Positions 1 to 64,000 of a DNA stretch of 64,000 bases are shown piece after piece (position 1 is the stretch's first letter; every line of letters begins with the position of its first letter). The notes below the pieces were generated by a model. The model was given only the letters and a program-made list of their open reading frames with translations. It did not search any database and was not told where the DNA came from. This DNA is from an uncultured Chloroflexia bacterium. GTDB lineage: Bacteria; Chloroflexota; Limnocylindria; QHBO01. The stretch is taken from contig CAWFCQ010000003.1 in NCBI GenBank assembly GCA_963814375.1, forward strand, positions 103,393 to 167,392, read 5' to 3'. The translations under genes were made by a program, and so were the position numbers.

Positions 1-56
1 ATCGACGACGCGCGGATGGACTTCTACGGCCTCTGTGCCGACTGCGCCCGGACGGC

Positions 57-1097
57 CTAGCCCGCCGAGCCTGCCACCTGTGCCGGGCGCAGGGTGCCTG
101 CCCCGTTCGAGGCGGCATCGGCATAGCCGGTCGGATGCGCCTCGCGCCACGCCCATGCGTCGGCGAGCATGTGCTCGAGTGACGAGTGCGTCGGCTGCCA
201 TCCGAGCTCACGCCGCGCCCGCCGCGACGAGGCCACCAGCACCGGGGGATCCCCGACCCGACGCCGCACCGGGCGCGCCGGTATGGCGCGTCCGGTCACG
301 CGCCGCGCCGCTTCCACCACTTCGCGCACGCTGAAGCCCGCCGCCGACCCGAGGTTGTAGACCTCGAGCGATGCATCGGCCTCACCCGTGGCCTCGAGCG
401 CGAGCAGGTGCGCGTTCGCGATGTCGCGAACATGGAGGAAGTCGCGAATGCAGGTCCCGTCCGGCGTCGGGTAGTCCTGGCCGTGGATCTGAACGTGGGT
501 CGCCTCGCCGGCGGCCACTCGAAGCACGAGCGGCATGAGGTGGGTCTCCGGGTCGTGGTCCTCGCCGTTGCGCTCGGTCGCGCCGGCCACGTTGAAGTAG
601 CGCAGGCTGATGGCGCGGAAGTCGTGGGCCGCGCAGAACCAGCGCATCGCCCCCTCGAATGCGAGTTTCGTCTCGCCGTACGGATTGATCGGCTGGGTGC
701 GATCCGCCTCCGCGATCGGGACACGCTTCGGCTCGCCGTAGACCGCGGCCGTCGAGCTGTACACCAGGCGCGTCACGCGTGCCTCACGCATCGCCTCGAG
801 CAGCGCGACCCCACCTGACACGTTGGTGCGGTAATAGAGGCCTGGCTCGAGCATCGACTCGCCGACGAGCGATCGCGCGGCACAGTGCAGCACGGCATCG
901 ACGCCGTTGGAGAGGATGCGCACCAGCCGCTGCTTGTCGCCGATGTCCCCGACGACGAGCCTCGCGCCGTCGGGCACCGCCGCGGCGTGGCCGCTCGAGA
1001 GGTTGTCGTAGACCACCACCCGATGACCGGCGTCGACGAAGCGCTCGACGCTGGTCGAGCCCACGTAGCCGGCGCCACCCACGACGAGGATCTTCAA
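57..1097 (-). CDS. galE: UDP-glucose 4-epimerase (NAD-dependent epimerase/dehydratase)
   Basis: 346-aa ORF. N-terminal Rossmann motif VVGGAGYVGS, catalytic YxxxK context (PYGETK) and full-length GalE-like collinearity. Confidence 0.85.
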   Translation of the reverse strand: MKILVVGGAGYVGSTSVERFVDAGHRVVVYDNLSSGHAAAVPDGARLVVGDIGDKQRLVRILSNGVDAVLHCAARSLVGESMLEPGLYYRTNVSGGVALLEAMREARVTRLVYSSTAAVYGEPKRVPIAEADRTQPINPYGETKLAFEGAMRWFCAAHDFRAISLRYFNVAGATERNGEDHDPETHLMPLVLRVAAGEATHVQIHGQDYPTPDGTCIRDFLHVRDIANAHLLALEATGEADASLEVYNLGSAAGFSVREVVEAARRVTGRAIPARPVRRRVGDPPVLVASSRRARRELGWQPTHSSLEHMLADAWAWREAHPTGYADAASNGAGTLRPAQVAGSAG

Positions 1098-1116
1098 ACC
1101 GACGGCCCTCCGATGC

Positions 1117-1869
1117 CTAGACCGACGCGGCGCCGGCGAGCGCGCCGGGCTCTGCGAGCGATCGCGCCATGGTCGTGGTCAGGAGCGTCGAGATCCGCGT
1201 CGCGCCGGCGGCCACCGCCTCCGCGAGCTGATCCGTGCTGCGGAAGCGGCCGGAGGCCTTGACCCCGATGCGCGGTCCCACGCTGTCGCGCAGCAGCCGC
1301 GTGCCCGCCAGCGTGGCGGCCGCGCTGGCAGCGCCGTCGCCGGTGACGACATAGTCCGCTCCGGCGCGCTCGGCGAGGTTGCAGGCCCGGCGCACGAGGT
1401 CCTCGGCCAGGGAATCGGTGCTGACGATGACACCCGCCGACGCAAGCGCGGAGTGAGCCATATCGATGACAGCGAGCATGTCGTTGTAGACGGTCTCGTC
1501 ATCGCCCGAGGCGAGGGCCCCGCCGTTGACGACGAAGTCGATCTGGGTCGCGCCCTGCTCGAGCGCCTTCGATGCCTCGAATGCCTTGACGCTCAACAGC
1601 TGCGATCCGTGGGGATAACCGACGACCGTCCCGAGCGTCACGCGCGAGCGCCCGAGCTGACGCTTGGCGGCCTTGACCAGCCAGGGGTTCACCGTCAGGG
1701 CCGCGAGTTCATGGTCGGCCGCCATCGTCACCGCCGCTGCCAGATCGGCGAGCGACGCGTTGGGTGTGGTGAGCCGGTGCTCGAGACGAAGGGCCCGACG
1801 CACGCTGGCGGTCATCGGAGCACGATCCCTCCGGTCGTTGTCGGCGGTCGATGATGAGGGTGAAGGCAT
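1117..1869 (-). CDS. DeoC/LacD-family (deoxyribose-phosphate aldolase-like) TIM-barrel protein
   Basis: 250-aa ORF with DeoC-like blocks (VGYPHG, IDFVVN, GADYVVTG, IGVKASGRFRS). The positions of the two catalytic lysines of E. coli DeoC appear substituted, so the function is uncertain. Confidence 0.45.
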   Translation of the reverse strand: MPSPSSSTADNDRRDRAPMTASVRRALRLEHRLTTPNASLADLAAAVTMAADHELAALTVNPWLVKAAKRQLGRSRVTLGTVVGYPHGSQLLSVKAFEASKALEQGATQIDFVVNGGALASGDDETVYNDMLAVIDMAHSALASAGVIVSTDSLAEDLVRRACNLAERAGADYVVTGDGAASAAATLAGTRLLRDSVGPRIGVKASGRFRSTDQLAEAVAAGATRISTLLTTTMARSLAEPGALAGAASV

Positions 1870-1950
1870 GGCCCGGACGGCCGATTGTAGCAGCGTCCTT
1901 TCGGGTACCGACCACCTAGGGTCGAAGATCGGTCCAGGTGGTGCCGGTGG

Positions 1951-3289
1951 TCACCGCTGAGCGGCGGCCTGGCGGGCGATGTCCAGGAGCGCGTTTCGCT
2001 CATTGCGGGTCGGATCCTCCAGCACCGCCTCGACGAGTCGGTCGAGCATCCGCCCGATCTCCGGCCCGGCGGAAATGCCCAGCTCGCGCTGGAGGTCGTG
2101 GCCGTCGACGGCCAGCCGGCTCCGGAGCGGCATGTCGGGTTGTCCCTCCAGCTCGGCGCGGATGCGCGCCTCGAGCCGATCCTGGTTCGCCTCGCCGGCG
2201 GCGCCAGCCCCGGAGGCACGGTTGTCGGCGCGCCGCAGGGCGAAGAGCAGCTCGCGGTCGATCCCCTCGAGGCGGTGGATGAAGCGGCGCACCGCCGCAT
2301 CGGTCCAGGTCTCGTCGTAGGCGTACATGTGCTGCCGAATGACGTCGGGGATGCGCGCGTACGTCCCACCGATGCGCAGCCGCCGGAGAACGGCCGCGGC
2401 GAGATCGGCACCGACCAGCTCGTGGCCGATGAAGTGGCCATCTGCCCGCGTCGTCGCCTTGCCGAGGTCATGGAGGAGGGCGGCCAGTCTTACCGTGCCG
2501 TCGAGCGTCATCGGCGCCGCGTCGACAGCGGCGAGGGTGTGCTCCAGCGCGTCGCCCGACGTCGCCTTGTGCTGGGGGATCCCGCGCAGGGCCGCGAGCT
2601 CGGGGAGCAGCACGGCGAGAAGCCCGAAACGCTCCAGGAGCAAAAAGGCGTGCGACGGCCGCACGTCGAGCCGCAGGATGCGCAGCAGCTCGTCGCGGAC
2701 CCGCTCGGCCGACACCGAGGCGACGGTCGGAGCGAGCTCCCCCAGCGCCGCAGCGGTGGCCGGATCGATCGTCATCTCGAAGCGTCCGGCGAACCGTGCA
2801 GCTCGGACGAGCCGAAGGGCGTCCTCGGCGAAGCGCTCTCGCGCGTCCCCGACGGTGCGAAGCAGGCGCGCTTCGAGGTCGTCGCGGCCGCCGAACGGGT
2901 CGAGGACGACTCCGGCACCCGCGTCCACGTCGCTCGGCAGCCAGGCGATGGCGTTGATGGTGAAGTCGCGTCGAGCCAGGTCGTCCGGTGAGCGAGACCC
3001 CGAAGCGGACCTCGTCCGGGCGGCGCCGATCGCCGTACGCGCCCTCGGCGCGGTACGAGGTGACCTCCACCGGCGGCTCGCCGGCAATCGTCACCGTGCC
3101 GAATCGGTTCTCCCAGGTGGCGGCGGCGAAGAGCCCGGCAACGACCTCAGGCCGAGCCGAGGTCGCCGCGTCCCAGTCCCAGCCCCCCTCGCTGCCCAGA
3201 AGGCGATCTCTCACGCAGCCGCCGACCAGGGCGACCTCGTGCCCGGCGGCGGCGATCGCACGGAGCACCTCGGCCACCCGAGCCGGCAT
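1951..3289 (-). pseudogene. cca: CCA-adding enzyme / tRNA nucleotidyltransferase (Pol-beta NTase + HD domain), split by an apparent frameshift near 2995
   Basis: ORF 2468..3556 (-) encodes the N-terminal NTase part (GGCVRDRLLG ... DEVRFG) starting at about MPARV (3289). ORF 1951..3087 (-) continues in a neighbouring frame with DDLARRDFTINAIAW and the HD domain (LHDLGK). The two frames meet at about 2990-3000. Confidence 0.7.
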
Positions 3290-3342
3290 GGCCGGAAACG
3301 TGAGGTGCGATCCCCCGTCGGATGGTGGCGGACCCGCCACGG

Positions 3343-3882
3343 TCAGCCGACCGGCTGATGCGTGGCGATCGGCTCCAGGAAGAGGAAGGTACGCCAGGCG
3401 TCGTTGCGCTCGTCGGCCAGGTACGTGCCGAACAGGTAGCGGAGATCCGCGCGTGGCGCCCGCGGCTCGCGCAGGAGGTGCATCCGCGCCTCGGCGACCG
3501 TCTTGCCGCCCTTGCGGTGGTTGCAGGGCCGGCATGCGGCCACGAGGTTCTCCCACTCGTGGCGCCCGCCGCGGTGCTTCGGCGTGACATGGTCGAGGGT
3601 CAGGTCGCGGCTCACCTTGCCGCAGTACTGGCAGGTGTGGCGGTCCCGGCTGAAGACCTCACGACGGCTCAGCTTCACGCGCGGCTGCGGTCGCTTGACG
3701 TGGTACTGCAGCCGGATCACCGACGGCGCCGGGATCTCGATCGTCGGCGTGTGAATCACCTGGTGGTTCTTGGCCAGGAGCTCCGCCTTCGCAGCGCCGA
3801 GCAGCCGGAAGGCACGCCTGATGTCGCAGACGTTGAGGGGCTCGTAGTTCTGGTTCAGGACCAGTACCGGGACATTGAGCAT
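3343..3882 (-). CDS. HNH endonuclease family protein
   Basis: HNH motif CQYCGKVSRDLTLDHVTPKHRGGRHEWENLVAACRPCNHRKG. The probable start is MLNVPVLVLNQNYEPL; the longer ORF extending to 4035 is probably over-extended. Confidence 0.7.
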   Translation of the reverse strand: MLNVPVLVLNQNYEPLNVCDIRRAFRLLGAAKAELLAKNHQVIHTPTIEIPAPSVIRLQYHVKRPQPRVKLSRREVFSRDRHTCQYCGKVSRDLTLDHVTPKHRGGRHEWENLVAACRPCNHRKGGKTVAEARMHLLREPRAPRADLRYLFGTYLADERNDAWRTFLFLEPIATHQPVG

Positions 3883-4052
3883 CGTTCGTACGCCTTCCTG
3901 CGCCGGATCATACCAATCAGGCGGCGCGTGCTGGCGCGGGGTGCTTTCTGCTGGACTCCCCTTGTGACACGGGCCTACGATGCGCGCGGCTTCACGTGCC
4001 GAGCAACGGAGGTGCAGAGCGTGACGTCCTCGCACGGGCGCGCCTCGCGACG

Positions 4053-5291
4053 ATGAGCAGCGCGTCCCCGAAGGCCCAGACCCGGGCCTTCCTGTTCGCC
4101 GACCTCAGGGGCTATTCCGCGTACACCGATCGGCATGGGGATGACGCGGCTCGACTCCTCATCCGCCGCTTCCGTGAGCTGGTCCGCGCGGAGATCGACG
4201 CCCATGACGGCGCCGAGATCCGGACCGAGGGCGACTCCTTTTACGTCGTGTTCGACTCGATCAGCGACGCGGTGCTGGCAGGGCTCTCCATCCAGGACGC
4301 CGCCCGGAGCGCCGCCTCCGAGCCGGATAGCGTCCCGCTGCGCATCGGCATCGGCATCCACGCGGGCGAGGTCACGGACGGTGCCGAGGGGATCGTCAGC
4401 TCGGCGGTGAACACCGCCGCGCGGGTCTGCGCGATCGCCGAACCCGGCGAGGTCCTCGTCACCGACACCGTCCGCAGCCTCACACGGACCCTCCTGCCCA
4501 ACGGCTTCACCAGTCGCGGACGGCGACGGCTGAAGGGCATCGCCGAGCCGGTCGCGCTCTTCGCCGTGCGGCCCTCAGCGTCCGAGGATCGCTTGTTGCA
4601 CACGCGTTCGCGGCGACCGCGGTTCGCGGTGGCGGGCGCGTTCGTGGCAGGCGTCGTCGTCATCGTCGGCGTGGCTCTCAGCGTCAGGGGACCGGCGCCG
4701 AGCGGTGGCGCCGAGACCACGCCGTCCGCGAGCACCACTGCGACCGAGCCGGAGGAGACGCACGACCTCGGCCGCTTCAACGACCCTGGGGAGTACCCCA
4801 ACGGATTCGAGACGGCGTTGCTCGACCAGCTGCCGTCCGCCACGATCTCGAGCTGCGAGCGCGCCGATCCGTCGACGTATCCCGTCACCGTCATCGCGGC
4901 CGAAGATGCTGGCGTGTATGCGGCGGGGACGTACACGGCGGTCGTTCGCGCGGGCGTCACGTGCCTGACCGGCGGGAACCGCGCGACGTATCACCAGCTC
5001 GGCAGGCGTGGGGCCGGGTTCGCCCTGGACTCAGCCTTAGAGATCTTCCATAACGGCGTCTTTCGACGCTCCCTGGCGGAGGGCTCGTGCGAGGAGCGCA
5101 CACGGGCGTACGCAGAATGGACCTCCGGCGGCCACACCGGCCACGTCATGTGCTTCATGCGGGATGGTGAGGCGGTCCTGGAGTGGACGTACCTCGACCC
5201 GAACATCTACGCCATTGCGACGCGGCGTGACGGGGATCTGGCCGCGCTGTACGCCTGGTGGGAAGACTCCGGTCGGCGGCTGTCGAGATGA
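4053..5291 (+). CDS. membrane-anchored class III adenylate/guanylate cyclase with C-terminal extracytoplasmic domain
   Basis: CHD cyclase domain (FLFADLRGYS, RTEGDSFYVVF, GIGIHAGEV, NTAARV). It is followed by a hydrophobic helix (FAVAGAFVAGVVVIVGVALSV) and a roughly 200-aa unknown C-terminal domain. Confidence 0.8.
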   Translation: MSSASPKAQTRAFLFADLRGYSAYTDRHGDDAARLLIRRFRELVRAEIDAHDGAEIRTEGDSFYVVFDSISDAVLAGLSIQDAARSAASEPDSVPLRIGIGIHAGEVTDGAEGIVSSAVNTAARVCAIAEPGEVLVTDTVRSLTRTLLPNGFTSRGRRRLKGIAEPVALFAVRPSASEDRLLHTRSRRPRFAVAGAFVAGVVVIVGVALSVRGPAPSGGAETTPSASTTATEPEETHDLGRFNDPGEYPNGFETALLDQLPSATISSCERADPSTYPVTVIAAEDAGVYAAGTYTAVVRAGVTCLTGGNRATYHQLGRRGAGFALDSALEIFHNGVFRRSLAEGSCEERTRAYAEWTSGGHTGHVMCFMRDGEAVLEWTYLDPNIYAIATRRDGDLAALYAWWEDSGRRLSR

Positions 5292-6580
5292 CTGACCAAA
5301 CGCCGAGCCCATCCACGCCGCAGACACGCGGATTCCTCTTCGCGGATCTCCGCGGCTACTCGAAGTTCACCGACCAGCACGGCGACGCCGCGGCGGCCGA
5401 GCTCATCGGCCGCTATCGCGAGCTGGTCCGGACCGAGATCGCCGCCTTCCACGGCGCGGAGATCCGCACCGAGGGCGACAGCTTCTACGTCGTCTTCGGC
5501 GTCGGTCAGCGAGGCGGTCCAGGCCGGGCTGGCGATCCGAGACGCGGCGGCGACGGCATCGGCCGAGCCTGGTGCTTCCGCCGATCGACGTCGGGATCGG
5601 CATCCATGCCGGCGAGTCAACCGACGGCAGCCAGGGAATCGTCAGCTCGGCAGTCAACATCGCGGCTCGCGTCTGCGCGGTGGCGGAGCCGGGCGAGGTC
5701 CTCGTTACGGACACCGTTCGCGGAGCTGACGCGGACCTTCCGGCCGAGTCGGATTCACATCGCGCGGGCGGCGACGGCTGAAGGGCATCGCGGAGCCGAT
5801 GCGGCTGTCTCCGGCGTCGCCGTCGATCGCCCGATGGCCCTGCGCGGCTAGGCGGCGCGGGGCGCGTTCGATCGGCGCGCGGGTCGCGTTCGTTGGCGGC
5901 GATCGTCATCGTCGCTGGCCGCGGCCGTCGTCGTCGCAGGGCGCGACTCGACACGCGCGACCACGGAGCCGTGGCCGACGATCACCCCTGGCCGTCCGTC
6001 ATCGACCTCGGCGTCCAGCAGCTGCGGAGGCGACCCACGACCTCGGGCGATTCACGGACGCCCAAGGCGAGTTCCCGAACGCGGACGGAGACCGCTCTGA
6101 TGGAGAAGCTGGCGAGCGGGCGTGACGTCGAGCTGACGACCGGGTAGATCCGTCGATCGTACCCGGCCGACTCCTATCCGAGCGAAACGGAAGCGACGAG
6201 CTCGCGTCAGGGTGCCGGAGTCGGCGCTCCGCGCGGGCATCAGGCTGCCTCACGCGGCGGCAACACTGCGACCTACCTCGCAGGTGGCCATCGCGGAGCT
6301 GCACCCAGGATCAACACCGCGAAGAGCTCTTCGGCAACCTGCTCTTCCGCCGCTCGATCAAGGAAGGCTGCGTGCACGGACGACGGCCGGGCGTACGAGG
6401 CATGGACCGTCGGAGCTCACGACCGGCCACGTCATGTGCTTCATGCGCGACGGCGAGGCGGTCGTTGAGAGTGGACCTACGTCGACGCAAACATCTACGC
6501 CATCGCCACGCGCCGCGACGGTGATCTCGCCGCGCTGTACGCATGGTGGGAAGACGTCGGGCGGCGGCTGTCGAGGTGAC
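5258..6580 (+). pseudogene. decayed tandem duplicate of the upstream adenylate cyclase gene
   Basis: The copy starts with an intact cyclase N-terminus (MTDQTPSPSTPQTRGFLFADLRGYS...EIRTEGDSFYVVF) and then loses frame. The cyclase core resumes in another frame (ORF 5572..5781, GIGIHAGE...NIAARVCAVAEPGEVLVTDTVR). The C-terminal block GHVMCFMRDGEAV reappears at about 6430, and the 3-prime DNA (ggcggctgtcgagRtgactgaccRa) matches the end of copy 1. Confidence 0.7.
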
Positions 6581-6678
6581 TGACCGAGCGCCGAGCTCGC
6601 CCGTACCACGGGGTGCATCCGTGCTCGAGTGGGACGGCCGATGTGGTCGATGGGCGGTGAGGCCGCCCCAGAGTAGAA

Positions 6679-7581
6679 TTGGCGGCTGATATGACCACGA
6701 TCGAACGATCCACCTGGGCCACCAAGGTCGGGCTGGCCCGCATGCTCGCGGGCGGCGTGATCATGGACGTCGTGACCGCCGACCAGGCGAAGGTCGCCGA
6801 GGAGGCCGGCGCCGTGGCGGTCATGGCGCTCGAGCGCGTGCCTTCGGACATCCGCAAGTTCGGTGGCGTGGCGCGGATGAGCGACCCGCAGCTGATCAGC
6901 GAGATCAAGGCGGCGGTCAGCATCCCGGTCATGGCCAAGTGCCGCATCGGCCATTTCGCCGAGGCCCAGATCCTGGAGAGCCTCGAGGTCGACTACATCG
7001 ACGAGTCGGAGGTCCTCACTCCGGCCGACGAGGAGCACCACATCGACAAGCACCGGTTCAAGGTGCCGTTCGTGTGCGGCTGCCGCGACCTGGGCGAGGC
7101 GCTGCGGCGCATCGGTGAGGGTGCGGCCATGATCCGCACCAAGGGCGAGGCGGGAACGGGCGACATCGTCGAGGCGGTGCGGCATATGCGCGCCGTCCAG
7201 AAGGGGATCCGCGAGCTCAAGGGGATGCGGGAGGACGAGCTGTTCGCCGCCGCCAAGGAGCTCCGGGCGCCGCTGGACGTGGTGAAGCGCACCGCCGAGC
7301 TCGGCGCCCTGCCGGTGCCGAACTTCTCTGCGGGTGGCGTCGCCACTCCGGCAGATGCGAGCCTCATGCGCCAGCTCGGTGCCGAGGCCGTCTTCGTCGG
7401 CAGCGGCATCTTCAAGAGCGAGTACCCCGAGCGATACGCGGCGGCGATCGTCAAGGCCGCGACCCACTACGACAATCCCGAGATCCTGGTCGAGGTCAGC
7501 ACCGGCCTCGGCGAGCCGATGCGCGGACAGTCGTTGGGCGAGATCCCGCCGGAGGAGCGGCTCGCCGTCCGCGGCTGGTAG
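6679..7581 (+). CDS. pdxS: pyridoxal 5-phosphate synthase lyase subunit PdxS
   Basis: 300-aa ORF with full-length PdxS/SNZ signature ([34 protein letters not shown]). Confidence 0.95.
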
Positions 7582-7592
7582 CGACGCCACCG

Positions 7593-8201
7593 ATGGAAAC
7601 CGAGCGCCGGCCCCGCATCGGGGTGCTCGCCGTCCAGGGCGCAGTGCGAGAGCACGTCACCGCCATCCAGGACGTCGGCGGAGAGGCGGTCGAAGTACGC
7701 CTCCCTCGCGATCTCGTGGGCCTGGATGCCCTCATCCTGCCCGGCGGCGAGTCCACCACGATGCGGCACCTGATCGACGCCTACAACCTGCGCGAGCCGA
7801 TCGCCGCACTGGCACGCGCCGGGGCGCCGATGCTCGGCACCTGCGCCGGGATGATCCTGCTCGCCGATCGCATCGCCGATGGTGACGGCCCGGTCTTCGG
7901 CCTGCTCGACCTCGAGGTGCGCCGCAACGGCTACGGCCGGCAGCTCGACAGCTTCGAGGCAGACCTCGAGGCTCCCTCGCTCGGCACCGAGCCGCTCCAT
8001 GGCGTCTTCATCCGCGCGCCGATGGTCACCGATGTCGGGCCCGGAGCGGAGGTCCTGGCGCGTGACCCGGACGGTCGGCCGGTGGCAGTGCGCCAGGGGC
8101 GGGTGATCGCGACCGCGTTCCACCCCGAGCTGACGGCCGATCGGCGGGTGCATCGGCTCCTCGTCGAGATGATCGGGGAGGAGGCGAGGCGACCGGCGTG
8201 A
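7593..8201 (+). CDS. pdxT: pyridoxal 5-phosphate synthase glutaminase subunit PdxT
   Basis: Class I glutamine amidotransferase (GVLAVQG, LILPGGESTT, GTCAG, FHPE), immediately downstream of pdxS. Confidence 0.9.
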   Translation: METERRPRIGVLAVQGAVREHVTAIQDVGGEAVEVRLPRDLVGLDALILPGGESTTMRHLIDAYNLREPIAALARAGAPMLGTCAGMILLADRIADGDGPVFGLLDLEVRRNGYGRQLDSFEADLEAPSLGTEPLHGVFIRAPMVTDVGPGAEVLARDPDGRPVAVRQGRVIATAFHPELTADRRVHRLLVEMIGEEARRPA

Positions 8202-9259
8202 TCGAGGCAGAACGGACGATCCGCAGCGCCGGCCTGACCGACCGCCAGGCGCTGGCCGACCTCTCGCGCCGGGTCCACTCGACCTTCGACGCTCATCGCC
8301 GCAGCCTCGGGGTGCCGGCACCCAGCACCGAGTCGCGGCGCATCAGCCTCTCGACCCTGATGCCCTCGTGGCTCCCGCTGCGGGCTCCGTCCGTTCACCT
8401 GGTGGCCGAGGTCGACGGTGAGCTGGTCGGCAGCTGCCGCGCGATCGAGGAGCCGCACCGGGAGGACTGGGTGATCACCGAGCTCGATGCGGTCGACGGT
8501 CCGCTGGCTGCCGAGATCCGATACGACCTTCTCAACGCGCTGGTCGAGGAGGGCCAGCGGCACGACGTCGCCCGCTTCCACGCTGCCTGCGCCGATGTGA
8601 GGGAGAACCTCGAGCTCTTCGGCCAGCTCAGCTTCATGGCCTATGCACAGGAGGAGATCTGGTGGCGCGCTCCCGAGCCGATGCGCGGCCCGCGCTCGTG
8701 GCTGCGGTCGCTGGTCAGCCGTGACGGGCCGAGCTCGACGCGAGCCGAGGCCGGCGCGGACCTGCCGGACCTCCAGCCCGCGGGCGCCCCGGACGCCTGG
8801 CACCTCTTCGACCTGTGGACCCACGCCACGCCCCCGGCGATCGCGCGCATCGAGGGCTACGGCGCCGCCGACTGGAACGCCGTGGGACACGAGGCGATCG
8901 TGCCGCGTTCGTCGCTCAACCCGGTGCTCCACTTCAGCGAGGTTGCCGCGTGGCTGATGCCGTCCGAGCAGCGCGCCGGGGGCTTCGCGCAGCACGGGAC
9001 CTGCCGCGGCGGGCCGCACTACCTGCGCTTCCTGGTGCGCGACGGAGCGGACGGCGCGCGCTTCCTGCGCGCTGTCCTGGCCCGCATCGGCAGTGATGCA
9101 CTGGCTGCAGGCATCCTGTCGCCGGTGCGAACATATGAGTCGGCCGGCATGCGCGCGGCCGAGACATACGGCTTCGAGCCGATCGGCCGCGTGACCCTGC
9201 TCGTGCGCGAGGTGCGCGCGCAGGTCCGGCAGCCGGCGATGGTGGCGGTGACGCGATGA
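8198..9259 (+). CDS. hypothetical protein, possibly a double GNAT-like fold
   Basis: 353-aa ORF overlapping the pdxT stop by 4 nt. It has two acetyltransferase-like segments (VHLVAEVDGELVGSC; GFEPIGRVTLLVRE) and no clear acetyl-CoA motif. Confidence 0.45.
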   Translation: MIEAERTIRSAGLTDRQALADLSRRVHSTFDAHRRSLGVPAPSTESRRISLSTLMPSWLPLRAPSVHLVAEVDGELVGSCRAIEEPHREDWVITELDAVDGPLAAEIRYDLLNALVEEGQRHDVARFHAACADVRENLELFGQLSFMAYAQEEIWWRAPEPMRGPRSWLRSLVSRDGPSSTRAEAGADLPDLQPAGAPDAWHLFDLWTHATPPAIARIEGYGAADWNAVGHEAIVPRSSLNPVLHFSEVAAWLMPSEQRAGGFAQHGTCRGGPHYLRFLVRDGADGARFLRAVLARIGSDALAAGILSPVRTYESAGMRAAETYGFEPIGRVTLLVREVRAQVRQPAMVAVTR

Positions 9260-11109
9260 GCAGCGACGGGGAGGGCAGGACCAAGGTGCAGCGGCGCGAG
9301 ACGACCGACGACCTGGATGCGCTCATGGAGGCCCTGCCGCCGGAGATCGTGGCGCGCCTGGCCGGGCTGGCGAATCGGACGGATCTGCTCGAGGTGGTGA
9401 TGGACCTCGGGCGGCGTCCCGAGGCGCGCTTCACGACCGGCGAGGAAGACCTCCTCGACCGCGAGGTCACTGACGCCGACATCGCCCACGTCATCGATCA
9501 CATCGGCGTGTTCGGCGACGACAACCGGGCCGGCATCGAGCGCACCCTCCATCGCATCAGCGCCATCCGCAACCGCTCCGGCAAGGTCGTGGGCCTGACG
9601 TGCCGCATCGGCCGAGCGGTGTTCGGGACGATCGACATCATCCGCGACATCACCGAGGCCGGACAGTCGCTGCTCATCCTCGGACGGCCCGGCGTCGGCA
9701 AGACGACGATGCTGCGCGAGGTGGCCCGCGTCCTCGCCGACGACCTGGGCAAGCGCGTCGTGGTGGTCGATACGAGCAACGAGATCGCCGGCGACGGCGA
9801 CATCCCGCACCCGGGCATCGGCGATGCCCGGCGCATGCAGGTCCGCACTCCGACCGAGCAGCACGCGGTGATGATCGAGGCGGTCGAGAACCACATGCCG
9901 GAGGTGATCGTCATCGACGAGATCGGGACCGAGCTCGAGGCCGGTGCAGCGCGCACCATCGCCGAGCGCGGTGTGCAGCTGGTCGGGACAGCCCACGGCA
10001 ACACGCTCGACAACCTGATGCTGAACCCAACGCTGTCGGACCTCGTGGGCGGCATTCAGCCGGTGACCCTCGGCGACGAGGAGGCGCGCCGGCGCGGGAC
10101 GCAAAAGACCGTCCTTGAGCGCAAGGCGCCGCCGACGTTCGATGTCCTGGTCGAGATCGTCGAGCGCGACAACGTCATCGTCCACCGCAACGTAGCCGAG
10201 ACGGTCGACGCCATCCTCCGCGGGCACATGGTGCCTCCGGAAGCGCGCTACCGCGACGAGCGCGGTGACCTGAAGGCCGCGACGAAGTACGACTACCGGA
10301 TCAGCGAGACCTCGTCCGGCAACCCGGCATTCGCACCGCTCGAGCCGACAGGTGGCTTCGGCGCCTTCGGGCGCGGCCGCTCGGCCGGTGGAGGCGGCGG
10401 CGCGCGCTACGAGCGCGCCGGATTGCGTCCGCTCCCCGGTGGCGGCTCCGGAAACTTCGGTGGTGAGGCGCGCGGAGCGCGAGCACTCCCCGGCGAGCGC
10501 CTCTCCGGCGCAGCGGCCGGCGGCGATGATCGCAATCCGCGACGCGAGCTGGAGCAGGCGCTGGCCGAGATGGACGATCGCGCCGCGCTCGACCGGCCGA
10601 TCGGCGCGCAGCGACCGAAGGACGAGCGGGCGCAGGCGCATCGGCCGATGAGCGTCTTCGCCTTCGGCGTCAGCCGCAAGCGGCTGGAGCAGGCGGTTCG
10701 CGAGCTCGGTGTCCCCGTCAACGTGGCGCGCGACCTCGACGAGGCGGACGCGGTCGTGACCCTGCGCAACTACTACAAGCGCAAGCCGGCAGCGCTGCGC
10801 GACGCCGAGTCCAACGGCGTGCCGATCTATGTGCTCAAGACGAACACCACTCTCCAGATGGGGAGCATGCTCGCGTCGCTGTTCGACCTGGAGGCCGATC
10901 CGCAGGAGGCCGCGCTGCGCGAGACGGCCGAGGCGATCGGGCTGGTGCAGGCCTCCGGCCGGCCGGTCGAGCTCGCGCCGCAGAACGCCTACGTCCGCCG
11001 GCTCCAGCACCAGATGGCCGAGCGCAACGCGCTCATGAGCCGATCGCGAGGCTCCGAGCCGAACCGGCGCGTCGAGCTGATCCCCGAGGACGGCGGGCGC
11101 TGGAGGTGA
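9256..11109 (+). CDS. R3H domain-containing AAA ATPase (Ycf45/SpoIIIAA-like)
   Basis: Walker A (LGRPGVGKTT), Walker B (VIVIDEIG) and SpoIIIAA-like collinearity. The C-terminal R3H-like domain includes RRLQH. A Gly-rich low-complexity linker sits between the domains. Confidence 0.7.
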   Translation: MSSDGEGRTKVQRRETTDDLDALMEALPPEIVARLAGLANRTDLLEVVMDLGRRPEARFTTGEEDLLDREVTDADIAHVIDHIGVFGDDNRAGIERTLHRISAIRNRSGKVVGLTCRIGRAVFGTIDIIRDITEAGQSLLILGRPGVGKTTMLREVARVLADDLGKRVVVVDTSNEIAGDGDIPHPGIGDARRMQVRTPTEQHAVMIEAVENHMPEVIVIDEIGTELEAGAARTIAERGVQLVGTAHGNTLDNLMLNPTLSDLVGGIQPVTLGDEEARRRGTQKTVLERKAPPTFDVLVEIVERDNVIVHRNVAETVDAILRGHMVPPEARYRDERGDLKAATKYDYRISETSSGNPAFAPLEPTGGFGAFGRGRSAGGGGGARYERAGLRPLPGGGSGNFGGEARGARALPGERLSGAAAGGDDRNPRRELEQALAEMDDRAALDRPIGAQRPKDERAQAHRPMSVFAFGVSRKRLEQAVRELGVPVNVARDLDEADAVVTLRNYYKRKPAALRDAESNGVPIYVLKTNTTLQMGSMLASLFDLEADPQEAALRETAEAIGLVQASGRPVELAPQNAYVRRLQHQMAERNALMSRSRGSEPNRRVELIPEDGGRWR

Positions 11110-11753
11110 GCGCCCCCGGGCGCTTCATCACGCTCGAGGGACCCGAGGGCAGCGGCAAGACCACCGCCGCCCGCCACCTGGCGGAGTGGCTGCGCGGGCG
11201 CGGCATCGCCACCCTCCTCACGCACGAGCCCGGCGGGACGCCGCTCGGCGAGGAGGTGCGGCGGATCGTGCTTCACATGCGCGGCATGAGCGACGACCTC
11301 GACCCGCGGGCCGACGCGCTTCTCTACGCCGCCGGCCGCGCCCAGCACGTCGCGCGCGTCATTCGGCCGGCCCTCGCGCGTGGTGACTGGGTTGTCTGCG
11401 CGCGCTTCCTCGATTCCTCGCTCGCCTACCAGGGCGCGGGCTACGGCAACGAGATGGACGAGCTTCGGCACCTCCAGGAGTTCGCCACCGGCGGCCTTCT
11501 CCCCGACCTGACGATCCTGCTCGACGTCCCGGTCGAGGTCGGGCTCGAGCGCACCCGCCGCCGCGCCGAGTGGAACCGCTTCGAGGACACCGAGGAGGCA
11601 GCCTTCTTCGAGCGCGTGCGCTCCGCGTACCTTGCCCTGGCGGCGGCCGAGCCGGAGCGATTCCGGACGGTCGACGGATCGGGCGCGGTCGAGGCTGCCG
11701 ACGACGCCATCCGCGCAATCGTCGAGGAGCTCGTGCCCCAGGCATCGGTCTAG
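11106..11753 (+). CDS. tmk: thymidylate (dTMP) kinase
   Basis: P-loop ITLEGPEGSGKTT, DRY-like motif (RFLDSS) and a LID region. It overlaps the upstream stop by 4 nt. Confidence 0.9.
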   Translation: MSAPGRFITLEGPEGSGKTTAARHLAEWLRGRGIATLLTHEPGGTPLGEEVRRIVLHMRGMSDDLDPRADALLYAAGRAQHVARVIRPALARGDWVVCARFLDSSLAYQGAGYGNEMDELRHLQEFATGGLLPDLTILLDVPVEVGLERTRRRAEWNRFEDTEEAAFFERVRSAYLALAAAEPERFRTVDGSGAVEAADDAIRAIVEELVPQASV

Positions 11754-11761
11754 TCGCTCGG

Positions 11762-12764
11762 CTACGGCCCGAGCGGAGGATCGATCGAGTCGACCCTATC
11801 GAAGGTGAGGTCCGGAACGCCCTCGGGCCTGGCCACGGTCGCAACGAGCTGATCCTGGTTGCTCTCGTCGACGGCGACGTTGATTTCGATATCCTCCGCC
11901 GCCCCTGACTCCGCTCCGACCGTGAACGTGATCGTGTAGGCGACGGGCGTTCCGGCGGAGTCTCGCAGTGCGAATACCGATGCGGGGACCTCGTGCACCT
12001 CGCCGCTGCGCGTCAGGCACTCCGCGGGATTGCCGGGATCGGCAACCGCGCGCTCCCACCACCTGACCGACGCGGCACCTGCCGCGCTCGGGTCAGTTGG
12101 GTACGAGGTCTCGTCGAGGTCGAGCACCAGGCAGGGTCCGTCGGTATTGAACGGGCCGCGGAGCAGGTAGAGGCCGTTGGGCTGGAGCGCGGTGACGGCC
12201 GGGGTCGGCAGCGGATCCAGCGGCGGATCGATCACCTCGACGCGGTCGAAGACGAGGCCCTCTCCGGCACCGGCGATCGCCTGGATGAGCTCCGGCGTGC
12301 TTCGGGCTGCCAGGATCGTGACCTCGATGTTCGGGTCCCCGGCCGGCGTCGGAAGTGAGAAGCCCACGACGTATCCGACCGTCTCGTCCGGCGCATCGTC
12401 GTCTGCGAGTCGCGTCACGGACGCGGTGACCTCCTCGACCTCGCCGGTCCGGGTGTCGCAGCCGGTCATCCCGCGCTCCCAGTGCAGGACGGTCGCGACG
12501 CCATCGGGCGCGTCGGTGCCGACCGGGATACGAACTCGGCTCCAGCTGGAGCGCCAGGCACGGGCCGAAGAACGCCTCGCGCAGCCGATACAGGCCGATG
12601 GGCGGAATCTGGGCATCCGTCGAGGGGGAGGGTTCGGGCGTCGCCGTGGCCACCGCCACCGGGGCCGCCTGCGGCAGCAGCGGCGCGGCCAGCATCAGGC
12701 CGAGAAGGACCGCCGAGAGGACGGCCGCGACGGCGACGCCGGCGTCGAGGATGCGGGAGCCCAT
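11762..12764 (-). pseudogene. secreted protein with two internal ~125-aa repeats, carrying an apparent frameshift near 12505
   Basis: The signal peptide and repeat 1 start (MGSRILDAGVAVAAVLSAVLLGLMLA ... IGLYRLREAFFGPCLALQLEPSSYP) are in the frame of ORF 12093..12902. Repeat 1 continues (TDAPDGVATVLHWERG...) and repeat 2 follows (NGLYLLRGPFNTDGPCLVLDLDETSYPTDPSAAG...) in the frame of ORF 11762..12616. Confidence 0.5.
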
Positions 12765-12922
12765 CGGCACAGGATGCCCGAAGTTGTCGGTGAGCGGAAC
12801 GCGCTCGATGGCAGGGCTGGCGAAGGAGCCGCGGGGCGCGCGACGGGTGGCCCTCGGCTGCTCCCCTGCGCCATACTGAACGCCTTCGTTGCAGCGCCCC
12901 ATCCTTGTAGGAGCCGCCGCCC

Positions 12923-13252
12923 ATGAAGCTGGTTACCGCGATCGTCCATAACGAGGACGCCGGGACGCTCGTCGACGCACTGCTCGAGAAGGAGTACCGC
13001 GCAACGCGGGTCAACTCGTCGGGCGGATTTCTGAAGCAGGGAAATGCCACGATCCTCGTCGGGGTCGAGGACGACCAGGTCGATTCGGTGCTCGAGCTCA
13101 TCAGCGCCAACTGCACGAGCCGCAAGCAGTTCGTGAACCCGATGCCGCCGATCATGGAGCCGGGCGAGTTCTACATGCCCTACCCGGTCGAGGTGGAGGT
13201 CGGCGGTGCGACGGTGTTCGTCCTGCCGGTGGAGCGCTTCGAGCGCCTCTGA
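12923..13252 (+). CDS. darA: PII-like c-di-AMP receptor protein DarA (YaaQ/DUF970 family)
   Basis: 109 aa, the same length as B. subtilis YaaQ. It is collinear with YaaQ as I recall it, including the C-terminal block YMPYPVEVEVGGATVFVLPVERF. An AGGAG ribosome-binding site sits 9 nt upstream of the ATG. Confidence 0.85.
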   Translation: MKLVTAIVHNEDAGTLVDALLEKEYRATRVNSSGGFLKQGNATILVGVEDDQVDSVLELISANCTSRKQFVNPMPPIMEPGEFYMPYPVEVEVGGATVFVLPVERFERL

Positions 13253-13427
13253 GGCTCGGCCCGCGTAGCAGCGCACGATGTGGCGAGCGAAATGCGCGCG
13301 AGGGCCGTCGAGCGTGTCAATTTCGCGGTAGATCGAGCGCGAGGGTGCGTAACGGGCGCCCACAGGCGCGGCTCGTGCGCATCGGTGCTCGACCCGGCGT
13401 GCAATTCGCGCCTGTCGAGCCGCCCTG

Positions 13428-14105
13428 GTGGAGATCGCCCGATTGATCGAGCGCCACGTCAGCTGCCGGCACGCGGCCGAGGATAATTCGGCCGTGAGCA
13501 CGAACACCCCTGCCTGGGCCATCGATCTGGAGCGTGATGCGCCAGACGTCGTCGTCTGCTGGCACGCGCTCGACAACACATTCTCCGGCCTGAAGGCGCT
13601 TCGCCGAGAGCTCCGCGCCAGGGTCGCCACCGGCGACGCGTCCCGGATCCTGGCGCAGCAGGAGGCCGCGGGCGACGCCCTCGAGCGGGTGTTGCGCGCC
13701 ATGCCCGAGCCGCTGCTGCGCGCCCCGGGCGGCGAGGAGGATTGGAACGTGGCGCAGGCCTTCGCGCACACCACCGCCGCCCGGCGGTTCCTCGGGACGT
13801 GGGCCGCGCTCGACGCGGGCGGCGAGTGGCCCGCAGAGCGCGCCCCGACCGTGACCCCGTCTGTGCCGGGCCGCCCTGACGCCACCCGCGAGGAGCTGTT
13901 GGTCCTGCTCGACAAGTCGAGGCGAGCGATCAGGGAGGCGGCGGAGCGCATCGAGGGCAACGAACGCCAGCGCTGCGGCATGCAGCACCCGCTGGTGGGC
14001 CGTCTGCGCTGCGGGGAGTGGCTCCTCTTCCTGGGCATCCACGACTGCATGCATCTCGAGCAGCTCCACGGCCTCCTCGCAGCGCACGGACGCGCCGATG
14101 CCTGA
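13428..14105 (+). CDS. DinB/YfiT-like (DinB_2) metal-dependent protein
   Basis: Four-helix DinB-like pattern with His-containing motifs (WNVAQAFAHTT ... GIHDCMHLEQL). Confidence 0.5.
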   Translation: MEIARLIERHVSCRHAAEDNSAVSTNTPAWAIDLERDAPDVVVCWHALDNTFSGLKALRRELRARVATGDASRILAQQEAAGDALERVLRAMPEPLLRAPGGEEDWNVAQAFAHTTAARRFLGTWAALDAGGEWPAERAPTVTPSVPGRPDATREELLVLLDKSRRAIREAAERIEGNERQRCGMQHPLVGRLRCGEWLLFLGIHDCMHLEQLHGLLAAHGRADA

Positions 14106-15228
14106 GCGCCCGGCGCCCCTCGTCCTGGTCACGACCCCGCCCGAGGGCCAGCCGTTCGGGTCGCATGCCGCCGTCGCGGCCGACGGGCAGCGGCTCCTGG
14201 CCACCGATCTCTCCCGACGGCTCGGCCGCCTCGGGGCGGCGGTCGCGCCGTTGCCGCCCGGCGCGCCGGACGCCGGCGAGCCCTTCCATTGGGGCCGATG
14301 GTTCACCGCGGCGGCCCGCCGGTCCCTCGCCGACGCGGCCGAACCGCTCGACGCCATCGGCTATGCCGGTGGCTCTGCGCTCTCGCTGGTCGCCGACGAT
14401 GACCTGGATGCGCTTCTCTCGCCGATCCCCGGCGAGGTCGTGGCCAACAACCGCTTCAGCGCCGATGCGTTCGTCGTGGCCGGCGAGCTCGACGCAGCCT
14501 TGGGGGCGCTCGAGGGTTGCCCGAGTGACAACGCCGCACCACGCCGGCTGAGCGAGGCGGGATTCGCCTGGCGCGATCTTGGCGAGGCGGCGTGGGCCCG
14601 GTTCGACGTGGACACGACCCTCGACCTGGCGTTGCTCCGGCTCGCCACCCGCCTGCCCGGCACGCGCTCTCCGGAGCCATCGGTGGCGGCATTCCTGGAG
14701 ATGGCGCGCGTGCCCGGCGACCGGCCGCTCGAGGTGCCGAACCTCGCGCCCATCGGCGAGGTCATCCGCGATCAACGTGCCGAGCTGGTGGTGGCGGGTC
14801 GGGTCCCGGGCTCGACCCAGCAGCACCTCGAGACCGAGACGGCCTGCCGCGTCCGATCCATCGTCGAGGAGCGCGGGATGCGCTCGGCGCGGGAAGGGCG
14901 GCCACCTCGCTCCATCCTGTCGGCGCTCATGGAGCGATCCTCACCCGCTGAGCTCATCGGCGAGCTTGCGCGTCTCGGCGACGCGGTCGTGCTCGACACG
15001 CGAGTGCTGATGGCGGCGGTGGCTGAGTCGGCGGAGGCCTCGGCCTGGCCGCTGGAGGAGGATCGCTTCGCGTCCGACTTCGGCGATCACGCGCGCATCT
15101 CGACGCCGTGGCTGAGGGATCTGACCGAGGCGGCCGCGGACGCGCAGGTGCCCTTCCTGTTCGGCGGCCACGCCCTCGTCAGCGATGGCCTGCGACTGAT
15201 CGTGGCCGCTGCATGGCAGGGCCGTTGA
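14098..15228 (+). CDS. hypothetical protein
   Basis: 376-aa ORF with coding-like periodicity in a high-GC background. It overlaps the upstream stop and has no recognisable motif. Confidence 0.45.
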   Translation: MPERPAPLVLVTTPPEGQPFGSHAAVAADGQRLLATDLSRRLGRLGAAVAPLPPGAPDAGEPFHWGRWFTAAARRSLADAAEPLDAIGYAGGSALSLVADDDLDALLSPIPGEVVANNRFSADAFVVAGELDAALGALEGCPSDNAAPRRLSEAGFAWRDLGEAAWARFDVDTTLDLALLRLATRLPGTRSPEPSVAAFLEMARVPGDRPLEVPNLAPIGEVIRDQRAELVVAGRVPGSTQQHLETETACRVRSIVEERGMRSAREGRPPRSILSALMERSSPAELIGELARLGDAVVLDTRVLMAAVAESAEASAWPLEEDRFASDFGDHARISTPWLRDLTEAAADAQVPFLFGGHALVSDGLRLIVAAAWQGR

Positions 15229-15378
15229 TGTGGCGGGATGAGCGTGGATCGGCGCCAGGGTCCCCCTGCTAGACTGTGATCGAGGCGCCCGCCTCGTGCA
15301 GCGTCTCGCCAACGATTGACAACATCGCGGACCGCGAGGTCCGCTCAGCAATCACCGCGCGTTGCGACCGGAGTGGAG

Positions 15379-15738
15379 ATGGATCACACCGGACTGCTCT
15401 ACGTCATCGGTTTCGGGTTCGCCGCGACGACGTTCGTCTTCGGGACGATCCTGTTCAGCTGGCTGATCACCCATCGGCGCCGCAGCCCTCAGAAGGGCCT
15501 CCCGTACGAGTCGGGCGTCGACACCATCGGTGACACCTGGAGCCGGTTCGGACTGGCCTTCTATCTGTACGCCCTGCTCTTCGTGGCCTTCGACGTCGAG
15601 ATCATCTTCGTCTACCTGTGGGCCATCACGGTGCGGGCCATCGAGTTCCAGGGGATCGTCCTGATCGGCATCTTCCTTGCGATCTTGATGTTCGGCGAGC
15701 TGTACGCGTGGAAGAAGGGGGACCTGCGATGGCAATAG
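15379..15738 (+). CDS. nuoA: NADH-quinone oxidoreductase subunit A
   Basis: About 120 aa with three TM helices ([14 protein letters not shown] ... [16 protein letters not shown]) and the NuoA/ND3 pattern. First gene of the nuo cluster. Confidence 0.85.
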
Positions 15739-16409
15739 ACCGAACGCCTCCGAGCGGCCACACCGAACCGCCCACGTCCGGAACCGAGCTCGTCGCCAAC
15801 GACGGCGGGGGGCAGATCATCATCCCCGAGGGCGCGGGCGACGCCGATCTGCTGCGCCCGTTCGGGATGGAGGAGCATCCGCAGGGCGGGTTCCACGGCC
15901 TGCTCGAGGTGATTCCGACCAAAGCCGACCTCATCCTCGACCTGATCCGGGCGAACTCGCTATGGCCGCTCCTCTCGGGCCTGTCGTGCTGCGCGATCGA
16001 GATGATGAGCACGGCCACGAGCGTCAACGACATCGACCGATTCGGCTCGTTTCCGTTCCGTGCCAGCCCGCGACAGGCCGATGTTCTGATCGTGGCGGGG
16101 ACACTCACGACCAAGATGGCCGGGCCGCTCGTGCGCCTCTGGGAGCAGATGCCCGAGCCGAAATGGGTCGTGGCGATGGGGACCTGCACGACATCCGGCG
16201 GCCGCTTCAAGCGCTCCTACTCGGTCGTCCAGGGAGTCGACCGGGTCATGCCCGTCGATGTCTACGTGCCGGGCTGCCCGCCGCGCCCGGAGGGCCTCAT
16301 CTACGGGATGATGAAGCTCCACGAGCTCGTGAAGCAGCGGCGCGGCGAATGGAGCACGTTCGTCGACCGCGGACCGCAGCGGACGCGCTGGGAAGGAGAC
16401 GTTCGCTGA
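15728..16409 (+). CDS. nuoB: NADH-quinone oxidoreductase subunit B
   Basis: N2-cluster cysteines (SCCAIEMM ... GTCTTSGG ... VPGCPPRPE). The ATG overlaps the nuoA stop. Confidence 0.9.
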
Positions 16410-17047
16410 GCACGCCCGCGACCGCAGGCTCGCTCGTCCGAACCCTCACCGAGCGCCTGGGCCCCGACGTCGGCGACCTCTGGACCGATGAGGACACCGT
16501 CGAGTTCTCGATCGACGGTGCGCGCAACCTCGAGGTCCTGGCGCAGCTGCGCGACGATCCCGACCTCGGCTTCTTCATGCTGGCCGACGAGGCTGCCGTG
16601 GACTACGGCGTCGGCGCCCACTTCGAGGTGGTGTATCACCTGTTCAGCTGGAAGCACCCCGCCTGGCTTCGCGTGCGCGCCAAGGTCGACCGCGCCGACC
16701 CGCGCATCCGCTCCGTTACCCACCTGTGGGAGGGCGCGATGTTTCACGAGCGCGAGGCCTACGACATGATGGGCATCGTGTTCGAAGGCAACCGCGACCT
16801 GCGCCGGATCTACATGTCGCCCGACTACCGCAGCTTCCCGCAGCGTCGCGACTTCATCCTGCCCGACGACGCCGCCGACTCGCCCGCCGCCGGCGTCAAT
16901 CCGCTGGAGCGACCGGAGACGTGGGACCTTGCCCGCTTCCGTGACGCGCCGGCGGTGACGTATCCACCCGCGTCCGAGCGTGAGGACGCGCCGGCCGAGC
17001 GGGTCGAGTCTGGCGAGACGCTGGCCGATCGGAGCCGGCCGCGATGA
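16349..17047 (+). CDS. nuoC: NADH-quinone oxidoreductase subunit C
   Basis: NuoC/30-kDa subunit blocks (FEVVYHLFS ... [20 protein letters not shown]). The only in-frame ATG lies inside nuoB at 16349, so the start is uncertain. Confidence 0.75.
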
Positions 17048-18327
17048 CGACGACTGATCCGGAGGTCCGCATCCCGGACCCGATCGAGCTCGACCGGGCC
17101 GAGGAGGCCCGCCTGCGTGCCGCCTCCGGTTTGACGCCGCCCGTCGAGCGGCGGCCCGAGTACGCCGGCTTCGAGTCGGTCGGGATCCCGGACCGGCCGC
17201 CGCAGACGGACCGCGAGCGAGACGTCTACAGCCTCGAGGAGGGCGAGATGCTCCTCAACATGGGGCCACAGCATCCGTCCACCCACGGTGTCATGCGCCT
17301 GGTCGTGAAGGTGCGCGGCGAGGTCATCATCGACATCGACCCGGTGCTCGGCTACCTCCATCGCGGGATCGAGAAGCTGTGCGAGAACGCGACCTACACG
17401 ACCGTGCTCACCTACGTCGACCCGATGGACTACCTCGGCACGATGCACAACGAACACGCCCCGGCCATCGCCTTCGAGAAGCTGTACGGCATCCGGCCGC
17501 CGAAGCGGGCCGAGTACATCCGCGCGCTGGTGGTGGAGCTGAACCGCATCTTCAGCCACGGCCTGATGATGGGCTTCCTGGCGCTCGACATGGGCGGGCT
17601 GACCCCGATCCTCTACAGCTTCATCAACCGCGACGAGATCGTCGACATGCTGTCGGCCATCAGCGGACAGCGGATGCTCTTCAACTTCTTCCGCGTCGGC
17701 GGCGTGAACTGGGACACCAACGACGAGTTCCTCTCGCGGCTGGGGACGTGGCGCGGCACCGTCATGAAGAACATCGAGATGAACGAGCGGATGATCACGG
17801 AGAACGAGATCTTCACCGCCCGGACGCGCGGGATGGGCGTCCTGACCGGCGACGAGGCCATCTCGCTCGGTGTCACCGGCCCGAACCTGCGAGCGTCCGG
17901 CGTGCCGTTCGACGTGCGCAAGGCCCACCCGTACTCGATCTACCACGAGCTCGAGTTCGACGTCATCACCCACCAGACCGGCGACTCGTACGCCCGCTAC
18001 CTCCAGCGCATCGCCGAGGTCAAGCAGAGCATCCACCTCATCGACCAGATCGTGGACCGCATGCCGCACGGCGCGGTGCAGGCCCAGGTGCCGGGCATCA
18101 TTCGCCCCAAGCCGGGCCGCGCCTACGGCGCCGTCGAGTCGCCGCGCGGGCTCTACAGCGTCTACGCCATCAGCGATGGCGGGCCCAACCCGTATCGGTT
18201 CCGAATGCGCGACCCGTCGTTCATCAGCCTCCAGGCGCTGCCCAAGGTCATGCCAGGCAAGCTCATCGCCGACACGATGGCGGTGATGGCCAGCTTCGAC
18301 CCGGTCATGGGCGGCGTGGACAAGTAG
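17044..18327 (+). CDS. nuoD: NADH-quinone oxidoreductase subunit D
   Basis: 427 aa. NuoD/49-kDa signature (MLLNMGPQHPSTHGVMRL, IEKLCE, RMRDPSFISLQALP). Confidence 0.9.
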   Translation: MTTTDPEVRIPDPIELDRAEEARLRAASGLTPPVERRPEYAGFESVGIPDRPPQTDRERDVYSLEEGEMLLNMGPQHPSTHGVMRLVVKVRGEVIIDIDPVLGYLHRGIEKLCENATYTTVLTYVDPMDYLGTMHNEHAPAIAFEKLYGIRPPKRAEYIRALVVELNRIFSHGLMMGFLALDMGGLTPILYSFINRDEIVDMLSAISGQRMLFNFFRVGGVNWDTNDEFLSRLGTWRGTVMKNIEMNERMITENEIFTARTRGMGVLTGDEAISLGVTGPNLRASGVPFDVRKAHPYSIYHELEFDVITHQTGDSYARYLQRIAEVKQSIHLIDQIVDRMPHGAVQAQVPGIIRPKPGRAYGAVESPRGLYSVYAISDGGPNPYRFRMRDPSFISLQALPKVMPGKLIADTMAVMASFDPVMGGVDK

Positions 18328-18354
18328 CCGATGGCCCCATAGATGGCTGTATAG

Positions 18355-19365
18355 ATGGACTGGGAGCTCGTCCTCGGCCTCGGGCGCTTCGTGCTTGCCA
18401 CGACGCTGATCCTGCTGCTCACCGTGCCGACCGCGTTCGTGATCATCCAGATGGAGATGAAGATCATCGCCCAGCTGGCGCTGCGCTTCGGGCCGAACCG
18501 GATCGGTCCGCGCGGCATTTTCCAGAGCACCATCCACGGCTTCAAGGTGCTCGCCAAGGAGGACACCGTCCCCGACCAGGCCGACCGGGTCGCCTTCACG
18601 ATGGCCCCCTGGATGGTGTACATGGCGGCGGCGATGAGCATGCTCGTCATGCCCTTCGCGCCCGGGGCGATCGCGGCCGACATGAACATCGGCATCGTCT
18701 ACTTCTTCGCCGTCCTCGGTCTCTCGGTGGTCGGCCTGCTCGTGGCCGGGTGGGCCAGCTACAACAAGTACTCGCTGCTCGGCGGGCTGCGCTCCGCGGC
18801 GCAGATGGTGAGCTACGAGATCCCGCTGACCCTGTCCATCGTCGGGGCGGTCGTCCTGGCCGGGACCCTCAGCTTCAGCGAGCTCATCGCCTGGCAGCTG
18901 GAGCACGGCTGGCTGCTCTGGTGGCAGCCGGTCGGCCTCGCCATCTTCTACGTCGCCAGCCTGGCCGAGATCAACCGCACTCCGTTCGACATGGTCGAGG
19001 CCGACAGCGAGCTGGTGGCGGGCCCGTTCACCGAGTACTCCGGGATGCGCTTCGGCTTCTTCTTCTTCGCTGAGTACGTCGCGCTGTTCATCATGAGCGG
19101 CATCCTCATCAGCCTCTTCTTCGGCGGCTGGCTGGCGCCGTGGCCATTTCCGGCCCAGCTGGGCGGGTTCGCCGGGACGCTGTACGGCATCTTTTGGTTC
19201 TTCCTCAAGACCTACATCTTCGTGGCGATCGCGGTCTGGCTGCGCGGCACCCTGCCCCGCGTCCGGGTCGACCAGCTGATGGGCATGGCCTGGAAGGTCC
19301 TGCTGCCGCTGGCGCTCATCAACCTGTTCGTCACGGCCATCGCGGTCGTCGTCTTCGAGCTGTAG
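18355..19365 (+). CDS. nuoH: NADH-quinone oxidoreductase subunit H
   Basis: 336-aa polytopic membrane protein with NuoH/ND1 motifs (RFGPNRIGP, GWASYNKYSLLGGLR, EYSGMRFGFFF). Confidence 0.9.
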   Translation: MDWELVLGLGRFVLATTLILLLTVPTAFVIIQMEMKIIAQLALRFGPNRIGPRGIFQSTIHGFKVLAKEDTVPDQADRVAFTMAPWMVYMAAAMSMLVMPFAPGAIAADMNIGIVYFFAVLGLSVVGLLVAGWASYNKYSLLGGLRSAAQMVSYEIPLTLSIVGAVVLAGTLSFSELIAWQLEHGWLLWWQPVGLAIFYVASLAEINRTPFDMVEADSELVAGPFTEYSGMRFGFFFFAEYVALFIMSGILISLFFGGWLAPWPFPAQLGGFAGTLYGIFWFFLKTYIFVAIAVWLRGTLPRVRVDQLMGMAWKVLLPLALINLFVTAIAVVVFEL

Positions 19366-19377
19366 GAGGACGGACCG

Positions 19378-20217
19378 ATGGCGTTCCCCGGTGCCGGCAT
19401 CGCCAAGGGCATGGCCACGACATTCCGCAACTTCTTCGCGCCCAAGGTGACGCGCCAGTACCCCGAGGAGCGGCCCCAGATCCCCGATCGCTGGCGCGGT
19501 CGGCTCGACCTGATCTACGACCCCTTCGGCGAGCACAAGTGCGAGGTCTGCTTCCAGTGCGCGCAGGTCTGCCCGGTCGAGGCCATCGACATGAGCGGAT
19601 TCGACTCGACCGGGAACCGGATCCGATACGGCCTGCCCGAGATCTACGACGAGCGCAAGGACGCCAACGCCTACCGCCGAGCGGGTCTGCCGGCTCGGCC
19701 GATGCGCAACGCCGCGCGCTGGGATGAGGCCGTCGACACGCCGTGGGTCGACGAGACGATCGACGCCTTCGGCGGCCGATCCGAGGCTCTGGTCGCGATC
19801 TTCCGGGCCGTCCAGGATCGCTACGGCTACCTGCCCGAGCATGCGCTGCGTCGGATCAGCGATCGGCTGACGATCCACTGGGCACAGGTCTTCGGCGCCG
19901 CCGGGCTGGGCGGCTTCCGCCTGCTCCCGGCCGGCGGCCACGTCATCACCGTGTGTGACTGTGCCGCCTGCCGCTTCGCGGGCGGCAGCGCGGTCCTGGC
20001 GGCGGTCGAGAGCGAGCTCGGCATCCGGGCGGGCGAGGAGACCCCGGACGGGACCTTCAGCCTGGAGCGCGGCACCGATGTCGGCGCGGGCTCGCTGAGC
20101 CCGGCGATCCGCATCGACACCCTCGTATTCGGGCCGGTCGACGCCGCCAAGGCTCGGCACATCGTCGGAGAGCGCCGCGCCACCGCAGCGCGCCCTGCGA
20201 GCGGGGCCGTCAGCTGA
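19378..20217 (+). CDS. nuoI: fused NuoI-like (single 4Fe-4S) / NuoE-like (thioredoxin-fold) subunit
   Basis: The N-terminus is NuoI-like (VTRQYPEERP ... CEVCFQCAQVCPVEAIDM) but carries only one CxxCxxCxxxCP motif. The C-terminal ~150 aa resemble NuoE (ALVAIFRAVQDRYGYLPEHAL ... GGHVITVCDCAACRFAGGSAVL ... TPDGTFSLERGTDVG), and the second NuoE Cys pair is absent. Confidence 0.75.
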   Translation: MAFPGAGIAKGMATTFRNFFAPKVTRQYPEERPQIPDRWRGRLDLIYDPFGEHKCEVCFQCAQVCPVEAIDMSGFDSTGNRIRYGLPEIYDERKDANAYRRAGLPARPMRNAARWDEAVDTPWVDETIDAFGGRSEALVAIFRAVQDRYGYLPEHALRRISDRLTIHWAQVFGAAGLGGFRLLPAGGHVITVCDCAACRFAGGSAVLAAVESELGIRAGEETPDGTFSLERGTDVGAGSLSPAIRIDTLVFGPVDAAKARHIVGERRATAARPASGAVS

Positions 20218-21569
20218 TGGCCAGCACGATCTCCCCCCAGATCAGCATTCTGCCCGGCGGCGAGCACCGCCTGCTGACCGACATCGGTCGGGTCGACCCT
20301 ACGAGCCTCGCCAGCTATCGCGAGCGCGGCGGGTACGGCGGCCTCGAGCGTGCGGTCACACGCCTCGCTCCAGAGGAGGTCATCGGTGAAATCGAGGCAG
20401 CCGGGCTACGCGGCCGCGGAGGCTCCGGCTACTCGACCGGCGCGAAGTGGCGCGTCGCGCGGGAGGCGCCCGGCGACCGCACGATCGTCGTCGCCAACCT
20501 CATGGGCGCGGATCCGAGCGCCCTCGGCGATCGGGCCCTGGCCGAGGGCAATCCGCACCTGGTCGTCGAGGGCGCGCTGATCGCCGCCTATGCCGTCGGA
20601 GCAACCGAGGCGATCATCGCCGTCCGCCGCGACTGGACCGATGCGATCGCGCGGCTCCGGGCCGCCGCGGCCGAGGCGACCGAGGCGCACCTGGCCGGCT
20701 ACCTCGTGCTTGGCACCGACACGAGCATCCAGCTCAGCGTGTGGGAAGGGTCCGGGGCGTACGTCGCGGGAGAGGAGACAGCGCTGCTGAACGCCCTGGC
20801 CGGCGACCGCGGCATGCCGGCCATTCGTCCGCCGTATCCGGCCACGCGCGGCCTGGGAGACGCACCGACCGTCGTCCAGAACGGCGAGACCCTGGCGCAT
20901 GTCGCGTGGATCCTGTCGCACTCGGCGGAGGCGTTCGCATCGGTCGGCAGCGCGGCCAGCCGGGGCACGAAGCTGGTCACGGTCATGGGGCGGGTCGGCG
21001 AGCCCGGCCTGGTCGAGGTCCCGCTGGGCACCTCGCTGCTCGACATCGTAACCCTCGCCGGCGGCGGCACCGGCGCGAGCAAGGCGGCCTTCGTGGGCGG
21101 GCCGGGCGGTGGCGCGATCGAGTCCGGCGCGTTCAGCGGCACGCCATACGACTACGAGGCGCTCGAGGCCGCCGGCGCGATCATCGGCTCGGGCGCCGTC
21201 CTCGTGGTGGATGCGGCAACCTGCATGGTCGACAGCGCTCGATTCTTCGTCGACTTCAGCGCCCGAGAGGCGTGCGGCAAGGCCGTCCCGTGCCGCATCG
21301 GTACCAAGCGCCTGGTCGAGGGGCTCGACCGCATCCTGGCCGGGACGCCCCGACCGAACGACTTCAATCTTCTCCGCGAGCTCTCGCGCAAGATGAGCGA
21401 CACGGCGCTGTGCAAGCTCGAGCGCCTGGCGCCGGGACCGATCCTCACGACGCTCGATCGGTTCGGCGACGAGTACCGGGCGCATGCCGAGCGCGGCGAG
21501 TGCCTGGCCGGCGCCTGCGCCACCGGCGGGCTGCCGCCCCTCATCTCCCCGTTGGCCGGGCTAGAGTAG
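20217..21569 (+). CDS. nuoF: NADH-quinone oxidoreductase subunit F (divergent)
   Basis: NuoF/51-kDa collinearity: FMN-site region GRGGSGYSTGAKW, NADH-site GEETALLNALAG, SLBB domain. The N3 cluster region reads EACGKAVPCRIG rather than the canonical CGKCxPC. Confidence 0.8.
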   Translation: MASTISPQISILPGGEHRLLTDIGRVDPTSLASYRERGGYGGLERAVTRLAPEEVIGEIEAAGLRGRGGSGYSTGAKWRVAREAPGDRTIVVANLMGADPSALGDRALAEGNPHLVVEGALIAAYAVGATEAIIAVRRDWTDAIARLRAAAAEATEAHLAGYLVLGTDTSIQLSVWEGSGAYVAGEETALLNALAGDRGMPAIRPPYPATRGLGDAPTVVQNGETLAHVAWILSHSAEAFASVGSAASRGTKLVTVMGRVGEPGLVEVPLGTSLLDIVTLAGGGTGASKAAFVGGPGGGAIESGAFSGTPYDYEALEAAGAIIGSGAVLVVDAATCMVDSARFFVDFSAREACGKAVPCRIGTKRLVEGLDRILAGTPRPNDFNLLRELSRKMSDTALCKLERLAPGPILTTLDRFGDEYRAHAERGECLAGACATGGLPPLISPLAGLE

Positions 21570-21575
21570 GCCGCG

Positions 21576-23963
21576 ATGAGCTTCGGCACGACGAACGGCC
21601 ACCCCACCAACGGCAATGGCGCCGGTGACGGCAAGGTCACCGACTACACGCCTATCTGGCCGATGGTGCCCGGGACCCGGAAGATCGCCGTCACCATCAA
21701 CGGCGCCCAGGTCGAGGCCGAGGAGGGCCAGACCATCCTCCAGGCCTGCCGGGTGCTCGGCATCGAGGTCCCGACGCTGTGCTACGAGCCGAAGCTGGCG
21801 CCCTACGGGGCATGCCGCATCTGCGCGGTTGAGGTCGAGGGCCAGGACGACACGCCGATCTCGTGCGGTACCGCGATCACCGAGGGGATGGTCATCACCA
21901 CCCACTCCGACCGGGTCGTCGAGAACCGTCGGATGGTGCTCGAGCTCATCTTCAGTGACCACGACGCGTACTGCCTGCCGCCCTGCCAGTTCAAGTGCCC
22001 GACCCGGGTCGACATTCCGGGCTACCTGAAGCAGAACACCCTGGGCAACTGGGAGGAGGCGACGCGCATCCTGAAGCGCTCCCTCCCGTTCCCGGCCATC
22101 CTCGGCCGCGTCTGCCCGGCGCCGTGCGAGACGCACTGCCGGCGCGAGGAAGTCGACACCGCCATCGCCATCCGCGACTCGCATCGGTACTGCGCCGACC
22201 GTGTGCTCGAAGTCGACGCTCCCGCGCCGATCCCGTGGCCGAAGGAGCCGGACACCGGGCGTCGAGTCGCGGTCATCGGCGCCGGCCCGGCCGGCATGAG
22301 CGTCGCCTACTATCTCCAGCTGCGCGGGCACCACTGCGACGTCTTCGAGGCCGATCCTGAGCAGGGCGGCATGCTCCGCTACGGGATCCCGCAGTACCGC
22401 CTGCCGAAGGGCTGGATGGACCGCGAGCTCAACCACGTGTGGGAGCTGGGCGCGACCTTCCGCCCGAACATGCGGCTCGGGCGCGACTTCCATCTCGGCG
22501 ACATCATCGACGAGTACGACGCGATCTACGTCGGCATCGGCTGCTACAAGCCGAACGAGCTCGGGATCCCGGGCGAGGAAGCCGACGGCATGGTCAACGC
22601 GTTGGAGAACCTCTACAACTCGACGCGCGGAATTCCCGTGCCGCGGCTGAAGGGCGCGCGGGTGGTCGTCATCGGCGGGGGCTTCACGGCCATCGACTGC
22701 ACGCGGACCTCGGTGCGTCAGGGCGCCGCGGAGGTGACGCTCGTCTACCGCCGCGACCTGAAGGACATGCCCGCCGCGGACGAGGCGCACGAGGCGATCG
22801 AGGAGGGAGCGCGCCTCATCTTCCAGGCGGCGCCTACACGCATCGTCACCGACAACAAGAACAAGGTCACCGGCGTCGAGTTCCAGCGCATGAAGCTGGG
22901 CGAGCCGGACGCCCAGGGCCGCCGCCGACCGGAGCCGATGCCGGGCACCGAGTTCATCGTCGAGTGCGACACCGTCCTCGGCGCCATCGGCCAGGGTCCG
23001 GAGCTGTCCTGGATCGAGTCGGAGCCCGACGAGCTCAAGGCCGGCCTCGAGGTCGACCGCCGCGGCAACCTCGTCAGCGAGGAGCACATCTTCCGCACCA
23101 ACGTGCCGAAGATCTTCGCCTCCGGCGACGTGCGCACCGGCGCCGCCACCGTGGTGGAAGCGATCGGCGAGGGTCGCCGCGCCTCGTACGCGATGGACTA
23201 CTGGCTGCGCGGCCACGACCTCGACGACCCGCAGGTGCGGCGCATCGTCACCGAGCCGCAGCCCAACTTCCTCACGATCGTGCCCTTCACCGACGACGTG
23301 AAGGAGCCGCGGGCGATCATGGGCAAGCAGGAGGCGGACGAGCGCAAGGGCAACTTCAACGAGTACGAGTTCGGCTACACCGGCGACCAGGCCATGGCCG
23401 AGGCGTCGCGCTGCCTCCAGTGCACCTGTGAGGCGATCGGCCACTGCGACCTGCGCGAGGCGGCGATCGAGTACGAGACGACGCTCAACATGGCGATCGA
23501 CGAGCGCTCGATCCAGGACAACCCGTACGTCGGCGTCAACCACGGCTACGGCCGCGACGAGACCCACTCCTTCATCCTGCGCGACTACTCGCGCTGCATC
23601 GACTGCGGTCGATGCGCCCAGGTGTGCAAGGAGATCGTCGGCGCCGGCTGCTATGACTTCATCGGCAAGGGCTTCGACTCGCTGGTCACCACCGCCGACT
23701 ACGTCAGCCTCAACGAGACGCCGTGCGTTTCCTGCGGCCGATGCGCGGAGACCTGCCCCGTCGGCGCCCTCATGCCGCGCCCGCGCATCCTCGAGACCTA
23801 CCAGCTCGACGTGTCGCGCTGCATCTTCTGCGGCATCTGCGCCGATGCCTGCCCGTACGACGCCCTGCGCTGCGGCCCCGAGTTCGAGTTCAGCGAGTAT
23901 CAGCGCGACCTGCCCATGCTCGACATCCTCGAGATGTCCGACCGGGAGCGACCTACCCGCTAG
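21576..23963 (+). CDS. chimeric NuoG-like iron-sulfur flavoprotein (2Fe-2S + GltD-like FAD/NAD(P) domain + 2x4Fe-4S ferredoxin)
   Basis: The N-terminal ~150 aa match the NuoG N1b/N5 region (CYEPKLAPYGACRICAVEVEG ... HDAYCLPPCQFKCP). The middle is GltD-like, i.e. glutamate-synthase-small-subunit-like (two dinucleotide folds, VAVIGAGPAGMS and VVVIGGGFTAIDCTR). The C-terminus carries two CxxCxxCxxxCP motifs (CVSCGRCAETCP, CIFCGICADACP). No molybdopterin-like domain is present. Confidence 0.7.
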   Translation: MSFGTTNGHPTNGNGAGDGKVTDYTPIWPMVPGTRKIAVTINGAQVEAEEGQTILQACRVLGIEVPTLCYEPKLAPYGACRICAVEVEGQDDTPISCGTAITEGMVITTHSDRVVENRRMVLELIFSDHDAYCLPPCQFKCPTRVDIPGYLKQNTLGNWEEATRILKRSLPFPAILGRVCPAPCETHCRREEVDTAIAIRDSHRYCADRVLEVDAPAPIPWPKEPDTGRRVAVIGAGPAGMSVAYYLQLRGHHCDVFEADPEQGGMLRYGIPQYRLPKGWMDRELNHVWELGATFRPNMRLGRDFHLGDIIDEYDAIYVGIGCYKPNELGIPGEEADGMVNALENLYNSTRGIPVPRLKGARVVVIGGGFTAIDCTRTSVRQGAAEVTLVYRRDLKDMPAADEAHEAIEEGARLIFQAAPTRIVTDNKNKVTGVEFQRMKLGEPDAQGRRRPEPMPGTEFIVECDTVLGAIGQGPELSWIESEPDELKAGLEVDRRGNLVSEEHIFRTNVPKIFASGDVRTGAATVVEAIGEGRRASYAMDYWLRGHDLDDPQVRRIVTEPQPNFLTIVPFTDDVKEPRAIMGKQEADERKGNFNEYEFGYTGDQAMAEASRCLQCTCEAIGHCDLREAAIEYETTLNMAIDERSIQDNPYVGVNHGYGRDETHSFILRDYSRCIDCGRCAQVCKEIVGAGCYDFIGKGFDSLVTTADYVSLNETPCVSCGRCAETCPVGALMPRPRILETYQLDVSRCIFCGICADACPYDALRCGPEFEFSEYQRDLPMLDILEMSDRERPTR

Positions 23964-23989
23964 ACCGGTGCGGCGGGCGGCGTTGATGG

Positions 23990-24040
23990 GCTCCCGGAAG
24001 TGTCGGCGGCTCGCGCTTCGCTAGCTCGCCGGCGACCCTT
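23990..24040. terminator. long imperfect hairpin between convergent nuoG-like and lipoprotein genes (possible bidirectional terminator, no U-tract)
   Basis: Inverted repeat ccggaag-gtcgGcgg ... ccgGcgac-cttccgg, read directly from the sequence. GC-rich genomes often lack the U-tract. Confidence 0.25.
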
Positions 24041-24163
24041 CCGGCCGCTGCCCGAACCGCTTGGAGATCGTGTTTTATTCGATGGCGGCCGTGAGCCACC
24101 AGGTCCGCCACCGCCGTGCGCCGACCCGCGGTCCTGCGAGTAGGGGCGCGCGGGCGACTGTTC

Positions 24164-24535
24164 TCAGAACTTGTTCAGGTTGACCTGCCACTCGTCGCAG
24201 TCGCTGACGACGGTGATGGTGTACTCGCCCTCGATCAGGTCGTTCACGAACGAGGTCGTGACGCGCTGCTGCTGCTCGTAGGTGAAGCCACCGTCGACCG
24301 AGGTGATCGAGACGACGACGTCCTCGCAGGTTGGTGCGGTGTACGAGAGGCGGTAGCGACCTGCCTGAAGCGGGAACGTCGTCCCCTCCTCGTCCTCCGA
24401 CGTCGCTCTCGCGGCCTCGGGAAATTCCGAGGCGCCGTCATCGCCGCCTCCGCCACCACCACCTCCGCCGCACGCGGCGAGAAGCACGGTCAACGAAAGG
24501 AGCGCGAGCAGCGTGGTCCGTCTCAGCATCTCCAC
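24164..24535 (-). CDS. small secreted lipoprotein (signal peptide + lipobox LAAC, poly-Gly linker)
   Basis: 123-aa ORF beginning MEMLRRTTLLALLSLTVLLAACGGGGGGGGG. It is antisense to the nuo cluster and sits between the nuoG-like gene and nuoJ. Confidence 0.55.
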   Translation of the reverse strand: MEMLRRTTLLALLSLTVLLAACGGGGGGGGGDDGASEFPEAARATSEDEEGTTFPLQAGRYRLSYTAPTCEDVVVSITSVDGGFTYEQQQRVTTSFVNDLIEGEYTITVVSDCDEWQVNLNKF

Positions 24536-24702
24536 GGGTCCTCCTACCCTCCAGAGCTCGGGGTTGGTCCGTTACGGGGAACCGCTTTGCTGTTGTGTGC
24601 GCGCTACCTTAGGCGAGCCCTCGACCGCCGCGCAATGGATTCGGCCGCTACGCTAGAATCGAGCGCGGCCCAGGATCGGGCCGCGAACGCTCGAACCTTC
24701 CT

Positions 24703-25227
24703 GTGGGAGCCACGGCCCTGGACATCTCCAGCGTTCTTTTTTACCTGCTCGCGATCGGCGTCGTGGGCGCCGGGCTCGCGGTGGTCACGCTGCGCAACAT
24801 CATCCACTCGGCCGTGGCGATGATGGTCTGCTTCGGTTCACTGGCTGGCATGTACGCCCTCCTGGGTGCTCCGATCGTGGCTGCCGCGCAGGTGCTCATC
24901 TACCTCGGCGCGATCAGCGTCCTGATCCTCTTCGCCATCATGCTCACCCAGGCGGGCGACGCGAACCTGCCCGCGCCGTTCCACCGACAGCTGCCGATCG
25001 CGGTCGTGGTCGCCCTTGCGGTCACCGGCCTGGTCGGATGGGCGGTGGTCCAGACCGACTGGCAGATGGCCGCCGAGGTCACCGGCGCCGCGGTCGAGGC
25101 CATTGCGACGGCTGTCTTCACGACCTATGCGCTGCCGTTCGAGATCATCAGCCTGCTTCTCCTCGTCGCGATCATCGGTGCCATCTTCCTGGCGCGCCGC
25201 CCGGAAGAGGACGAGCGCGCGAACTGA
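24703..25227 (+). CDS. nuoJ: NADH-quinone oxidoreductase subunit J
   Basis: 174-aa membrane protein with the NuoJ/ND6 pattern (LIYLGAISVLILFAIML). Confidence 0.85.
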   Translation: MGATALDISSVLFYLLAIGVVGAGLAVVTLRNIIHSAVAMMVCFGSLAGMYALLGAPIVAAAQVLIYLGAISVLILFAIMLTQAGDANLPAPFHRQLPIAVVVALAVTGLVGWAVVQTDWQMAAEVTGAAVEAIATAVFTTYALPFEIISLLLLVAIIGAIFLARRPEEDERAN

Positions 25228-25230
25228 CCG

Positions 25231-25536
25231 ATGGGGATCCAGGGCTATCTCATCGTCTCGGCGCTGCTGTTCGGCATCGGCGCGTTCGGGTTCATGGTGC
25301 GCCGCAACGCGATCCTCATGCTCATCAGCATCGAGCTCATGTTCAACGCGGTGAACCTGAGCCTCGTGGCCTTCAACGCCTATCTCCCGCCCGATGCGAA
25401 TGCCGGCGCCGTCTTCGCGCTCATGATCATGGCCGTCGCCGCCGCCGAGGTGACGGTCGGGCTGGCCCTCGTGATCGCGATCATCCGTACGCGCCAGACG
25501 GCCGAGGTCGACCAGTACGCCGATCTGAAGGAGTAG
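25231..25536 (+). CDS. nuoK: NADH-quinone oxidoreductase subunit K
   Basis: 101 aa with three TM helices. NuoK/ND4L motifs (MLISIELMFNAVNL, AAAEVTVGLALV). Confidence 0.9.
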   Translation: MGIQGYLIVSALLFGIGAFGFMVRRNAILMLISIELMFNAVNLSLVAFNAYLPPDANAGAVFALMIMAVAAAEVTVGLALVIAIIRTRQTAEVDQYADLKE

Positions 25537-25540
25537 CCCG

Positions 25541-27739
25541 ATGCCCATCGAGCTGCTGATCGCCCTCATTCCGGCGCTGCCCCTCGCCGGGTTCCTGTTC
25601 GCCGTGCTCGTCGGGCCGCGCATCGACCGCGTCCCGTCCCACGGTCACGACGAGCATCACGACGACGGCCACGCGAGCCACGATGATCACGGGCCGATCG
25701 ACGACTCGAGCTTCCGCGGCATCCCGACCGAGGAGGAGCAGGCGGCGACCAGCCCGCACGCCGGGCACGCCGACGATCTCGCCAATGCCGAGGGCGCCGC
25801 CGGCGTCATTCCCGCCGACATGAACGACGGCCTCGGGCAGGCCGGGCACGTGACCCCGGGCGGCCCGAAGCCTCGCTACCTGTCGTGGATCGTGCCGACC
25901 GGCCTGGTCGGGATCGGCTGGGTCATCAGCATGATCGTCGTCGCCGACGTGATCTTCGGCGGCAACGAGTACGAGGTGACGCTCTACGAGTGGATCGCAT
26001 CGGGCGACTTCCACGTCGAGATCAGCTTCCTCGTTGACAGCCTCACGGCGATGCTCCTGCTGGTCGTGAGCACGGTCGGGTTCCTCGTGCACGTCTACAG
26101 CATCGGCTACATGGACGGCGACCGCGGGTTCTGGCGCTTCTTCGCCTACCTCAACCTGTTCATGTTCTCGATGCTGCTCCTCATCCTGGGCGACAACTTC
26201 CTGATGCTGTACGTCGGCTGGGAGGCGGTCGGCCTGTGCAGCTACGCGCTCATCGGCTTCTGGTACAAGAAGCCGTCGGCGGCGGGAGCCGCCAAGAAGG
26301 CGTTCGTCGTCAACCGCATCGGCGACCTGGGCTTCGGCCTGGGCGTGATGATGATCTGGGTCAACCTCGGCACGCTGAGCTTCCACGAGGTTTTCGAGAC
26401 CATCGGCACGCTCGACGAGGGCACGGTGACGGTCATCGCCCTCCTGCTCTTCGCCGGCGCCGTGGGCAAGTCAGCCCAGTTTCCGCTCCACGTCTGGCTG
26501 CCGGATGCCATGGAAGGGCCGACCCCCGTCAGCGCCCTCATCCACGCCGCGACGATGGTCAACGCCGGCGTGTACATGGTCGCTCGCGCCAACCCGATCT
26601 TCGCCGAGGCGCCGACCGCGATGCTGACCGTCGCCACCATCGGCGCATTCACCGCCATCTTCGCCGCGGCCATCGCACTGACCCAGAACGACATCAAGAA
26701 GGTCCTCGCCTACAGCACCGTCAGCCAGCTGGCCTACATGTTCCTGGCGCTCGGTGTCGGAGCCTGGGTCTCGGCCATCTTCCACCTCGTCAGCCACGGC
26801 TTCTTCAAGGGCCTGCTGTTCATGGGCTCCGGCTCCGTCATCCACGGGGCCGGCGGCGAGCAGGACATGCGGTACATGGGCAACCTGCGGGCGAGGATGC
26901 GCTGGACCTACGTGACGATGGTCATCGGCTCGCTGGCCCTGGCCGGCATCCCGCTCTTCGCCGGCTTCTTCAGCAAGGACGAGATCCTGGCCGAGACCTT
27001 CAACCGCGGCTACTACGTCTTCTACCTGATCGGCGTGATCGTGGCCTTCATGACCGCCTTCTACACGTTCCGGATGATCTTCATGACGTTCTGGGGTGAG
27101 TGGCGCGGGCCGGCCGCGATCTGGGAGCACGTCCACGAGAGCGCGGTGACCATGGTCGCGCCGCTCGTGCTCCTGTCGGTGCCCACGATCTTCGCCGGGC
27201 TTCTGCTGGGCATCCCGCCGGAGGGCGGCGTCATCCACACCTGGCTGGAGGAGGTCTTCCACGCTTCGGAGGAGGCCGGAGCGGGCATCCAGCCGGGCTC
27301 GATCGCAGCGACGAGCCACGAGGGGTTCCAGCTCCTCGGCTTCGGCGGCCTGCTGCTCGGCAGCGGCGCGCTGGTGGCGGCGCTCGGCGTCTGGCTGGCC
27401 TATCGCTGGTACGTCCGTGATCCCGAGGCGCCGGCCCGCTTCGTCGAGCGCTTCCCAGCCGGGCTCGGCCCGGGGATGTATCGGGCCAGCGTCAACAAGT
27501 ACTACGTCGACGACATTTACGGGCTCGTGTTTGCCCGTGGCGGCGTCCTGCTGGCCGAGGCGCTGTGGTGGTTCGACGCGAGGATCATCGACGGCATCGT
27601 GAACGGCGCCGGCTGGCTGGCCTCGACCATCGGTGGTGGCCTGCGCAAGGTCCAGACCGGACGGGTCGAGAACTACGGGCTCGGCATCGCGGCCGGGCTG
27701 GCCGTGGTGCTCCTCGCCTACGCGACGGTGGTGCGCTGA
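25541..27739 (+). CDS. nuoL: NADH-quinone oxidoreductase subunit L with a His/Asp-rich N-proximal insertion
   Basis: 732 aa with NuoL/ND5 antiporter-like motifs (YVGWEAVGLCSYALIGFW, QFPLHVWLPDAMEGPTPVSALIHAATMV). A ~100-aa low-complexity insertion (HGHDEHHDDGHASHDDHGP ...) follows TM1. Confidence 0.9.
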   Translation: MPIELLIALIPALPLAGFLFAVLVGPRIDRVPSHGHDEHHDDGHASHDDHGPIDDSSFRGIPTEEEQAATSPHAGHADDLANAEGAAGVIPADMNDGLGQAGHVTPGGPKPRYLSWIVPTGLVGIGWVISMIVVADVIFGGNEYEVTLYEWIASGDFHVEISFLVDSLTAMLLLVVSTVGFLVHVYSIGYMDGDRGFWRFFAYLNLFMFSMLLLILGDNFLMLYVGWEAVGLCSYALIGFWYKKPSAAGAAKKAFVVNRIGDLGFGLGVMMIWVNLGTLSFHEVFETIGTLDEGTVTVIALLLFAGAVGKSAQFPLHVWLPDAMEGPTPVSALIHAATMVNAGVYMVARANPIFAEAPTAMLTVATIGAFTAIFAAAIALTQNDIKKVLAYSTVSQLAYMFLALGVGAWVSAIFHLVSHGFFKGLLFMGSGSVIHGAGGEQDMRYMGNLRARMRWTYVTMVIGSLALAGIPLFAGFFSKDEILAETFNRGYYVFYLIGVIVAFMTAFYTFRMIFMTFWGEWRGPAAIWEHVHESAVTMVAPLVLLSVPTIFAGLLLGIPPEGGVIHTWLEEVFHASEEAGAGIQPGSIAATSHEGFQLLGFGGLLLGSGALVAALGVWLAYRWYVRDPEAPARFVERFPAGLGPGMYRASVNKYYVDDIYGLVFARGGVLLAEALWWFDARIIDGIVNGAGWLASTIGGGLRKVQTGRVENYGLGIAAGLAVVLLAYATVVR

Positions 27740-29259
27740 TGGACGGCGTCCCCCTGCTCACCCTGATCGTCTTCATGCCCGCACTCGGCGCGCTCCTCCT
27801 GCTGTTCGTGCCGGCCGACAACCATCGCGCCATCCGATGGATCGCCCTCGCCACGGCGCTGCTCACCTTTGCGCTCAGCCTGGTCCTGCTCGGCTACAAC
27901 CCCGACGGCAGCGAGTTCCAGTTCCGCGAGGACCTCGAGTGGATCGACTTCTTCGGCATGCGCTACACGCTCGGCGTGGACGGCATCAGCGTCGTGCTGG
28001 TGATCCTGACCACGCTGCTGAGCGTCGTGGCCATCCGCTACAGCTGGGAGCCGATCCAGACGAAGGTGCGGGCCTACTACGCCACGATGCTGGTGCTGAT
28101 GGTCGGCATGCTCGGCGTGTTCGTCGCCCTCGACCTCTTCCTCTTCTACGTCTTCTGGGAAGTCAGCCTCTTCCCGATGTACTTCGTCATCGGCGTCTGG
28201 GGCGGCCCGCGTCGCATCTACGCCACGGTGAAGTTCGTCATCTACACCCTGGTCGGCTCGCTGCTCATGCTCGTCGCCATCCTGGCCGTGGCGATCGCGT
28301 ACGCATCGGCCGGCAACCCGTTCACCTTCAGCTACGAGGCGCTCCGCGGCTTCGCCTACGCCGATTCGCTCCAGGCCGTCGCATTCATCGCCTTCTTCCT
28401 CGCCTTCGCCATCAAGGTGCCGATGTGGCCGCTCCACACCTGGCTGCCCGATGCGCACGTCGAGGCCCCCACCGCCGGCTCGATCATCCTGGCTGGCGTG
28501 CTGCTCAAGCTCGGCGGCTACGGCTTCCTGCGCTACAACCTGCCGCTCCTGCCCGATGCCGCCGTGACCTTCGCGCCGATCATCATCGGGTTGAGCATCA
28601 TCGCCATCATCTACGGCGGCCTGGTGGCGATGGTGCAGCCCGACATGAAGAAGCTGGTGGCGTACTCGAGCGTGAGCCACATGGGCTTCGTCATGCTCGG
28701 CGCGTTCGTCTTCAACACCCAGGGCCTCCAGGGCGCCGTCTACCAGATGATCAGCCACGGCATCACGACCGGTGCGCTGTTCCTGCTGGTGGGCATCATC
28801 TACGAGCAGACCCACGATCGCGAGATCTCGCACATGGGCGGCCTCAACGCCCGGCTGCCCCACTACGCGGCCATGTTCGGCCTCTTCACCTTCGCCAGCA
28901 TCGGGCTGCCTGGGCTGTCGGGGTTCATCGGCGAGTTCCTCGTCATCTTGGGCGCCTTCGAGTCGAACGGCTTCGTGGCGGCGGCGGCGATGGTGGTGGT
29001 CATCATCAGCGCGGTCTACATGCTGTGGATGTTCCAGCGCGTCTTCTTCACTGTGCCATCCGATTGGATGCGCCGATGGTGGCCGTCGCTGCGCGACATG
29101 AGCAGCGGCGAGTGGCAGTCGCTCGCGCCGCTGGTGGTGCTGGTCGTGGCGCTGGGGGTCTATCCCGGACCGATCCTCGAGATCATCAGCGCGCCGGTCG
29201 AGCGAATCATCGAGGCGGTCAACGGCGCCGGGCTCACCGGCCTCGGGCCGCTGTGGTGA
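27739..29259 (+). CDS. nuoM: NADH-quinone oxidoreductase subunit M
   Basis: NuoM/ND4 motifs (FFLAFAIKVPMWPLHTWLPDAHVEAPTAGS). The start MDGVPLL overlaps the nuoL stop (TGATG). Confidence 0.9.
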   Translation: MDGVPLLTLIVFMPALGALLLLFVPADNHRAIRWIALATALLTFALSLVLLGYNPDGSEFQFREDLEWIDFFGMRYTLGVDGISVVLVILTTLLSVVAIRYSWEPIQTKVRAYYATMLVLMVGMLGVFVALDLFLFYVFWEVSLFPMYFVIGVWGGPRRIYATVKFVIYTLVGSLLMLVAILAVAIAYASAGNPFTFSYEALRGFAYADSLQAVAFIAFFLAFAIKVPMWPLHTWLPDAHVEAPTAGSIILAGVLLKLGGYGFLRYNLPLLPDAAVTFAPIIIGLSIIAIIYGGLVAMVQPDMKKLVAYSSVSHMGFVMLGAFVFNTQGLQGAVYQMISHGITTGALFLLVGIIYEQTHDREISHMGGLNARLPHYAAMFGLFTFASIGLPGLSGFIGEFLVILGAFESNGFVAAAAMVVVIISAVYMLWMFQRVFFTVPSDWMRRWWPSLRDMSSGEWQSLAPLVVLVVALGVYPGPILEIISAPVERIIEAVNGAGLTGLGPLW

Positions 29260-29270
29260 GGGGCTGACGG

Positions 29271-30731
29271 ATGGACATGGTCGACGACCTCGTCACTCTC
29301 CTGCCGGAGCTGATCCTGACGGTGCTCGTCCTCGTCATCATCACCACGGACCTCTTCATCTCGCGCGCGAACAAGTGGCTGCTGACCCCGCTCACCGTGG
29401 CCGGCCTCATCCTGGCCGGGGCGGCGTGCTTCGTGGTGTGGGACGTCAACGAGACGGTGTACGGCGGCTTCTACGTCGTCGACGACCTGTCGGTGTTCCT
29501 GAAGGGCGCCACCATCCTGATCGGCATCCTCTCCGCCCTCTTCGCGCCGGCCTACCTCCTCGTCCGACGCATCCCGCTCGGCGAGTTCAACACGATCCTG
29601 GTGACCGCGCTCATCGGCATGTGCGTGCTGGCCTCGAGCAGCGACTTCATCACCCTCTTCCTGGGCCTCGAGCTGATGACGATGCCGTCCTACCTGCTGA
29701 CCGGGCTCCACAAGACCGACCGATACAGCAACGAGGGCGGGCTCAAGTACTTCCTGCTCGGCAGCTTCGCCAGCGCCATCCTCCTGTTCGGCGTAGCCTG
29801 GATGTACGGCCTCACCGGCACCACGAACATCGGCGCCATCGCGGCGTCGCTCGACGGCCAGATGAGCGCCGGCATCCTGGTGGCGGTCGGGTTCCTGACC
29901 GTGGGCGCGACCTTCAAGATCGCGGCGGTGCCGTTCCACTACTGGACGCCGGACGCCTACCAGGGCGCCCCGACACCCATCACCGGATTCCTCTCGGTCG
30001 GCCCCAAGCTCGGCGCCTTCGCGCTCGTGATCCGGATCTTCGTCGAGGCCCTGGCCCCGTTGCGGACCGATTGGCTGGCGGTGTTCCTGGTCCTGACGGT
30101 GCTGACCATGACGATCGGCAACGTGGTGGCGCTGACGCAGACCAACGTCAAGCGGATGCTGGCCTACTCGAGCATCGCCCACACCGGCTACATCATGGCC
30201 GGCCTCGCCGCGTACGCGAACGCGACCGATCCGGAGGCCGCGGCCCAGGGCATCCAGGCGGTCCTCTTCTACCTCCTCGCCTACGCGGTCATGAACATCG
30301 CGGCCTTCGCGATGGTGGCGATGCTCCAGCGCGACACGGGCCGCTTCGGTGGGCTCAACTCCTTCGCCGGCCTCGCCTCGCGCGCCCCGTGGCACGCCGC
30401 CGCGATGACCGTGCTGCTGCTGAGCCTGACCGGAATTCCCCCTACCGTCGGCTTCTTCGCGAAGCTCCTCATCCTGCTCGCCACGGTCGAGTCCGGGCTC
30501 ATCTGGCTGGCGGTCGTCGTCGCGCTCAACGCGGCGCTGGCGGCGTTCTACTACCTGCGCGTCGTGGTCTACATGTACATGCGCGATCCCGAGCCGGAGC
30601 CCGCTCCGATCGACACCAACCCGTTCGGCTCGGTGGCCCTGGCCGTCTCGGTGGCCGGCGTGATCGCGCTCGGGATCTTCCCGGGAGCCATCCTGCGCCT
30701 GGTCGAGGTCTCTGCGGCCAGTATCTTCTAG
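29271..30731 (+). CDS. nuoN: NADH-quinone oxidoreductase subunit N
   Basis: 486 aa. NuoN/ND2 motifs (KIAAVPFHYWTPDAYQGAPTPITGF). Confidence 0.9.
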   Translation: MDMVDDLVTLLPELILTVLVLVIITTDLFISRANKWLLTPLTVAGLILAGAACFVVWDVNETVYGGFYVVDDLSVFLKGATILIGILSALFAPAYLLVRRIPLGEFNTILVTALIGMCVLASSSDFITLFLGLELMTMPSYLLTGLHKTDRYSNEGGLKYFLLGSFASAILLFGVAWMYGLTGTTNIGAIAASLDGQMSAGILVAVGFLTVGATFKIAAVPFHYWTPDAYQGAPTPITGFLSVGPKLGAFALVIRIFVEALAPLRTDWLAVFLVLTVLTMTIGNVVALTQTNVKRMLAYSSIAHTGYIMAGLAAYANATDPEAAAQGIQAVLFYLLAYAVMNIAAFAMVAMLQRDTGRFGGLNSFAGLASRAPWHAAAMTVLLLSLTGIPPTVGFFAKLLILLATVESGLIWLAVVVALNAALAAFYYLRVVVYMYMRDPEPEPAPIDTNPFGSVALAVSVAGVIALGIFPGAILRLVEVSAASIF

Positions 30732-30735
30732 GCGG

Positions 30736-32253
30736 ATGGCGACCCCCGACGCCGAGGCCCTGGCCGATGCGGAGCTCGCCGCCGCAGCCTCGCGGCTGCT
30801 CGGCGACCGGCGACTGATCATCGCCACGAACCGAGGTCCGGTCACCTTCACGACGACCGCCGGCGGCGATCTGCGGCCGCGCCGCGGCTCGGGAGGGCTC
30901 GTCACGGCGCTGGGCCAGGTCGGCCGGCACGTGCCGATCACCTGGGTCGCCGCGGCCATGAGCGAGGGCGACCGACGCGCCGCCGCCGACCCGCGTCTCA
31001 TGCGCAGCGTGGAGGTCGGCGGCGAGTCGCTCCGCCTCCGATTCGCATCCGTCGAGCGGACGGTGTACGAGCAGGCATACAACGTCATCGCCAACCCGCT
31101 GCTGTGGTTCCTCCAGCACCAGATGTGGAACCTGCCCGAGCGGCCGGTCATCGATGCCGGTGTCATGCGCGCCTGGCAGCGTGGCTACCTCCCGCTCAAC
31201 GAGGCCTTCGCGCGTGCGGTCCTTGCCCAGGCACGGGGGGACCGGCGCCCGCGGATCATGCTCCACGACTACCACCTCTACCTCGCCGCCGAGCCGATCC
31301 GGCGGGCGCGTCCCGGCGCCGTGCTTAGCCATTTCACCCACATCCCGTGGCCGCCCTCTTCGATATGGCAGACGATCGCGCCGCCCATCCGCGAGGGCAT
31401 CGCTCGAGGGCTCCTCGCCAACGACGTCGTCGGATTCCAGACGGAGCGCTACGCGCACAACTTCCTGCGGACGGTCGAGTCGTTCGTGCCGGAGGCGCGG
31501 GTCGACTACGACGAGAGCGTCGTGCGCTGGCGGCGCCGAACGACCCGCGTGCGCTCGTACCCGATCAGCATCGACGTCGAATCGACGCGCCGCCTCGCCG
31601 AGTCGCGCGCCGCACGGCGCCGGGCGGACCAGCTCCAGGGCGGGGCGCGCGAGCTCGTCCTCGTCCGCGTCGACCGGCTCGAGCCGTCGAAGAACATCCT
31701 GCGCGGCTTCCTCGCCTACGAGGCGCTCCTCCAGCGCACGCCGCGCCTCCGCGGCCGGATCAGCTTCCTCGCCTTCCTCGTCCCGTCGCGCACCGGCCTG
31801 CGTGAGTACGGGCACTACGGCCGCGAGGTGCAGAACGCTGTCGACCGCATCAACGCCCGATTCGGCCGGGCCGGATGGCGCCCGATCCAGCTCTTCTACG
31901 AGAACGATTACGCCCAGGCCCTGGCAGGGCTGGCCATCGCCGACGTGGTGCTCGTCAATCCCCTCGTCGACGGTATGAACCTCGTCGCCAAGGAGGCGGT
32001 CGTCGTCTCGCGCCGCGACGCGGTGCTGGTCCTGTCCGAGACCGCCGGCGCCTTCGACCAGATGTCGGCGGGCGCGCTCCCGGTTGCGCCCGCCGACGTG
32101 GTGGGCACCGCCGATGCCCTGGCGACCGCCCTCGCCATGGCACCCGACGAGCGGCGGAAACGGCTGGCGGGTATGCGCCGGGGGGTGGAGGCGGAGGACA
32201 TCACGTGGTGGCTGCGCCGCCAGCTCGAGGATCTCGCCGACCTGGTGGAGTGA
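30736..32253 (+). CDS. otsA: alpha,alpha-trehalose-phosphate synthase (GT20)
   Basis: OtsA motifs (NRGPVTF, GGLVTAL, IMLHDYHLYL, NDVVGFQT, VNPLVDGMNLVAKE). It starts 4 nt after the nuoN stop. Confidence 0.9.
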   Translation: MATPDAEALADAELAAAASRLLGDRRLIIATNRGPVTFTTTAGGDLRPRRGSGGLVTALGQVGRHVPITWVAAAMSEGDRRAAADPRLMRSVEVGGESLRLRFASVERTVYEQAYNVIANPLLWFLQHQMWNLPERPVIDAGVMRAWQRGYLPLNEAFARAVLAQARGDRRPRIMLHDYHLYLAAEPIRRARPGAVLSHFTHIPWPPSSIWQTIAPPIREGIARGLLANDVVGFQTERYAHNFLRTVESFVPEARVDYDESVVRWRRRTTRVRSYPISIDVESTRRLAESRAARRRADQLQGGARELVLVRVDRLEPSKNILRGFLAYEALLQRTPRLRGRISFLAFLVPSRTGLREYGHYGREVQNAVDRINARFGRAGWRPIQLFYENDYAQALAGLAIADVVLVNPLVDGMNLVAKEAVVVSRRDAVLVLSETAGAFDQMSAGALPVAPADVVGTADALATALAMAPDERRKRLAGMRRGVEAEDITWWLRRQLEDLADLVE

Positions 32254-32447
32254 CGTGGCCCCGCCACTCGCGATATGTCGCGGCCGATGCACCAGAGGCG
32301 ATCCCGAGGTGCTGTTCCCACGATGTTTCGCGGCCCGGCACGCCTGAGCAGCACCTCCGGGTGGCGCTCAGGCATGGCAGCCGCGCGATGGATCGCGAGA
32401 ATGCAACCCGCGGACGCCTTCTGGTGAAGTGGCCGCGATCAATCGCG

Positions 32448-33279
32448 TCAGACCGGGGCCAGCTCCGCTAACAGCAGCGCCACCTGGGCCGGCGTGGCGA
32501 GCACCACGTCGGCCGCTGCGAGAACCGACTCGGGCACCTCGCGATCGGCTCCGCCCACGCCGATGATCGCGGCGTGCAGCTTCCCCGCCGCCCGCAGATC
32601 GGCGACGGCGTCGAACATGTCGAGGTCGGTGACGTCGTCGCCCATGACCACCACGCCCGCGAAGGCCGAACCGATCGATCACGGCGCGCGCCGCGCTGCC
32701 CTTGTCGCCGAGCCCGACCGGTCGCAGCTCGACGCTCATGCGGCCCTCCCGCACCTCGAGGTCGGCGGGTACCGAGCCGATGGCGTCCATGATCGCGGCA
32801 CGGGCAACCACGGGGTCCGCGGCATTGCGGTAATGGACCGTGGCCGACAGGCCCTTCGCCTCGACCGACGCCTCACGAACCGCCCGAACGCGCGCGACGA
32901 CCTCGGCCAGCGCGGCTCGGACCGAGTCAGCGGCGGGGGTAGCGGCCGGCTCGGCCGCTACGGCCTCGAGCCACTCCGTGCCATGGTTGCCGACGATCAC
33001 CAGCCCGGGCACGCCGACCATGCGTCGCGCGTCGAGCGGAGCGCGTCCGGTGATGACGGCCACCACCGCCAGATCGGCGGCAAGCGCGGCCAGGGGAGCC
33101 TCCGCGCCGCCCGCGAGCCCGGCGGCGGCCGGATCGGCGACGATCGGTGAGAGAGTGCCGTCGAAGTCGGTCAGGAGCCCAGCCGGTGCGTGCGCCAATG
33201 CCGATCGGGCCAGCTCGATGGCACGCGTCAGCGACTCATCGGTGCGGCGTCTAGACTCCGGCCGTGAAGCGTCTCTCAT
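32448..33279 (-). pseudogene. otsB: trehalose-6-phosphate phosphatase (HAD-IIB) with an apparent frameshift near 32655
   Basis: The N-terminal HAD motif LTDFDGTLSPIV and body lie in ORF 32368..33279 up to DKGSAARAVIDRFG. The C-terminal GDDVTDLDMF motif lies in another frame (ORF 32448..32654). Confidence 0.7.
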
Positions 33280-33989
33280 CGTGGGCGCTCCCGCTCATCC
33301 TGGGGGTGACGGGGGTGGCGCTCATTATCATCGGGTCGGTCGACTTCGAGTCCGATCCCGCGCCGAGCCTGGCGCCGATCGTCACGCCCACGCCGGTCGC
33401 GCTGGCCTCGCCAACGCCGTCATCGACCGAGACTGCCACCGCCGAGCCGACCCCTGTGCCAACCGCGACCCCGGTGCCGACGCCATTGCCCGACAGCGTG
33501 GTCGCCGCGCAGCTCGAGGTACCTTCGGTCGGGATCAACGTGCTGGTCAGGCAGTCGACGAGCGCCGAGACCGACGGCTTCCCGCCCTCGGACGCCGCCT
33601 ACATCCTGCGCTCGGGGACCCAGCCGGGGCGCAACACGAACTCGTTCATCTTCGCCCACGCCCTCAACTCGCTCTTCAAGCCGCTGTGGAACGTGCAGAT
33701 CGGCGCCGAGGTGCTGATCCGGATGTCGGACGACAGCGTGCTCCGCTACATCGTCACCGAGGTTCGACCCAACGTCGCCTGCCCCGATCCCAACGCCGAC
33801 CCCGCCCTCAACCCGCCGAACCCGCCGCTGGCGCTCCAGATCCACGACGACTGCACCGAGGCCGTCTCGTGGACCACGCCGACCGATCACGAGCGGGTCA
33901 CGCTCCAGACGTCGCAGGGATACAACCGCAACTGGGGCGAGCTGGTCATCGTCGCCCAGCCCGCGAGCCGGGTGGAGGCAGGAGGCTAG
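33264..33989 (+). CDS. sortase-like secreted protein (catalytic Cys position reads Ser)
   Basis: N-terminal TM/signal, Pro/Thr-rich linker, and a sortase-like core with His (FIFAHALNSLF ... GAEVLI ... YIVTEV). The TLxTC position reads VTLQTSQG. Confidence 0.45.
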   Translation: MKRLSSWALPLILGVTGVALIIIGSVDFESDPAPSLAPIVTPTPVALASPTPSSTETATAEPTPVPTATPVPTPLPDSVVAAQLEVPSVGINVLVRQSTSAETDGFPPSDAAYILRSGTQPGRNTNSFIFAHALNSLFKPLWNVQIGAEVLIRMSDDSVLRYIVTEVRPNVACPDPNADPALNPPNPPLALQIHDDCTEAVSWTTPTDHERVTLQTSQGYNRNWGELVIVAQPASRVEAGG

Positions 33990-35554
33990 CCCCGGCCCCG
34001 CACGAACCAGGCGAACGGGATGGTTGCCACCGCCACGACGAGCGCGATCGAGAAGACGAGCGCCAGGACGCCCGCCGCCTCGCCCTGCGACCACGCCTCG
34101 AGCACGTCGACCAGGGCGAGCGACGTGTTCGGATCCACCCCGACGAACTCGGGATGCCCGAGCTCGACGACGAGCACGTCCCGGCGAGCGGGGTCGAGAA
34201 TCAGCCCGGAGAGCTCGTCGATCCGGTTCTGGCCGAGCGCGGTGAGCAGCGCCAGCCCGACGCTCATGCCAATCGTGCGGGTCACCTGGAGCATCGCGCT
34301 GGCAACCCCGTACGCGCCGGCGCCGGCCGCCTCGACCGCCGCGGTGGCGCGCGGCGAGACGGTCAGGCCGAAGCCGACGCCGAAGATGGCGAGGTCGCGC
34401 ATCAGCCGGTCGAGATCGGTCTCGACCCCCCAGCCGATGGCGAGCCACAGCCCCACCGCCGATGCGCCGACCCCGACGAGGGTCACGATCCGCTCGCCGA
34501 CGACCCCGGCGAGCAGCCCACCCGCGAGCGCCCCGACGGCGATCGCGAGGGTGAGGGCTGTCAGGGCGGCGGCGGACTGCGCATCGGTCCCGAACAGCAC
34601 GCGGTTGACGAAGACCGGGCCCCCGATGACCGCCGTCGCCAGCGTGTAGCCGGTCAGGAGGCTCACGACGTTGGCCGAGGTGAAGGCGCGGTCGCGGAAG
34701 AGGCGGAGGTCGATGAGCGGCGAGCGCGACCGCAGCTCGAGCCATACGAACGCCGCGAAGGCGACGGCCGACACCGCCAGCCCGGCAATCACCGGCGGGC
34801 TCGCCCAGCCACCGGTGCCGGAGAGGGTGATCGCGCCGATGCCGGCCACGAGCGCCAGCGACAGCAGCAGCGCACCGCCGATGTCGAGCCCGCCACGGAC
34901 CCGTGGCGTCTCGATGCCTCCGGCGACAACGTAGATCAGCAGGAGCGTCACGATCCCGATCGGAACGTTGAGCAGGAAGATCCACTGCCACGGCGCGATG
35001 TCGAGGCCGGGCAGCGGCAGCGAGAAGCTGAGCAGCACCCAGGCCCCGTAGGCGGGGCCGATGGCCATCCCGACATACGTTGCCGCCCCCTCGACGCCGA
35101 GCGCCGCGGCACGGGCGCGGCCGGTGAAGAGGTGGCTGGCGAGGGCCATCGACAGTGGCACTAGGGCGCCGCCGCCGAAGCCCTGGACGACCCGCGCGGC
35201 GATGAGCCAGGTGAGCCCGTCCTCTGGCCCGGCCAGCGGCGACAGGCCGGCCGCGGCCGAGCCGATCACGAACAGTGCGAGGGCGATGACGTAGAGCCGC
35301 ATGGCTCCCCACAGGTCGGCGCCTCGACCCGCCAGCGGCATGGCGATCACGTAGGCCAGCAGGTAGGCGTTGATGATCCAGCTGACGCGGCCCAGGTCGG
35401 CCCAGCCGCCGAAGTCGGCCACGATCGAGGGCAGGGCGATCGCCACAACCATCAGCTCGGCCCCGCCGAGGAGCACGCCGAGGCTGGCAAAGGCGAGCGC
35501 CGACCACGCCGCTACCGGGTGGAGGCGCTGCGCCGGCGCCTGAACGGCAGTCAC
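33986..35554 (-). CDS. MFS transporter, DHA2 (EmrB/QacA-like, 14 TMS)
   Basis: MFS motifs (AYVIAMPLAGRGADLWG) and about 14 hydrophobic segments. The GTG start overlaps the upstream permease stop (GTGA). Confidence 0.8.
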   Translation of the reverse strand: MTAVQAPAQRLHPVAAWSALAFASLGVLLGGAELMVVAIALPSIVADFGGWADLGRVSWIINAYLLAYVIAMPLAGRGADLWGAMRLYVIALALFVIGSAAAGLSPLAGPEDGLTWLIAARVVQGFGGGALVPLSMALASHLFTGRARAAALGVEGAATYVGMAIGPAYGAWVLLSFSLPLPGLDIAPWQWIFLLNVPIGIVTLLLIYVVAGGIETPRVRGGLDIGGALLLSLALVAGIGAITLSGTGGWASPPVIAGLAVSAVAFAAFVWLELRSRSPLIDLRLFRDRAFTSANVVSLLTGYTLATAVIGGPVFVNRVLFGTDAQSAAALTALTLAIAVGALAGGLLAGVVGERIVTLVGVGASAVGLWLAIGWGVETDLDRLMRDLAIFGVGFGLTVSPRATAAVEAAGAGAYGVASAMLQVTRTIGMSVGLALLTALGQNRIDELSGLILDPARRDVLVVELGHPEFVGVDPNTSLALVDVLEAWSQGEAAGVLALVFSIALVVAVATIPFAWFVRGRG

Positions 35555-36219
35555 AGATCGGCGCGCTCGAATGCGAGGCGTGCGCCGACGAGCAGGACGC
35601 CCGTCAGCGCCAGCCCGCCGCCGATGGCCCGCAGGGTCGCACCGAGGTCATCGCCGGCGCCGGACAGCGATGGGAAGACGCCGCCGGTGACGATCCCGGC
35701 CGCGACAACCAGGGCTGCGGCCGCGAGCACGACGACACTCACCGCGATCGACGGCCGCAGGAGGGAACCCGCCCACAGGCCGGCGGCGATGCCGATCGCG
35801 GCGGCGATGGCGACGATGGCGATGGCGATGGCGTAGTCGATCGGGCTGGCCCCGACCGCGGCCGAGGCGAGCGCCAGCCAGCCGAGGAAGACACCGGCCG
35901 CGATCCCCGCGGCCGCGATGGCCGCCAGCGCGGCGAACCAGCCGCCCAGGTAGGTGCTGCGGGACACGGATCGCGTGACGAGCCACCCGGCGCGCCCGGA
36001 GCCCCGCTCGAGAGCCAGCGACACGGCAGTGACCGCGCTCGTGACGACGGTCGCCAGCCCGAATCCGGCGGCGAGGCGCGCCGGCGTGCCCGTCGGATCG
36101 GGTGGGAGGAACGCCACCACCGCTCCGGCGCCGACGTAGGCGGCCAGCACGACGAACAGCCGGAGGGTGACCCACAGCTCACGGACCGCGAGGCGGGTGA
36201 CCGTTCGCGCCTGGCTCAT
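35551..36219 (-). CDS. ABC-type transporter permease (6 TMS)
   Basis: Hydrophobic 222-aa ORF (MSQARTVTRLAVRELWVTLRLFVVLAAYV ...). The ATG overlaps the stop of the ATPase gene (ATGA). Confidence 0.55.
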   Translation of the reverse strand: MSQARTVTRLAVRELWVTLRLFVVLAAYVGAGAVVAFLPPDPTGTPARLAAGFGLATVVTSAVTAVSLALERGSGRAGWLVTRSVSRSTYLGGWFAALAAIAAAGIAAGVFLGWLALASAAVGASPIDYAIAIAIVAIAAAIGIAAGLWAGSLLRPSIAVSVVVLAAAALVVAAGIVTGGVFPSLSGAGDDLGATLRAIGGGLALTGVLLVGARLAFERADL

Positions 36220-37030
36220 CGGGCCATGGCCACCGGTTCGGGCTCGTACGCGCCATCGGCTCCCGCGCGACGATCGGCCAGCTCGGCGATCCCTCGCAGG
36301 GACAACGACAGCCCGGCCGCATCGATGTCCCCGACGGGAGCGACGAGCGCGATCCGGCCACCGCGAACGAGCGCGACGTGGCTGGCCAGCCCCGCATCCG
36401 CGGCCGGGTACCGGCTCGCGATCACGACCGTCCGCCGGTCGCCCGGGAGGTCGAGCAGACCTGCGCGCTCCTCGGCTTCCAACGCGCGAAGCGGCTCGTC
36501 GAGCAGGAGGACCTCGGGGTCGCCCAGCAGCGCCGCCGCCAGCCCGGTGCGCTGGAGGATCGGTGGTCCTCCGCGACCGACCGAGCGGTCGCTCGCGTCG
36601 GATGGGATGCCCGCCCCAGCCAGGGCCCGGTCGATCCGTTCGTCCGCATCTGCCGCATCCAGCTCCAGCAGCCGGTCGGCGAGCACGAGGGCCTCTCGAG
36701 GCGTCATCCACGAGTGAATGCCGGGCTCAGGTCCGAGGAAGGCGGCACGGCGGCCGAAGCCGGCGCGCGACGGGTCCGAGAGGCCCGGCGATCTCGATCC
36801 GGCCGTGGTTTGGGCGGCTGAGCCCGGCGAGAACTCGCACCAGGGCGGATGCGCTCGCCTCGGGCTCGCCGACGATGAGGAGCCGCGTGCCCACCGGCAC
36901 CGTCAGCGAGCATCGGTTCAGAAGGGAGCCGTGGCTGACCTCGCGACACGTGACCGCGGCGGGCTGAAGGAGGCGGAGAGCCGGAGATCCCCATAGCGCG
37001 TCGGGGGTCGAGCGGGTCAGCGGCGCACCT
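36216..37030 (-). pseudogene. ABC transporter ATP-binding protein, degenerate (Walker A lacks Lys/Ser/Thr) and frameshifted near 36720
   Basis: The C-terminal half (RRAAFLGPEPGIHSWMTPREAL ... LLLDEP) is in ORF 36216..36707. The N-terminal half (ALRLLQPAAVTCREVSHGSLLNRCSLTVPVGTRLLIVGEPEASASALVRVLAGLSRPNHGRIEIAG) is in a different frame with no canonical start. Both translated by hand. Confidence 0.5.
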
Positions 37031-37077
37031 CCTGGCAGCGGCCTCCTCCCAGCCGCGGGCCGATCCTAGCAGACCCC

Positions 37078-37105
37078 TTGACACGGCCTCGCGTCGCATT
37101 AAGAT
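37078..37105 (+). promoter_or_regulatory. near-consensus sigma-70-like promoter (TTGACA-16nt-TAAGAT) in an AT-rich island upstream of arsR, divergent from the efflux operon
   Basis: Read directly from the sequence. It lies about 40 nt upstream of the arsR ATG, and the AT-rich stretch 37090-37148 is atypical for this GC-rich window. Confidence 0.4.
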
Positions 37106-37148
37106 AAGCAACTCTACATATAAACTCGCATTTGATAAAGAATCGCTC

Positions 37149-37511
37149 TTGATGACTCCAACCCCGGACACCCCGGGCGAGAACGACCTGCGACGGCTCC
37201 GCACCCTCTACCGCGCTCTCGGCGACGAGACGCGGCTGCGCATGATCGGCCTCCTCGCCGAGATCGGACCGATGCCGGTCAACGAGCTCTCGTCACGCGT
37301 CGGTCTCTCGCAGCCGCTGATCAGCTGGCACCTGCGCATCCTGCGTCTGGCGGGCATCGTCGACACGCAGCGCCAGGGCCGGACGACGATCTGCCGGCTC
37401 CGCGTCGCCGCATTCGAAGAGCTGCACGACGCAGAGGCGCGCCTCGTTGCCGGGACGGCCGGCGTCGTCAACCGCGGCGGCGCGCAGGGAACGGTGCCCG
37501 ATGTCCGCTAG
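37149..37511 (+). CDS. ArsR/SmtB family transcriptional regulator
   Basis: Winged HTH with characteristic LGDETRLRMIGLL ... VNELS ... LSQPLISWHLRILRLAGIV. Confidence 0.85.
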   Translation: MMTPTPDTPGENDLRRLRTLYRALGDETRLRMIGLLAEIGPMPVNELSSRVGLSQPLISWHLRILRLAGIVDTQRQGRTTICRLRVAAFEELHDAEARLVAGTAGVVNRGGAQGTVPDVR

Positions 37512-38169
37512 CCAGCATGCCCCGGACCTTCGCGCGAAGCCGGTGGTGCCGGCCCGCTTCAAGCAGGCCGGTCGCGCGCTCCTGTCCCCGCTCGTGCGGC
37601 TGGCGATGGCGCTCCACCTGACACCCAACACGATCACCGTCATCGGCCTCGGCATCACGATCGTTGCGGCGCTGCTCATCGCGAACGACCTTCTGCTCAT
37701 CGGCGCGGCCGTGCTCGTCTTCGGGTCGATCCTCGACGCTGTTGACGGCGGGCTCGCTCGAGCCCAGGGCACCGGCACCGCCTTCGGCGGCTTCCTCGAC
37801 TCCACGCTCGACCGCACCGGCGAGGCGGTGGCCTACATCGGCATCGGCGTCTGGCTGCTGAGCAGCATGAGCGACCCGACCTGGCCGATGCTCGCCCTCA
37901 TGCTGGCATTGGCCGGATCCTTCCTCGTCAGCTACGCCCACGCCCGAGCGCAGGGCATCGGCCTGTCGGCCGACGTCGGCCTGGCGCCCCGCACCGAGCG
38001 GCTCATCCTCGTGATCGTGGGTGTGGCACTTGCAGGGTTCGGGTTCGAGGCCGGCCTCGTCGCCATCCTCGGCATCCTGGCGGTCCTGACCGCGATCACC
38101 GTCATCCAGCGCATCTGGCACGTCTGGCGCCTCACCGCGTCCGGCGCTCTCGACAGCAAGGAGAACTGA
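37501..38169 (+). CDS. pgsA: CDP-alcohol phosphatidyltransferase (phosphatidylinositol-phosphate synthase-like)
   Basis: CDP-OH_P_transf motif [30 protein letters not shown] and six TMS. It is immediately upstream of ino1 and acyltransferase/pimA genes, as in the mycobacterial pgsA1 locus. Confidence 0.8.
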
Positions 38170-38173
38170 ACAC

Positions 38174-39397
<1,224 letters not shown>

Positions 39398-39429
39398 TCG
39401 CGCTCGCGCGCGTCCGTTACCTTCAACGG

Positions 39430-40410
39430 GTGAAACGCCCATCGGACGGTGAAACGGCAAGCGAGCGGAAGCGGGAGCTCGTCACCTACTGGCTGTACCG
39501 CGCCGGCGAGGCCGTCATCAACGCCGTCCCGCGCCGCCTCGCCATGCCCGCCGCGGCGGCCGTCGGCAACGTGGCCTACGACCTGGCCGGCTCCAAGCGC
39601 GACCTCATCCAGGCCAACCTCGCTAGGCCGATGGGCCTGGCGCCGGACGACGCTCGCGTTCGCCACGCCGCGCGGCGCGCCTTCCGCAACTACGCCAAGT
39701 ACCTCGTCGACATGATGCGGATCGCCGAGACGAGCGAGGCGCAGGCCGCGGCGATGGTCGAGATCGGCAACTTCGAGCTCCTGGCCGAGGCGCAGTCGGA
39801 GGGCAAGGGCGTGCTGCTGTGCACCGTCCACGTCGGCGGCATGGATCTCATCGGGCCTGCCGTGAAGCGGCTCGGCGAATCGCTGCACGTGGTCGCGGAC
39901 GACACCACCTACGGCCGCCTGTACGACCACCTGGCCGATGCTCGAGCGCGTCAGAACATCTTCCTGATCGGGTGGCGGAACCTGCGGGACCTCTTCCGCG
40001 CGCTGCGAGAGGGCCACAACCTCGTGCTCTTCTGCGACGGTGGATACCGGTCGGGTGACGTGCCGATCGAGCTGCACGGCGAGGCCACCACCTTTCCGAT
40101 CGGCCCTGCGACGCTCGCCGCCAAGACCGGCGCCCCGATGCTTCCTGTAGCGTGCCGCAGGCTGCCGGACGACCGCTTCGAGGTGCGTGGGCTGCCGCTC
40201 GTACATTGCGAGAGCACCGAGCCGGCCGAGATCCAGCGCGCCACCCAGGCGATTGCCGACGCGCTGGCCGGGGTGATCGCGGAGGACCCGGGCCAGTGGT
40301 ACCTCTTCCGCCCGGTGTGGCCCACCACCGATGCCGATCGCGCGCGGGCGCGAGCCGCGCTCGCCGCCGCCCGCAACGGCGAGGACTGGACCAAGATCCC
40401 GGCGGCCTGA
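39430..40410 (+). CDS. LpxL/HtrB-family lipid acyltransferase (PatA-like) 1
   Basis: Lip_A_acyltrans pattern (YWLYRAGEAVINAVPRRL ... NLARPMGL ... HVGGMDL ... FCDGGYRSGD). The GTG start is at 39430. Confidence 0.7.
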   Translation: MKRPSDGETASERKRELVTYWLYRAGEAVINAVPRRLAMPAAAAVGNVAYDLAGSKRDLIQANLARPMGLAPDDARVRHAARRAFRNYAKYLVDMMRIAETSEAQAAAMVEIGNFELLAEAQSEGKGVLLCTVHVGGMDLIGPAVKRLGESLHVVADDTTYGRLYDHLADARARQNIFLIGWRNLRDLFRALREGHNLVLFCDGGYRSGDVPIELHGEATTFPIGPATLAAKTGAPMLPVACRRLPDDRFEVRGLPLVHCESTEPAEIQRATQAIADALAGVIAEDPGQWYLFRPVWPTTDADRARARAALAAARNGEDWTKIPAA

Positions 40411-41285
40411 TGCTCGCCCGCATCGGTCTCGAGATCGCCGACCGCGTCGCGGCGGCGCTGCCGGCCCCGGTCGCGTACGGCCTGGCCGACCTGGCCGGCG
40501 ACGCATGGCACCGATTCGCGCCGGGGAGGCGCCGCCTCGTCGCCGCCAACCTCGCCCGCGTGTGCGAGGCCACCGGGCGGCCATCGCGGGGCCGCGCCTT
40601 CCGCGCCCTGGTGCGGTCGGCATTCCGCAACCACGCGCGCTACTACCTCGAGCTGCTGCGCGGCCCGCACTACCAGCCAGGGCAGATCGACGAGATCGTC
40701 GACGTTCCCGAGTGGGCGAAATTCGAGAGCGTCCTGCGGTCAGGTCCGACCGTCCTGATCAGCTCGCATCTCGGCAACTTCGAGCCGTTCGGTGCGTTCC
40801 TGGCGGCGCACGGCTTCGTCGCCCTCTCGCCGATTGAGGAGATCGAGCCACGCGCGCTGTACGAGTTCCTCGCCGCGCGGCGCGGCACGGGCCGCATCGA
40901 TCTCGTGCCGCTGCGCGATGCCCGGACGGCGATCGGCCGGCGGCTGCGCGGTGGCGGCCTGGTCGGGATCATCGGCGACCGGCTGGTCGCCGGCGGCGGG
41001 CAGACGGTGAGCTTCTTCGGCCATCCCGCCAGCGTTCCGACCGGTCCGGCGGCCCTGGCGCTCCAGCACGGAGCGTCGGTGATCGTGGGTCGCAGCCTGC
41101 GCGCCGGGCCGGACCGATACATCGTCGAGGGTGAGGTGCTCGAGATCCCGAGCTCCGGCGATCGGCGAGCCGATACGCTCGCGCTGACCGAGCGGATCGC
41201 GGCGCGCTTCGAACGCGATGTGGCGGCCGCACCTGAACAGTGGTGGGGCGCCTTCCAGGCGTACTGGCCGGACCTCGAGGCATGA
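40410..41285 (+). CDS. LpxL/HtrB-family lipid acyltransferase (PatA-like) 2
   Basis: Paralogue of the upstream gene (AYGLADLAGDAWHRF ... NLARVCEATG ... SSHLGNFE ... IGDRLVAGGG). The start overlaps the upstream stop. Confidence 0.7.
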   Translation: MLARIGLEIADRVAAALPAPVAYGLADLAGDAWHRFAPGRRRLVAANLARVCEATGRPSRGRAFRALVRSAFRNHARYYLELLRGPHYQPGQIDEIVDVPEWAKFESVLRSGPTVLISSHLGNFEPFGAFLAAHGFVALSPIEEIEPRALYEFLAARRGTGRIDLVPLRDARTAIGRRLRGGGLVGIIGDRLVAGGGQTVSFFGHPASVPTGPAALALQHGASVIVGRSLRAGPDRYIVEGEVLEIPSSGDRRADTLALTERIAARFERDVAAAPEQWWGAFQAYWPDLEA

Positions 41286-42025
41286 CCCGCAATGGCGGCA
41301 CCCTTGGCAAGGCTGACATGCATCTCCACACGCTCTACTCGGACGGGACGGCGTCGGTCCAGGCGCTTCTCGATCACGTCGAGCGCGCCACGGATCTCGA
41401 CCTCATCGCCGTCACCGATCACGAGCGGATCGACGGCGCGCTCCGGGCGCGGGAGATGCACGCTGCCGGCGACTATTCGTACCAGCTGGTGGTCGGCGAG
41501 GAGATCACCACCCGGCGCGGCCACGTACTCGCGCTCTTCCTCACCGAGCGCGTGCCGGCGCTGCGCCCGTTGCCCGAGACGCTCGAACGGATTCACGACC
41601 AGGGAGCGATCGCCATCGCGGCTCACCCGCTTGCGCCGCTCACGCCGTCGCTCGGGAGTGGCTCGTTGCGCTGGTCTCACGGCGCCACCGATCCCCGGCA
41701 TCACCTCGACGCGATCGAGCTCATGAATCCGTCCACCGCCGGACGAGCGCGCCGATCGGCGCGCGAGGCGCTCCATGCCGAGCTGGCCGGCCCGGCGGCG
41801 GTCGGCAACTCCGACGCCCACGTGCTCGAGGGCGTCGGCTCCGCCTGGACATGGTTCCCCGGCTCGAGCGCCGGCGACTACCGCGCCGCCATCGCGGCGG
41901 CCACCACCCGCCCCGACGGCGCCTACTGGAGCCACCTCCACAACGTCGACGTCTACCGCCGTCAGCTGAGAGCCAAGGTCAGGCACCTGCGCCATACTCT
42001 GCGGCCAACGGGAGAGTGGCGGTGA
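41282..42025 (+). CDS. PHP-family (polymerase/histidinol-phosphatase) metal-dependent phosphoesterase
   Basis: PHP motif ADMHLHTLYSDG followed by His/Asp-containing blocks (VTDHERIDG, AAHPLAP, NSDAHV). It is ATGA-coupled to both neighbours. Confidence 0.7.
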   Translation: MTRNGGTLGKADMHLHTLYSDGTASVQALLDHVERATDLDLIAVTDHERIDGALRAREMHAAGDYSYQLVVGEEITTRRGHVLALFLTERVPALRPLPETLERIHDQGAIAIAAHPLAPLTPSLGSGSLRWSHGATDPRHHLDAIELMNPSTAGRARRSAREALHAELAGPAAVGNSDAHVLEGVGSAWTWFPGSSAGDYRAAIAAATTRPDGAYWSHLHNVDVYRRQLRAKVRHLRHTLRPTGEWR

Positions 42026-43206
42026 CAACCGGAGAGTCGGCGGTGGTGGACGTGTCAGTCCCTCCAACGCCTGCCAGGCCGCCCCTACGGATCGGGATCG
42101 TGAGCCCGTACGGCTACCCCCATCCGGGCGGGGTCAACGAGCACGTTCGCTTCACCTACGAGGCGATGAGCCGGTTGGGCCACGACGTCTGGATCATCAC
42201 CAGCAAGTACGGCCGTGAGCGCGAGAGCGAGGGCCACATCATCCGCCTCGGCACCGGCTGGGCGGCGCCGGCCAACGGCAGCGTCGGCCGCGTCACACTG
42301 GGGCTACGCTTCAAGCACCAGGCACGCGAGATCCTCGAAGCGCAGCGCTTCGACATCCTCCACTTCCACGAGCCGCTTGTGCCCTTCCTGTCCCCCACCA
42401 TGCTCGACGCCAGCGATACCGTGAATATCGGCACCTTCCACGCCTTCGGCGGCTTCAGCCCCAGCTACTGGATCGGCAGCCGATTCGCACGCCACCTGGC
42501 CGACAAGCTGGACGGCCGGATCGCCGTCTCGGGGGCGGCGCGCCACTTCATCAGCCGATACTTCCCCGGCGACTATCAGATCATCCCGAACGGCGTCGAG
42601 ATCGACCGATTCACTGAGGCCGAGCCGTATGAGGAGCTGCGGGACGGCACCCTGAACATCCTCTTCGTCGGCCGGTTCGAGGAGCGCAAGGGCCTGATTC
42701 ACCTGCTCAAGGCCTACCACCGCCTCCGCAAGCGCAAGGTCGACGCGCGGCTGCTCGTCATCGGCTCCGGACCGAAGCTGCGCGAGTACCGCCGCTTCAT
42801 CGGCCTGCGCGGCATTCGCGACGTCGAGTTCCTCGGACGCGTCAGCGACGAGGAGAAGGTCCGCTATTTCGCCTCGGCCGACATCTACTGCGCGCCAAAC
42901 ACCGGCCAGGAGTCGTTCGGGATCGTGCTGCTCGAGGCGATGGCCGCCGGCGTGCCGATCGTCGCTTCGGACATCCACGGCTTCAAGCGCGTCGTCGAGC
43001 GCAACGTGCAGGGCATCCTCTTCGAGCCCCGCAACCATCGCGCGCTGGCCGCGGCGCTCTACAAGCTGGCGCGCGATCCCGATCTGCGCCACGAGATGGG
43101 CGAAGCGGGCCGCCAGCGCGCCCCCGAGTTCAGCTGGGACCGGGTCACCGAGCAGATCGTCGATTACTACTACGAGGTCCGCGAACGGGTCAGCGCGGCG
43201 TCCTGA
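42016..43206 (+). CDS. pimA: GT4 glycosyltransferase, PimA-like (phosphatidylinositol alpha-mannosyltransferase)
   Basis: The N-terminus LRIGIVSPYGYPHPGGVNEHV is typical of PimA/GT4. The C-terminal EX7E region reads FGIVLLEAMAAGVPIVASD. The GTG start overlaps the PHP gene stop. Confidence 0.75.
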   Translation: MAVTTGESAVVDVSVPPTPARPPLRIGIVSPYGYPHPGGVNEHVRFTYEAMSRLGHDVWIITSKYGRERESEGHIIRLGTGWAAPANGSVGRVTLGLRFKHQAREILEAQRFDILHFHEPLVPFLSPTMLDASDTVNIGTFHAFGGFSPSYWIGSRFARHLADKLDGRIAVSGAARHFISRYFPGDYQIIPNGVEIDRFTEAEPYEELRDGTLNILFVGRFEERKGLIHLLKAYHRLRKRKVDARLLVIGSGPKLREYRRFIGLRGIRDVEFLGRVSDEEKVRYFASADIYCAPNTGQESFGIVLLEAMAAGVPIVASDIHGFKRVVERNVQGILFEPRNHRALAAALYKLARDPDLRHEMGEAGRQRAPEFSWDRVTEQIVDYYYEVRERVSAAS

Positions 43207-43237
43207 TCGGACGGTGGAACGCCGTCGGCGCGACCGG

Positions 43238-46200
43238 CTAGCCGGATGCTCCGGCTGTCTGAACGAGGTGCGACTCTGCCTCTTCGACCCTCGAATGAAA
43301 TCCGAAGGACGCAAACAGATCCCGCGCCTCGGTCAGCACGGCCCGTGCCTCCGGCTCGCCCAGGTCCACGAGGCACCGTCCAAGGCCGAGGAGGCTGTAG
43401 GCAAGCTCCCGAACGTAGCCGAGGGCCCTCATTCGCTCCGACGCGTCCACATACATGGGCAGCGCCGCCCGACTTCCGTCAGTGATCTCCGTGACGGCCG
43501 CGCGCGCTGAGGTGGCCGCGGCCACGTGCATGTCATACGTAGGTGTGATGCCGTCGATCAGCCGCGCCGCGAGCTCCACGTCGTCCAGCGCAAGGGCCGT
43601 CCGCACCGCAATTGGAAGCGCAAGGCAGTAGAAGAGGCTCTGGCGCGCGAACGGCACGTCGGAGACGGCATTGAGCGTGCGCCTGGCCCGCTCAGGGTCC
43701 CCTGATCGGAGCCATACGAGCGCCAGCCGGCCTTGCAGGATCTCGAGGTCGAGCGATTCGACCTCGTCGATGTGAGAGGCGGCCGTCGTTGCGCGTTCCA
43801 CCGCCTCGCCGAGCTCGCCGCGCTCCGCGAGGAAATGGCCGATGCACGTCGACGCGTCAACAAGGTCGAACATGTCTCCGAGCTGCAGGGAAGCGTCGGC
43901 GTGCTCGCGCCAGATGCTGATCCCTTCGTCGAGGCGACCTCGGTCGACGAGGATCTCGGCCGAGTTGCTGCGAATCAGCTCGGCAAGGGCGCTCATGTTG
44001 CGTTTGCGCGCGAAGGCGATCCCGTCGTCTAGGGCATCCAACGTCAACGCGGGCCCGTAAATGACCCACCGCAGAAGGGCGAGGTTATTCATCATGTTGG
44101 CGGCCAGGCGCCCAGCGCCACCCGCGATGAGCGCATCGACAGCTCGATCTGCCTCATCGATCCCATCTCTCTCCCCGCTCTCGGCCCGAGCCAGACCTCG
44201 GTAGCCATGGGCCTTGAGAGGCGGATCCAGGCCGGCCGCATCGGCCAGGGCAATCGCCTGGTCGGCGGTCTCGATCGCGGTCTGCTGCGATCCAGTGAGC
44301 CACTGGCATCGCGAGAGCTCACTCAGGGCCTGCACCCGGAGCCGGGGGTCATGACCCTCGGCGAGCAGCGCCACGGCCTCCGCGGCCAGATCGAGCGGGC
44401 TACCACCACCAATGCTGCGGGACACCTCGGTCTCCAGGATGAGAGCCTCGGCGAGCAGGTCGTAGCGCCCGGCTGCGCGGAGCGCCGCCTTGGCCGCCCC
44501 CAGCGCATCCGCGGCCTCGCGCAGCCGCATCTCCTGAAACGCAGCCTCGGCCCAGCGGATGAGGAGCTCCGGCCGATCCCAGTGTCCCTCCGGCGTCAGC
44601 TCCAGCGCACGCGTGAGGCGGGCCTCGGCCTGCGAAGCGTCGAGGCCCATGGCTCGTTCGCCGGCCATGCGCAGGTAGCGCCGCGACGCGTCAGTGAGGC
44701 GCTCGGTCGCCGATGCGTCACCCGCTCCCCGCGCGAGCTCGAGCGCGGCAAGCGCGTGATGCGCGAGAAGCTCGGCCATGTCCTCCACCCGCCCGGCCGC
44801 TCGTGCCTCGATCCAACCTGCCGCCGCCTCGTGCCGCCGCGCGCGCTCGGCTCGCGGGATCTGCTGGTACGCCACGTCACGGACAAGCCCGTGCCAGAAG
44901 GCATACTCGGCCTCCCCTTCCATCGTGCTGAGCCGTGACGGGCGAACGAGCTCCTTCCGCGAGAGCTCGTGCAGATCCTGCTGCACGTCCGCCGAAGGGC
45001 GACCGGCCATCTCCGCGAGGGCTCCCGCCCAGAAGACCTTGCCGATGACCGCAGCGTCCTGGAGCAAGCTCTTGCGGACGGGTGGCAGGGTGTCGAGCCG
45101 GGCGGCGATAAGCGCCTGCACATTGTCGGGAAACTCCCATCCGACGCCGATCCGGCTGTCGGCGATGAGTCGGACAAACTCCTCAGCGTACAGGGGGTTC
45201 CCGCCTGCCCGATCGACGATCGTCTGGCGCACGTCATCAGCACTGGACGATCGCTCCAGCAGCGCGATCACGAGCTCGTTGGTCTCGCCCGTCGTCAGTG
45301 GCGCCAGATTGATGGTGTGGGCGTTTCGGATTCCGCTGGTCCAGTCGGGGTTCGCCTCGAACAGCTCCGGTCGCGTGGTGCAGACGACGAGCAGTGGGAC
45401 GCCCTCAGCCCACTCGGCGAGGTGCGCGATGAACTCGAGAAGGGCGCTATCCGCCCAGTGCAGATCCTCGAAGACGAGCACTGCCGGCGCATCGGACGCC
45501 ATGGACTCGAGGAAGGTCTGCCACGCGCTGAAGCTCTCTTCGCGAGTGGTCGCCACGCCAGAGTCGATGCCTAGCAGCGGAAGGAGCCTGGCGCGGAGGA
45601 ACGCGCGCTGCTCGACCTCGGGGAGAGATGCCTCGAGCTTTTCGGCCGCGACATCGGGGGAATCGGTCTCGAAGATGCCCGCCTGCGCCTTGACGATCTC
45701 GCCGAGCGCCCAGAACGTGATGCCGTCGCCGTATGGCAGGCAACGGCCCTGGCGCCAAGTGATGAGATCGGGCAACTCGTCAATATGGGCGAACAGCTCG
45801 GCGCACAGCCGGCTCTTGCCCGCGCCGGGCTCGCCCACCAGGGTCACGAGCTGTGTCCGCGAGTCGCGCGCGCATCGGTCGAAGAGGCTGGTGAGCATCG
45901 CCCGTTCGGCCACACGACCGACGAACGGCGAGTCGTGGGTGCGGATGAGGTCGGTGCCGAAACGAGCCCGTGCCTCGACCGCACGGAACAACTCGACCGG
46001 CTCGGCCTTGCCCTTGAGCTCGACCGGTGGAAGCGGCTCATACACGAAGACTCGCTCCGTCTGGCGCTGCGTCTCCTCCGAGACGGCGACGCCGTCGATC
46101 GGCGCGGCTCCCTGGATCCGGGATGCGGTATTGACCACGTCGCCGGCGACGAACCCCTCGCCGAGGTCGGGCCGCGCTCCGAGGGTGACGAGGGCCTCGC

Positions 46201-46621
46201 CCGTGTTGATGCCGACTCGGACTCGGAACCCGAGGGTGGCATCGGCCGCGTTCAGCTCCGCCAGGCTCTCGATGATCCGCAGGCCAGACCGCACCGCGCG
46301 CTCCGCATCATCCTCGTGGGTGACCGGTGCGCCAAAGACGGCCATGACCGCGTCGCCGATGAATTTCTCGACGGTGCCGCCGAAGTGCTCGATGTCGGCC
46401 CGCAGCCGCTCGTGGTAGGGCCGGATGCGCGCCCGCACGTCCTCCGGATCAGCGCCCTCGGACGCGGCGGTGAATCCGACGAGATCGCAGAATAGGACGG
46501 AGACGACCTTGCGCTCCTCGTGCGCGGGCGTCGCGGCCTGAGGAGCGAGAGGCGCGCCGCACCGTCCACAGAAGGTGAAGCCGTCCGGGTTCTCCCCGGC
46601 GCAGCTCGGGCACTGCACCAC
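43238..46621 (-). CDS. multidomain regulator: Zn-ribbon + class III adenylate cyclase + AAA ATPase + TPR repeats (STAND-like)
   Basis: 1127 aa. The N-terminus CPSCAGENPDGFTFCGRCG is followed by a cyclase domain (VLFCDLVGFT ... FIGDAVMAVFGAP ... RVGINTGE), a P-loop (LVGEPGAGKSRL) and a long helical TPR-like C-terminus. Confidence 0.8.
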   Translation of the reverse strand: MVQCPSCAGENPDGFTFCGRCGAPLAPQAATPAHEERKVVSVLFCDLVGFTAASEGADPEDVRARIRPYHERLRADIEHFGGTVEKFIGDAVMAVFGAPVTHEDDAERAVRSGLRIIESLAELNAADATLGFRVRVGINTGEALVTLGARPDLGEGFVAGDVVNTASRIQGAAPIDGVAVSEETQRQTERVFVYEPLPPVELKGKAEPVELFRAVEARARFGTDLIRTHDSPFVGRVAERAMLTSLFDRCARDSRTQLVTLVGEPGAGKSRLCAELFAHIDELPDLITWRQGRCLPYGDGITFWALGEIVKAQAGIFETDSPDVAAEKLEASLPEVEQRAFLRARLLPLLGIDSGVATTREESFSAWQTFLESMASDAPAVLVFEDLHWADSALLEFIAHLAEWAEGVPLLVVCTTRPELFEANPDWTSGIRNAHTINLAPLTTGETNELVIALLERSSSADDVRQTIVDRAGGNPLYAEEFVRLIADSRIGVGWEFPDNVQALIAARLDTLPPVRKSLLQDAAVIGKVFWAGALAEMAGRPSADVQQDLHELSRKELVRPSRLSTMEGEAEYAFWHGLVRDVAYQQIPRAERARRHEAAAGWIEARAAGRVEDMAELLAHHALAALELARGAGDASATERLTDASRRYLRMAGERAMGLDASQAEARLTRALELTPEGHWDRPELLIRWAEAAFQEMRLREAADALGAAKAALRAAGRYDLLAEALILETEVSRSIGGGSPLDLAAEAVALLAEGHDPRLRVQALSELSRCQWLTGSQQTAIETADQAIALADAAGLDPPLKAHGYRGLARAESGERDGIDEADRAVDALIAGGAGRLAANMMNNLALLRWVIYGPALTLDALDDGIAFARKRNMSALAELIRSNSAEILVDRGRLDEGISIWREHADASLQLGDMFDLVDASTCIGHFLAERGELGEAVERATTAASHIDEVESLDLEILQGRLALVWLRSGDPERARRTLNAVSDVPFARQSLFYCLALPIAVRTALALDDVELAARLIDGITPTYDMHVAAATSARAAVTEITDGSRAALPMYVDASERMRALGYVRELAYSLLGLGRCLVDLGEPEARAVLTEARDLFASFGFHSRVEEAESHLVQTAGASG

Positions 46622-46653
46622 GGGCGGAGTCTACGGTGGCCCGGGTGGCGTGC

Positions 46654-47657
46654 CTACCCCTCGAGCGGCTTGCGCCAGGTGCCGAACGTCTTCTCGGGCA
46701 CGAACCCGAGGGACCGATACAGATCGGTCGCGCCGGTCAGGCTGGTGGCGTCGACGCCGAGGCCGGCCGAGGTGTAGCCGTCCTCGCGTGCGGCAACGAG
46801 GGAGGCCGACAGCAGCGCGCGGGCGAGACCCCGACGGCGCCAGGCCCGGCGCACCGAGACCCCGGCTACATAGACGCGCGAGCGGCCGTACAGCGTGTTC
46901 TCCTCGGTCGGGACGGTCGTCATGATCACGCCGGCGATCTGGTCGCCGTCCCAGCCGATGCGCCAGTAGCGCGGATCGACGTTCTGCGGATCGGCCTGGA
47001 AGCGCTTCCAGTCCTCGTCGGTCGGCGGGCTGTGGCCCCACTCGTCGCGGAACGCCTCGTTCGCGGCGTCCCACAGCGCGCGGTACTGATCGCGCGTCGT
47101 CGGTCGAACCTCGAGACCATCCGGCATGCGGAGCCGCCTCGAGCCCTTCGAGCGTCGGGGCAACCATGTCGAACCAGTAGCGCACCGGCTCGTAGCCGTT
47201 GGCACGCAGGAGGGCGACGTTGCCGGCATCGGTCTCGACGCCCTCGGAGCCGAACCACTTCGGCGCGACGCCGTCGTGCTCGGCGGCGATCTCGCGCAGC
47301 CGTGCCTCGTTGTGGCGGAGCAGTGCCGAGGCGATGCCCCGACGCCGCCAGTCGGGATGCACGAAGCCGAACAGCTCGTACGAGCGCCCGCCCTCCAACA
47401 GCTCCTGCCAGAAGACGCGAGCGTAGGCAACGAGCGTGCCGTCCACCTCCGCCAGGATGATGTCGCGCTCCGGGTCGCAGTTCACCAACGTGGCGTAGCT
47501 GCGCCGCATGTCGTCGAGCGTCTGGACCTCCTCGAGGCCGTCCGCCTGCGTGGACCGCCATCCAGACCGCGAGCATGCCGGCGAGGTCCTCGTCGCCACG
47601 GAAGCGGCGGAACCGCAGGCCCGGAATGGCCGGCGCGGCTGCCAGTGCGACGGTCAT
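46654..47657 (-). pseudogene. two-domain GNAT acetyltransferase (MshD-like), unit C, with apparent frameshifts
   Basis: The start MTVALAAAPAIPGLRFRRF (ORF 46926..47657) shifts to the ORF 46631..47599 frame (N-GNAT, HPDWRRRGIASALL). The C-GNAT (VSVRRAWRRRGLARALL ... TFGTWRKPLEG) is in ORF 46654..47430. Confidence 0.55.
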
Positions 47658-48646
47658 GAGGACGCTTCCTCCATCGGCTTGCGCCAGGCGTTGAACCGAT
47701 CGGCGACGGCGAAGCCCGCCGCCTCGTACAGGCCGAAGGCGCCCTGGTTGTTGTCGCCGTCGACGCCCAGCGCGGCGCTCGTCATGCCGCGCTCGCGCAG
47801 CAGGAGCAGGGATCGGGCGATCAGGGCGCGAGCCAGCCCACGCCGCCGCCAGGCGCGTCGCGTGAAGACCGAGTCGAGCCAGCCGCGCTGGATGCCGAGC
47901 GCCTCGTTCTCGGCGGGGTAGATGGCGTTGACCACGCCGCCGGCAATCTCGTCACCGTCGAAGGCGATCAGCCACAGCGACGGATCCGCCTCGGGCGCCT
48001 CCAGGAATCGGCGCATGGCGGCCTCCGACTCGTCGGACCCGCCCCAGTGATCGCGGAAGGACTCGCGGTTCGCACGCCACAGCTGCTGGTGGAGATCGGG
48101 CGTGATCGGCCGCAGCTCGAGGCCGTCGGGCAGCGGCAGCTCCTCGATGGCGTCGAGATCGGGCCGGACCATGTCGAAGAACCAGCGCACCACCTCGTAG
48201 CCGCTTCGCTCCAGCAGGAAGGCGCCCGATCGCTCCTCGCCGGCGAACGAGCTGAACGCTCGCTGGCGGTCGGTCTCGTGGGTGGCGGCCAGCTCTCGCG
48301 CGCGGCGCTCGTTGTCAGCCAGCAGCGCCGAACCGATGCCCCGACGTCGATGGGCGGGATCGACGGCGCCCCACAGGCGGTGCTCGCGTCGCTGCCCGTC
48401 GCGCGTGTCGATCCAGTCCTGGCCTGCGAACCCCACCGGCTCCCCGTCGAGCTCGGCGATGACGAAGTCGCGCGCCGCGTCGAACTGCTCGGATGGATGC
48501 TCGAGGTGGGCGCGCTCGCCCTCCTCGGTGGTGCGCTCGTCGATGTCGTCGGCGGCGTTCTCCGCGTTCACGATGCGGGCGATCGCCTCGACGTCTGTGG
48601 CGATGTCGAATGGCCGGATCCGGAGCCCGGCGGGTGCGGAGATCAC
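47654..48646 (-). CDS. two-domain GNAT acetyltransferase (MshD-like), unit B, intact
   Basis: About 330 aa from a GTG (VISAPAGLRIRPF). N-GNAT motif AHRRRGIGSALL, linker VRWFFDMVRPDLD, C-GNAT motif FTRRAWRRRGLARALI, ending RFNAWRKPMEEASS. GTGA/ATGA overlaps with both neighbours. Confidence 0.7.
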   Translation of the reverse strand: MISAPAGLRIRPFDIATDVEAIARIVNAENAADDIDERTTEEGERAHLEHPSEQFDAARDFVIAELDGEPVGFAGQDWIDTRDGQRREHRLWGAVDPAHRRRGIGSALLADNERRARELAATHETDRQRAFSSFAGEERSGAFLLERSGYEVVRWFFDMVRPDLDAIEELPLPDGLELRPITPDLHQQLWRANRESFRDHWGGSDESEAAMRRFLEAPEADPSLWLIAFDGDEIAGGVVNAIYPAENEALGIQRGWLDSVFTRRAWRRRGLARALIARSLLLLRERGMTSAALGVDGDNNQGAFGLYEAAGFAVADRFNAWRKPMEEASS

Positions 48647-49675
48647 GAGCGCTCCTCCATCGGCTTGCGCCAGGCGGTCGCGCGCTCGGTCACGGCGAAC
48701 CCGAACTTCTCGTACAGCTGCAGCGCACCGCTGGGATTGTCGGCGTCGACCCCGAGCGCCGCCGCACTCCATCCCGCGCTCTGCCAGCACGTGCAGGCTG
48801 CGCGCGATGAGGGCCGAGGCGAGCCCGCGCTTGCGCCACGCCCGGCGGGTGAAGACGCTGTCCAGCCAGCCGCGCTTGCGACCGATCGCCGCGTTCTCGT
48901 GCGGGTAGATGGTGTTGACGACGGCCGCGGCGACCTCGTCGCCCTCCCAGGCGACGACCCACATCGACGGGTCGAACTCGGGCGAGTCCCGGTAGCGCGC
49001 GAACGCGTCCTCGGACTCGTCGCCGCCACCCCAGTGGTCGCGGAAGGCCTCGACGTCCGCGCGCCAGATGGTCAGCAGCTCGGACTCCGCGACCGGGCGC
49101 ACCTCGATCCCGTCCGGCAACGCCGTGATCTCCGGCAGGTCCCGATCGAGCCCGGGACGCTCCATGTCGAAGAACCAGCGCACCTGCGCATACCCGGAGC
49201 GCTGCGCCAGTGCGTTGGCACCGACGTTGCGCTCGTCGCACCACAGGCCGTGGACGAGCGGTCGGTCGGTCGTCCTGCGACGCCGCCAGCTCGCGCTGGA
49301 TGCACGTGGTTGGCGCGCAGCAGAGTCGTCCCGATCCCACGTCGTCGGTAGGCGGGATCGACCGCGCAGCCGCTGCGGTACTCACGCAGCCCGTCGTTGG
49401 TGTCGACCCAGTCGCGGTTCGCGTGCGCCACGACGCGGCCGTCGAGCTCGGCGATGGTCACGTCACGCTCGGGGCGGAAGCTCGTCGGATGGATGCGCGT
49501 AGTGAGCCACCCGCTCTTCCACCGTCTCGCGGTAGGTCTGGCCATCGGCCTCCCACTGCGCGTTCTGGATACGCACCATCTCGGGGATGTCGGCCTCGCC
49601 CGCGTACGGACGCAGGACGAGGCCCGGGATGTCGGCCGCCGCAGCGGCCGCATCGGTCTGCATGTCTGCCTTCAT
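48643..49675 (-). pseudogene. two-domain GNAT acetyltransferase (MshD-like), unit A, with apparent frameshifts
   Basis: The start MKADMQTDAAAAAADIPGLVLRPY (tail of ORF 49463..50383) is followed by the N-GNAT in ORF 49072..49653 (AYRRRGIGTTLL). The C-GNAT is in ORF 47654..49183 (first 140 aa) and its end is in ORF 48643..49029 (AALGVDADNPSGALQLYEKFGF ... WRKPMEERS). Confidence 0.5.
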
Positions 49676-50475
49676 CAGCCCACCCTCTTGAGCTTGCCGG
49701 TGCGCTTCGCGTAGCGCTCGGCGATGCCGAAGACGTAGACCCCGAGCGGGATGAGCACGATGCCCATCACCACCAGCGGCCAGACGTCGTGCCACAGGGC
49801 GGTGACCGACGTGCCCTTGATCAGGCCCTCGCGGATACCGTCGAGGACGTAGGTGCCCGGCGAGAACTGGGCGACGAACTGCATCCACTCCGGCAGCGTC
49901 TCGACCGAGTAGTACACCCCGCTGAAGAGCAGGATCACCGACTGGATCACGAAGACCATCTGGTCGCCCCGCTCGACGTACAGCAGCGGCAGGATGGCGG
50001 CCATCATGCCGACCCCGACGAAGCTGATCGAGCCCAGCGCCAGGAAGACGCCTGCCGTCAGGAAGTTGCCGCCGCTGAACTCCAGGTCGAAGAAGAGCAG
50101 CATCACGCCCAGGATGATCACCATCTGGATCACCGCGTAGGCCACCGCGAAGGCGGTCGAGCCGACGAGCTGCGTGTAGCGGCGCACCGGCGCCATGAAG
50201 GTGTACTCGAGCGTTCCCTCCCAGCGCTCCCAGGTGACCGTCTCGCCGATGAAGCCGAAGACGATCGAGAGGAAGTTCCAGAAGATCGTGCCGATCACGA
50301 GCACCTGGAGCAGCGCCTGGTCGTCCTGGGCCACGCCGATGAAGGCCACCGACAGGGCAGCCGCCAGCGAGTAGACGAGCCATGCGACTTCCCAGCCCCA
50401 GTAACGCTTGGTCAGGTTGAAGTTGCGCTCCACGAAGGCGAGGCTCGCCCGCAGCTCGCGCGTTGCGATCGTCAT
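49675..50475 (-). CDS. ABC-2 type transporter permease
   Basis: 266 aa with six TMS. ABC-2 family pattern (TKRYWGWEVAWLVYSLAAALS ...). Confidence 0.75.
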   Translation of the reverse strand: MTIATRELRASLAFVERNFNLTKRYWGWEVAWLVYSLAAALSVAFIGVAQDDQALLQVLVIGTIFWNFLSIVFGFIGETVTWERWEGTLEYTFMAPVRRYTQLVGSTAFAVAYAVIQMVIILGVMLLFFDLEFSGGNFLTAGVFLALGSISFVGVGMMAAILPLLYVERGDQMVFVIQSVILLFSGVYYSVETLPEWMQFVAQFSPGTYVLDGIREGLIKGTSVTALWHDVWPLVVMGIVLIPLGVYVFGIAERYAKRTGKLKRVG

Positions 50476-50486
50476 CGGTTCATCCC

Positions 50487-51404
50487 TTAGTCGTCGTCGT
50501 TCTCTTCGTCCTCGTCGACATCGTCGTCGAGGCTCTTGCCGGTGAACGTCATGAACACGCTCTCCAGCGTCGGCTCCTTGCCGTAGTCACGAGCGACCAT
50601 CGCCTTCAGCTCGTCCGGCGTTCCCTCCGCCACCATCCGTCCGTCGTTGATGAGCGCGATCCGGTCGCACAGCCGCTCGGCCTCGGCGAGATCGTGCGTC
50701 GTCAGCACGATCGTCGCGTCGTGCGTGTCGCGGACCTCCTCGATGAAGGTCTGCACGTCGAGCTTCGACCGCGGATCCAGCCCGGTGGTCGGCTCGTCGA
50801 GGAGCAGCACGGTGGGGCTCGTCAGCAGCGCCCGCGCGATCGCGACCTTCTGCTGCATGCCACGGCTCATCTGCTCGACCGGCCGGTCCAGCCGCTTCTC
50901 GCCCACGCCGAGCCGGTTCAGGATCGCGACGACCTGGACCCTCGCCTTCTTCGCATCCATCCCGTACAGCCGGGCCGCATAGGCCAGGTTCTCGTGCGGG
51001 CTGAGCTTCTTGAAGAAGGCCGCGTCCACGCTCACCCGGTTGATGAGCTGCTTGACGGCCATCTCCTCGCGCTCGACGTCGTGCCCCAGGACCTCGACCC
51101 GGCCGCCGTCCAGGGTCAGCAGCGTGCTGACCAGGCGAATGAGCGTGCTCTTGCCGGACCCGTTGGCGCCGAGGATCCCGTAGATCTCTCCACGCCGGAT
51201 CGACATGCTCACGTCGTTCACGGCCACCACCGACTTCTTCTTGCGACCGACCACGAATCGCTTCGTGGCGCCGTCGAGAAGCAGCGCCGGCAGCTCGCCC
51301 GCCGGCGGAGGACCCACGCGGCGCAACGGCTCGCGCGCCGGGAGCTGCGTCGGGTCTGCGGTCGGCATCGGTGCCGTCTTCGGTTCAGTCATGACCTCGG
51401 TCAT
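50487..51404 (-). CDS. ABC transporter ATP-binding protein (ABC-2/DrrA-like)
   Basis: Walker A GANGSGKST, Q-loop, signature MSRGMQQK, Walker B LLLDEPTTGLD, H-loop. The start is assumed at MTEVMTEPK; the longer ORF to 51536 would translate the upstream repeat region. Confidence 0.85.
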   Translation of the reverse strand: MTEVMTEPKTAPMPTADPTQLPAREPLRRVGPPPAGELPALLLDGATKRFVVGRKKKSVVAVNDVSMSIRRGEIYGILGANGSGKSTLIRLVSTLLTLDGGRVEVLGHDVEREEMAVKQLINRVSVDAAFFKKLSPHENLAYAARLYGMDAKKARVQVVAILNRLGVGEKRLDRPVEQMSRGMQQKVAIARALLTSPTVLLLDEPTTGLDPRSKLDVQTFIEEVRDTHDATIVLTTHDLAEAERLCDRIALINDGRMVAEGTPDELKAMVARDYGKEPTLESVFMTFTGKSLDDDVDEDEENDDD

Positions 51405-51520
51405 CGTTCGTTCCGTTTCGCTTCGTTCGATTCGTTCGCTCGTCGTTCGGGCCACCAGATGGGAAGAGCCGCGACCCGTTGGCTCCGGGTCCGCGGCTCT
51501 TGCTTTCGCCCCCCGTAAGC
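51404..51520 (-). promoter_or_regulatory. structured leader: GAACGAA-type heptamer repeats plus a 13-bp stem hairpin upstream of the ABC exporter operon
   Basis: On the minus strand, the hairpin (plus coordinates 51464-51501, aagagccgcgaccc / gggtccgcggctctt) is followed by about six (c)GAACGA(a) repeats (51404-51450) ending at the ATG. Confidence 0.35.
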
Positions 51521-51888
51521 CGATACGGGGCAACAAAAAACCGTGGACCCGATCCGGCCCACGGCTCCGGTGGCTTCGGCGGCTTCACCGCCGTTGCTCT
51601 ACCTCGACCAGGGCACAGATCTCCCGTCGGCAGCGCTGCCGGTAGGCGCGCTCCCGTGCGTCATGAAGGCGCAGATGAGATTCATCGCCGTCAGATCGCT
51701 CCTCGTTCGTTGATGGTCGCCGGACACCGCCGGGCAGCGTCGGCTGCAGTTGGTGGTGCCGGCGGAGTCTACGACCGGCCCGAGACGAGTGTCAAGGTTT
51801 CTACGTCGTTTGTCTCATACCGTGAGGCGTTGGCCCTCGGCACAAGGCCGGGTATCGTGGATGCCCATCGAGCGGGAGAGCAGAACCC

Positions 51889-52851
51889 TTGCAGGTCAAC
51901 CGCGGACTCGTCTTCTGGGGCGTGGCGCTCATCAGCGCGGGGGCGGTCGCGCTCGCGATCCAGGCGGGGATCATCGACGACGAGGTGGCGCGCCGGCTGT
52001 GGCAGTACTGGCCGGTCGTGCTCATCGTCATCGGCATCTCGATCCTGGCCGCGCGCACGGCGTTCGCGCTGGTGGCGACGCTGGTGGCGGCCGTGGTGGT
52101 CGGCGGGATGGTCGGCACGCTGGCGGCGGGCTGGCCGGACGGCATCGGCATCGGATGCGGCGGCGAGGCGGGCCAGGTCGTAACCGAGCGCGGCTCCTTC
52201 GACGATGCTGCCGATGTCGAGCTGGACTTCAACTGCGGCGACCTGTCGGTGGCCATGGCGGAGGGCGCCGACTGGTCGGTCGAGGCGCGCCATGGCGGCG
52301 ACGCGACGCCGGAGATCACCTCGAGTGGCAGCTCGCTGCGCGTGACCGCCGAGGATGTCAGCGTGTTCGGCTTCAGCGACGCGCGCCAGGAGTGGGACGT
52401 GACGCTGCCGACCGAGGCCAGCATCGCACTGTCGGTGGAGGCCAACGCGGCCTCGAGCAACCTCGACCTCGCCGGTGGCGACCTGTCGGAGCTGGGCATC
52501 GACGCCAACGCCGGTGAGGTGAACCTCGGGCTCGCGGGCGCGTCGGTCGACGAGCTCTCGATCGACGCCAATGCCGGGTCGCTGTCGATCGATGCCGATG
52601 ACGGGACCACACTGGACGGGTCGGTCGAGATGAACGCGGGATCGCTCGAGCTGTGCGTGCCGGACGGGGTCACCCTCGCCATCACGCTGGCCGACGACAA
52701 CATCACCTTCAGCCACAACCTCGACGAGAGCGGCCTCTCTCAGCAGGGCGACACGTGGTCGACGGGCGGCGACTCCGCGCCGACCATCACGCTCCGCGTC
52801 GACGGAAACGCGGCGAGCTTCACCCTGAACCCTGAAGAGGGATGCGCATGA
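51889..52851 (+). CDS. LiaF-like membrane protein with DUF4097-like beta-helical repeat domain
   Basis: Two N-terminal TMS, then repeated (L/I)xIDANAGx(V/L) strands (LGIDANAGEVNLGL, LSIDANAGSLSIDA, VEMNAGSLELCV). Confidence 0.55.
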   Translation: MQVNRGLVFWGVALISAGAVALAIQAGIIDDEVARRLWQYWPVVLIVIGISILAARTAFALVATLVAAVVVGGMVGTLAAGWPDGIGIGCGGEAGQVVTERGSFDDAADVELDFNCGDLSVAMAEGADWSVEARHGGDATPEITSSGSSLRVTAEDVSVFGFSDARQEWDVTLPTEASIALSVEANAASSNLDLAGGDLSELGIDANAGEVNLGLAGASVDELSIDANAGSLSIDADDGTTLDGSVEMNAGSLELCVPDGVTLAITLADDNITFSHNLDESGLSQQGDTWSTGGDSAPTITLRVDGNAASFTLNPEEGCA

Positions 52852-53297
52852 ACCGGCGCCTGTACCGATCCCGCACCGACACGATCCTCGGCGGCGTCGC
52901 CTCCGGCCTCGCGACCTACCTGAATGCCGATCCGGCACTCGTTCGAATCGGCTGGGCGATTCTCGTGCCGCTGACCGGCGGAATTGCCCTCGTCGTCTAC
53001 GTCATCGCCTGGATCGTCGTCCAGGAGGAGCCGGTTGGCTCGGCGGCGAGGCCATCGGTGACCGACCCCGTCACCGGGGTGGTGGTGGAGCCGGCCGGAG
53101 GTGATTCGCTGCCGGAGCCGGTCGGCCGCGCGAGTGATGGACGCGCGGGCATCGTGGTCGGCATCGGCCTCGTGCTGCTCGGACTCTGGTTCCTGCTGCG
53201 CGACTACCTGCCCGACATCGACTGGAGCCTCGTCTGGCCGCTCGTCATCGTGGGCATAGGTGCCGCCATCCTCGTCATCTCGATGCGACGGCGGTAG
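52842..53297 (+). CDS. PspC domain-containing envelope stress protein
   Basis: PspC motif LYRSRTDTILGGVASGLATYLNADPALVRIGWAIL followed by a TM helix. It overlaps the upstream gene by 10 nt. Confidence 0.75.
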   Translation: MRMNRRLYRSRTDTILGGVASGLATYLNADPALVRIGWAILVPLTGGIALVVYVIAWIVVQEEPVGSAARPSVTDPVTGVVVEPAGGDSLPEPVGRASDGRAGIVVGIGLVLLGLWFLLRDYLPDIDWSLVWPLVIVGIGAAILVISMRRR

Positions 53298-53300
53298 GCG

Positions 53301-56300
53301 TCAGCCGCCCTCGGGCATCGGTCCGGTGGCAACCTCGGGCTCGCGTTCGCGCAGGCGCTCCCACCAGCGGCGGCCGCTAATCGCGAACCAGCCGGCGGCG
53401 ACGGCGGCCATCACGCCCACCGCGGCCTTGAGCGCCCCCACTGACACGAGCTCCTCGCGTGACCCGGTCGGGGGGTCGGGAAACTGGAAGCCGAAGTTCC
53501 ACGGCGGCAGCGCGCGAGCCGCGTTGATATACCAGTCCGGCATCGGCAGGGCGGAGCCCAGCGGGAAGATGGCGATCCCGACGATCACCGCCAGCGCCAG
53601 GTAGCCGAGCGCCACGTCACGCCACGCGGGGCGGCGCAGCAGCTCGTCGACGATGTAGGCGACAGCGATCATCGCGAAGATCACCGCCGTGAGGTAGTGG
53701 TAGGCGAAGGTGGCGCGCTCGATCCGGATCCACGGCACGAACTGGAAGGCGAAGGCCGCCACCACCAGCACCAGCGCCGGCGAGCGGCGCTTCCAGGCCA
53801 GCACGGTGCACGCGGCGAGCGCGGGAATGCCGGCCCAGAACAGGACGGGGTTGCCACCGTTGTAGATGACCGCCAGCAGCTCGTTGTCGAACGAGCCGGA
53901 GTAGAACCAGGTCGGCTTCAGCGCCAGCGGCCAGCTCCACCACGGCGAGGCGCTGTCGTGGCCCGCGGTCAGGTTGAAGTGGTAGCCGAACATCTGCGCG
54001 TGCAGCTCGTCGATCGACCAGCCGTAGCCGGGGCCGCCGCCGATGGCCCAGTCGTGGCCGAGCTGGAGATACGGGATGTAGGTGAGCCCGTAGACGACGA
54101 GCGGGATGACGATCAGGCAGGCGCCCACCCACGGCCAGGCGAAGCCGCCCATCTCGGCGGGTCCATACCAGCGCGCGTCGGAGCGCGGGTCACGCAGCGA
54201 GCGCCACGCCCGCCACGCGACGAGCATTCCCGCGACGCCGATCATGATCCAGACCGGCCAGCCGACCTGGGCGCCGCGCGCGAGGAGCCCGAACAGCAGC
54301 TCCACCGCGCCGTTCGGTTCCCGCGCATCGGGCACCTGGTCGAACGCGATCACGAAGGCCAATCCAACCCCGGCGAAGACCGCGATGCTGGCCGGGATCG
54401 CGGTCAGCACCTCGCGGCGATCGAGGCGAATCGGCCGCACCCAGGTGATCGTCAGCGCCAGCGCGGTCAGGCCGACCATGACGAGCAGGAACGGCCACGG
54501 CGCCCCCACCCCGCCGACGACGGTCGCCAGCGCCACGAGCGCCACCAGGAACAGCCGCCCGAGGTTGGATCTCGCCAGGACGAGCACCAGGAGGCCCGCC
54601 AGGGCATAGAAGCCGACCCACTTCGTCGAGGCCGCCAGGCCGATGAGGACGCCGGTCAGCGGCAGCGCCCACCACGCGCTGCGCGCCCATCGGCCTGACC
54701 AGATCTGCCAGAAGAGCAGGTACGCGGCGACGATGAAGGTCGCCACGAAGATGTCGTTCATGCTGATCCGGCTCATGACGTAGCTCATCGGGTCGAGAGC
54801 GACGAAGGCGGCGGCCAGGATCGCGATGCGGCGGCGGCCGAACATGGTGGCGACGAGCAGGTAGACGAGCGCGACCAGCGCGACCCCGAAGAGGACGCCG
54901 GCGAGGCGCCACGCGAACGCGTTGCTGCCCGCGTCGATCGCGACGAGCGAGGCGGCGCCATCCTCGGCGGCGGTGCTGACCAGCAGGCGCCCGGCGTCGT
55001 CATCCTGCGAGGTGGTGGCGATGTCGAACGCCATGGAGAGCGGCGTGCCCGGCAGCTCGGTGGCGTCGAAGGCGGCGAGACCAATCGTCCCGTCGCCTCG
55101 CGTCTCGGCGTGCGGCTCGAGCGTCCACGTCTCGGGGACGCCCGCCGCCGTCGTGCCCGCGATGTAGGTCAGCCCGGCGACCCGCTGCTCGGCGATGAGC
55201 AGCGGCGCACCCGGCAGCGGGACGAGGCCGAGTGTGCACGGGTCGCCGCTGCAGCGACCGTTGCTGCCGTCCGCGTCCAGGAAGGCGAGGCCGCCGATCG
55301 TGGCGGGATGCTCGGCTGTCGCGGCCAGCGGACCGGTGAGGGCCAGCACCTCCTGTGAGTCGCCTCGATCGCGCACGAGGATCGGACCGATGAGAGGCGC
55401 CTCGACCGGTTCCGCCTCGTACTCCGGGCGCGGCTCCAGCGTGCTCGCATCGAGATACTCGACGGTGTTGCGCGCCGGGTCGGAGACGACCACCCAGTCC
55501 GGCTCCTCCTCCTCGACCCCCACGACGAGGCCGATGCCGCCGTACATGCCCTCGGCGCTCGCGAGGACCTCGTCGGTGGCCCGCTCGATGACGGCCACGC
55601 CGTCCGTCCCGCGCAGCAGGATCGGATCGCTCGCCTCGGACGGCACGAGTACCTGGTTCACGGTCTCCAGCCCGGACTCGATCGATGGACCGGCCGGCGG
55701 CGCGCGGCCGTCCGGCGACGCCAGCAGACCGGCGAGCTCATAGGTCTCGACCGTTCCGCTGTCAGCGCGGCCAACGAGGAGGCGGTAGGCCTCGGCGTCA
55801 TACGCCAGCGAGGCGATCGGGCCGCCGGCGCTCCAGCTCGCGACCTCCTCGCCCGTATCGGCGTCCATCGCGGTGATCGTCGCGCCCCCAGCCGCAAGGA
55901 GGGCGATGGAGCGATCGTGGCCGACGGACGCGCGCCGGGGCGCGACGGTCAGCGCGCTCGAGGCGGATTCCAGCTCGGTGCTGCCGACGACGCGGTTCGG
56001 ATCGGCGGCGACGATGCCGCCTGCGATGAGGTACTTCGCCAGCATCGGGTGGGTCCACTCGTACACGTCGCGCGTCCAGTCGTTGTTCCAGTTGGCGAGG
56101 AACTCGGCGGCCGAGCGCGCGTGGTAGACCTCGTCGAAGTGCTGGCTGCGCGGGGTGTCGAGGCGCCAGAGGCGGAAGACGAGCGCGAACACCACGAGCG
56201 CCAGCAGGGCGAGCGCGTCGCGCCGGTCGAGGCGGCGTGACGGCTCGTGCAGGTAGGCGTCGGCGGGATTCGGGGCGAGCCACACGGCACCGGCAGCCGC

Positions 56301-57860
56301 CCGTCGTGGCTCTCGGCCGGCGAGGGCGACAGGCGGCGCGGCGGCGCTCTCCGGCGCGAGCTGCATCGGCTGCTCGCGCGGCTCGAGGCTCAGCCGCAGC
56401 GCAAGCCACGCCACGACCGCCAGCGCCACGGTGATCAGCAGCGCCAGCAGCCAGATGCCGCCGTCGGTCAGCAGCGTCGAGGTGAGCAGCTCGCTCTGCG
56501 GCATCGGCGCGCCGTTGACACCGGGGTTGATGATGCGCGGCCCGGCGAACGACCAGTCCTCGGTATAGACCCAATAGATGTTCGCGAAGAACGAGACCGA
56601 CAGGGCGGCGTAGAGCCACGGCCACGCCCGTCCCGAGAAGACGAGCAGCGCCCCGAGCGCGAGCGCCGGGAAGAGGTAGCGCTCGTGGACCCGGGTCGGC
56701 AGCACGAAGAACGCGATCGCCAGCAGCAGCGAGGCGAGCACCACGCCACGCATGTCGTCGCGTCGGGCCACCAGCCATAGCGCGATCAGCGCTGCGCCGG
56801 CGAAGAGGATCGTCCCGATCGTCTGCCAGGTGAGCGCCATCCCGCCGATGGCGAACGCGACCACGGTGTCATCGCCCCAGTGCAGCGTGTCGCCGAGGCC
56901 GCTCCACGGGTTGCGCCACATGTTGAAGGCGTTGATCGAGAGGCCGGTGTAGGTGGACGCCGCCTCGGCCAGCTTGCCGATCAGGCTCCGTGAGGGATCG
57001 GCCTGGGGCAGGATCCCCAGCAGGCCGTTGGGGTCGCCTCCGGCCAACGGTACGTACAGGGTCATCCCGAAGGGCAGCATCACGAGAGTCAGGGCGACGA
57101 CGCCCGCGGCCAGTGAAGTGACCACCCGTAGCAGGTCCCGCCGCCCATCGTGCTCTGGATCCGATGAGCGCCCGGCCAGGTGCCGCTTCAGTCCGACCAG
57201 GACGACGATCGGGATGAGGAAGGCGAACTGGAACTTCACGAGCATGGCGACCACCGCGCCGACCGCGGCCGCCTCGGTCCACCCTCGCCCGAGCGCATAG
57301 ATCGTCACCAGCAGGAGAAGGGTGCCGACCGAATCGATCTGGCCCCACACCGCCGAATCGAAGATCACGCCGGGGTTGAACAGGTACAACGTGGCGGCGG
57401 CCAGCCCGAGCGTCTCGGGGCGGATGTCGAACCTGGTGCGCGAGACGAGCTCGGATCCCCATCGGCGCCCGATGATGAAGAGCATCCACGCGACGCCGAT
57501 GTCGGCGGCGATGCCGGGGATCTTGACAAGACCCGCGGTGGCGTCCTGGCCCACGACCGGCGCGAGCGCCGCACCGATCCCGCCCAGCAGCCACAGCACG
57601 TACAGGTAGCCGGGCGGATAGTCGCTGAAGTAGTCGTTGGCGTAGAAGTCGCCTGGCCCGACGCTTGCCAGGCGCTGTCCCCAGGCCGCAAAGTCGCCGA
57701 TGTCGATCGCGAAGCCGCTCATCGGCATCAACACGCCCGCAATGAAGGCGCGCAGGACGAGGCCGAGGACGAGGATTGCCGTGAGGATCGTGCCGGCGTC
57801 GAGCCGCCGAAGAGTGTCTGTCATCCCCACGCCCCGCCGGCCGACGGGGTCGCGGGTCAT
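53301..57860 (-). CDS. giant (~1500 aa) tandem GT-C membrane glycosyltransferase: ArnT/GT39-like domain + PMT-like domain with an inserted periplasmic beta-rich domain
   Basis: Domain 1 has the GT39-like signature DFYANDYFSDYPPGYLYVLW. Domain 2 opens with the PMT loop-1 motif HFDEVYHARSAAEF, then a roughly 350-aa Gly/Ala/Thr-rich extracytoplasmic insert, then 10+ TMS ending with a PMT_4TMC-like C-terminus (PWWSWPL). The start is taken at MTRDPVGRRG (57860); the ORF to 58370 overlaps the divergent gene. Confidence 0.7.
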   Translation of the reverse strand: MTRDPVGRRGVGMTDTLRRLDAGTILTAILVLGLVLRAFIAGVLMPMSGFAIDIGDFAAWGQRLASVGPGDFYANDYFSDYPPGYLYVLWLLGGIGAALAPVVGQDATAGLVKIPGIAADIGVAWMLFIIGRRWGSELVSRTRFDIRPETLGLAAATLYLFNPGVIFDSAVWGQIDSVGTLLLLVTIYALGRGWTEAAAVGAVVAMLVKFQFAFLIPIVVLVGLKRHLAGRSSDPEHDGRRDLLRVVTSLAAGVVALTLVMLPFGMTLYVPLAGGDPNGLLGILPQADPSRSLIGKLAEAASTYTGLSINAFNMWRNPWSGLGDTLHWGDDTVVAFAIGGMALTWQTIGTILFAGAALIALWLVARRDDMRGVVLASLLLAIAFFVLPTRVHERYLFPALALGALLVFSGRAWPWLYAALSVSFFANIYWVYTEDWSFAGPRIINPGVNGAPMPQSELLTSTLLTDGGIWLLALLITVALAVVAWLALRLSLEPREQPMQLAPESAAAPPVALAGREPRRAAAGAVWLAPNPADAYLHEPSRRLDRRDALALLALVVFALVFRLWRLDTPRSQHFDEVYHARSAAEFLANWNNDWTRDVYEWTHPMLAKYLIAGGIVAADPNRVVGSTELESASSALTVAPRRASVGHDRSIALLAAGGATITAMDADTGEEVASWSAGGPIASLAYDAEAYRLLVGRADSGTVETYELAGLLASPDGRAPPAGPSIESGLETVNQVLVPSEASDPILLRGTDGVAVIERATDEVLASAEGMYGGIGLVVGVEEEEPDWVVVSDPARNTVEYLDASTLEPRPEYEAEPVEAPLIGPILVRDRGDSQEVLALTGPLAATAEHPATIGGLAFLDADGSNGRCSGDPCTLGLVPLPGAPLLIAEQRVAGLTYIAGTTAAGVPETWTLEPHAETRGDGTIGLAAFDATELPGTPLSMAFDIATTSQDDDAGRLLVSTAAEDGAASLVAIDAGSNAFAWRLAGVLFGVALVALVYLLVATMFGRRRIAILAAAFVALDPMSYVMSRISMNDIFVATFIVAAYLLFWQIWSGRWARSAWWALPLTGVLIGLAASTKWVGFYALAGLLVLVLARSNLGRLFLVALVALATVVGGVGAPWPFLLVMVGLTALALTITWVRPIRLDRREVLTAIPASIAVFAGVGLAFVIAFDQVPDAREPNGAVELLFGLLARGAQVGWPVWIMIGVAGMLVAWRAWRSLRDPRSDARWYGPAEMGGFAWPWVGACLIVIPLVVYGLTYIPYLQLGHDWAIGGGPGYGWSIDELHAQMFGYHFNLTAGHDSASPWWSWPLALKPTWFYSGSFDNELLAVIYNGGNPVLFWAGIPALAACTVLAWKRRSPALVLVVAAFAFQFVPWIRIERATFAYHYLTAVIFAMIAVAYIVDELLRRPAWRDVALGYLALAVIVGIAIFPLGSALPMPDWYINAARALPPWNFGFQFPDPPTGSREELVSVGALKAAVGVMAAVAAGWFAISGRRWWERLREREPEVATGPMPEGG

Positions 57861-57965
57861 CAGCGGCGGCGCCCCCGTGGAGCGCGCCGTGTCGTATCGC
57901 ACGCCAAGGTGGCGGTGAGTATACATCGGCCCTCGGACGGCCCCGGCGCGCGCCGGGTTTCGTCC

Positions 57966-59513
57966 GTGGTGCCCTACACCGACAACGCGGTCGCCTTCGC
58001 CGCCGCGGTGGTGACCGTGGTCGCACTCGGCATCTACCTGCGCACGATGATGCCGTCGACCGGCTTCTGGGACACGGGCGAGGCCCAGACGGTGCCCGCG
58101 ACTCTCTCGATCTTCCATCCGACCGGCTTCCCGCTGTACGCCATGGCCGGCTGGCTCTGGAGCCAGCTGCCGTTCGGGGAGGTCGCATGGCGCATGAACC
58201 TGCTGTCGGTGGTGTGCGTCGCCGCCGCCTCGGGCCTCGTCGCGCTCATCACCGGCCACCTCGTCACCGAGCGCGATCGTTGGCTGCGTGGCGCCGCCGC
58301 CGCCATCGCGGGCCTCTCGTTCGCCTTCGCGGCCGAGCCGTGGGAGAACGCCACCCGGGCCGACGTGCACGCCGTCAACGTGATGTTCGTCGCCCTCATC
58401 GTCTGGCTCCTCTTTGCATGGCGGGCGGCGGTGCGCGCCGGCTCAGCGCGAGCGGACCGCTGGCTCGTCGGAGCGGCGCTCGCATTCGGCCTCGGCGTCG
58501 CCGCCCATCCCCTGGTCGGGCTGACGGCATTCGGGATCGCGGCATGGGTGCTCACGACCGATCGGCACATATGGCGGCGCTGGCGCCTCGTGGCGGCATG
58601 TGCCGGCGCCGTTGCGCTTGGGCTGGCGACCTACGGCTACATCTGGATCCGGGCCGTCATCGATCCGGCGCCCCCGCTGTTCTACGGGCATCCCGACACC
58701 TGGGAGCGGTTTCGCTACGTCGTCTTCGCCGAGCAGTTCCGCGAGCTGTTCGACGACTTCAGCTCGCCGTTTGCTCAGCTGGCGCCCAAGTGGAACGTCG
58801 CCGAGCGAGTCCTCGCGGCGCAGCTCGTCGGGCCTGGCTGGCTCGTCGCGGCGACGGGCGCGGCGGTGCTGGCCGCTCGACGCATCGAGGCATTCGCCTT
58901 CCTGGGCTTGATCGTGGTCGCGAGTGTGTTCTATGCCATGAACTTCCGCGACGGGGACATCGATCGCTACTACCTGCCCACCGTGGTCGTGGTCGCGCCC
59001 CTCATCGGCGTGGCCGTTGCGGCCGCCGCTGCTGCTGCGAGTCATGCCGTCGCCCGGCTGGCGGAACCCTCCATCAGGCTCGTCGCAACCGTGGCGACGG
59101 TGGCGGTGATCGCGCTCGGCGCCCTCCTGCCGGGCGCATCGCTCGTCACCGGCTACGCGGCGCTCGACCGGAGCTGGAACCGAGAGGCCGATCGCTGGGT
59201 GGCATCGGTCCATGCAGAGCTGCCGCCCAACTCGGTCGTGATCAGCTGGTGGAGCTACAGCACGCCCCTCTGGTACCACCGCTGGGTGCTCGGCGAGCGG
59301 CCGGACGTCACGATCATCGACGAGCGCAACATCCTCGACGACGGGTACCGTACGATGCCCAACGCGATCCGCACCTTCTTCGGCGAGCGGCCCGTGTTCG
59401 TGGTCCCGCCGAGCTGGGAGTACGAGAGCATCACCAACCAGTGGCTGACCCGAACGGTCAGCACATATTCCGGCTACACCGATCTGCTGTTCATCGAAGG
59501 GCTTCGACCGTGA
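57966..59513 (+). CDS. DUF2723-like polytopic membrane protein (putative GT-C glycosyltransferase)
   Basis: About 515 aa from a GTG (VVPYTDNAVAF). Multiple TMS with a GT-C-like arrangement and the signature FWDTGEAQTVPATLSIFHPTGFPLY. It is divergent from the giant GT-C gene. Confidence 0.55.
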   Translation: MVPYTDNAVAFAAAVVTVVALGIYLRTMMPSTGFWDTGEAQTVPATLSIFHPTGFPLYAMAGWLWSQLPFGEVAWRMNLLSVVCVAAASGLVALITGHLVTERDRWLRGAAAAIAGLSFAFAAEPWENATRADVHAVNVMFVALIVWLLFAWRAAVRAGSARADRWLVGAALAFGLGVAAHPLVGLTAFGIAAWVLTTDRHIWRRWRLVAACAGAVALGLATYGYIWIRAVIDPAPPLFYGHPDTWERFRYVVFAEQFRELFDDFSSPFAQLAPKWNVAERVLAAQLVGPGWLVAATGAAVLAARRIEAFAFLGLIVVASVFYAMNFRDGDIDRYYLPTVVVVAPLIGVAVAAAAAAASHAVARLAEPSIRLVATVATVAVIALGALLPGASLVTGYAALDRSWNREADRWVASVHAELPPNSVVISWWSYSTPLWYHRWVLGERPDVTIIDERNILDDGYRTMPNAIRTFFGERPVFVVPPSWEYESITNQWLTRTVSTYSGYTDLLFIEGLRP

Positions 59514-60265
59514 CCGAATCCGATCGCCCGCGCCTCACGTTCTTCTTCCCCGCGTTCAACGAGGAGGAGAACGTTGAGGAGACGGTGCGCCGCGCCCTGG
59601 ACGATGTGGGCTCGCTGGTGGATGGCTCGATCGAGGTCCTCGTTGTCGACGACGGATCGACCGATCGGACGCGCGAGCTCGGCGAGGCCATGGCGGCCGC
59701 GGATCCGCGCGTGCGGGTCTTCTCGCAGGAAAACCGCGGCTACGGGGGCGCGCTGAGGGCAGGGTTCGAGAACTCGACCGGCGAGCTGATCTCCTTCTCG
59801 GATGGCGACCTCCAGTTCGACCTGCGCGAGATGTCCCGCCTGCTCGATCGGCTCGCCGACGATCGGCGCCCGGTCGATGTGGTCATCGGGTATCGGCGCA
59901 AGCGCCGCGATCCGCCGCACCGGATCTTCATCGCCAAGACCTACAACGCGATCGTCTCGGTGCTGTTCGGCCTGCGGGTGCGCGACATCGACTGCGCCAT
60001 GAAGCTCTTCCGGCGCGAGGTCTTCGATGGCCTGCCGCTCACCACCGACTCACCGTTCCTCTCGGCGGAGCTGCTCATCAAGCTCAACGCGCGACGAGAG
60101 CGCATCGCCCAGGTAGGGGTCACCCACTATCCCCGCGCCGCGGGGACGAACACCGGCGCCTCGTTCCGCAAGATCGTGCGCACCTTCCGCGACATCGGGA
60201 AGCTGCGTCTCGCGCTATGGACCCGGCGCTCCGAGGTGCTCGGGACGCCACGCAAGCGAGGCTAG
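59510..60265 (+). CDS. GT2 polyprenol-phosphate mannose synthase-like (Ppm1/DPM1-like)
   Basis: GT2 motifs (FFPAFNEEENV, VVDDGSTDRT, DGD) with DPM1-like collinearity. The GTG start overlaps the upstream stop (GTGA). Confidence 0.75.
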   Translation: MTESDRPRLTFFFPAFNEEENVEETVRRALDDVGSLVDGSIEVLVVDDGSTDRTRELGEAMAAADPRVRVFSQENRGYGGALRAGFENSTGELISFSDGDLQFDLREMSRLLDRLADDRRPVDVVIGYRRKRRDPPHRIFIAKTYNAIVSVLFGLRVRDIDCAMKLFRREVFDGLPLTTDSPFLSAELLIKLNARRERIAQVGVTHYPRAAGTNTGASFRKIVRTFRDIGKLRLALWTRRSEVLGTPRKRG

Positions 60266-60831
60266 GACTCCTCCGGATCCTGGCCGGAGGGGCCGGTCTC
60301 CCCGCTTCCGTATCCCGGCAGGTCGACGTCGAGCGAGTTGACGAACTCGCGGAAGACGGCGAGGCGTTCGTCGTCCTCGGCATCGCGTTCCTCGGTGCTG
60401 TCGGGCTCGACGCCGGCCTCGTCGAGCACGCGCTCATCGGCGTAGATCGGCGAGCCGGTGCGGACCGCGACGGCGATCGCATCGGAGGTGCGCGAGTCGA
60501 TCTCGGTCTCGTCGCCGGTTGGGGTCTCGAGGTAGAGCCGCGCGTGGAAGGTGCCGTCGATGACGTGCGTGACGACCACTCGGCTGATGCTCGAGCCGAG
60601 CGCGGCGAGGGCGCTGACAAACAGATCGTGGGTCAGGGGGCGTTCGGCGCTGAGGCCCTGGAGCCGCATGGCGATGGCGTTGGCCTCGGACGGGCCGATC
60701 CAGATCGGCAGATAGCGATCCCGTTCGGACTCCTTGAGGATGACGACGTGCTGGCTGGAGAGCATGTGCACGCGCACGCTCTCGACCACCATCTCGATCA
60801 GCCGGACCCGGCCGAACGGCTGTTCCGCCAT
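60262..60831 (-). CDS. bifunctional nuclease domain (DUF151/BFN) protein
   Basis: DUF151 blocks (VVILKESERDRYLPIWIGPSEANAIAMRLQG, RPLTHDLFVSAL, HVIDGTFHARLYL, DSRTSDAIAVAVRTGSPIY). Confidence 0.65.
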   Translation of the reverse strand: MAEQPFGRVRLIEMVVESVRVHMLSSQHVVILKESERDRYLPIWIGPSEANAIAMRLQGLSAERPLTHDLFVSALAALGSSISRVVVTHVIDGTFHARLYLETPTGDETEIDSRTSDAIAVAVRTGSPIYADERVLDEAGVEPDSTEERDAEDDERLAVFREFVNSLDVDLPGYGSGETGPSGQDPEES

Positions 60832-60850
60832 GGCCCGATTCTAGCGATCG

Positions 60851-63076
60851 CTACTCGAGCACGACGCGCAGCACACCGTCCGCGGTGAGCAGGTACGCGA
60901 CGGGCGGACCGTCGGCGACCGAGGTCACGGCGAGGCCGCGCACGTCGTCCAGCGTTTGCGCCCCGGCCCCGGCGGCCGGCGCCAGCCACTGCCGCACGAA
61001 GGCGCCGTCGGCGCGCTGGAAGCCGATGAGCCGGCCGTTCGCGGCGTCGTAGACGTACAGGAACTCGCGATCGCCGACCGTGGCGCCATCGAGGAGCCGG
61101 TAGTCGAGAGCGGGTCGCACGGCGGCATCGGGAGGGCGGTCGAGGGAGTAGTCGGCCTGGTCTGCCGGCGTGCCGAAGTCGACCCGGCTGACGGTGTCGC
61201 GGTGCAGCAGCCAGGCGTTCACGTCGACGCGCAGGTCGCGCGCGAGGCTCGGATCGAGGTCGGGCGCCTCGTTGAGGAATGGCTCCGGTGGCTCCGGATA
61301 GGTGACCGGGATGACGGCCGGTGGCGACCAGCGCAGGACTTGCCCCGTAGCCGCATCGACAACATAGAGGTTGAAGATCTCGAGCGGCGGCCGGTGCTGA
61401 AGCGCGCCGATCAGCGTCGTCTCGGGGCTCAGCCCCTCGACCCCGTTCAGCTCCATCCGCCGTGGAACCCTCTCGGTGAGGTCGATGCGCCAGGCGACTC
61501 GCTGGCGGTCGATGACGACGACGTCCGTGGCGGCGGTCGCGATGAGCCACGGTTCGCCGGGGGTCGCGCCCGACTCGAGCTCCTGCCCGGCCCGGTAGAT
61601 GATCGACACCGATCCGTCCGCCGGGTCGACGCGCAGCACCCGTCCGCGCCCCGACTCGGTGATCCACAGCGAGCCGTCGCTGGCGGCCACCATCTCGGCC
61701 GGCTCGATGTCGTCGTACGCCGCCGCGAGGTCCGCGACGACGATCGGCGCATCGAGCCGCGCGACGCGGTAGAGGGCGTCGAGGCGGCGGTCCACTCGCC
61801 CGCGCAGGCCGGCAAGCTGATCATCGGCGACGCCCACCCCGGCGGCGCGCTCGATCGCTGCGTGGGCCTCCGCCAGCAGCTCCGCGGCGTGCTCCGGGTC
61901 GCGGTCTACGAGATCGGCGCCGTCGACGCGCTCCTCCACCCGCCCGACGAGGTCGACCGCCTCGGCGATCGCCTCACGGGCGGTCGTGGCCCGCGGGATC
62001 GCCTCGGTCGGCTGGACCGACGGCAGGGCCGCCACCGTCGCGCCAACGGCAACCAATCCGGCCACCACCACCATGCCCGCCAGCCCGAGGCGGCGCCGGC
62101 GCCCCTGCTCTCGTTCCGCCGTGCGCGGGATGCTGCGTGGATATTCGGGCCTTCGGCGTGGAACGAACGCCAGCAGCCAGGAGAGGAGGGTCAGCACGCC
62201 GCGCCCGAAGGCGGCCTTCGCCTCCTCCGCCGCATCGCCGGCATGGTGCAGTCCGCGGCCGATCGCATCGGCCAAAGGCACCGGGCTCTGGTCGGGCAGC
62301 CCGGCGAACGGCTCCGCCGGATGGACGGGCTCGAGCTGGTGGACGGTGTCGGTCGGGGCGAGCTCGGCCACCTCGATGGCGAGCAGGCCGTCGGAGCCGG
62401 TGCCGCCCCGGATGGCGAACACCTGCTGGAGATGCTCGATCGCCTGGGATGGGCGCATCTCACCGAGGGACCGCTTCAGCTCGTCCACCCCCACCAGCTG
62501 GGCGAAGTGGCGGCTGACCAGGCCGATTCGGTCGCCACCCGCCAGCCCTCCCTCCCACGTGAACGGATCAACCTCGAGCGCCTCGCCCAGGGTCGCCGCG
62601 ACGCGCCGCTGGCGCACGCGGGGGTCCTCCTCGACCACCGGGGGTGGTGGTGGGACCTCGTACATGCGGCCGTCGCGAACGACCACCGCGCTGGCCGGGC
62701 CGAGCTTGGCGACGTGGGCCTCCCGCCCGCGCACGACGACCGCGACGATGCTCACGCCGGATCGCTTCGGAATGCCGAGCCTGCGGCGCTGGTGATAGAG
62801 GCGCCGGTTGGCTCCCCGCAGCGCCTTGGCCAGGGCCACCAGGACGCCGGCCGAGAGGTCGTAGTAATAGTCGTGGCGCAGGGCGTCGAGCGCCTCGCGG
62901 GCGGCGGCGGCGAGCGCCGGGGACCCACCCGTCAGCTGCGCGACCAGGAAGAGGCTGCCCTTGGTGCGGGCCTGCGCCCCGACGGCCGGCTCATGAAACG
63001 CGATGACGTCGAAGGATCCCGGCGCCCGCTCGTCGGCGGACGGCACCCCGATCCTGGTCGCGAAGCGGTTGCTCAT
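60851..63076 (-). CDS. hypothetical membrane protein (N-terminal cytoplasmic domain, one TMS, large extracytoplasmic domain)
   Basis: 741-aa ORF with a TM helix (RRLGLAGMVVVAGLVAVGATVAAL) and no firm motif. Confidence 0.45.
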   Translation of the reverse strand: MSNRFATRIGVPSADERAPGSFDVIAFHEPAVGAQARTKGSLFLVAQLTGGSPALAAAAREALDALRHDYYYDLSAGVLVALAKALRGANRRLYHQRRRLGIPKRSGVSIVAVVVRGREAHVAKLGPASAVVVRDGRMYEVPPPPPVVEEDPRVRQRRVAATLGEALEVDPFTWEGGLAGGDRIGLVSRHFAQLVGVDELKRSLGEMRPSQAIEHLQQVFAIRGGTGSDGLLAIEVAELAPTDTVHQLEPVHPAEPFAGLPDQSPVPLADAIGRGLHHAGDAAEEAKAAFGRGVLTLLSWLLAFVPRRRPEYPRSIPRTAEREQGRRRRLGLAGMVVVAGLVAVGATVAALPSVQPTEAIPRATTAREAIAEAVDLVGRVEERVDGADLVDRDPEHAAELLAEAHAAIERAAGVGVADDQLAGLRGRVDRRLDALYRVARLDAPIVVADLAAAYDDIEPAEMVAASDGSLWITESGRGRVLRVDPADGSVSIIYRAGQELESGATPGEPWLIATAATDVVVIDRQRVAWRIDLTERVPRRMELNGVEGLSPETTLIGALQHRPPLEIFNLYVVDAATGQVLRWSPPAVIPVTYPEPPEPFLNEAPDLDPSLARDLRVDVNAWLLHRDTVSRVDFGTPADQADYSLDRPPDAAVRPALDYRLLDGATVGDREFLYVYDAANGRLIGFQRADGAFVRQWLAPAAGAGAQTLDDVRGLAVTSVADGPPVAYLLTADGVLRVVLE

Positions 63077-63100
63077 GGACGCCCGGATTATAGGAATGCC

Positions 63101-63439
63101 CTAGGCCGATCCTCGACCAACCGATACGGCCATTCGTCGAAGCTCGATGGTCGCCCCCGGCCGGCCGCGCATCCGCTCGTTGACCGCCCACACGAGCGCC
63201 TCCCCGCGGAGCGTGAGCTCCTGGGCCAGGATCGGGTCGGAAGCCTCGACGTGCGCCGTGCCCCCCGTGACGCGGGTGATCCGGCTCGTGAGGGGCGCTC
63301 GCTCCAGGCGCCCCTCGGTCGTCACCTCGGACCATGCGAGCCGCACCTGGGCGAGCGCCAGCTGCTCCGCCGCGGCGGGGCCCATGCACGATGTCAGCGC
63401 GCGCTGCACCGCGGCACCGGCCTCTTCGCGCCGGCTCAA
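63101..63439 (-). CDS. DUF721/DciA-like protein (putative replicative helicase operator)
   Basis: 112 aa, immediately downstream of recF with a 4-nt overlap, as in actinobacterial dnaA-dnaN-recF-DUF721-gyrB loci. The assignment rests mainly on position and size. Confidence 0.55.
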   Translation of the reverse strand: MSRREEAGAAVQRALTSCMGPAAAEQLALAQVRLAWSEVTTEGRLERAPLTSRITRVTGGTAHVEASDPILAQELTLRGEALVWAVNERMRGRPGATIELRRMAVSVGRGSA

Positions 63440-64000
63440 GACTCACGCTCCAGCCGGCCGTCGGCGATGCGCCAGATCGCCGCCAAGCGGTGGCGCGCGG
63501 TCTCGAGGGTGGCGGGGTCGGCGGTCGTCACGATCACCTGGCCGCGGCCGGTCAGCAGCTCCGACAGGCGTCCAGCGCGGGCGGGGTCGAGCTCGCTGAA
63601 GACGTCGTCGAGCAGAACGATCGGCCGCGGGCCGTCGCTGGCCAGGAGGTCGGTCTCGGCGAGCTTCATGGCGAGGATGATGGTGCGCTGCTGACCGCGG
63701 CTGGCGTGGGCGGCAACCTCGCGCCCTCCGAGCTCGGCGCGCAGGTCGTCTCGCTGCGGACCGACGAGGCTCATCCCGTTCCACGCCTCGCGCTGGCGCA
63801 CCTCGGCGATCCTGCGCCGATACGCCGCAGCCAGCTCGTCGTCGCTCGGCACCCGTCCTGCCGCCTCCGCGCGCTCCGGCCACGCCTCCTTGAGCCCGTC
63901 GAGGTAGGTGAGATGCACCGATGCAGCCTGCTCCTCCGGCCCGGCGACGGCGTCGTGCAGGGGAGCGATGCGCTCACCGAGGTCGCGCACGACCTCCAGG
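63436..64000 (-). CDS. recF: DNA replication and repair protein RecF (C-terminal part; gene continues beyond window)
   Basis: RecF/SMC-like C-terminal motifs (LSRGQQRT-like SRGQQRTIILAMKLAE, Walker B PIVLLDDVFSELD). The ORF runs to the window edge. Confidence 0.85.
   Translation of the reverse strand, partial: LEVVRDLGERIAPLHDAVAGPEEQAASVHLTYLDGLKEAWPERAEAAGRVPSDDELAAAYRRRIAEVRQREAWNGMSLVGPQRDDLRAELGGREVAAHASRGQQRTIILAMKLAETDLLASDGPRPIVLLDDVFSELDPARAGRLSELLTGRGQVIVTTADPATLETARHRLAAIWRIADGRLERES

Follow-up and report, generated by a model that had tools for sequence, protein, structure and literature searches.

In the structures of Nfn and Stn, a non-cysteine ligand adjoins the FAD on a cluster of the A subunit, and the branch ending in the FdhF-like domain is a non-functional remnant in both (PMC10482914, PMC11829005). 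Among the conserved features of Bfu enzymes are an AFM motif, a GGPSG motif and an FMN-adjacent Asp (PMC12018979). With regard to complex I, Schut et al. (2022) predicted 'Nuo-Bfu' enzymes in Geobacter, Deferribacteres, Planctomycetes and Nitrospirae, and did not report a Nuo clade from Chloroflexi or Actinobacteria (PMC9304861). A GltD-like flavoprotein has a precedent in an Mbx-like operon, where it is said to replace NuoI (PMC4758237). No description of a split-NuoI, Nfn-fed complex I was found in the searchable literature.

The cluster described here belongs to a soil bacterium and encodes a respiratory complex I with a split NuoI. It lies in the 64-kb stretch of DNA that was analysed, referred to below as the window.

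Organization of the nuo cluster

Thirteen co-directional genes, with GC3 values of 0.85 to 0.97 and the expected Pfam families, were found in the order nuoA-B-C-D-H-[IE]-F-G*-J-K-L-M-N, as the preliminary description of this DNA had read it (Table 1). The membrane arm (A, H, J, K, L, M and N) and the Q-module (B, C and D) were all encoded in this one cluster, with Pfam/NCBIfam matches above the cutoff for each. Both had been called conventional, in agreement with the retention in the translations of all four N2 cysteines of NuoB (in SCCAIEM, GTC and GCPP) and of the quinone-site His/Tyr motifs of NuoD (HPSTHG and MDY). Similarly, no separate nuoE was present in the cluster or in the rest of the 64-kb window, as had been stated. 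The starts of nuoA (15379), nuoB (15729), nuoC (16349) and nuoM (27736) were corrected; that of nuoC is the sole in-frame start codon, and the same nuoB/nuoC overlap occurs in the close relative L003.

The two neighbouring genes already noted were found where they had been placed. otsA, which begins 4 nt past the nuoN stop, is a conserved neighbour and no subunit of the enzyme; it stands 3' of nuoN in many relatives, in some at 60% identity. The antisense lipoprotein gene that follows the G-like gene sits in a variable G*/nuoJ spacer (70 bp to 7.5 kb), outside the enzyme, and is present in some close relatives only.

A search of related genomes for this gene order, as had been proposed, found it to be identical in 83 of 83 loci, mostly of uncultured Limnocylindria (Chloroflexota), all the relatives compared being uncultured MAGs. 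The split-NuoI arrangement is a lineage-wide trait and no local oddity. In a second lineage of MAGs, one of them labelled Thermoleophilia, the same split and gene order went together with a BfuB that is complete and with NuoE cysteines of the canonical kind, and the form in the window is therefore a reduced derivative. The earlier wording that nuoH had moved to a position ahead of nuoI misdescribes the change: it was E-F-G that shifted, from its place after D and before H to the middle of the I gene, and to our knowledge nuoH precedes nuoI in every nuo operon. The split of NuoI, the Nfn/Stn ancestry of E-F-G* and the lineage-wide spread had been missed.

Table 1. Features of the nuo cluster and its neighbours, with positions in the window
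Feature	Position	Strand	Product and basis
nuoA	15379..15738	+	119 aa; PF00507, E=1.6e-29; ATG at 15379 preceded by GGAG
nuoB, N2 cluster subunit	15729..16409	+	226 aa; PF01058; TIGR01957, 221 bits vs cutoff 143; CC...C...CP ligands
nuoC	16349..17047	+	232 aa; PF00329; start inferred; 61-nt overlap with nuoB
nuoD	17044..18327	+	427 aa, N-terminal extension of ~65 aa; PF00346; NF004739, 415 bits vs cutoff 360
nuoH	18355..19365	+	336 aa; PF00146, E=1e-106
NuoI N-half, IE residues 1-85	19378..19632	+	membrane-proximal N-terminus; C55, C58, C61, C65
Linker, NuoI N-half to NuoE-like domain, IE residues 86-123	19633..19746	+	no family match
NuoE/BfuC-like thioredoxin-like domain, IE residues 124-279	19747..20217	+	PF01257
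F, BfuB/NuoF flavoprotein core	20217..21569	+	450 aa; PF01512 + PF10589
G* body, residues 1-736	21576..23783	+	colinear with Csac NfnA, StnC and Tsi NfnA; Pfam
NuoI C-half, G* residues 737-795	23784..23963	+	strand; second CxxCxxCxxxCP (C749, C752, C755, C759); FE motif
Small lipoprotein gene, antisense	24164..24529	-	signal peptide; lipobox LLAAC; GC3 0.85
nuoJ	24703..25227	+	PF00499
nuoK	25231..25536	+	PF00420
nuoL	25541..27739	+	732 aa; PF00361 + PF00662
nuoM	27736..29259	+	507 aa; overlaps nuoL at ATGA; paralogue of L and N; translation, GC3
nuoN	29271..30731	+	PF00361
otsA (trehalose-6-phosphate synthase)	30736..32253	+	PF00982; ATG at 30736

NuoI on two polypeptides

The N-terminal half of NuoI, with the first CxxCxxCxxxCP motif, was joined to a NuoE-like domain in IE (19378-20217), and the C-terminal half made up about the last 55 residues of G* (21576-23963). 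The fusion of NuoI to a NuoE-like domain that had been described thus holds for the N-terminal half, and not for the C-terminal one, which ends G*. The three genes IE, F and G* stand between the halves or carry them, and encode a probable NADPH-binding module related to the soluble, electron-bifurcating Nfn/Stn transhydrogenases.

The N-terminal half aligned with residues 24-82 of Escherichia coli NuoI and 6-71 of Thermus thermophilus Nqo9, IE residues 11-81 matching positions 1-70 of the NuoI profile TIGR01971 (57 bits). Similarly, the C-terminal half aligned with residues 90-128 of E. coli NuoI and 86-126 of Nqo9, G* residues 737-778 matching positions 71-112 of the profile (54 bits). The halves covered complementary, non-overlapping portions of the PDB NuoI chains and of TIGR01971, and once concatenated they scored 111.2 bits, just under the cutoff of 113.05. 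The four motif cysteines were invariant both in IE (68 sequences) and in G* (75 sequences). The two CxxCxxCxxxCP motifs were thus carried by two proteins and not by a single NuoI polypeptide, and neither an intact NuoI nor any further NuoI-like sequence was found in the 64-kb window. Modelled by itself, the N-terminal half gave low confidence (pLDDT 31-47). The linker that follows it showed 86% identity among close relatives and 34% among distant ones.

In a 2x[4Fe-4S] ferredoxin fold, each CxxCxxCxxxCP motif provides three cysteines to one cluster and one to the other; therefore, the NuoI halves would have to co-fold to build N6a and N6b. Co-folded in this manner, they would lock IE and G* onto NuoB, NuoD and NuoH.

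Subunits of the IE-F-G* cassette

Subunit by subunit, the cassette is nearest to NfnABC/StnABC and not to NuoEFG, and we take it to be an Nfn/Stn (Bfu-family) derivative. The best matches of all three subunits were Csac NfnABC (9BOV), StnABC (8OH5) and Tsi NfnABC (9N5U), the reference structures being those of Caldicellulosiruptor saccharolyticus (9BOV/9BP5), Sporomusa ovata (8OH5) and Thermococcus sibiricus (9N5U).

G* was colinear over residues 35-759 with Csac NfnA (1.5e-167) and StnC (1.7e-152), and also with Tsi NfnA. It comprised a [2Fe-2S] domain (35-111), a FAD/NAD(P)H domain of the GltD type that holds two 4Fe-4S clusters (129-547), a further cluster site (C613-C624) and a ferredoxin-like 2x[4Fe-4S] domain (C674-C727). 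All its ligand cysteines, of the StnC type, were kept and invariant in 75 sequences, and an invariant H203 occupied the position of the Nfn ligand Lys170 at the FAD-proximal cluster. The GltD-like domain (PF07992 and PF14691) showed the features of GltD/NfnB, namely, the FAD GxGxxG, the second Rossmann GGGxxA with YRR, and the two N-terminal 4Fe-4S clusters; G235-G240, G367-G369 and Y391-R392-R393 were invariant in A1. NADPH is the likely nucleotide, judged solely from the conserved YRR and homology. In line with the chimera that had been described in place of NuoG, G* scored 98 bits against the NuoG model (cutoff, 470), and Pfam revealed no molybdopterin-like domain in it. The FdhF-like domain of the Nfn/Stn A subunit was also absent, with the NuoI C-terminal half in its place; the alignment to NfnA/StnC runs exactly to the first cluster of that domain. 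The single-chain structure model of G* was of poor quality.

The NuoE-like domain was modelled confidently (pLDDT 72-94), its best PDB matches being HydC, Csac NfnC and StnA. Its ligand set was non-canonical, with CxCxxC (C193, C195 and C198) plus D234: in 68 sequences the three cysteines were invariant, position 234 was D, C or E, and position 238 was never Cys. In comparison with the canonical four-cysteine N1a set, the fourth Cys is lacking and the third is an Asp.

F matched Csac NfnB (4e-121) and StnB (1.6e-117) ahead of NuoF (about 1e-77). It aligned with residues 96-524 only of the 584 of StnB, and both Pfam and the alignment indicated the absence of the N-terminal 2Fe-2S (thioredoxin-like) and the C-terminal 2x[4Fe-4S] Fer4 domains. 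The N3 motif, rightly described as non-canonical, reads C353-G-K-A-V-P-C359, the middle Cys of CxxCxxC being missing from all 66 relatives. The N3/B1 site is left with three cysteines (C353, C359 and C399) and an invariant E402. Of the extra sites that a BfuB has besides FMN and B1, namely, B2/B5 and the C-terminal B3/B4 ferredoxin domain, only the B5/Zn-site residues (C336, H423, C429 and C434) remained. The Bfu motifs AFM and GGPSG and Asp195 were replaced in the F family by A-L-G, GGPGG and Met/Phe/Ile/Tyr, respectively. Given that F lacks the B2, B3 and B4 domains and these motifs, a ferredoxin-binding domain is predicted to be absent, and the enzyme probably does not bifurcate electrons. 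Whether F binds FMN or NADH is uncertain, since the flavin-adjacent Asp and two nucleotide-pocket aromatics (W75/F76, now small or acidic residues) are replaced. Scoring of the Fe-S ligands thus found altered sets in both the NuoE-like domain and F.

Electron route, alternatives and known systems

The reading that we favour, and consider reasonably probable from sequence comparison, is that of one membrane-bound, proton-pumping complex I in which a stripped-down relative of NfnABC/StnABC has taken the place of the NADH-input module and is welded to the Q-module via the split NuoI. NADPH would reduce the FAD of the GltD-like domain, and the electrons would then travel through the chain of clusters in G*. 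In soluble Nfn/Stn a side branch is dead-ended in the FdhF-like domain; here it would continue to N6a/N6b, N2 and quinone, driving proton pumping. A second branch would run from the [2Fe-2S] cluster through the three-cysteine N3' cluster to FMN in F, with NAD(H) exchange probably retained. With an NADPH branch and an FMN/NAD(H) branch, the enzyme would therefore be a dual-input, non-bifurcating NAD(P)H:quinone oxidoreductase, and NADPH would probably feed the pump, either alongside NADH or in its place. An open electrical link between the NADH and NADPH sites would short-circuit both pools unless gated.

A bolder version, to which we give little credence, is that of a merger between complex I and an Nfn-type transhydrogenase, in which NADPH, NAD(H) and quinone (and ferredoxin in relatives with a full Bfu F) share one branched Fe-S wire, and the reduced form could couple exergonic quinone reduction and the proton pump to NADH/NADPH exchange. 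If so, transhydrogenation would be pulled by quinone or linked to the pmf, or else NADPH would drive a pump that recovers full proton stoichiometry on low-potential menaquinone, and the merger would have been enabled structurally by the split NuoI.

It is improbable that the enzyme is an ordinary NADH:quinone oxidoreductase, with NADH oxidised at the FMN of F and a GltD-like domain that has a structural or regulatory role or serves as a minor side entrance. The acidic GEE residues of NuoF disfavour NADPH, and F kept them (185-187), together with the FMN glycine loop, K77/W78, N94 and N222/T225, in 66 sequences, scoring 333 bits against nuoF_fam. However, this lies below the NuoF cutoff (559 bits), and the loss of the flavin-adjacent Asp, AFM and one N3 Cys is family-wide. 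Moreover, G*, the best-conserved redox subunit except NuoB, was far more conserved than F (89.5% versus 73% identity among close relatives, and 61% versus 45% among distant ones; dN/dS of G*, 0.09-0.21), and its FAD/NAD(P)H motifs and all clusters inward of the FAD were invariant.

Equally improbable in our view is an NADPH-only complex I in which F and the NuoE-like domain, as remnants of the Nfn ancestor, either serve as catalytically dead scaffolding or store electrons. Both are the fastest-evolving redox parts; the three-cysteine N3 and the replaced residues of the F pocket fit such a role, and L088, another reduced lineage, lost a different N3 Cys. Nevertheless, dN/dS in F was still 0.18-0.38, with many FMN/NADH motif residues invariant in 66 sequences, and the extra invariant C195 of IE and the invariant E402 of F look like replacement ligands and not like decay.

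Far less probable is a soluble Nfn/Stn-like transhydrogenase merely encoded within an 11-subunit nuo operon whose complex I has another donor. Soluble relatives exist, and L089/L090 carry a Por-linked version with the same half-ferredoxin pieces outside nuo clusters, but the sole NuoI sequence of the cluster and the window is that of the halves fused to IE and G*, the tetramerisation (FdhF-like) domain of Stn is absent, and the cassette kept its nuoH-nuoJ position in 83 of 83 loci. Finally, a decaying N-module or an assembly artefact, to which a frameshift between the NuoI N-terminal half and the NuoE-like part in L003 and the missing canonical ligands might point, is largely refuted by the single IE ORF in >100 independent protein clusters, with frameshifts confined to a few assemblies, and by purifying selection and the recurrence of the architecture in two phyla.

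IE, F and G* are all under purifying selection, with dN/dS values (0.13-0.36 for IE) similar to those of other nuo genes. Thus, of the preliminary suggestion of a remodelled, possibly NAD(P)H-type or inactive N-module, the remodelling stands and the NAD(P)H type is likely, in view of the invariant GltD-like domain and YRR, whereas inactivity does not agree with dN/dS values of 0.09-0.38 and remaining ligands invariant in 66-75 relatives.

Returning to the dual-input reading, the cassette shares with NfnABC/StnABC a NuoE-like C, a NuoF-like B and an A subunit of the Nfn-type BfuA kind (in which a NuoG-type Fe-S domain contains an inserted GltD-like domain), with the A-subunit cluster ligands, the non-Cys FAD-proximal ligand, the B5/Zn residues and a branched cluster wire. 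Unlike them, it is fused to two NuoI halves inside a nuo operon, its A lacks the FdhF-like domain and its B both terminal cluster domains, B1/N3 has three cysteines, C1 has a non-canonical ligand set, His stands in for the Lys ligand, and AFM, GGPSG and Asp195 are lost. Canonical complex I (E. coli Nuo and T. thermophilus Nqo) has in common with it A, B, C, D, H, J, K, L, M and N, the N2 ligands, the quinone-site residues, the NuoI cluster motifs and the FMN loop of F, and differs in that here NuoI extends over two polypeptides, E-F-G lie within nuoI and not between D and H, G* has a GltD flavoprotein and no molybdopterin-like domain, and F and E are Bfu-descended with altered clusters. Like 'Nuo-Bfu', this is a complex I cluster with Bfu-type EFG, a predicted membrane-bound proton pump with unconventional input, but 'Nuo-Bfu' was described with 14 subunits (NuoA-N) and a BfuB with a ferredoxin domain, and with no mention of a GltD domain or a NuoI split (PMC9304861). 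A conserved Q/P-module with a swapped input module is also seen in Fpo with FpoF, in cyanobacterial NDH-1 with ferredoxin and in Mbx-like clusters; unlike the Mbx-like case, here NuoI is kept but split, and the input is a whole three-subunit Nfn-type unit.

Gene cluster and the divided nuoI

Between 15.3 and 32.3 kb the window (70% GC) carries 13 co-directional genes with a third-codon-position GC of 0.85 to 0.97, which were assigned by Pfam families. In translation, the four N2 ligands of NuoB are all present, as are the quinone-site His and Tyr motifs of NuoD, and no molybdopterin domain appeared among the Pfam matches of G*, the third protein of the electron-input cassette. According to the Pfam and motif reading, the facts listed in the preliminary description (the cluster, its gene order and its odd input module) were essentially right. 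NuoB and NuoD bear N-terminal extensions of about 60 to 65 residues ahead of their conserved domains, and in NuoL (732 aa) the Proton_antipo_N domain begins at residue 151, presumably later than in E. coli NuoL.

Features of the nuo cluster and other large genes of the window
Feature	Coordinates	Product or assignment
nuoA	15379-15738	NuoA (Pfam)
nuoB	15729-16409	NuoB (Pfam)
nuoC	16349-17047	NuoC (Pfam)
nuoD	17044-18327	NuoD (Pfam)
nuoH	18355-19365	NuoH (Pfam)
IE	19378-20217	279 aa; sole Pfam match, NuoE-type thioredoxin-like [2Fe-2S] family, residues 125-264
F	20217-21569	450 aa; NuoF-like (Pfam)
G*	21576-23963	795 aa; 2Fe-2S, dihydropyrimidine-dehydrogenase-type 4Fe-4S, pyridine-nucleotide-disulphide oxidoreductase and several Fer4 families
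G*/nuoJ spacer	23964-24702	739 nt; contains an antisense ORF
nuoJ	24703-25227	NuoJ (Pfam)
nuoK	25231-25536	NuoK (Pfam)
nuoL	25541-27739	NuoL (Pfam)
nuoM	27736-29259	NuoM
nuoN	29271-30731	NuoN (Pfam)
otsA and trehalose-phosphatase gene	30736-33279	convergent genes; otsA begins 4 nt past nuoN
Unusually large gene	43238-46630 (-)	1130-aa fusion of zinc ribbon, adenylate/guanylate cyclase domain and AAA-type ATPase domain
Unusually large gene	53301-58442 (-)	1713-aa protein with PMT-type glycosyltransferase domains

Residues 8-77 of IE, which include the first CxxCxxCxxxCP of NuoI, align with the N-terminal half of that subunit (E. coli NuoI 24-82, plant TYKY 76-144, T. thermophilus Nqo9 6-71). 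The final 60 residues of G* align with the other half (E. coli NuoI 90-128, Nqo9 86-126) and contain the second CxxCxxCxxxCP followed by an FE motif. Similarly, positions 1-70 of the NCBIfam model TIGR01971 (NuoI, 121 positions) were matched by IE 11-81 (57 bits) and positions 71-112 by G* 737-778 (54 bits); when both pieces were joined artificially, positions 1-112 were matched with 111.2 bits, just below the curated cutoff of 113.05. No further NuoI-like or nuo-like sequence was found within the 64 kb window. Thus, the E-F-G block was relocated from the gap between nuoD and nuoH into nuoI, at the loop that separates its two cluster motifs, and the NuoI halves are now fused to the first and last proteins of the block. 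The earlier proposal that nuoH had moved ahead of nuoI does not hold, since the alignments of the IE and G* ends indicate that nuoH stayed and the block shifted. In the structural model of IE the NuoI half had a pLDDT of 31 to 47, as expected for half of a cluster-binding domain modelled alone, and the model was informative solely for the NuoE-like domain.

The antisense ORF in the spacer between G* and nuoJ encodes a textbook lipoprotein signal, MLRRTTLLALLSLTVLLAAC. This junction is variable in the window's clade, with spacers of 70 bp to about 7.5 kb (loci L003-L069) that often hold an antisense small lipoprotein with poly-Gly after the lipobox; the lipoprotein gene is absent from the junction in the 60%-identity relatives. 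Owing to this variability, nuoJ-N may form a separate transcription unit in the window's clade. A promoter and terminator scan of the spacer, of little diagnostic value in a 70% GC organism, gave zero promoter-like sites and a single terminator-like hairpin, located inside nuoJ. At the other end of the cluster, otsA lies 3' of nuoN in many relatives, some of them only 60% identical in G*, a hint that the genes for trehalose synthesis and for the membrane arm are transcribed together.

Ancestry and cluster ligands of the IE-F-G* cassette

Residues 35-759 of G* are colinear with the A subunits of the electron-bifurcating Bfu-family transhydrogenases, namely NfnABC of Caldicellulosiruptor saccharolyticus (Csac; 9BOV_A, 1.5e-167), StnABC of Sporomusa ovata (8OH5_C, A-type subunit, 1.7e-152) and NfnABC of Thermococcus sibiricus (9N5U_A, 4.6e-141), and the match to NuoG is confined to the 2Fe-2S domain of about 100 residues. 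Against the corresponding B subunits of these enzymes F scored 1e-117 to 4e-121, versus about 1e-77 against genuine NuoF. F aligns solely to residues ~96-524 of the 584-residue StnB, and therefore has neither the N-terminal [2Fe-2S] nor the C-terminal 2x[4Fe-4S] ferredoxin domain. HydC, Csac NfnC and StnA were the closest sequence neighbours of the NuoE-like domain, and its confident model (residues 121-272, pLDDT 72 to 94) gave the same neighbours by structure; the AlphaFold2 model of G* (20-sequence alignment, mean pLDDT 45) was too poor for a fold search. These matches identify the cassette as an Nfn/Stn derivative rather than a modified NuoEFG. The proposal of a remodelled, possibly NAD(P)H-type input module was thus supported, G* having kept GltD-type FAD/NAD(P)H motifs besides its closest likeness to Nfn/Stn.

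Two other origins were discarded. An assembly chimera is out because many independent assemblies agree, and a recently inserted foreign cassette because its GC and GC3 match those of the flanking nuo genes and the order is fixed in relatives at 60% identity.

Cluster ligands were audited in 66 to 75 relatives taken from one-genome-per-species loci. In G*, the [2Fe-2S] ligands C69/80/83/97 and the 4Fe-4S cysteines C133/137/141, C180/184/188, C613/616/618/624, C674/677/680/684 and C717/720/723/727 were invariant, so that all cluster-ligating cysteines of StnC have invariant counterparts. The cysteines of the NuoI C-half (749/752/755/759) were also invariant, as were the FAD GxGxxG, the second Rossmann fold and Y391-R392-R393. 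The FAD-proximal cluster of Stn has an unusual Lys ligand, StnC K170 (PMC10482914), and K170 likewise ligates that of Csac Nfn (PMC11829005); at this position the G* family carries an invariant His203.

In F, C353, C359 and C399 were invariant, and the second N3 Cys was lost in all 66 sequences (Ala in 57, Thr in 9). Glu402, also invariant, is a candidate replacement N3 ligand; Stn has Gly there, as does canonical NuoF (LCxLG motif). The FMN glycine loop and K77, W78, N94, D99, D105, R106, G185-E186-E187, N222 and T225 are conserved, and the 'NADE' motif reads N-L-M-G. The Bfu hallmarks AFM, GGPSG and the flavin-adjacent Asp (PMC12018979) correspond in F to A-L-G, GGPGG and Met, Phe, Ile or Tyr, respectively. 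F keeps the residues of the B5/Zn site (C336, H423, C429, C434), a site absent from non-bifurcating homologues (PMC11829005).

The NuoE-like domain has invariant C193, C195 and C198; its canonical third Cys position is occupied by Asp (40 sequences), Cys (13) or Glu (11), and the canonical fourth is a Cys in none of the audited relatives. Since the deeper relatives present four cysteines (CxCxxC plus one), the extra C195 probably stands in for the lost fourth ligand, and the domain in the window's clade would be a Cys3-Asp site rather than clusterless.

Against twelve close relatives G* had pairwise dN/dS values of 0.09-0.21, F of 0.18-0.38 and IE of 0.13-0.36, compared with 0.16-0.26 for NuoD and 0.2-0.4 for NuoL/M/N. 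With such values and with invariant ligands the cassette is not decaying, and the suggestion of an inactive N-module is not supported. Among the redox subunits, conservation of G* (89.5% identity to close relatives, 60.6% to distant ones) was second only to that of NuoB, and the lowest values were those of F (73% and 45%) and of the NuoE-like domain (70% and 29%). NuoF is usually among the best-conserved subunits of classical complex I, and the usual pattern is thus reversed.

Distribution and related architectures

Homologues of G* with 59 to 94% identity are numerous and metagenomic, the named ones belonging to 'Candidatus Limnocylindria/Limnocylindrales' or Chloroflexota MAGs. A one-genome-per-species scan confirmed 587 related stretches; in the best 80 of these the order A-B-C-D-H-IE-F-G-J-K-L-M-N was found in all, wherever flanks were present, and most of the 80 bear the label Limnocylindria or Chloroflexota (an uncultured lineage from soil and fresh water). 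The split-NuoI variant is therefore class-wide. In a relative with 93% identity (L003, 7783-8616) a frameshift falls precisely where the NuoI N-half gives way to the NuoE-like domain; an assembly error is the probable cause, given that IE is a single ORF of about 279 aa in more than 100 clusters, though a version with two genes could also exist naturally.

With IE as the query, HMMER gave full-length matches down to 30% identity across the full library. One group (1192 proteins at E<=1e-20, one labelled Thermoleophilia) has the same gene order as the window and an F that is a complete BfuB of 636-643 aa, in which both terminal domains (2Fe-2S at the N-terminus, 2x[4Fe-4S] at the C-terminus) are present, as are NGDEGDPGAFMD, CGKCVPC and GGPSGG. 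In this group NuoE has canonical cysteines and G terminates in the NuoI C-half. Locus L087 (1321-6023 of a 49% GC contig) is wired differently: its BfuB-like F (1048 aa) carries GltD at the C-terminus, and the NuoI C-half forms the end of a minimal NuoG-type protein of 265 aa that has a canonical Hx3Cx2Cx5C N5 motif. Locus L088 (953-2257) encodes a short F of 434 aa that has lost the third N3 Cys (CGRCVPG), not the second as in the window's clade, so that two reduced lineages have each lost an N3 ligand independently. Taken with the full-Bfu and GltD-on-F relatives, these short forms place the window form at the reduced end of a wider, unreported series.

The same half-ferredoxin pieces occur outside any nuo cluster, on a Por-linked Bfu enzyme (L089/L090). 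In L089 (1804-7726, 70% GC contig) PorD-PorA are followed by a NuoI-N-like half fused to BfuC, a full BfuB, and a 1060-aa protein that joins BfuA and GltD to a NuoI-C-like half and a PorB-like TPP domain. From these fusions, the split ferredoxin device would also dock an Nfn-type module onto pyruvate:ferredoxin oxidoreductase.

Annotation pipelines name IE 'subunit E' and G* 'formate dehydrogenase' or 'FAD-dependent oxidoreductase'. With nuoI and nuoG unrecognised, these genomes are probably scored as having no complete complex I.

Proposed electron route and comparison with known systems

The sequences establish which domains the cassette contains, which cluster ligands it has and how its genes are fused; the route is proposed. 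In 2x[4Fe-4S] ferredoxin folds, each CxxCxxCxxxCP binds one cluster through three of its ligands and the second cluster through the remaining one. Both NuoI halves would thus have to co-fold, building N6a and N6b and thereby clamping IE and G* to the Q-module. In GltD/NfnB-type domains NAD(P)H is oxidised at FAD and its electrons pass to two 4Fe-4S clusters, and NADPH at the G* FAD is the best-supported donor. In Nfn/Stn, electrons run from FAD through the A-subunit clusters and B1 to FMN, and a side branch, seen as a remnant without function, leads to an FdhF-like domain that lacks the pterin (PMC10482914, PMC12018979, PMC11829005). In G* the NuoI C-half takes the place of that domain, so that the former dead branch would turn into the exit to N2 and quinone. 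The FMN site of F would probably still trade electrons with NAD(H) through the [2Fe-2S] and three-Cys N3' clusters. Because B2, B3, B4 and the Bfu motifs are missing, the enzyme should neither bind ferredoxin nor bifurcate.

Two other readings are still alive, an enzyme that uses NADPH only, with F as a scaffold, and a coupled transhydrogenase; the main reason for both is that NADH and NADPH sites on one wire risk short-circuiting the two pools. If NADPH does feed the pump through G*, this would be a natural NADPH-linked complex I, and models of how these bacteria balance energy and redox would have to change.

The 14 core subunits of complex I are regarded as fixed, and a single NuoI is among them. 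Here, across a class, one of these subunits is divided and an NADPH-binding Nfn derivative stands in place of the NADH module; a core subunit whose two halves flank the coding region of a three-protein module appears to be a new feature. The full-Bfu relatives (one labelled Thermoleophilia), the variants with GltD fused to F and the reduced Limnocylindria form would be living intermediates, in which soluble flavoprotein modules were attached to, and then simplified on, a complex I scaffold, making the long-debated origin of the N-module directly testable.

'Nuo-Bfu' complexes have been predicted in Deferribacteres/Proteobacteria and Planctomycetes/Nitrospirae, with a 14-subunit Nuo(A-N) cluster and a BfuB with a ferredoxin domain (Schut et al. 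2022, PMC9304861); in contrast to what is found here, that text mentions no GltD domain, NuoI, or Chloroflexi/Actinobacteria Nuo clade. Many Chloroflexi genomes were noted, with nothing further, to be without a recognisable NuoG (Spero et al. 2015), and in Mbx-like operons a GltD-like flavoprotein stands in place of NuoI (Degli Esposti 2015, PMC4758237). In searches of the literature open without subscription we found neither a split NuoI nor a complex I with a GltD domain described. The window enzyme differs from canonical Nuo14 in that NuoI is not a single polypeptide and E, F and G are non-canonical, and from the Bfu family in that B2/B3/B4 and the Bfu motifs are missing. It is of an already known sort, a complex I with a swapped input module, and its sequence clearly points to descent from both canonical Nuo and the Bfu family.

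Follow-up and report, generated by a model that had tools for sequence, protein, structure and literature searches.

A putative split NuoI enclosing an Nfn/Stn-type gene cassette in the complex I operon of Limnocylindria (Chloroflexota)

Organization of the nuo operon

The window, a 64-kb stretch of Limnocylindria DNA that was analysed as a whole, contains a nuo operon on the + strand. A nuoA-like ORF (15316..15738), whose start is probably internal, was recognised by eye from three hydrophobic stretches and the strings PYESG and FDVEIIF. It is followed by nuoB (15618..16409; Pfam Oxidored_q6, 100 bits; start probably near 15726), which carries the N2 ligands CC...C...CP in GTCTTSGG and GCPPRPE; nuoC (15962..17047 as the ORF is listed, the real start being later; Pfam Complex1_30kDa at aa 184-301); nuoD (17044..18327; Pfam Complex1_49kDa, 281.6 bits); and nuoH (18355..19365; Pfam NADHdh, 357 bits). 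Three genes on the same strand then encode proteins referred to here as IE (19378..20217), F (20217..21569) and GI (21576..23963).

The operon continues on the + strand with nuoJ (24703..25227; Pfam Oxidored_q3) and nuoK (25231..25536), the latter at a position beside nuoJ that is kept across loci and that carries Oxidored_q2 in the distant locus L081. These are followed by nuoL (25541..27739; Pfam Proton_antipo_N/M), with an N-terminal His/Asp-rich extension, nuoM (27565..29259; Pfam Proton_antipo_M, 255.7 bits; real start after the nuoL stop) and nuoN (29271..30731; Pfam Proton_antipo_M, 245.9 bits). The complex I core is thus complete, with NuoA, B, C, D, H, J, K, L, M and N, the assignments of NuoA and NuoK being from sequence and position only. 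The genes run in the order D-H-[I'E]-F-[A-GltD-I'']-J, and the nuoEFG genes that lie between nuoD and nuoH in the canonical 14-subunit operon are not found there. The molybdopterin-like C-terminal domain of NuoG was not detected, and TIGR01973 covers only aa 39-133 of GI. The 740-bp spacer between GI and nuoJ, which varies from 72 bp to >4 kb in other genomes, holds a small lipoprotein-like ORF on the - strand (24164..24535) that has no Pfam match and is probably outside the complex.

Domain structure of the 279-aa IE protein

The ORF at 19378..20217 was confirmed to encode 279 aa, with an N-terminal half of NuoI and a NuoE-like domain in one chain. The NuoI half (aa 1-84; 19378..19629) begins 13 nt past the nuoH stop. 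Its residues 11-81 match positions 1-70 of 121 of the NCBIfam NuoI model TIGR01971 (57.0 bits) and correspond to E. coli NuoI 23-82. The first CxxCxxCxxxCP motif, CEVCFQCAQVCP, is at aa 55-66 (nt 19540-19575), and YGLPEIYDERKD is at aa 84-95. A linker (aa 85-124; 19630..19749; GxPEIYDERKD...RRaGlparPMRN), nearly invariant in 80 genomes, leads to a NuoE/HydC/StnA-like thioredoxin-fold domain (aa 125-279; 19750..20217), of which aa 125-264 match the 2Fe-2S thioredoxin-like family PF01257 (89.2 bits versus a cutoff of 24.8). The best scores of IE against NCBIfam equivalogs were below cutoff (HoxE, 89 versus 224; NuoE, 83.6 versus 141). A first-pass annotation of this ORF had described a NuoI-NuoE fusion with a single 4Fe-4S motif; both domains are placed by Pfam and NCBIfam, the fusion recurs in 80 species-level Limnocylindria genomes, and the strings that it quoted are all present.

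An AF2 model of IE from a 94-sequence alignment gave pLDDT values of 76-96 for the NuoE domain and 46-72 for the NuoI half and linker (55-72 in the linker). Foldseek matched the modelled NuoE domain to HydC, StnA, NfnC and NuoE with TM scores of 0.65-0.70. The best PDB matches of the domain were HydC, NfnC and StnA. The dN/dS ratio was 0.12 in both the NuoI half and the linker and 0.29 in the NuoE domain, all parts of IE being under purifying selection. The stop codon of IE and the start codon of F overlap in TGATG at 20214-20219.

The second half of NuoI

The part of NuoI that is missing from IE, consisting of CIFCGICADACP and the NuoI C-terminal segment, was found two genes downstream, at the end of the 795-aa GI protein (58 aa; aa 738-795, ILETYQLDVSRCIFCGICADACPYDALRCGPEFEFSEYQRDL...; 23787..23963). 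Residues 737-778 of GI match TIGR01971 positions 71-112 of 121 (54.0 bits) and thus complement positions 1-70 covered by IE, and the segment aligns with E. coli and mitochondrial NuoI over their second halves. Neither polypeptide alone reaches the TIGR01971 trusted cutoff of 113.05 bits (57.0 for IE, 54.0 for the GI C-terminus). When the halves were rejoined in silico (142 aa), positions 1-112 of 121 were covered with 114.6 bits, and E. coli NuoI 23-128 was matched as a single stretch with an E value of 2e-26, compared with about 1e-12 for each half alone. Single-sequence AF2 modelling of the rejoined protein was uninformative (pLDDT 43). The halves are separated by about 4.1 kb of coding sequence, nuoJ is the next nuo gene after the C-terminal half, and no further NuoI-like sequence was found in the 64-kb window.

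Each cluster of a 2x[4Fe-4S] ferredoxin fold is held by three cysteines of one motif and the fourth of the other, and a lone CxxCxxCxxxCP motif cannot complete a cluster. The eight NuoI cysteines are all present and invariant although on two polypeptides, four on IE and four on GI (C749, C752, C755 and C759). The cysteines of the IE half (C55, C58, C61 and C65) are kept in 80/80 Limnocylindria genomes, and the GI half is essentially invariant among 51 genomes. The cluster loss from NuoI that had been predicted from the IE ORF is thus not supported, the second motif and the remainder of NuoI being found at the C-terminus of the protein encoded at 21576-23963. Like canonical NuoI (Nqo9/TYKY/NDUFS8), the pair is located between nuoH and nuoJ, and its N-terminal region, its two motifs and its C-terminal segment are recognisable and colinear with residues 23-128 of E. 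coli NuoI; canonical NuoI, however, is one chain, whereas here the halves are carried by two different subunits of the electron-input module.

Ligands of the NuoE-like site

The NuoE-like domain of IE shares the fold and first ligand loop of canonical NuoE and other thioredoxin-like [2Fe-2S] ferredoxins, in which the ligands are C-x4-C ... C-x3-C. That four-cysteine set is not present in IE. In VCDCAAC (aa 192-198, nt 19951-19971), C193, C195 and C198 are kept (nt 19954-19971), and in ERGTDVGAGS (aa 230-239) the canonical second pair is replaced by D234 and G238 (nt 20077-20091). Alignment to canonical NuoE-like proteins bore out the retention of C193 and C198 and the replacement of the second pair, as first noted for this ORF; what had been overlooked is the lineage-specific Cys195, an extra cysteine two residues past the first ligand.

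C193, C195 and C198 are present in 80/80 Limnocylindria genomes, and position 238 is Gly in 80/80 and never Cys. The three commonest residues at position 234 were Asp (63), Glu (10) and Asn (4), together 77/80 genomes. Among 361 NuoE-like domains, Cys195, in the pattern C-x-C-x2-C, accompanies essentially every loss of the fourth canonical cysteine. These patterns indicate that the site is rewired, with C193, C195, C198 and Asp234 as the putative ligands, rather than simply emptied, and loss of the 2Fe-2S cluster is possible. Precedents for altered ligation in the thioredoxin-like fold are the ligand swapping of C. pasteurianum ferredoxin cysteines and the 2Cys/2His site of Apd1/Aim32 (cited in PMC11138216).

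Relationship of F and GI to Stn/Nfn enzymes

The part of GI preceding the NuoI half (aa 1-737; 21576..23786) is BfuA/StnC/NfnA-like and matches Pfam Fer2_4, Fer4_20, Pyr_redox_2 and Fer4_Nqo3, as well as PRK12814 (550 bits). It consists of a 2Fe-2S domain, a GltD-like FAD/NAD(P)H domain with two 4Fe-4S clusters inserted in the His-cluster loop, and a 2x[4Fe-4S] Fer4_Nqo3 domain (aa 667-732), and so has the make-up of a BfuA-type subunit with a GltD insertion. The GltD FAD site has a YRR motif, as in GltD-type enzymes, and its nucleotide is probably NADPH. Residues 35-760 of GI are colinear with 9bov_A (1.5e-167), 8oh5_C (1.7e-152) and 9n5u_A (4.6e-141).

F (450 aa) is a NuoF/BfuB-like flavoprotein with Pfam Complex1_51K, SLBB and NADH_4Fe-4S domains. 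Its best PDB matches were NfnB (9bov_B, 1e-121) and StnB (8oh5_B, 1e-117), compared with about 1e-76 to 1e-80 for complex I NuoF. It aligns only to residues 96-524 of 584 of StnB and 119-535 of 602 of NfnB; the Bfu N-terminal (B5) and C-terminal (B3/B4) cluster domains are absent, no Fer4 Pfam match was obtained, and F thus falls outside the BfuB definition. F retains GRGG.G..T..KW, GEETAL, three N3 cysteines and C429/C434. However, its N3/B1 motif reads CGKAVPC (nt 21273-21293), with the second Cys lost, and its NADEGDPG motif is degenerate, with the pocket Asp/Glu lost. These losses may impair the FMN/NADH branch of F and make the electron path uncertain. As B3/B4 are needed for bifurcation (PMC11829005), the lack of the B3/B4 ferredoxin domain predicts a non-bifurcating enzyme and argues against an electron-bifurcating NADPH:NAD/ferredoxin activity.

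Among solved structures, all three inserted proteins come closest to the bifurcating transhydrogenases StnABC and NfnABC of the Nfn-Bfu family (PDB 8oh5, 9bov/9bp5, 9n5u). Judged by these matches, the closest solved kin are StnABC/NfnABC rather than complex I NuoEFG, and we infer that the inserted module descends from Stn/Nfn-type enzymes. The A subunit of StnABC/NfnABC has the same layout as GI (2Fe-2S, GltD insert, 2x[4Fe-4S]), but in GI the NuoI C-terminal half stands in place of the formate dehydrogenase (Fdh)-like domain of StnC/NfnA. The enzymes further differ in that the C-like subunit here bears the NuoI N-terminal half and the genes lie within a nuo operon. An equivalence of the third motif of GI with StnC/NfnA residues ~690-700 was considered and rejected, those residues being the CxxCxxxC start of the Fdh-like domain.

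Proposed model

We propose, with a probability of roughly 0.75, that NuoI is naturally split, with IE carrying one of its pieces, and that it encloses an Nfn/Stn-type NAD(P)H-oxidising cassette and wires it to complex I. The host operon is of the 11-subunit type, A-B-C-D-H-[I]-J-K-L-M-N, in which a cassette of three genes, for an E-like 2Fe-2S protein, an F-like FMN protein and an A-like protein with 2Fe-2S, GltD-FAD and multiple 4Fe-4S centres, occupies the nuoI slot and is joined in frame to NuoI sequence on either side. The N-terminal half of NuoI, with the helix contacting the membrane arm and motif 1, would thereby have come to the N-terminus of the E-like protein, and the C-terminal half, with motif 2 and the tail, to the C-terminus of the A-like protein.

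The two halves are predicted to reassemble as a 2x[4Fe-4S] NuoI fold holding N6a and N6b, each with cysteines from both polypeptides. Reassembled NuoI would clamp the input module to the Q-module without the large C-terminal domain of NuoG, the anchor of the canonical N-module. Electrons may pass from the GltD FAD and/or the NuoF-like FMN to the A-subunit clusters, then through N6a/N6b to N2 on NuoB and to quinone, and quinone reduction would drive the NuoL/M/N pumps.

Alternative explanations

An assembly or frameshift artefact, or a pseudogene, was considered as well, an assembly artefact having been named with the first reading of the ORF as a possible source of the missing cysteines. Nothing was found in favour of it. 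The same residues and architecture are found in 80 independent species-level assemblies and in hundreds of metagenome proteins, dN/dS is well under 1, and the IE stop and F start overlap; the conservation and dN/dS led us to reject this explanation, whose chance we regard as negligible. It is improbable, too, that IE is a degenerate NuoI-NuoE fusion in which the 2Fe-2S cluster of NuoE and one 4Fe-4S cluster of NuoI are truly gone. The ORF taken by itself, which has a single motif and keeps just two of the canonical NuoE ligands, would fit such decay, as would the faster evolution of the NuoE domain than of the NuoI half and a position 234 that is not strictly Asp. Yet the missing half is encoded 3.5 kb downstream of the ORF, essentially invariant and complementary on the NuoI model, a lone motif could not complete a cluster, and Cys195, conserved with C193 and C198 throughout, tracks the loss of the fourth cysteine. 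About equally improbable is that the halves do not pair, motifs 2 and 3 of GI (CVSCGRCAETCP and CIFCGICADACP) forming a full NuoI-like dicluster and the IE motif being an orphan or structural remnant. By phmmer, E. coli NuoI 56-128 does align to these two motifs jointly. However, motifs 1 and 2 of GI match the ferredoxin domain of NuoG/HydA/StnC, so that aa 667-732 are already a complete dicluster domain (Fer4_Nqo3 4-66 of 67) and the third motif is left an orphan like that of IE; moreover, the IE motif and the NuoI-specific N-terminal region are invariant under strong purifying selection, and the rejoined sequence scores far above either half.

A reading that keeps the same architecture concerns the roles of the subunits: the E- and F-like proteins would be mainly scaffolds, the FMN, B1 and C1 sites vestigial, and the GltD-like FAD the sole productive input, with NADPH or NADH. 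We consider it rather unlikely, though a good deal less so than the foregoing. GI is the most conserved operon protein (median identity 91.6%, versus 80% for IE and 77% for F), one B1/N3 Cys and the pocket Asp/Glu are gone from F, and two canonical ligands from the E-like site. Against these stand the motifs and cysteines that F retains, the conservation of the E and F substitutions themselves, which are not drifting, and the purifying selection on E and F (dN/dS computed for IE).

Comparison with described complexes and distribution

Descriptions of complex I usually give it a fixed set of modules, and how its NADH-oxidising N-module was recruited in evolution is still an open question. The present operon, which is of the 11-subunit type, appears to have gained a transhydrogenase-derived input module with an extra FAD/NAD(P)H site. 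Its apparent mode of attachment, a conserved two-cluster ferredoxin subunit split with each half fused to the incoming module, is absent from the literature searched, which likewise gives no account of a NuoI in two parts or of a complex I with GltD; subscription journals lay largely outside that search. As far as it goes, the locus looks like an undescribed variant of complex I, with a mechanism deduced from sequence. The closest precedents are the predicted Nuo-Bfu, Mbh-Bfu and Por-Bfu complexes (Schut et al. 2022, PMC9304861). Nuo-Bfu is described as having 14 subunits and a BfuB with a ferredoxin domain and as occurring in Deferribacteres, Proteobacteria, Planctomycetes and Nitrospirae (PMC9304861); in contrast, F would have failed the BfuB domain filter of that paper, in which the words 'NuoI', 'split' and 'fused' do not occur. 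If the halves of NuoI reassemble, this would be a natural split metalloprotein with both clusters built across a subunit interface, and a second, independent way of wiring a dehydrogenase to the Q-module. The altered ligand sets beside the flavin provide testable cases of cluster ligation tuning the entry site.

The order nuoD-H-[I'::E]-F-[A::GltD::I'']-J is kept in the 80 Limnocylindria species genomes, and a locus scan with a single protein returned Limnocylindria only. The split NuoI arrangement was also found in two more distant lineages, L081 and L082. The topology of L082 is that of the window; in L081 the fusion topology is different, with a HoxU-like 265-aa protein ending ...CIYCGLCVESCPHDAL and GltD fused to F.

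A broader interpretation, which we offer tentatively and would not yet favour, is that Chloroflexota Nfn-type BfuABC modules dock through a split 2x[4Fe-4S] ferredoxin that serves as an all-purpose adaptor, namely NuoI for complex I (the window, L081 and L082) and a counterpart for pyruvate:ferredoxin oxidoreductase (L085). The halves would sit on the N-terminus of the E-like and the C-terminus of the A-like subunit, with the module nested inside the ferredoxin subunit of its partner. If so, Limnocylindria would represent an independent origin of the complex I N-module, and their enzyme would be a proton-pumping NADPH(/NADH):quinone oxidoreductase that is remodelling its canonical FMN-N3-N1a entry or giving it up for the GltD FAD.

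Annotation pipelines call IE only 'NADH:ubiquinone oxidoreductase subunit E', so that nuoI probably goes down as missing in metabolic reconstructions of Limnocylindria. The sources of this Chloroflexota class here were mostly assemblies of soil and other environmental metagenomes.

Organization of the nuo operon and the two halves of NuoI

HMM scanning of the 279-aa ORF at 19378-20217 (+), here called IE, revealed that residues 11-81 match positions 1-70 of the 121 positions of the NuoI model TIGR01971, spanning the NuoI-specific N-terminal region and a single CxxCxxCxxxCP motif (aa 55-66), and that residues 125-264 form a thioredoxin-like 2Fe-2S (NuoE) domain (PF01257, 89.2 bits; cutoff 24.8). 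The ORF is real, contains all strings quoted in the first-pass annotation, and is the NuoI-NuoE fusion with one motif described there; alignments uphold the same domain assignment. Proteins of this type are currently annotated as 'subunit E', which hides the nested arrangement.

The operon reads nuoA-B-C-D-H, IE, a 450-aa NuoF/BfuB-like flavoprotein (F, 20217-21569, +), a 795-aa protein (GI, 21576-23963, +), a short variable spacer and nuoJ-K-L-M-N. GI carries a 2Fe-2S domain at its N-terminus. A GltD-like FAD/NAD(P)H domain, which brings two 4Fe-4S clusters of its own, is inserted at the His-cluster loop, and a complete NuoG/HydA-type 2x[4Fe-4S] domain (Fer4_Nqo3, aa 667-732) follows. Beyond this dicluster domain, a third, unpaired motif, CIFCGICADACP, was found, followed by YDALRCGPEFEFSEYQRDL. 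This tail corresponds to TIGR01971 positions 71-112, the exact complement of positions 1-70 in IE, and aligns with the latter half of NuoI from bacteria and mitochondria. When IE aa 1-84 and GI aa 738-795 were rejoined in silico, the resulting 142 aa matched positions 1-112 of TIGR01971 with 114.6 bits, barely exceeding the trusted cutoff of 113.05, and aligned with E. coli NuoI 23-128 in a single stretch (E 2e-26), with a gap of 2 residues where the halves meet; separately, each half gave about 1e-12 against NuoI. A search of the 64-kb window found no further NuoI-like sequence.

In the NuoI-type ferredoxin fold, each cubane is held by three Cys of one motif and the fourth Cys of the other; a lone CxxCxxCxxxCP motif is unable to hold a cluster, and two half-domains are able to do so. 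Because the halves are complementary and each cubane draws Cys from both motifs, NuoI appears to be split, not truncated, and the NuoI cluster loss predicted in the first-pass annotation is not borne out. As read from the sequence, an Nfn-type input module is nested within a split NuoI; we put the probability that NuoI is split and reassembled at about three in four.

The spacer (23964-24702), which separates the NuoI C-half from nuoJ and so breaks up the operon, contains a small, lipoprotein-like minus-strand ORF (24164-24535) with no Pfam match. Its length in other genomes ranges from 72 bp to >4 kb.

Conservation and distribution

A scan of species-representative genomes yielded 158 relatives, and the best 80, all from Limnocylindria/Chloroflexota MAGs, were compared. 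The order D-H-[I'::E]-F was kept in 80/80, as was the GI gene ([A::GltD::I'']) wherever the contig reached far enough. C55/58/61/65 and C193/195/198 of IE were conserved in 80/80, its linker GxPEIYDERKD showed almost no variation, and GI aa 656-795 were essentially invariant in 51 genomes. Against 79 orthologues, dN/dS of IE was 0.12 for both the NuoI half and the linker and 0.29 for the NuoE domain. GI ranked highest among the operon proteins, with a median identity of 91.6%, followed by NuoH (86%), NuoD (83%), IE (80%) and F (77%).

Remoter fusions are known at 30-38% identity, on contigs with the same nesting and another fusion topology. Locus L081, from a more distant lineage, has nuoH, I'::E, a 1048-aa E::F::GltD protein (2076-5222), a 265-aa HoxU-like protein ending in ILEGYRLDLSSCIYCGLCVESCPHDAL, and nuoJKLM; here GltD lies at the C-terminus of the E::F fusion, not inside the A subunit. 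The domain thus recurs in such complexes with differing topology. A second Chloroflexota group (L082) has the layout of the window. An assembly artefact, which the first-pass annotation had named as a possible refutation, is therefore excluded by recurrence of the nesting in the 80 best relatives, L081 and L082. Fusion topology varies while the nesting is kept, so what stays constant across these loci is the split. The split-NuoI variant of complex I appears widespread in an uncultured bacterial class.

Comparison with known complexes

The closest solved relatives of the IE E-domain, F and GI were found to be the Bfu-family transhydrogenases StnABC of Sporomusa ovata (8oh5) and NfnABC of Caldicellulosiruptor (9bov/9bp5) and Thermococcus (9n5u). 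GI aa 35-760 matched Bfu A subunits with E 1e-141 to 1e-167; F matched B subunits at about 1e-117 to 1e-121, versus about 1e-76 to 1e-80 for true NuoF; and the E-like domain matched HydC, NfnC and StnA. However, F has just 450 aa and lacks the N-terminal domain and C-terminal B3/B4 ferredoxin domains of Bfu B subunits, which are needed for bifurcation and missing in non-bifurcating relatives, as reported with the NfnABC structure (PMC11829005). Beyond the shared region, StnC/NfnA have a formate-dehydrogenase-like domain where GI has the NuoI C-half.

Nuo-Bfu, Mbh-Bfu and Por-Bfu complexes, with Bfu genes inside partner operons, were predicted by Schut et al. 2022 (PMC9304861). A term search of that paper returned none of 'NuoI', 'split' or 'fused', and its Nuo-Bfu, from other phyla, has a BfuB with the ferredoxin domain that F lacks. 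The literature searched, mostly outside subscription journals, yielded neither a split NuoI nor a GltD-bearing complex I. We conclude that the split NuoI with nested Nfn-type module is a new complex I variant.

A soluble Por-Bfu-like cluster adjoins PFOR genes in L085 (1804-7726; also in L086). Its E-like subunit carries a single CxxCxxCxxxCP at the N-terminus, and its GltD-bearing A subunit has a third motif, CIMCRECVGVCPVDAL, with a PFOR-beta/TPP domain fused behind it. Split-ferredoxin nesting is thus shared by an enzyme other than complex I, which hints that the split ferredoxin may be a general adaptor.

Cluster site of the NuoE-like domain

Alignment with canonical NuoE-like proteins revealed that IE retains C193 and C198, with Asp234 and Gly238 in place of the second pair, which confirms the missing Cys pair reported in the first-pass annotation. 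Among the 80 genomes position 234 is Asp in 63, Glu in 10 and Asn in 4. Positions 193, 195, 198, 234 and 238 were tabulated across the 361 NuoE-like domains collected here: 93 were canonical (C-G-C-C-C, or S/D/A/N at 195), 119 had lost the fourth Cys and gained Cys195 (C-C-C-C-S/A/T), 129 were of the window type (C-C-C-D-G and close variants), and one, C-C-C-C-C, was a possible intermediate. Cys195, two residues past the first ligand, accompanies absence of the fourth ligand in essentially every case. These patterns look like a stepwise ligand swap, with gain of C195, loss of the fourth Cys and then change of the third-position Cys to Asp.

The domain retains its fold (AF2 pLDDT 76-96 for aa 121-271; Foldseek TM 0.65-0.70), and precedents for altered ligation in the same fold, Cys ligand swapping in C. 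pasteurianum ferredoxin and 2Cys/2His ligation in Apd1/Aim32, are cited in PMC11138216. Given these and the three invariant Cys, cluster loss at this site is unproven and no more likely than a putative 3Cys+Asp 2Fe-2S site.

Electron entry and proposed mechanism

The N3/B1 4Fe-4S motif of F, adjoining the flavin, reads CGKAVPC (aa 353-359, 21273-21293). In 70/70 Limnocylindria genomes Ala stands at the second Cys position; L082 has Thr there, and L081 and L085 keep the canonical Cys. CxxAxxC is the typical pattern of 3Fe-4S sites. In L084 (953-2257), from another lineage (P0160 type), the motif is CGRCVPGR, with the third Cys changed to Gly and the second kept; here the cluster was altered independently. 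At F aa 94-101 (20496-20519), the universal flavin/NADH-pocket motif NADEGDPG is replaced by NLMGADPS, without its Asp and Glu, in a form conserved in 70 genomes, which puts normal FMN/NADH binding in question. Together with the top conservation of GI, these losses point to the GltD FAD site as a possible main electron entry; its VYRRD motif presumably indicates NADPH, as in GltD-type enzymes. The FMN branch may have been remodelled or have become partly vestigial.

The two NuoI halves would form one N6a/N6b domain on NuoB/D/H, tethering the input module at both ends and replacing the missing NuoG C-terminal anchor. Because GI runs into the NuoI C-half, the A-subunit cluster side branch, a dead end in Nfn, would connect the input module to the Q-module. 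Electrons that NAD(P)H donates to FAD and/or FMN would pass through the A-subunit clusters, N6a/N6b and N2 to quinone, with proton pumping by NuoL/M/N and no bifurcation. This path and its substrates are much less certain than the splitting and reassembly of NuoI.

Other genes

NuoL has a ~150-aa N-terminal extension (25541-26000) ahead of Proton_antipo_N, with a His/Asp-rich stretch, HGHDEHHDDGHASHDDHGP, that could be a metal binder. Trehalose-6-phosphate synthase (Glyco_transf_20, + strand) and trehalose phosphatase (- strand) lie directly past nuoN (30736-33279), an ordinary context. Upstream of thymidylate kinase, a 617-aa protein (9256-11109) combines SpoIIIAA-like AAA ATPase, phosphotyrosine-phosphatase-like and R3H domains and has no relation to the split NuoI.

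Follow-up and report, generated by a model that had tools for sequence, protein, structure and literature searches.

An NfnA/StnC-type subunit fused to the C-terminal half of NuoI in a nuo cluster of Candidatus Limnocylindria

Gene content and distribution of the nuo cluster

The window analysed here, a stretch of 64,000 nucleotides from a soil bacterium of Candidatus Limnocylindria, contains a nuo cluster with the gene order A, B, C, D, H, [NuoI-N::NuoE], F, the gene in the nuoG slot, J, K, L, M and N (Table 1). The gene set of the membrane and quinone modules (nuoA, B, C, D, H, J, K, L, M and N) is complete, NuoB keeps the N2 ligand motifs, including PGCPP, and the quinone module looks intact as judged from its sequence. 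The reading frame in the nuoG slot was recovered exactly as initially annotated, and a promoter and terminator scan of the gap between this gene and nuoJ returned nothing beyond chance. Its product is an NfnA/StnC-type protein that has no FdhF-like domain and ends in the C-terminal half of NuoI.

Table 1. Coordinates in the window of the nuo genes and of the domains in the three electron-input proteins
Feature	Position	Strand	Residues and basis
nuoA	15316-15738	+	Pfam
nuoB	ends 16409	+	Pfam
nuoC	probable start 16349, ends 17047	+	Pfam
nuoD	17044-18327	+	Pfam
nuoH	18355-19365	+	Pfam
NuoI N-terminal half	19378..19632	+	aa 1-85 of the 279-aa upstream protein; TIGR01971 positions 1-70
Linker LPEIYDERKDANAYRRAGLPARPMRN	19633..19725	+	aa 86-116, between NuoI N-terminal half and NuoE-like domain
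NuoE/BfuC-like thioredoxin-like domain	19726..20217	+	aa 117-279; Pfam 2Fe-2S_thioredx 3e-25
NuoF/BfuB-like flavoprotein core	20217..21569	+	450 aa
Gene in the nuoG slot, NfnA/StnC-type subunit (BfuA-like)	21576..23963	+	795 aa, ATG to stop
[2Fe-2S] domain, N1b/A4 type	21678..21908	+	aa 35-111; ligands C69, C80, C83, C97
His-cluster start and NfnL/GltD-type two-[4Fe-4S] domain	21927..22211	+	aa 118-212
FAD-binding and NAD(P)H-binding Rossmann domains	22257..23210	+	aa 228-545
Second part of split cluster motifs, 3' of flavin domain	23412..23447	+	aa 613-624
F-domain, 2x[4Fe-4S], HydA/NuoG-type	23574..23780	+	aa 667-735
NuoI C-terminal half	23784..23963	+	aa 737-795 of the nuoG-slot protein; second CxxCxxCxxxCP motif C749-C759
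nuoJ	24703-25227	+	Pfam
nuoK	25231-25536	+	Pfam
nuoL	25541-27739	+	Pfam
nuoM	in ORF 27565-29259	+	Pfam
nuoN	29271-30731	+	Pfam

At least 80 Limnocylindria genomes share this layout, and the same gene order appeared in a sister group of Chloroflexota (60% identity) and in Thermoleophilia (Actinomycetota). Co-occurrence with the nuoI/E fusion, a check suggested in the initial annotation, held in all three subfamilies wherever a locus extended far enough to reveal it. The nuo-linked proteins form a monophyletic group (47/47) and have in common His203, C692 and an extra CxxCxxCxxxCP motif. Relatives come from many soil and other environmental metagenomes; the records of the cluster members are all MAG-derived, with no cultured strain among them. 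The nuoG-slot gene displayed the lowest dN (0.059) of the eight nuo genes compared, with a dN/dS of 0.157, and its product, the NADPH/FAD subunit, is the most constrained component of the complex. Existing annotations carry names such as 'FAD-dependent oxidoreductase', 'formate dehydrogenase major subunit' and 'NuoE', and name-based pipelines would probably score such genomes as devoid of NuoG and NuoI.

The protein in the nuoG slot

The protein starts with a [2Fe-2S] domain (Fer2_4, E 2.3e-19) whose four cysteine ligands are invariant in 120 relatives, followed by H129-x3-C133, the start of an N5-type His-ligated cluster motif, with both residues invariant; the Pfam model NADH-G_4Fe-4S_3 matches here by its positions 1-17 only (residues 118-134). 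Fer4_20 then covers residues 134-212 (E 1.6e-19), including the invariant ligands C137, C141, C180, C184, C188 and H203, and Pyr_redox_2 covers residues 230-533 (E 3.2e-28), with the Rossmann motifs GAGPAG (235-240) and GGGFTA (367-372). Beyond the flavin domain, C613-x2-C616-x-C618-x5-C624-D-L-R is invariant in 145/145 sequences (alignment A2), and residues 613-624 align with 'RCLECGC...C.L' of StnC and NfnA. The F-domain (Pfam Fer4_Nqo3 at residues 667-732; TIGR02512 positions 2-77) contains C674/677/680/684 and C717/720/723/727, while a Pfam Fer4 match lies at residues 743-765, so that the C-terminal region presents three Cys motifs, the two of the F-domain and C749/752/755/759-P. The N1b and His-Cys N5-like start and the GltD-like domain with two GxGxxG/A folds had been correctly recognized in the initial annotation; the terminal 2x[4Fe-4S] ferredoxin that it described does carry Fe-S motifs, but is actually the F-domain plus the NuoI C-terminal half. 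An AF2 model built from 78 diverse sequences reached an overall pLDDT of 84, with 90-98 in the flavin domain (residues 228-545) and 86-90 in the F-domain; a model from a shallower alignment of 60 close relatives gave a pLDDT of 60 with an uninterpretable C-terminus and was discarded.

Both the operon position and the N-terminal [2Fe-2S] domain would fit a conventional NuoG, and the likeness to NuoG/Nqo3 extends to the His-x3-Cys N5 start and to an N4-type ferredoxin-like domain (Fer4_Nqo3). However, only ∼100 residues match NuoG models: TIGR01973 scored 98.5 bits against a cut-off of 470.05 and covered its positions 1-95 alone. Pfam searches at E up to 0.01 detected no Molybdopterin, Molydop_binding or NADH_dhqG_C match, as anticipated from the absence of the molybdopterin-like domain initially noted. 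Unlike NuoG, the protein has a flavin domain of 470 residues interrupting the His motif and an F-domain with two clusters, and it terminates 60 residues past the latter. The probability that it is a conventional NuoG is therefore negligible.

Comparison with NuoG, GltD and NfnB, as suggested in the initial annotation, ranked NfnA/StnC far above NfnL/GltD, and these far above NuoG. The likeness to GltD proposed initially is thus real, although NfnA/StnC is closer. With the modules of NfnL (NfnB), GltD and the N-terminal part of dihydropyrimidine dehydrogenase, which are stand-alone or otherwise fused, the protein shares Fer4_20 and the two Rossmann domains at 33-36% identity and TM 0.79-0.81, whereas the corresponding models scored below their cut-offs (TIGR01318 334.9 versus 482.95; PRK12814 549.8 versus 916). 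The FAD of NfnL is bifurcating, and a Glu residue ligates the proximal cluster of that protein. By contrast, the solved NfnA/StnC proteins gave 563 (9bov_A), 513 (8oh5_C) and 475 bits (9n5u_A). Residues 35-759 align continuously with residues 2-699 of 9bov_A, homology being stated for 35-738; the alignment with StnC and NfnA stops at about residue 738-760, and the AF2 model superimposes on these structures with TM 0.76-0.80 and rmsd 2.9-3.9 Å over about 710 columns. Both have, with the same fold and in the same order, a [2Fe-2S] domain, a His-type motif interrupted by an NfnL/GltD-type FAD-NADPH domain and an F-domain, at 36-40% identity, and the partner subunits are homologous too. Y391-R392-R393, invariant in the family, aligns with the YRR of NADPH-bound StnC and of Csac NfnA. 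By homology and domain arrangement, the protein belongs with NfnA/StnC, the NADPH-oxidising subunit of the Bfu-type NfnABC/StnABC transhydrogenases, whose structures have already been solved; it is neither an ad hoc nor a new chimera of NuoG and GltD.

Several differences from NfnA/StnC are nevertheless evident. The FdhF-like C-terminal domain, which is full in StnC and partial in Tsi NfnA, is replaced by the NuoI C-terminal half; the protein is encoded within a nuo cluster; and its B and C partners, in the lineage of the window, are devoid of the bifurcation-specific clusters. In addition, H203 aligns with StnC K170 and Tsi NfnA K165, the ligand of cluster A7. The non-Cys ligand of A7 would then be His instead of the Lys described in the literature as conserved in all NfnABC; the position was His203 in 47/47 nuo-linked proteins and Lys in 97/98 StnC-like ones.

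NuoI in two pieces and the Nfn-Bfu partners

The tail of the nuoG-slot protein aligns with residues 90-128 of E. coli NuoI and with positions 71-112 of the 121 of TIGR01971 (E 9.6e-14); when its 67 residues were searched in isolation, the top seven matches were all NuoI models. The complementary half opens the upstream protein, where the first CxxCxxCxxxCP motif (C55-C65) lies in a region that aligns with E. coli NuoI 23-81. Joined end to end, the two halves gave a one-stretch alignment to residues 6-126 of T. thermophilus Nqo9. No single polypeptide with both NuoI motifs was found, these being shared between the two proteins, and no separate nuoI occurred in any of the nuo clusters examined. 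Modelled alone, the tail had a pLDDT below 50 and no stand-alone fold. The upstream 'nuoI/E fusion' of the initial annotation thus does join NuoI to NuoE, but it includes the N-terminal half of NuoI only. HMMER and MAFFT placed the third Cys motif on the N7-like CxxCxxxC of the FdhF-like domain; an N7-like origin was rejected because the isolated tail matches NuoI models first and because of its flanking residues (SRCIFCGxCxxACPxxAL..P.FE..Y.R). Scored by counting CxxCxxCxxxCP motifs after residue 600, the tail was present in 47/47 nuo-linked homologs and in 0/98 StnC-like ones. A looser tail pattern also matched motif 2 of the F-domain in StnC-like proteins. At the level of sequence, it is shown that NuoI is made in two pieces, with a cassette resembling nfnC-nfnB-nfnA (E-F-A) lying in frame within nuoI.

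Since the parent family is soluble, and since the absence of a separate nuoI holds for the nuo clusters examined, one could argue that a soluble Nfn-like enzyme merely resides inside the nuo cluster, its C-terminal motif being a generic ferredoxin extension and NuoI coming from elsewhere. This is very improbable. The two pieces specifically match complementary halves of NuoI, with NuoI models at the top for the tail, and the N-terminal half, including the region ahead of the first Cys motif, would otherwise be partnerless. Moreover, three subfamilies in two phyla have retained the arrangement, their genes tightly abutting or overlapping, and the FdhF-like domain, which was required for the active StnABC complex, is absent.

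The linker that follows the NuoI N-terminal half is at least 95% conserved at most positions (65 loci). The NuoE-like domain behind it has three cysteines (C193, C195, C198) of the usual four, and its best PDB matches were HydC, NfnC and StnA with 77-83 bits, versus about 50 for canonical NuoE; a search with the whole NuoI-N::NuoE protein returned close Limnocylindria relatives only and no further lineages. Similarly, the NuoF-like protein scored 408 bits against 9bov_B and 396 against both 8oh5_B and 9n5u_B, versus 260-271 for NuoF of complex I. It spans residues 106-524 of the 584 of BfuB and lacks both the [2Fe-2S] domain at the N-terminus and the 2x[4Fe-4S] domain at the C-terminus. By their sequences, NuoE and NuoF are here of Nfn-Bfu ancestry, nearer to Nfn-Bfu subunits than to those of canonical complex I. 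The interpretation offered in the initial annotation was partly supported in view of these data, since it had missed the NuoI tail, the NuoI head and the Nfn-Bfu origin of both subunits.

The Bfu B3/B4 domain, the N-terminal thioredoxin-like domain and intact B1 and C1 sites are absent from the NuoF-like and NuoE-like proteins of the window. All of them occur in two Thermoleophilia loci (L084 and L085), where the NuoF-like subunit retains all the electron-bifurcation domains that were lost in the lineage of the window. Bifurcation in the solved enzymes requires the B1-FMN-C1 site together with B3/B4; given the loss of B3/B4 and the three-Cys state of B1 and of NuoE, the enzyme of this lineage should be non-bifurcating. 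The B1/N3 motif reads C353-G-K-A356-x-x-C359, with the second Cys replaced by Ala in 68/70 sequences and by Thr in the sister group, and the FMN loop is NLMGADPSAL in place of NADEGDPGAF.

Such changes, in addition to the three-Cys NuoE-like domain, the missing terminal cluster domains and an identity among Limnocylindria loci of 67-84% for NuoF versus 84-96% for the nuoG-slot protein, could indicate that the NuoF/NuoE-like pair is a catalytically dead scaffold in this lineage and that the complex I is strictly NADPH-dependent, much as ordinary NuoG keeps a molybdopterin-like domain without cofactor. We consider this unlikely, however, since the NuoF-like protein still has the GRGG-G, GEET and K-W motifs, three B1 cysteines and the Zn-site ligands of Bfu (C336, H423, C429 and C434), and its dN/dS of 0.22 resembles that of nuoD (0.215). 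Three cysteines may still suffice for a [3Fe-4S] cluster, or for a [4Fe-4S] cluster whose remaining ligand is not Cys.

Proposed enzyme and comparison with known systems

Taken together, the homology, the split, the conservation and the ligand inventory lead us to propose, with a probability of about 0.6, that the nuoG-slot protein is the 'A' subunit in a respiratory complex I of unusual composition, in which an operon resembling nfnC-nfnB-nfnA (stnA-stnB-stnC) lies in frame inside nuoI, and which works as a non-bifurcating NAD(P)H:quinone oxidoreductase. Such operons normally encode a soluble Bfu-type NADPH transhydrogenase. The nuo cluster that hosts the cassette is of the 11-subunit type; the initial ∼80 residues of NuoI sit ahead of the NuoE-like protein, and the final ∼55 take the place of the formate-dehydrogenase-like domain at the C-terminus of the NfnA-like protein. 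Because NuoI is divided over two chains, its ferredoxin fold with N6a and N6b would be assembled from both polypeptides, and would physically link the NAD(P)H module with the quinone module.

Cofactor occupancy, electron direction, nucleotide specificity and assembly are inferred; the electron path proposed here takes the solved structures of NfnABC/StnABC, together with complex I, as its guide. Electrons from NADPH would pass through FAD, A7 (three Cys and His203) and A6 to the His129-type cluster (A3, equivalent to N5), and from there through N6a/N6b of the split NuoI and N2 of NuoB to quinone, whose reduction would be coupled to proton pumping by NuoH and NuoJ-N. If the NuoF site were still active, NADH could feed the same His-type cluster through FMN, B1, A1 and A2. 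The parts of the Nfn module specific to bifurcation have been removed or eroded in this lineage. The alternative NAD(P)H entry route suggested in the initial annotation is the most reasonable reading, and the enzyme most likely pumps protons as an NAD(P)H:quinone oxidoreductase that takes up NADPH at the FAD site, whose preference for NADPH over NADH is suggested by motif and homology.

Regarding direction, both NADPH oxidation and NADP+ reduction are possible in physiological terms. The same assembly could use the flavin domain as output, acting as a membrane-coupled transhydrogenase or NADP+ reductase in which NADH, or quinol driven by the pmf, reduces NADP+. The parent NfnABC/StnABC enzymes are reversible transhydrogenases, complex I is reversible too, the FAD and A7-A6-A3 chain is able to pass electrons both ways, and the NuoF-like subunit is under purifying selection akin to that of core subunits (dN/dS 0.22). 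Yet no sequence feature sets the electron direction, the eroded cluster sites of NuoF and NuoE speak against NADH being a strong partner for the lineage of the window, and an energy-consuming NADPH generator would be costly as the complex I of the cell. Operation in this sense appears rather unlikely to us, though conceivable.

The origin of the NADH-oxidising module of complex I is a long-standing question in bioenergetics. The alignments show that the electron-input part of complex I derives in this case from an NADPH transhydrogenase with its three genes inside nuoI, and the order A, B, C, D, H, I-N::E, F, A::I-C, J-N apparently reflects a separate capture event whose junctions can still be seen in nuoI. 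More tentatively, complex I might have gained a module for NAD(P)H oxidation twice, the second time independently, through in-frame capture of a soluble Nfn-Bfu operon in nuoI of an 11-subunit enzyme. Its form in Thermoleophilia could be a proton-pumping hub of four redox pools (NADH, NADPH, ferredoxin and quinone) with an intact bifurcation/confurcation site, that of Limnocylindria a streamlined, non-bifurcating and mainly NADPH-fed version, and N6a and N6b could each be ligated by Cys from two polypeptides. A respiratory complex I with an NADPH/FAD entry site of its own is what the layout predicts; E. coli complex I has reportedly been engineered to use NADPH. Thermoleophilia offer a contrast, the same layout joining a full flavin-based bifurcation core to the proton pump. 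The balance among NADH, NADPH and the quinone pool in these lineages bears on their energy metabolism. No prior description of an Nfn module splitting nuoI was found in the literature on Bfu, on Stn/Nfn and on the evolution of complex I, in a survey with most subscription journals outside its scope.

A precedent is the 'Nuo-Bfu' predicted by Schut et al. 2022 (PMC9304861), a BfuABC-type module that replaces canonical NuoEFG in a nuo cluster and is expected to supply electrons for quinone reduction and proton pumping. Its hosts are Deferribacteres and Proteobacteria (clade 38) and Planctomycetes and Nitrospirae (clade 39). The passages of that article considered here contain no mention of a split NuoI, of a BfuA of the Nfn-type NADPH/FAD kind or of Actinobacteria, and Chloroflexi appear in them solely for other Bfu types. 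Other non-standard relatives of complex I include the 11-subunit enzymes, the FpoF-type and the mbx-like clusters with a GltD-like flavoprotein replacing NuoI (Moparthi and Hagerhall 2011; Degli Esposti 2015). In all of them, as in the present cluster, the electron-input part is a module swapped on a NuoABCDHIJKLMN core that stays conserved, whereas here NuoI is kept but split, and a complete three-subunit unit of Nfn type is covalently joined to both of its halves.

Domain composition and structural relatives of the protein in the NuoG position

The reading frame that occupies the NuoG slot runs from ATG to stop and encodes 795 residues, in a cluster ordered nuoA, B, C, D, H, a 279-residue protein, a NuoF-like protein, the target and nuoJ, K, L, M and N. 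The initial annotation had described it as a NuoG-like N-terminus followed by a GltD-like flavin domain and a ferredoxin domain, lacking the molybdopterin-like domain and lying inside a nuo operon; this description is correct, because the Pfam layout, a NuoG-model score of 98.5 bits, where the cut-off is 470, and the gene order all bear it out. No molybdopterin-like domain appeared in a Pfam scan of the 795 residues, and this absence, together with the low score, refutes a conventional NuoG as the identity of the target.

Coordinates of the features discussed (aa, residues of the protein named)
Feature	Window position	Strand	Residues	Detail
Target	21576-23963	+		795 aa
Target, Fer2_4			35-111	Pfam
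Target, NuoG N5-cluster model			118-134	Pfam, first 17 positions only
Target, Fer4_20			134-212	Pfam, GltD/DPD two-cluster domain
Target, Pyr_redox_2			230-533	Pfam
Target, Fer4_Nqo3			667-732	Pfam
Target, second NuoI half			737-778	NCBIfam TIGR01971, positions 71-112
Target, additional Fer4			743-765	Pfam
NuoI-N::NuoE	19378-20217	+		279 aa
NuoI-N::NuoE, first NuoI half			11-81	NCBIfam TIGR01971, positions 1-70
NuoI-N::NuoE, NuoE-like domain			117-266	NCBIfam
NuoI-N::NuoE, three Cys	19378-20217		193-198	C193-x-C195-x2-C198
NuoI-N/NuoE linker	19633-19725			LPEIYDERKDANAYRRAGLPARPMRN
NuoI break-point strands	19615-19650, 23787-23822			N-half, C-half
NuoF-like, B1/N3 motif	20217-21569		353-359	C353-G-K-A356-V-P-C359
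nuoB and nuoC, longest ORFs	15618-17047			263 and 361 aa
Target-nuoJ gap	23964-24702
Lipoprotein-like ORF	24164-24535	-		123 aa
otsA region	30736-33279			GT20
Cyclase-domain and PMT-family genes	3996-5291, 43238-46621, 53301-58370

In a search against PDB structures, residues 35-759 aligned in a single stretch to three solved chains, the best being 9bov_A, chain A of Caldicellulosiruptor saccharolyticus NfnABC (563 bits), followed by 8oh5_C, StnC of the Sporomusa ovata StnABC transhydrogenase (513 bits), and 9n5u_A, Thermococcus sibiricus NfnA (475 bits); weaker matches were to NfnL/GltD chains (240-300 bits) and then to NuoG chains (approximately 70-90 bits). The AlphaFold2 model obtained with 78 diverse homologs (mean pLDDT 84.3, confident over residues 30-738) superimposed on the three chains with TM scores of 0.76-0.80 and an rmsd of 2.9-3.9 Å over about 710 columns. 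In the published NfnABC and StnABC structures this subunit is a NuoG-like Fe-S protein carrying a GltD/NfnL-like FAD-NADPH domain, whose flavin is non-bifurcating and sends electrons through clusters A7-A6-A3-A2-A1 to the B1-FMN-C1 site of a NuoF/NuoE-like core.

As in NfnA and StnC, the cluster motifs of the target are split around the flavin domain, with H129-x3-C133 and C137-x3-C141-P on its N-terminal side and C613-x2-C616-x-C618-x5-C624-D-L-R on its C-terminal side. The putative ligands C69, C80, C83 and C97, H129, C133, C137, C141, C180, C184, C188 and H203, C613, C616, C618 and C624, as well as C674, C677, C680, C684, C717, C720, C723 and C727, are invariant in 120 relatives. Following the second Rossmann strand is Y391-R392-R393, whose aligned counterpart in StnC is likewise YRR; NADPH is resolved in the StnC structure, and on the basis of this match the target would be expected to prefer NADPH.

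A divided NuoI and the NuoF- and NuoE-like partners

The first half of NuoI, and only that half, precedes the NuoE-like domain of the 279-residue protein, while the second half lies within the last 60 residues of the target; no separate nuoI gene was found in the window's nuo cluster. When concatenated and searched against the PDB, the two pieces were collinear with E. coli NuoI residues 23-81 and 90-128, and they formed one stretch on T. thermophilus Nqo9 residues 6-126 and likewise on M. smegmatis NuoI. Searched alone, the 67-residue tail of the target returned NuoI models as all seven best families (E 1e-13 to 9e-9). The pLDDT below 50 over residues 739-795 is as expected for half a domain, and a shallow alignment there may contribute. 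A cluster in a two-cluster ferredoxin fold is bound by three cysteines of one motif and by a fourth that the other motif supplies. With a single CxxCxxCxxxCP motif on each NuoI half, both polypeptides would contribute ligands to N6a as well as to N6b. A soluble enzyme whose location in the nuo cluster is incidental is unlikely, because the NuoI halves are specific, complementary and conserved.

Read by eye, the strand at the NuoI break-point seems to be present in both halves, as a short duplication where the insertion lies (...RYGLPEIYDE... and ...RILETYQLD... in the window, ...ESTYDL... and ...IRYDLD... in Thermoleophilia); E. coli NuoI has a single ...WYPEFFRIN.... The linker that joins the first NuoI half to the NuoE-like domain shows higher conservation across 65 loci than that domain does, which suggests a specific structural role.

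The NuoF-like protein scored 408, 396 and 396 bits against chain B of 9bov, 8oh5 and 9n5u, and only 260-271 bits against complex I NuoF; the NuoE-like domain gave 77-83 bits to HydC, NfnC and StnA versus approximately 50 bits to NuoE. On these similarities the entire input module (E-like, F-like and A-like) is Nfn-Bfu-derived, and its gene order parallels the way the S. ovata subunits are named (stnA-stnB-stnC). The NuoF-like protein spans only residues 106-524 of the 584 of BfuB, the NuoF-like subunit of these enzymes, and hence lacks the N-terminal thioredoxin-like and C-terminal 2x[4Fe-4S] domains. Its B1/N3 motif reads CGKAVPC for CGKCxxC, the second cysteine being Ala in 68 of 70 relatives and Thr in the sister group, and present in Thermoleophilia; such a three-Cys site beside the FMN could hold a [3Fe-4S] cluster, or else one in which a residue other than Cys is a ligand. 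The FMN loop is NLMGADPSAL in place of NADEGDPGAF, and the Bfu Zn-site ligands C336, H423, C429 and C434 are retained. The NuoE-like domain keeps three cysteines only, the second CxxxC pair (around residues 232-241) having become VGAGSLSPA; the sister group has one more and Thermoleophilia all four. Because the solved Nfn/Stn enzymes bifurcate at B1-FMN-C1 and release low-potential electrons through B3/B4, sites eroded or absent here, the window enzyme has lost the parts required for bifurcation. That the NuoF/NuoE pair is a catalytically inactive scaffold, a variant within the main explanation, is improbable in our estimation. Purifying selection acts on every nuo gene compared, with dN/dS of 0.22 for nuoF, 0.20 for NuoI-N::NuoE, 0.215 for nuoD and 0.157 for the target, which also has the lowest dN (0.059).

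Relatives and genomic neighbourhood

The window comes from Candidatus Limnocylindria (Chloroflexota). Close relatives of the target are encoded in 183 stretches of the genome collection, from which 80 loci (84-96% identical) were kept, and the NuoI-N::NuoE gene with the same gene order occurs in every Limnocylindria locus long enough to show it. A second Chloroflexota group, the sister group, has homologs of 845-890 residues with approximately 60% identity, in the same tight nuo cluster without a nuoI gene. An exhaustive search on 50%-identity representatives returned otherwise only StnC/NfnA-like homologs (approximately 650-1400 aa), except for P0154, a protein of 816 residues with 41% identity and the NuoI tail. 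Its family is large; every member with a name is a Thermoleophilia or Actinobacteria MAG, and no cultured host was found among the cluster members looked up (MAG records). The long contigs L084, from record JAXGLO010000001.1, and L085, both of this family, carry nuoA, B, C, D, H, a NuoI-N::NuoE of 253 residues with four intact cysteines, a full-length BfuB (636-642 aa), a target homolog with NuoI tail (824-865 aa) and nuoJ-N; this BfuB possesses the N-terminal thioredoxin-like [2Fe-2S] and C-terminal 2x[4Fe-4S] domains, together with the canonical GRGGAGFPTGAKW motif, CNGDEGDPGAFMD loop and ESCGKCVPCRLGT motif. Neighbour-joining of 145 sequences placed the 47 nuo-linked proteins in a single monophyletic group. 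They share C692, all have His at the A7 Lys-ligand position (Lys in 97 of 98 StnC-like proteins), and all carry a second CxxCxxCxxxCP motif beyond residue 600, versus 0/98 StnC-like proteins.

Six records (L018, L025, L050, L053, L057, L070) that bear the labels Steroidobacteraceae, Angelobacter, Dormiibacterota, Zixiibacteriota and Pleomorphomonadaceae contain near-identical operons, with 87-93% identity to the target; mis-binning of these contigs is the most likely reason. The longest ORFs of nuoB and nuoC overlap by approximately 450 nt; conserved parts and relatives (247- and 248-residue genes in locus L081) indicate later true starts, that of nuoC probably being ATG 16349. Between target and nuoJ lies a lipoprotein-like ORF (signal peptide, Cys, poly-Gly), with relatives of 53-61% identity at the same place in three loci (L008, L009, L022). 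This gap varies from approximately 70 bp to about 7.5 kb in Limnocylindria loci and does not exceed about 25 bp in the sister group or in Thermoleophilia. It looks like an insertion hot spot, and insertion there may divide the cluster into two transcription units. Directly 3' of nuoN is otsA (trehalose-6-phosphate synthase), with a trehalose phosphatase on the opposite strand; otsA is kept there in most Limnocylindria loci shown reaching that far and in L083. Elsewhere the window encodes two adenylate/guanylate-cyclase-domain genes, one of which additionally has an AAA_16 STAND-type ATPase domain; a 1689-residue ORF carries PMT-family glycosyltransferase domains.

Proposed electron path and known systems

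An Nfn-type module is here joined covalently to both NuoI halves, and the quinone module encoded in the same cluster looks intact, its NuoB retaining its motifs (one of 13 residues, and PGCPP). FAD would be reduced by NADPH, and its electrons might pass to A7 (three Cys and His203), A6 and the His129-type cluster, which by homology would be the counterpart of cluster N5 in NuoG and of cluster A3 in NfnA. Electrons of complex I move from N5 to N6a of NuoI. Given this transfer and the N5/A3 homology, the His129-type cluster would become a junction at which three routes meet: the FAD branch, the F-domain/NuoF branch and the N6a-N6b-N2-quinone route. Judged from sequence, the Limnocylindria enzyme is expected to be an NAD(P)H:quinone oxidoreductase that does not bifurcate, the use of NADH being less certain. 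The intact bifurcation core of the Thermoleophilia enzyme suggests that it may couple NADH, ferredoxin, NADPH and quinone. We infer the cofactors of the complex, its nucleotide specificity and the direction in which electrons flow; reverse or transhydrogenase operation, with reduction of NADP+, is a less likely alternative.

Public annotation names these proteins 'FAD-dependent oxidoreductase', 'formate dehydrogenase major subunit' or 'NuoE', and no description of the split-NuoI/Nfn-module arrangement was found in the literature searched. The available excerpts of Schut et al. 2022 (PMC9304861) predict 'Nuo-Bfu' complexes in Deferribacteres, Proteobacteria, Planctomycetes and Nitrospirae, contain no mention of an Nfn-type BfuA, a split NuoI or Actinobacteria, and name Chloroflexi for other Bfu types only. 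Other known systems comprise the 11-subunit enzymes of Moparthi and Hagerhall 2011 and the mbx-like clusters of Degli Esposti 2015, in which a GltD-like flavoprotein stands in place of NuoI.
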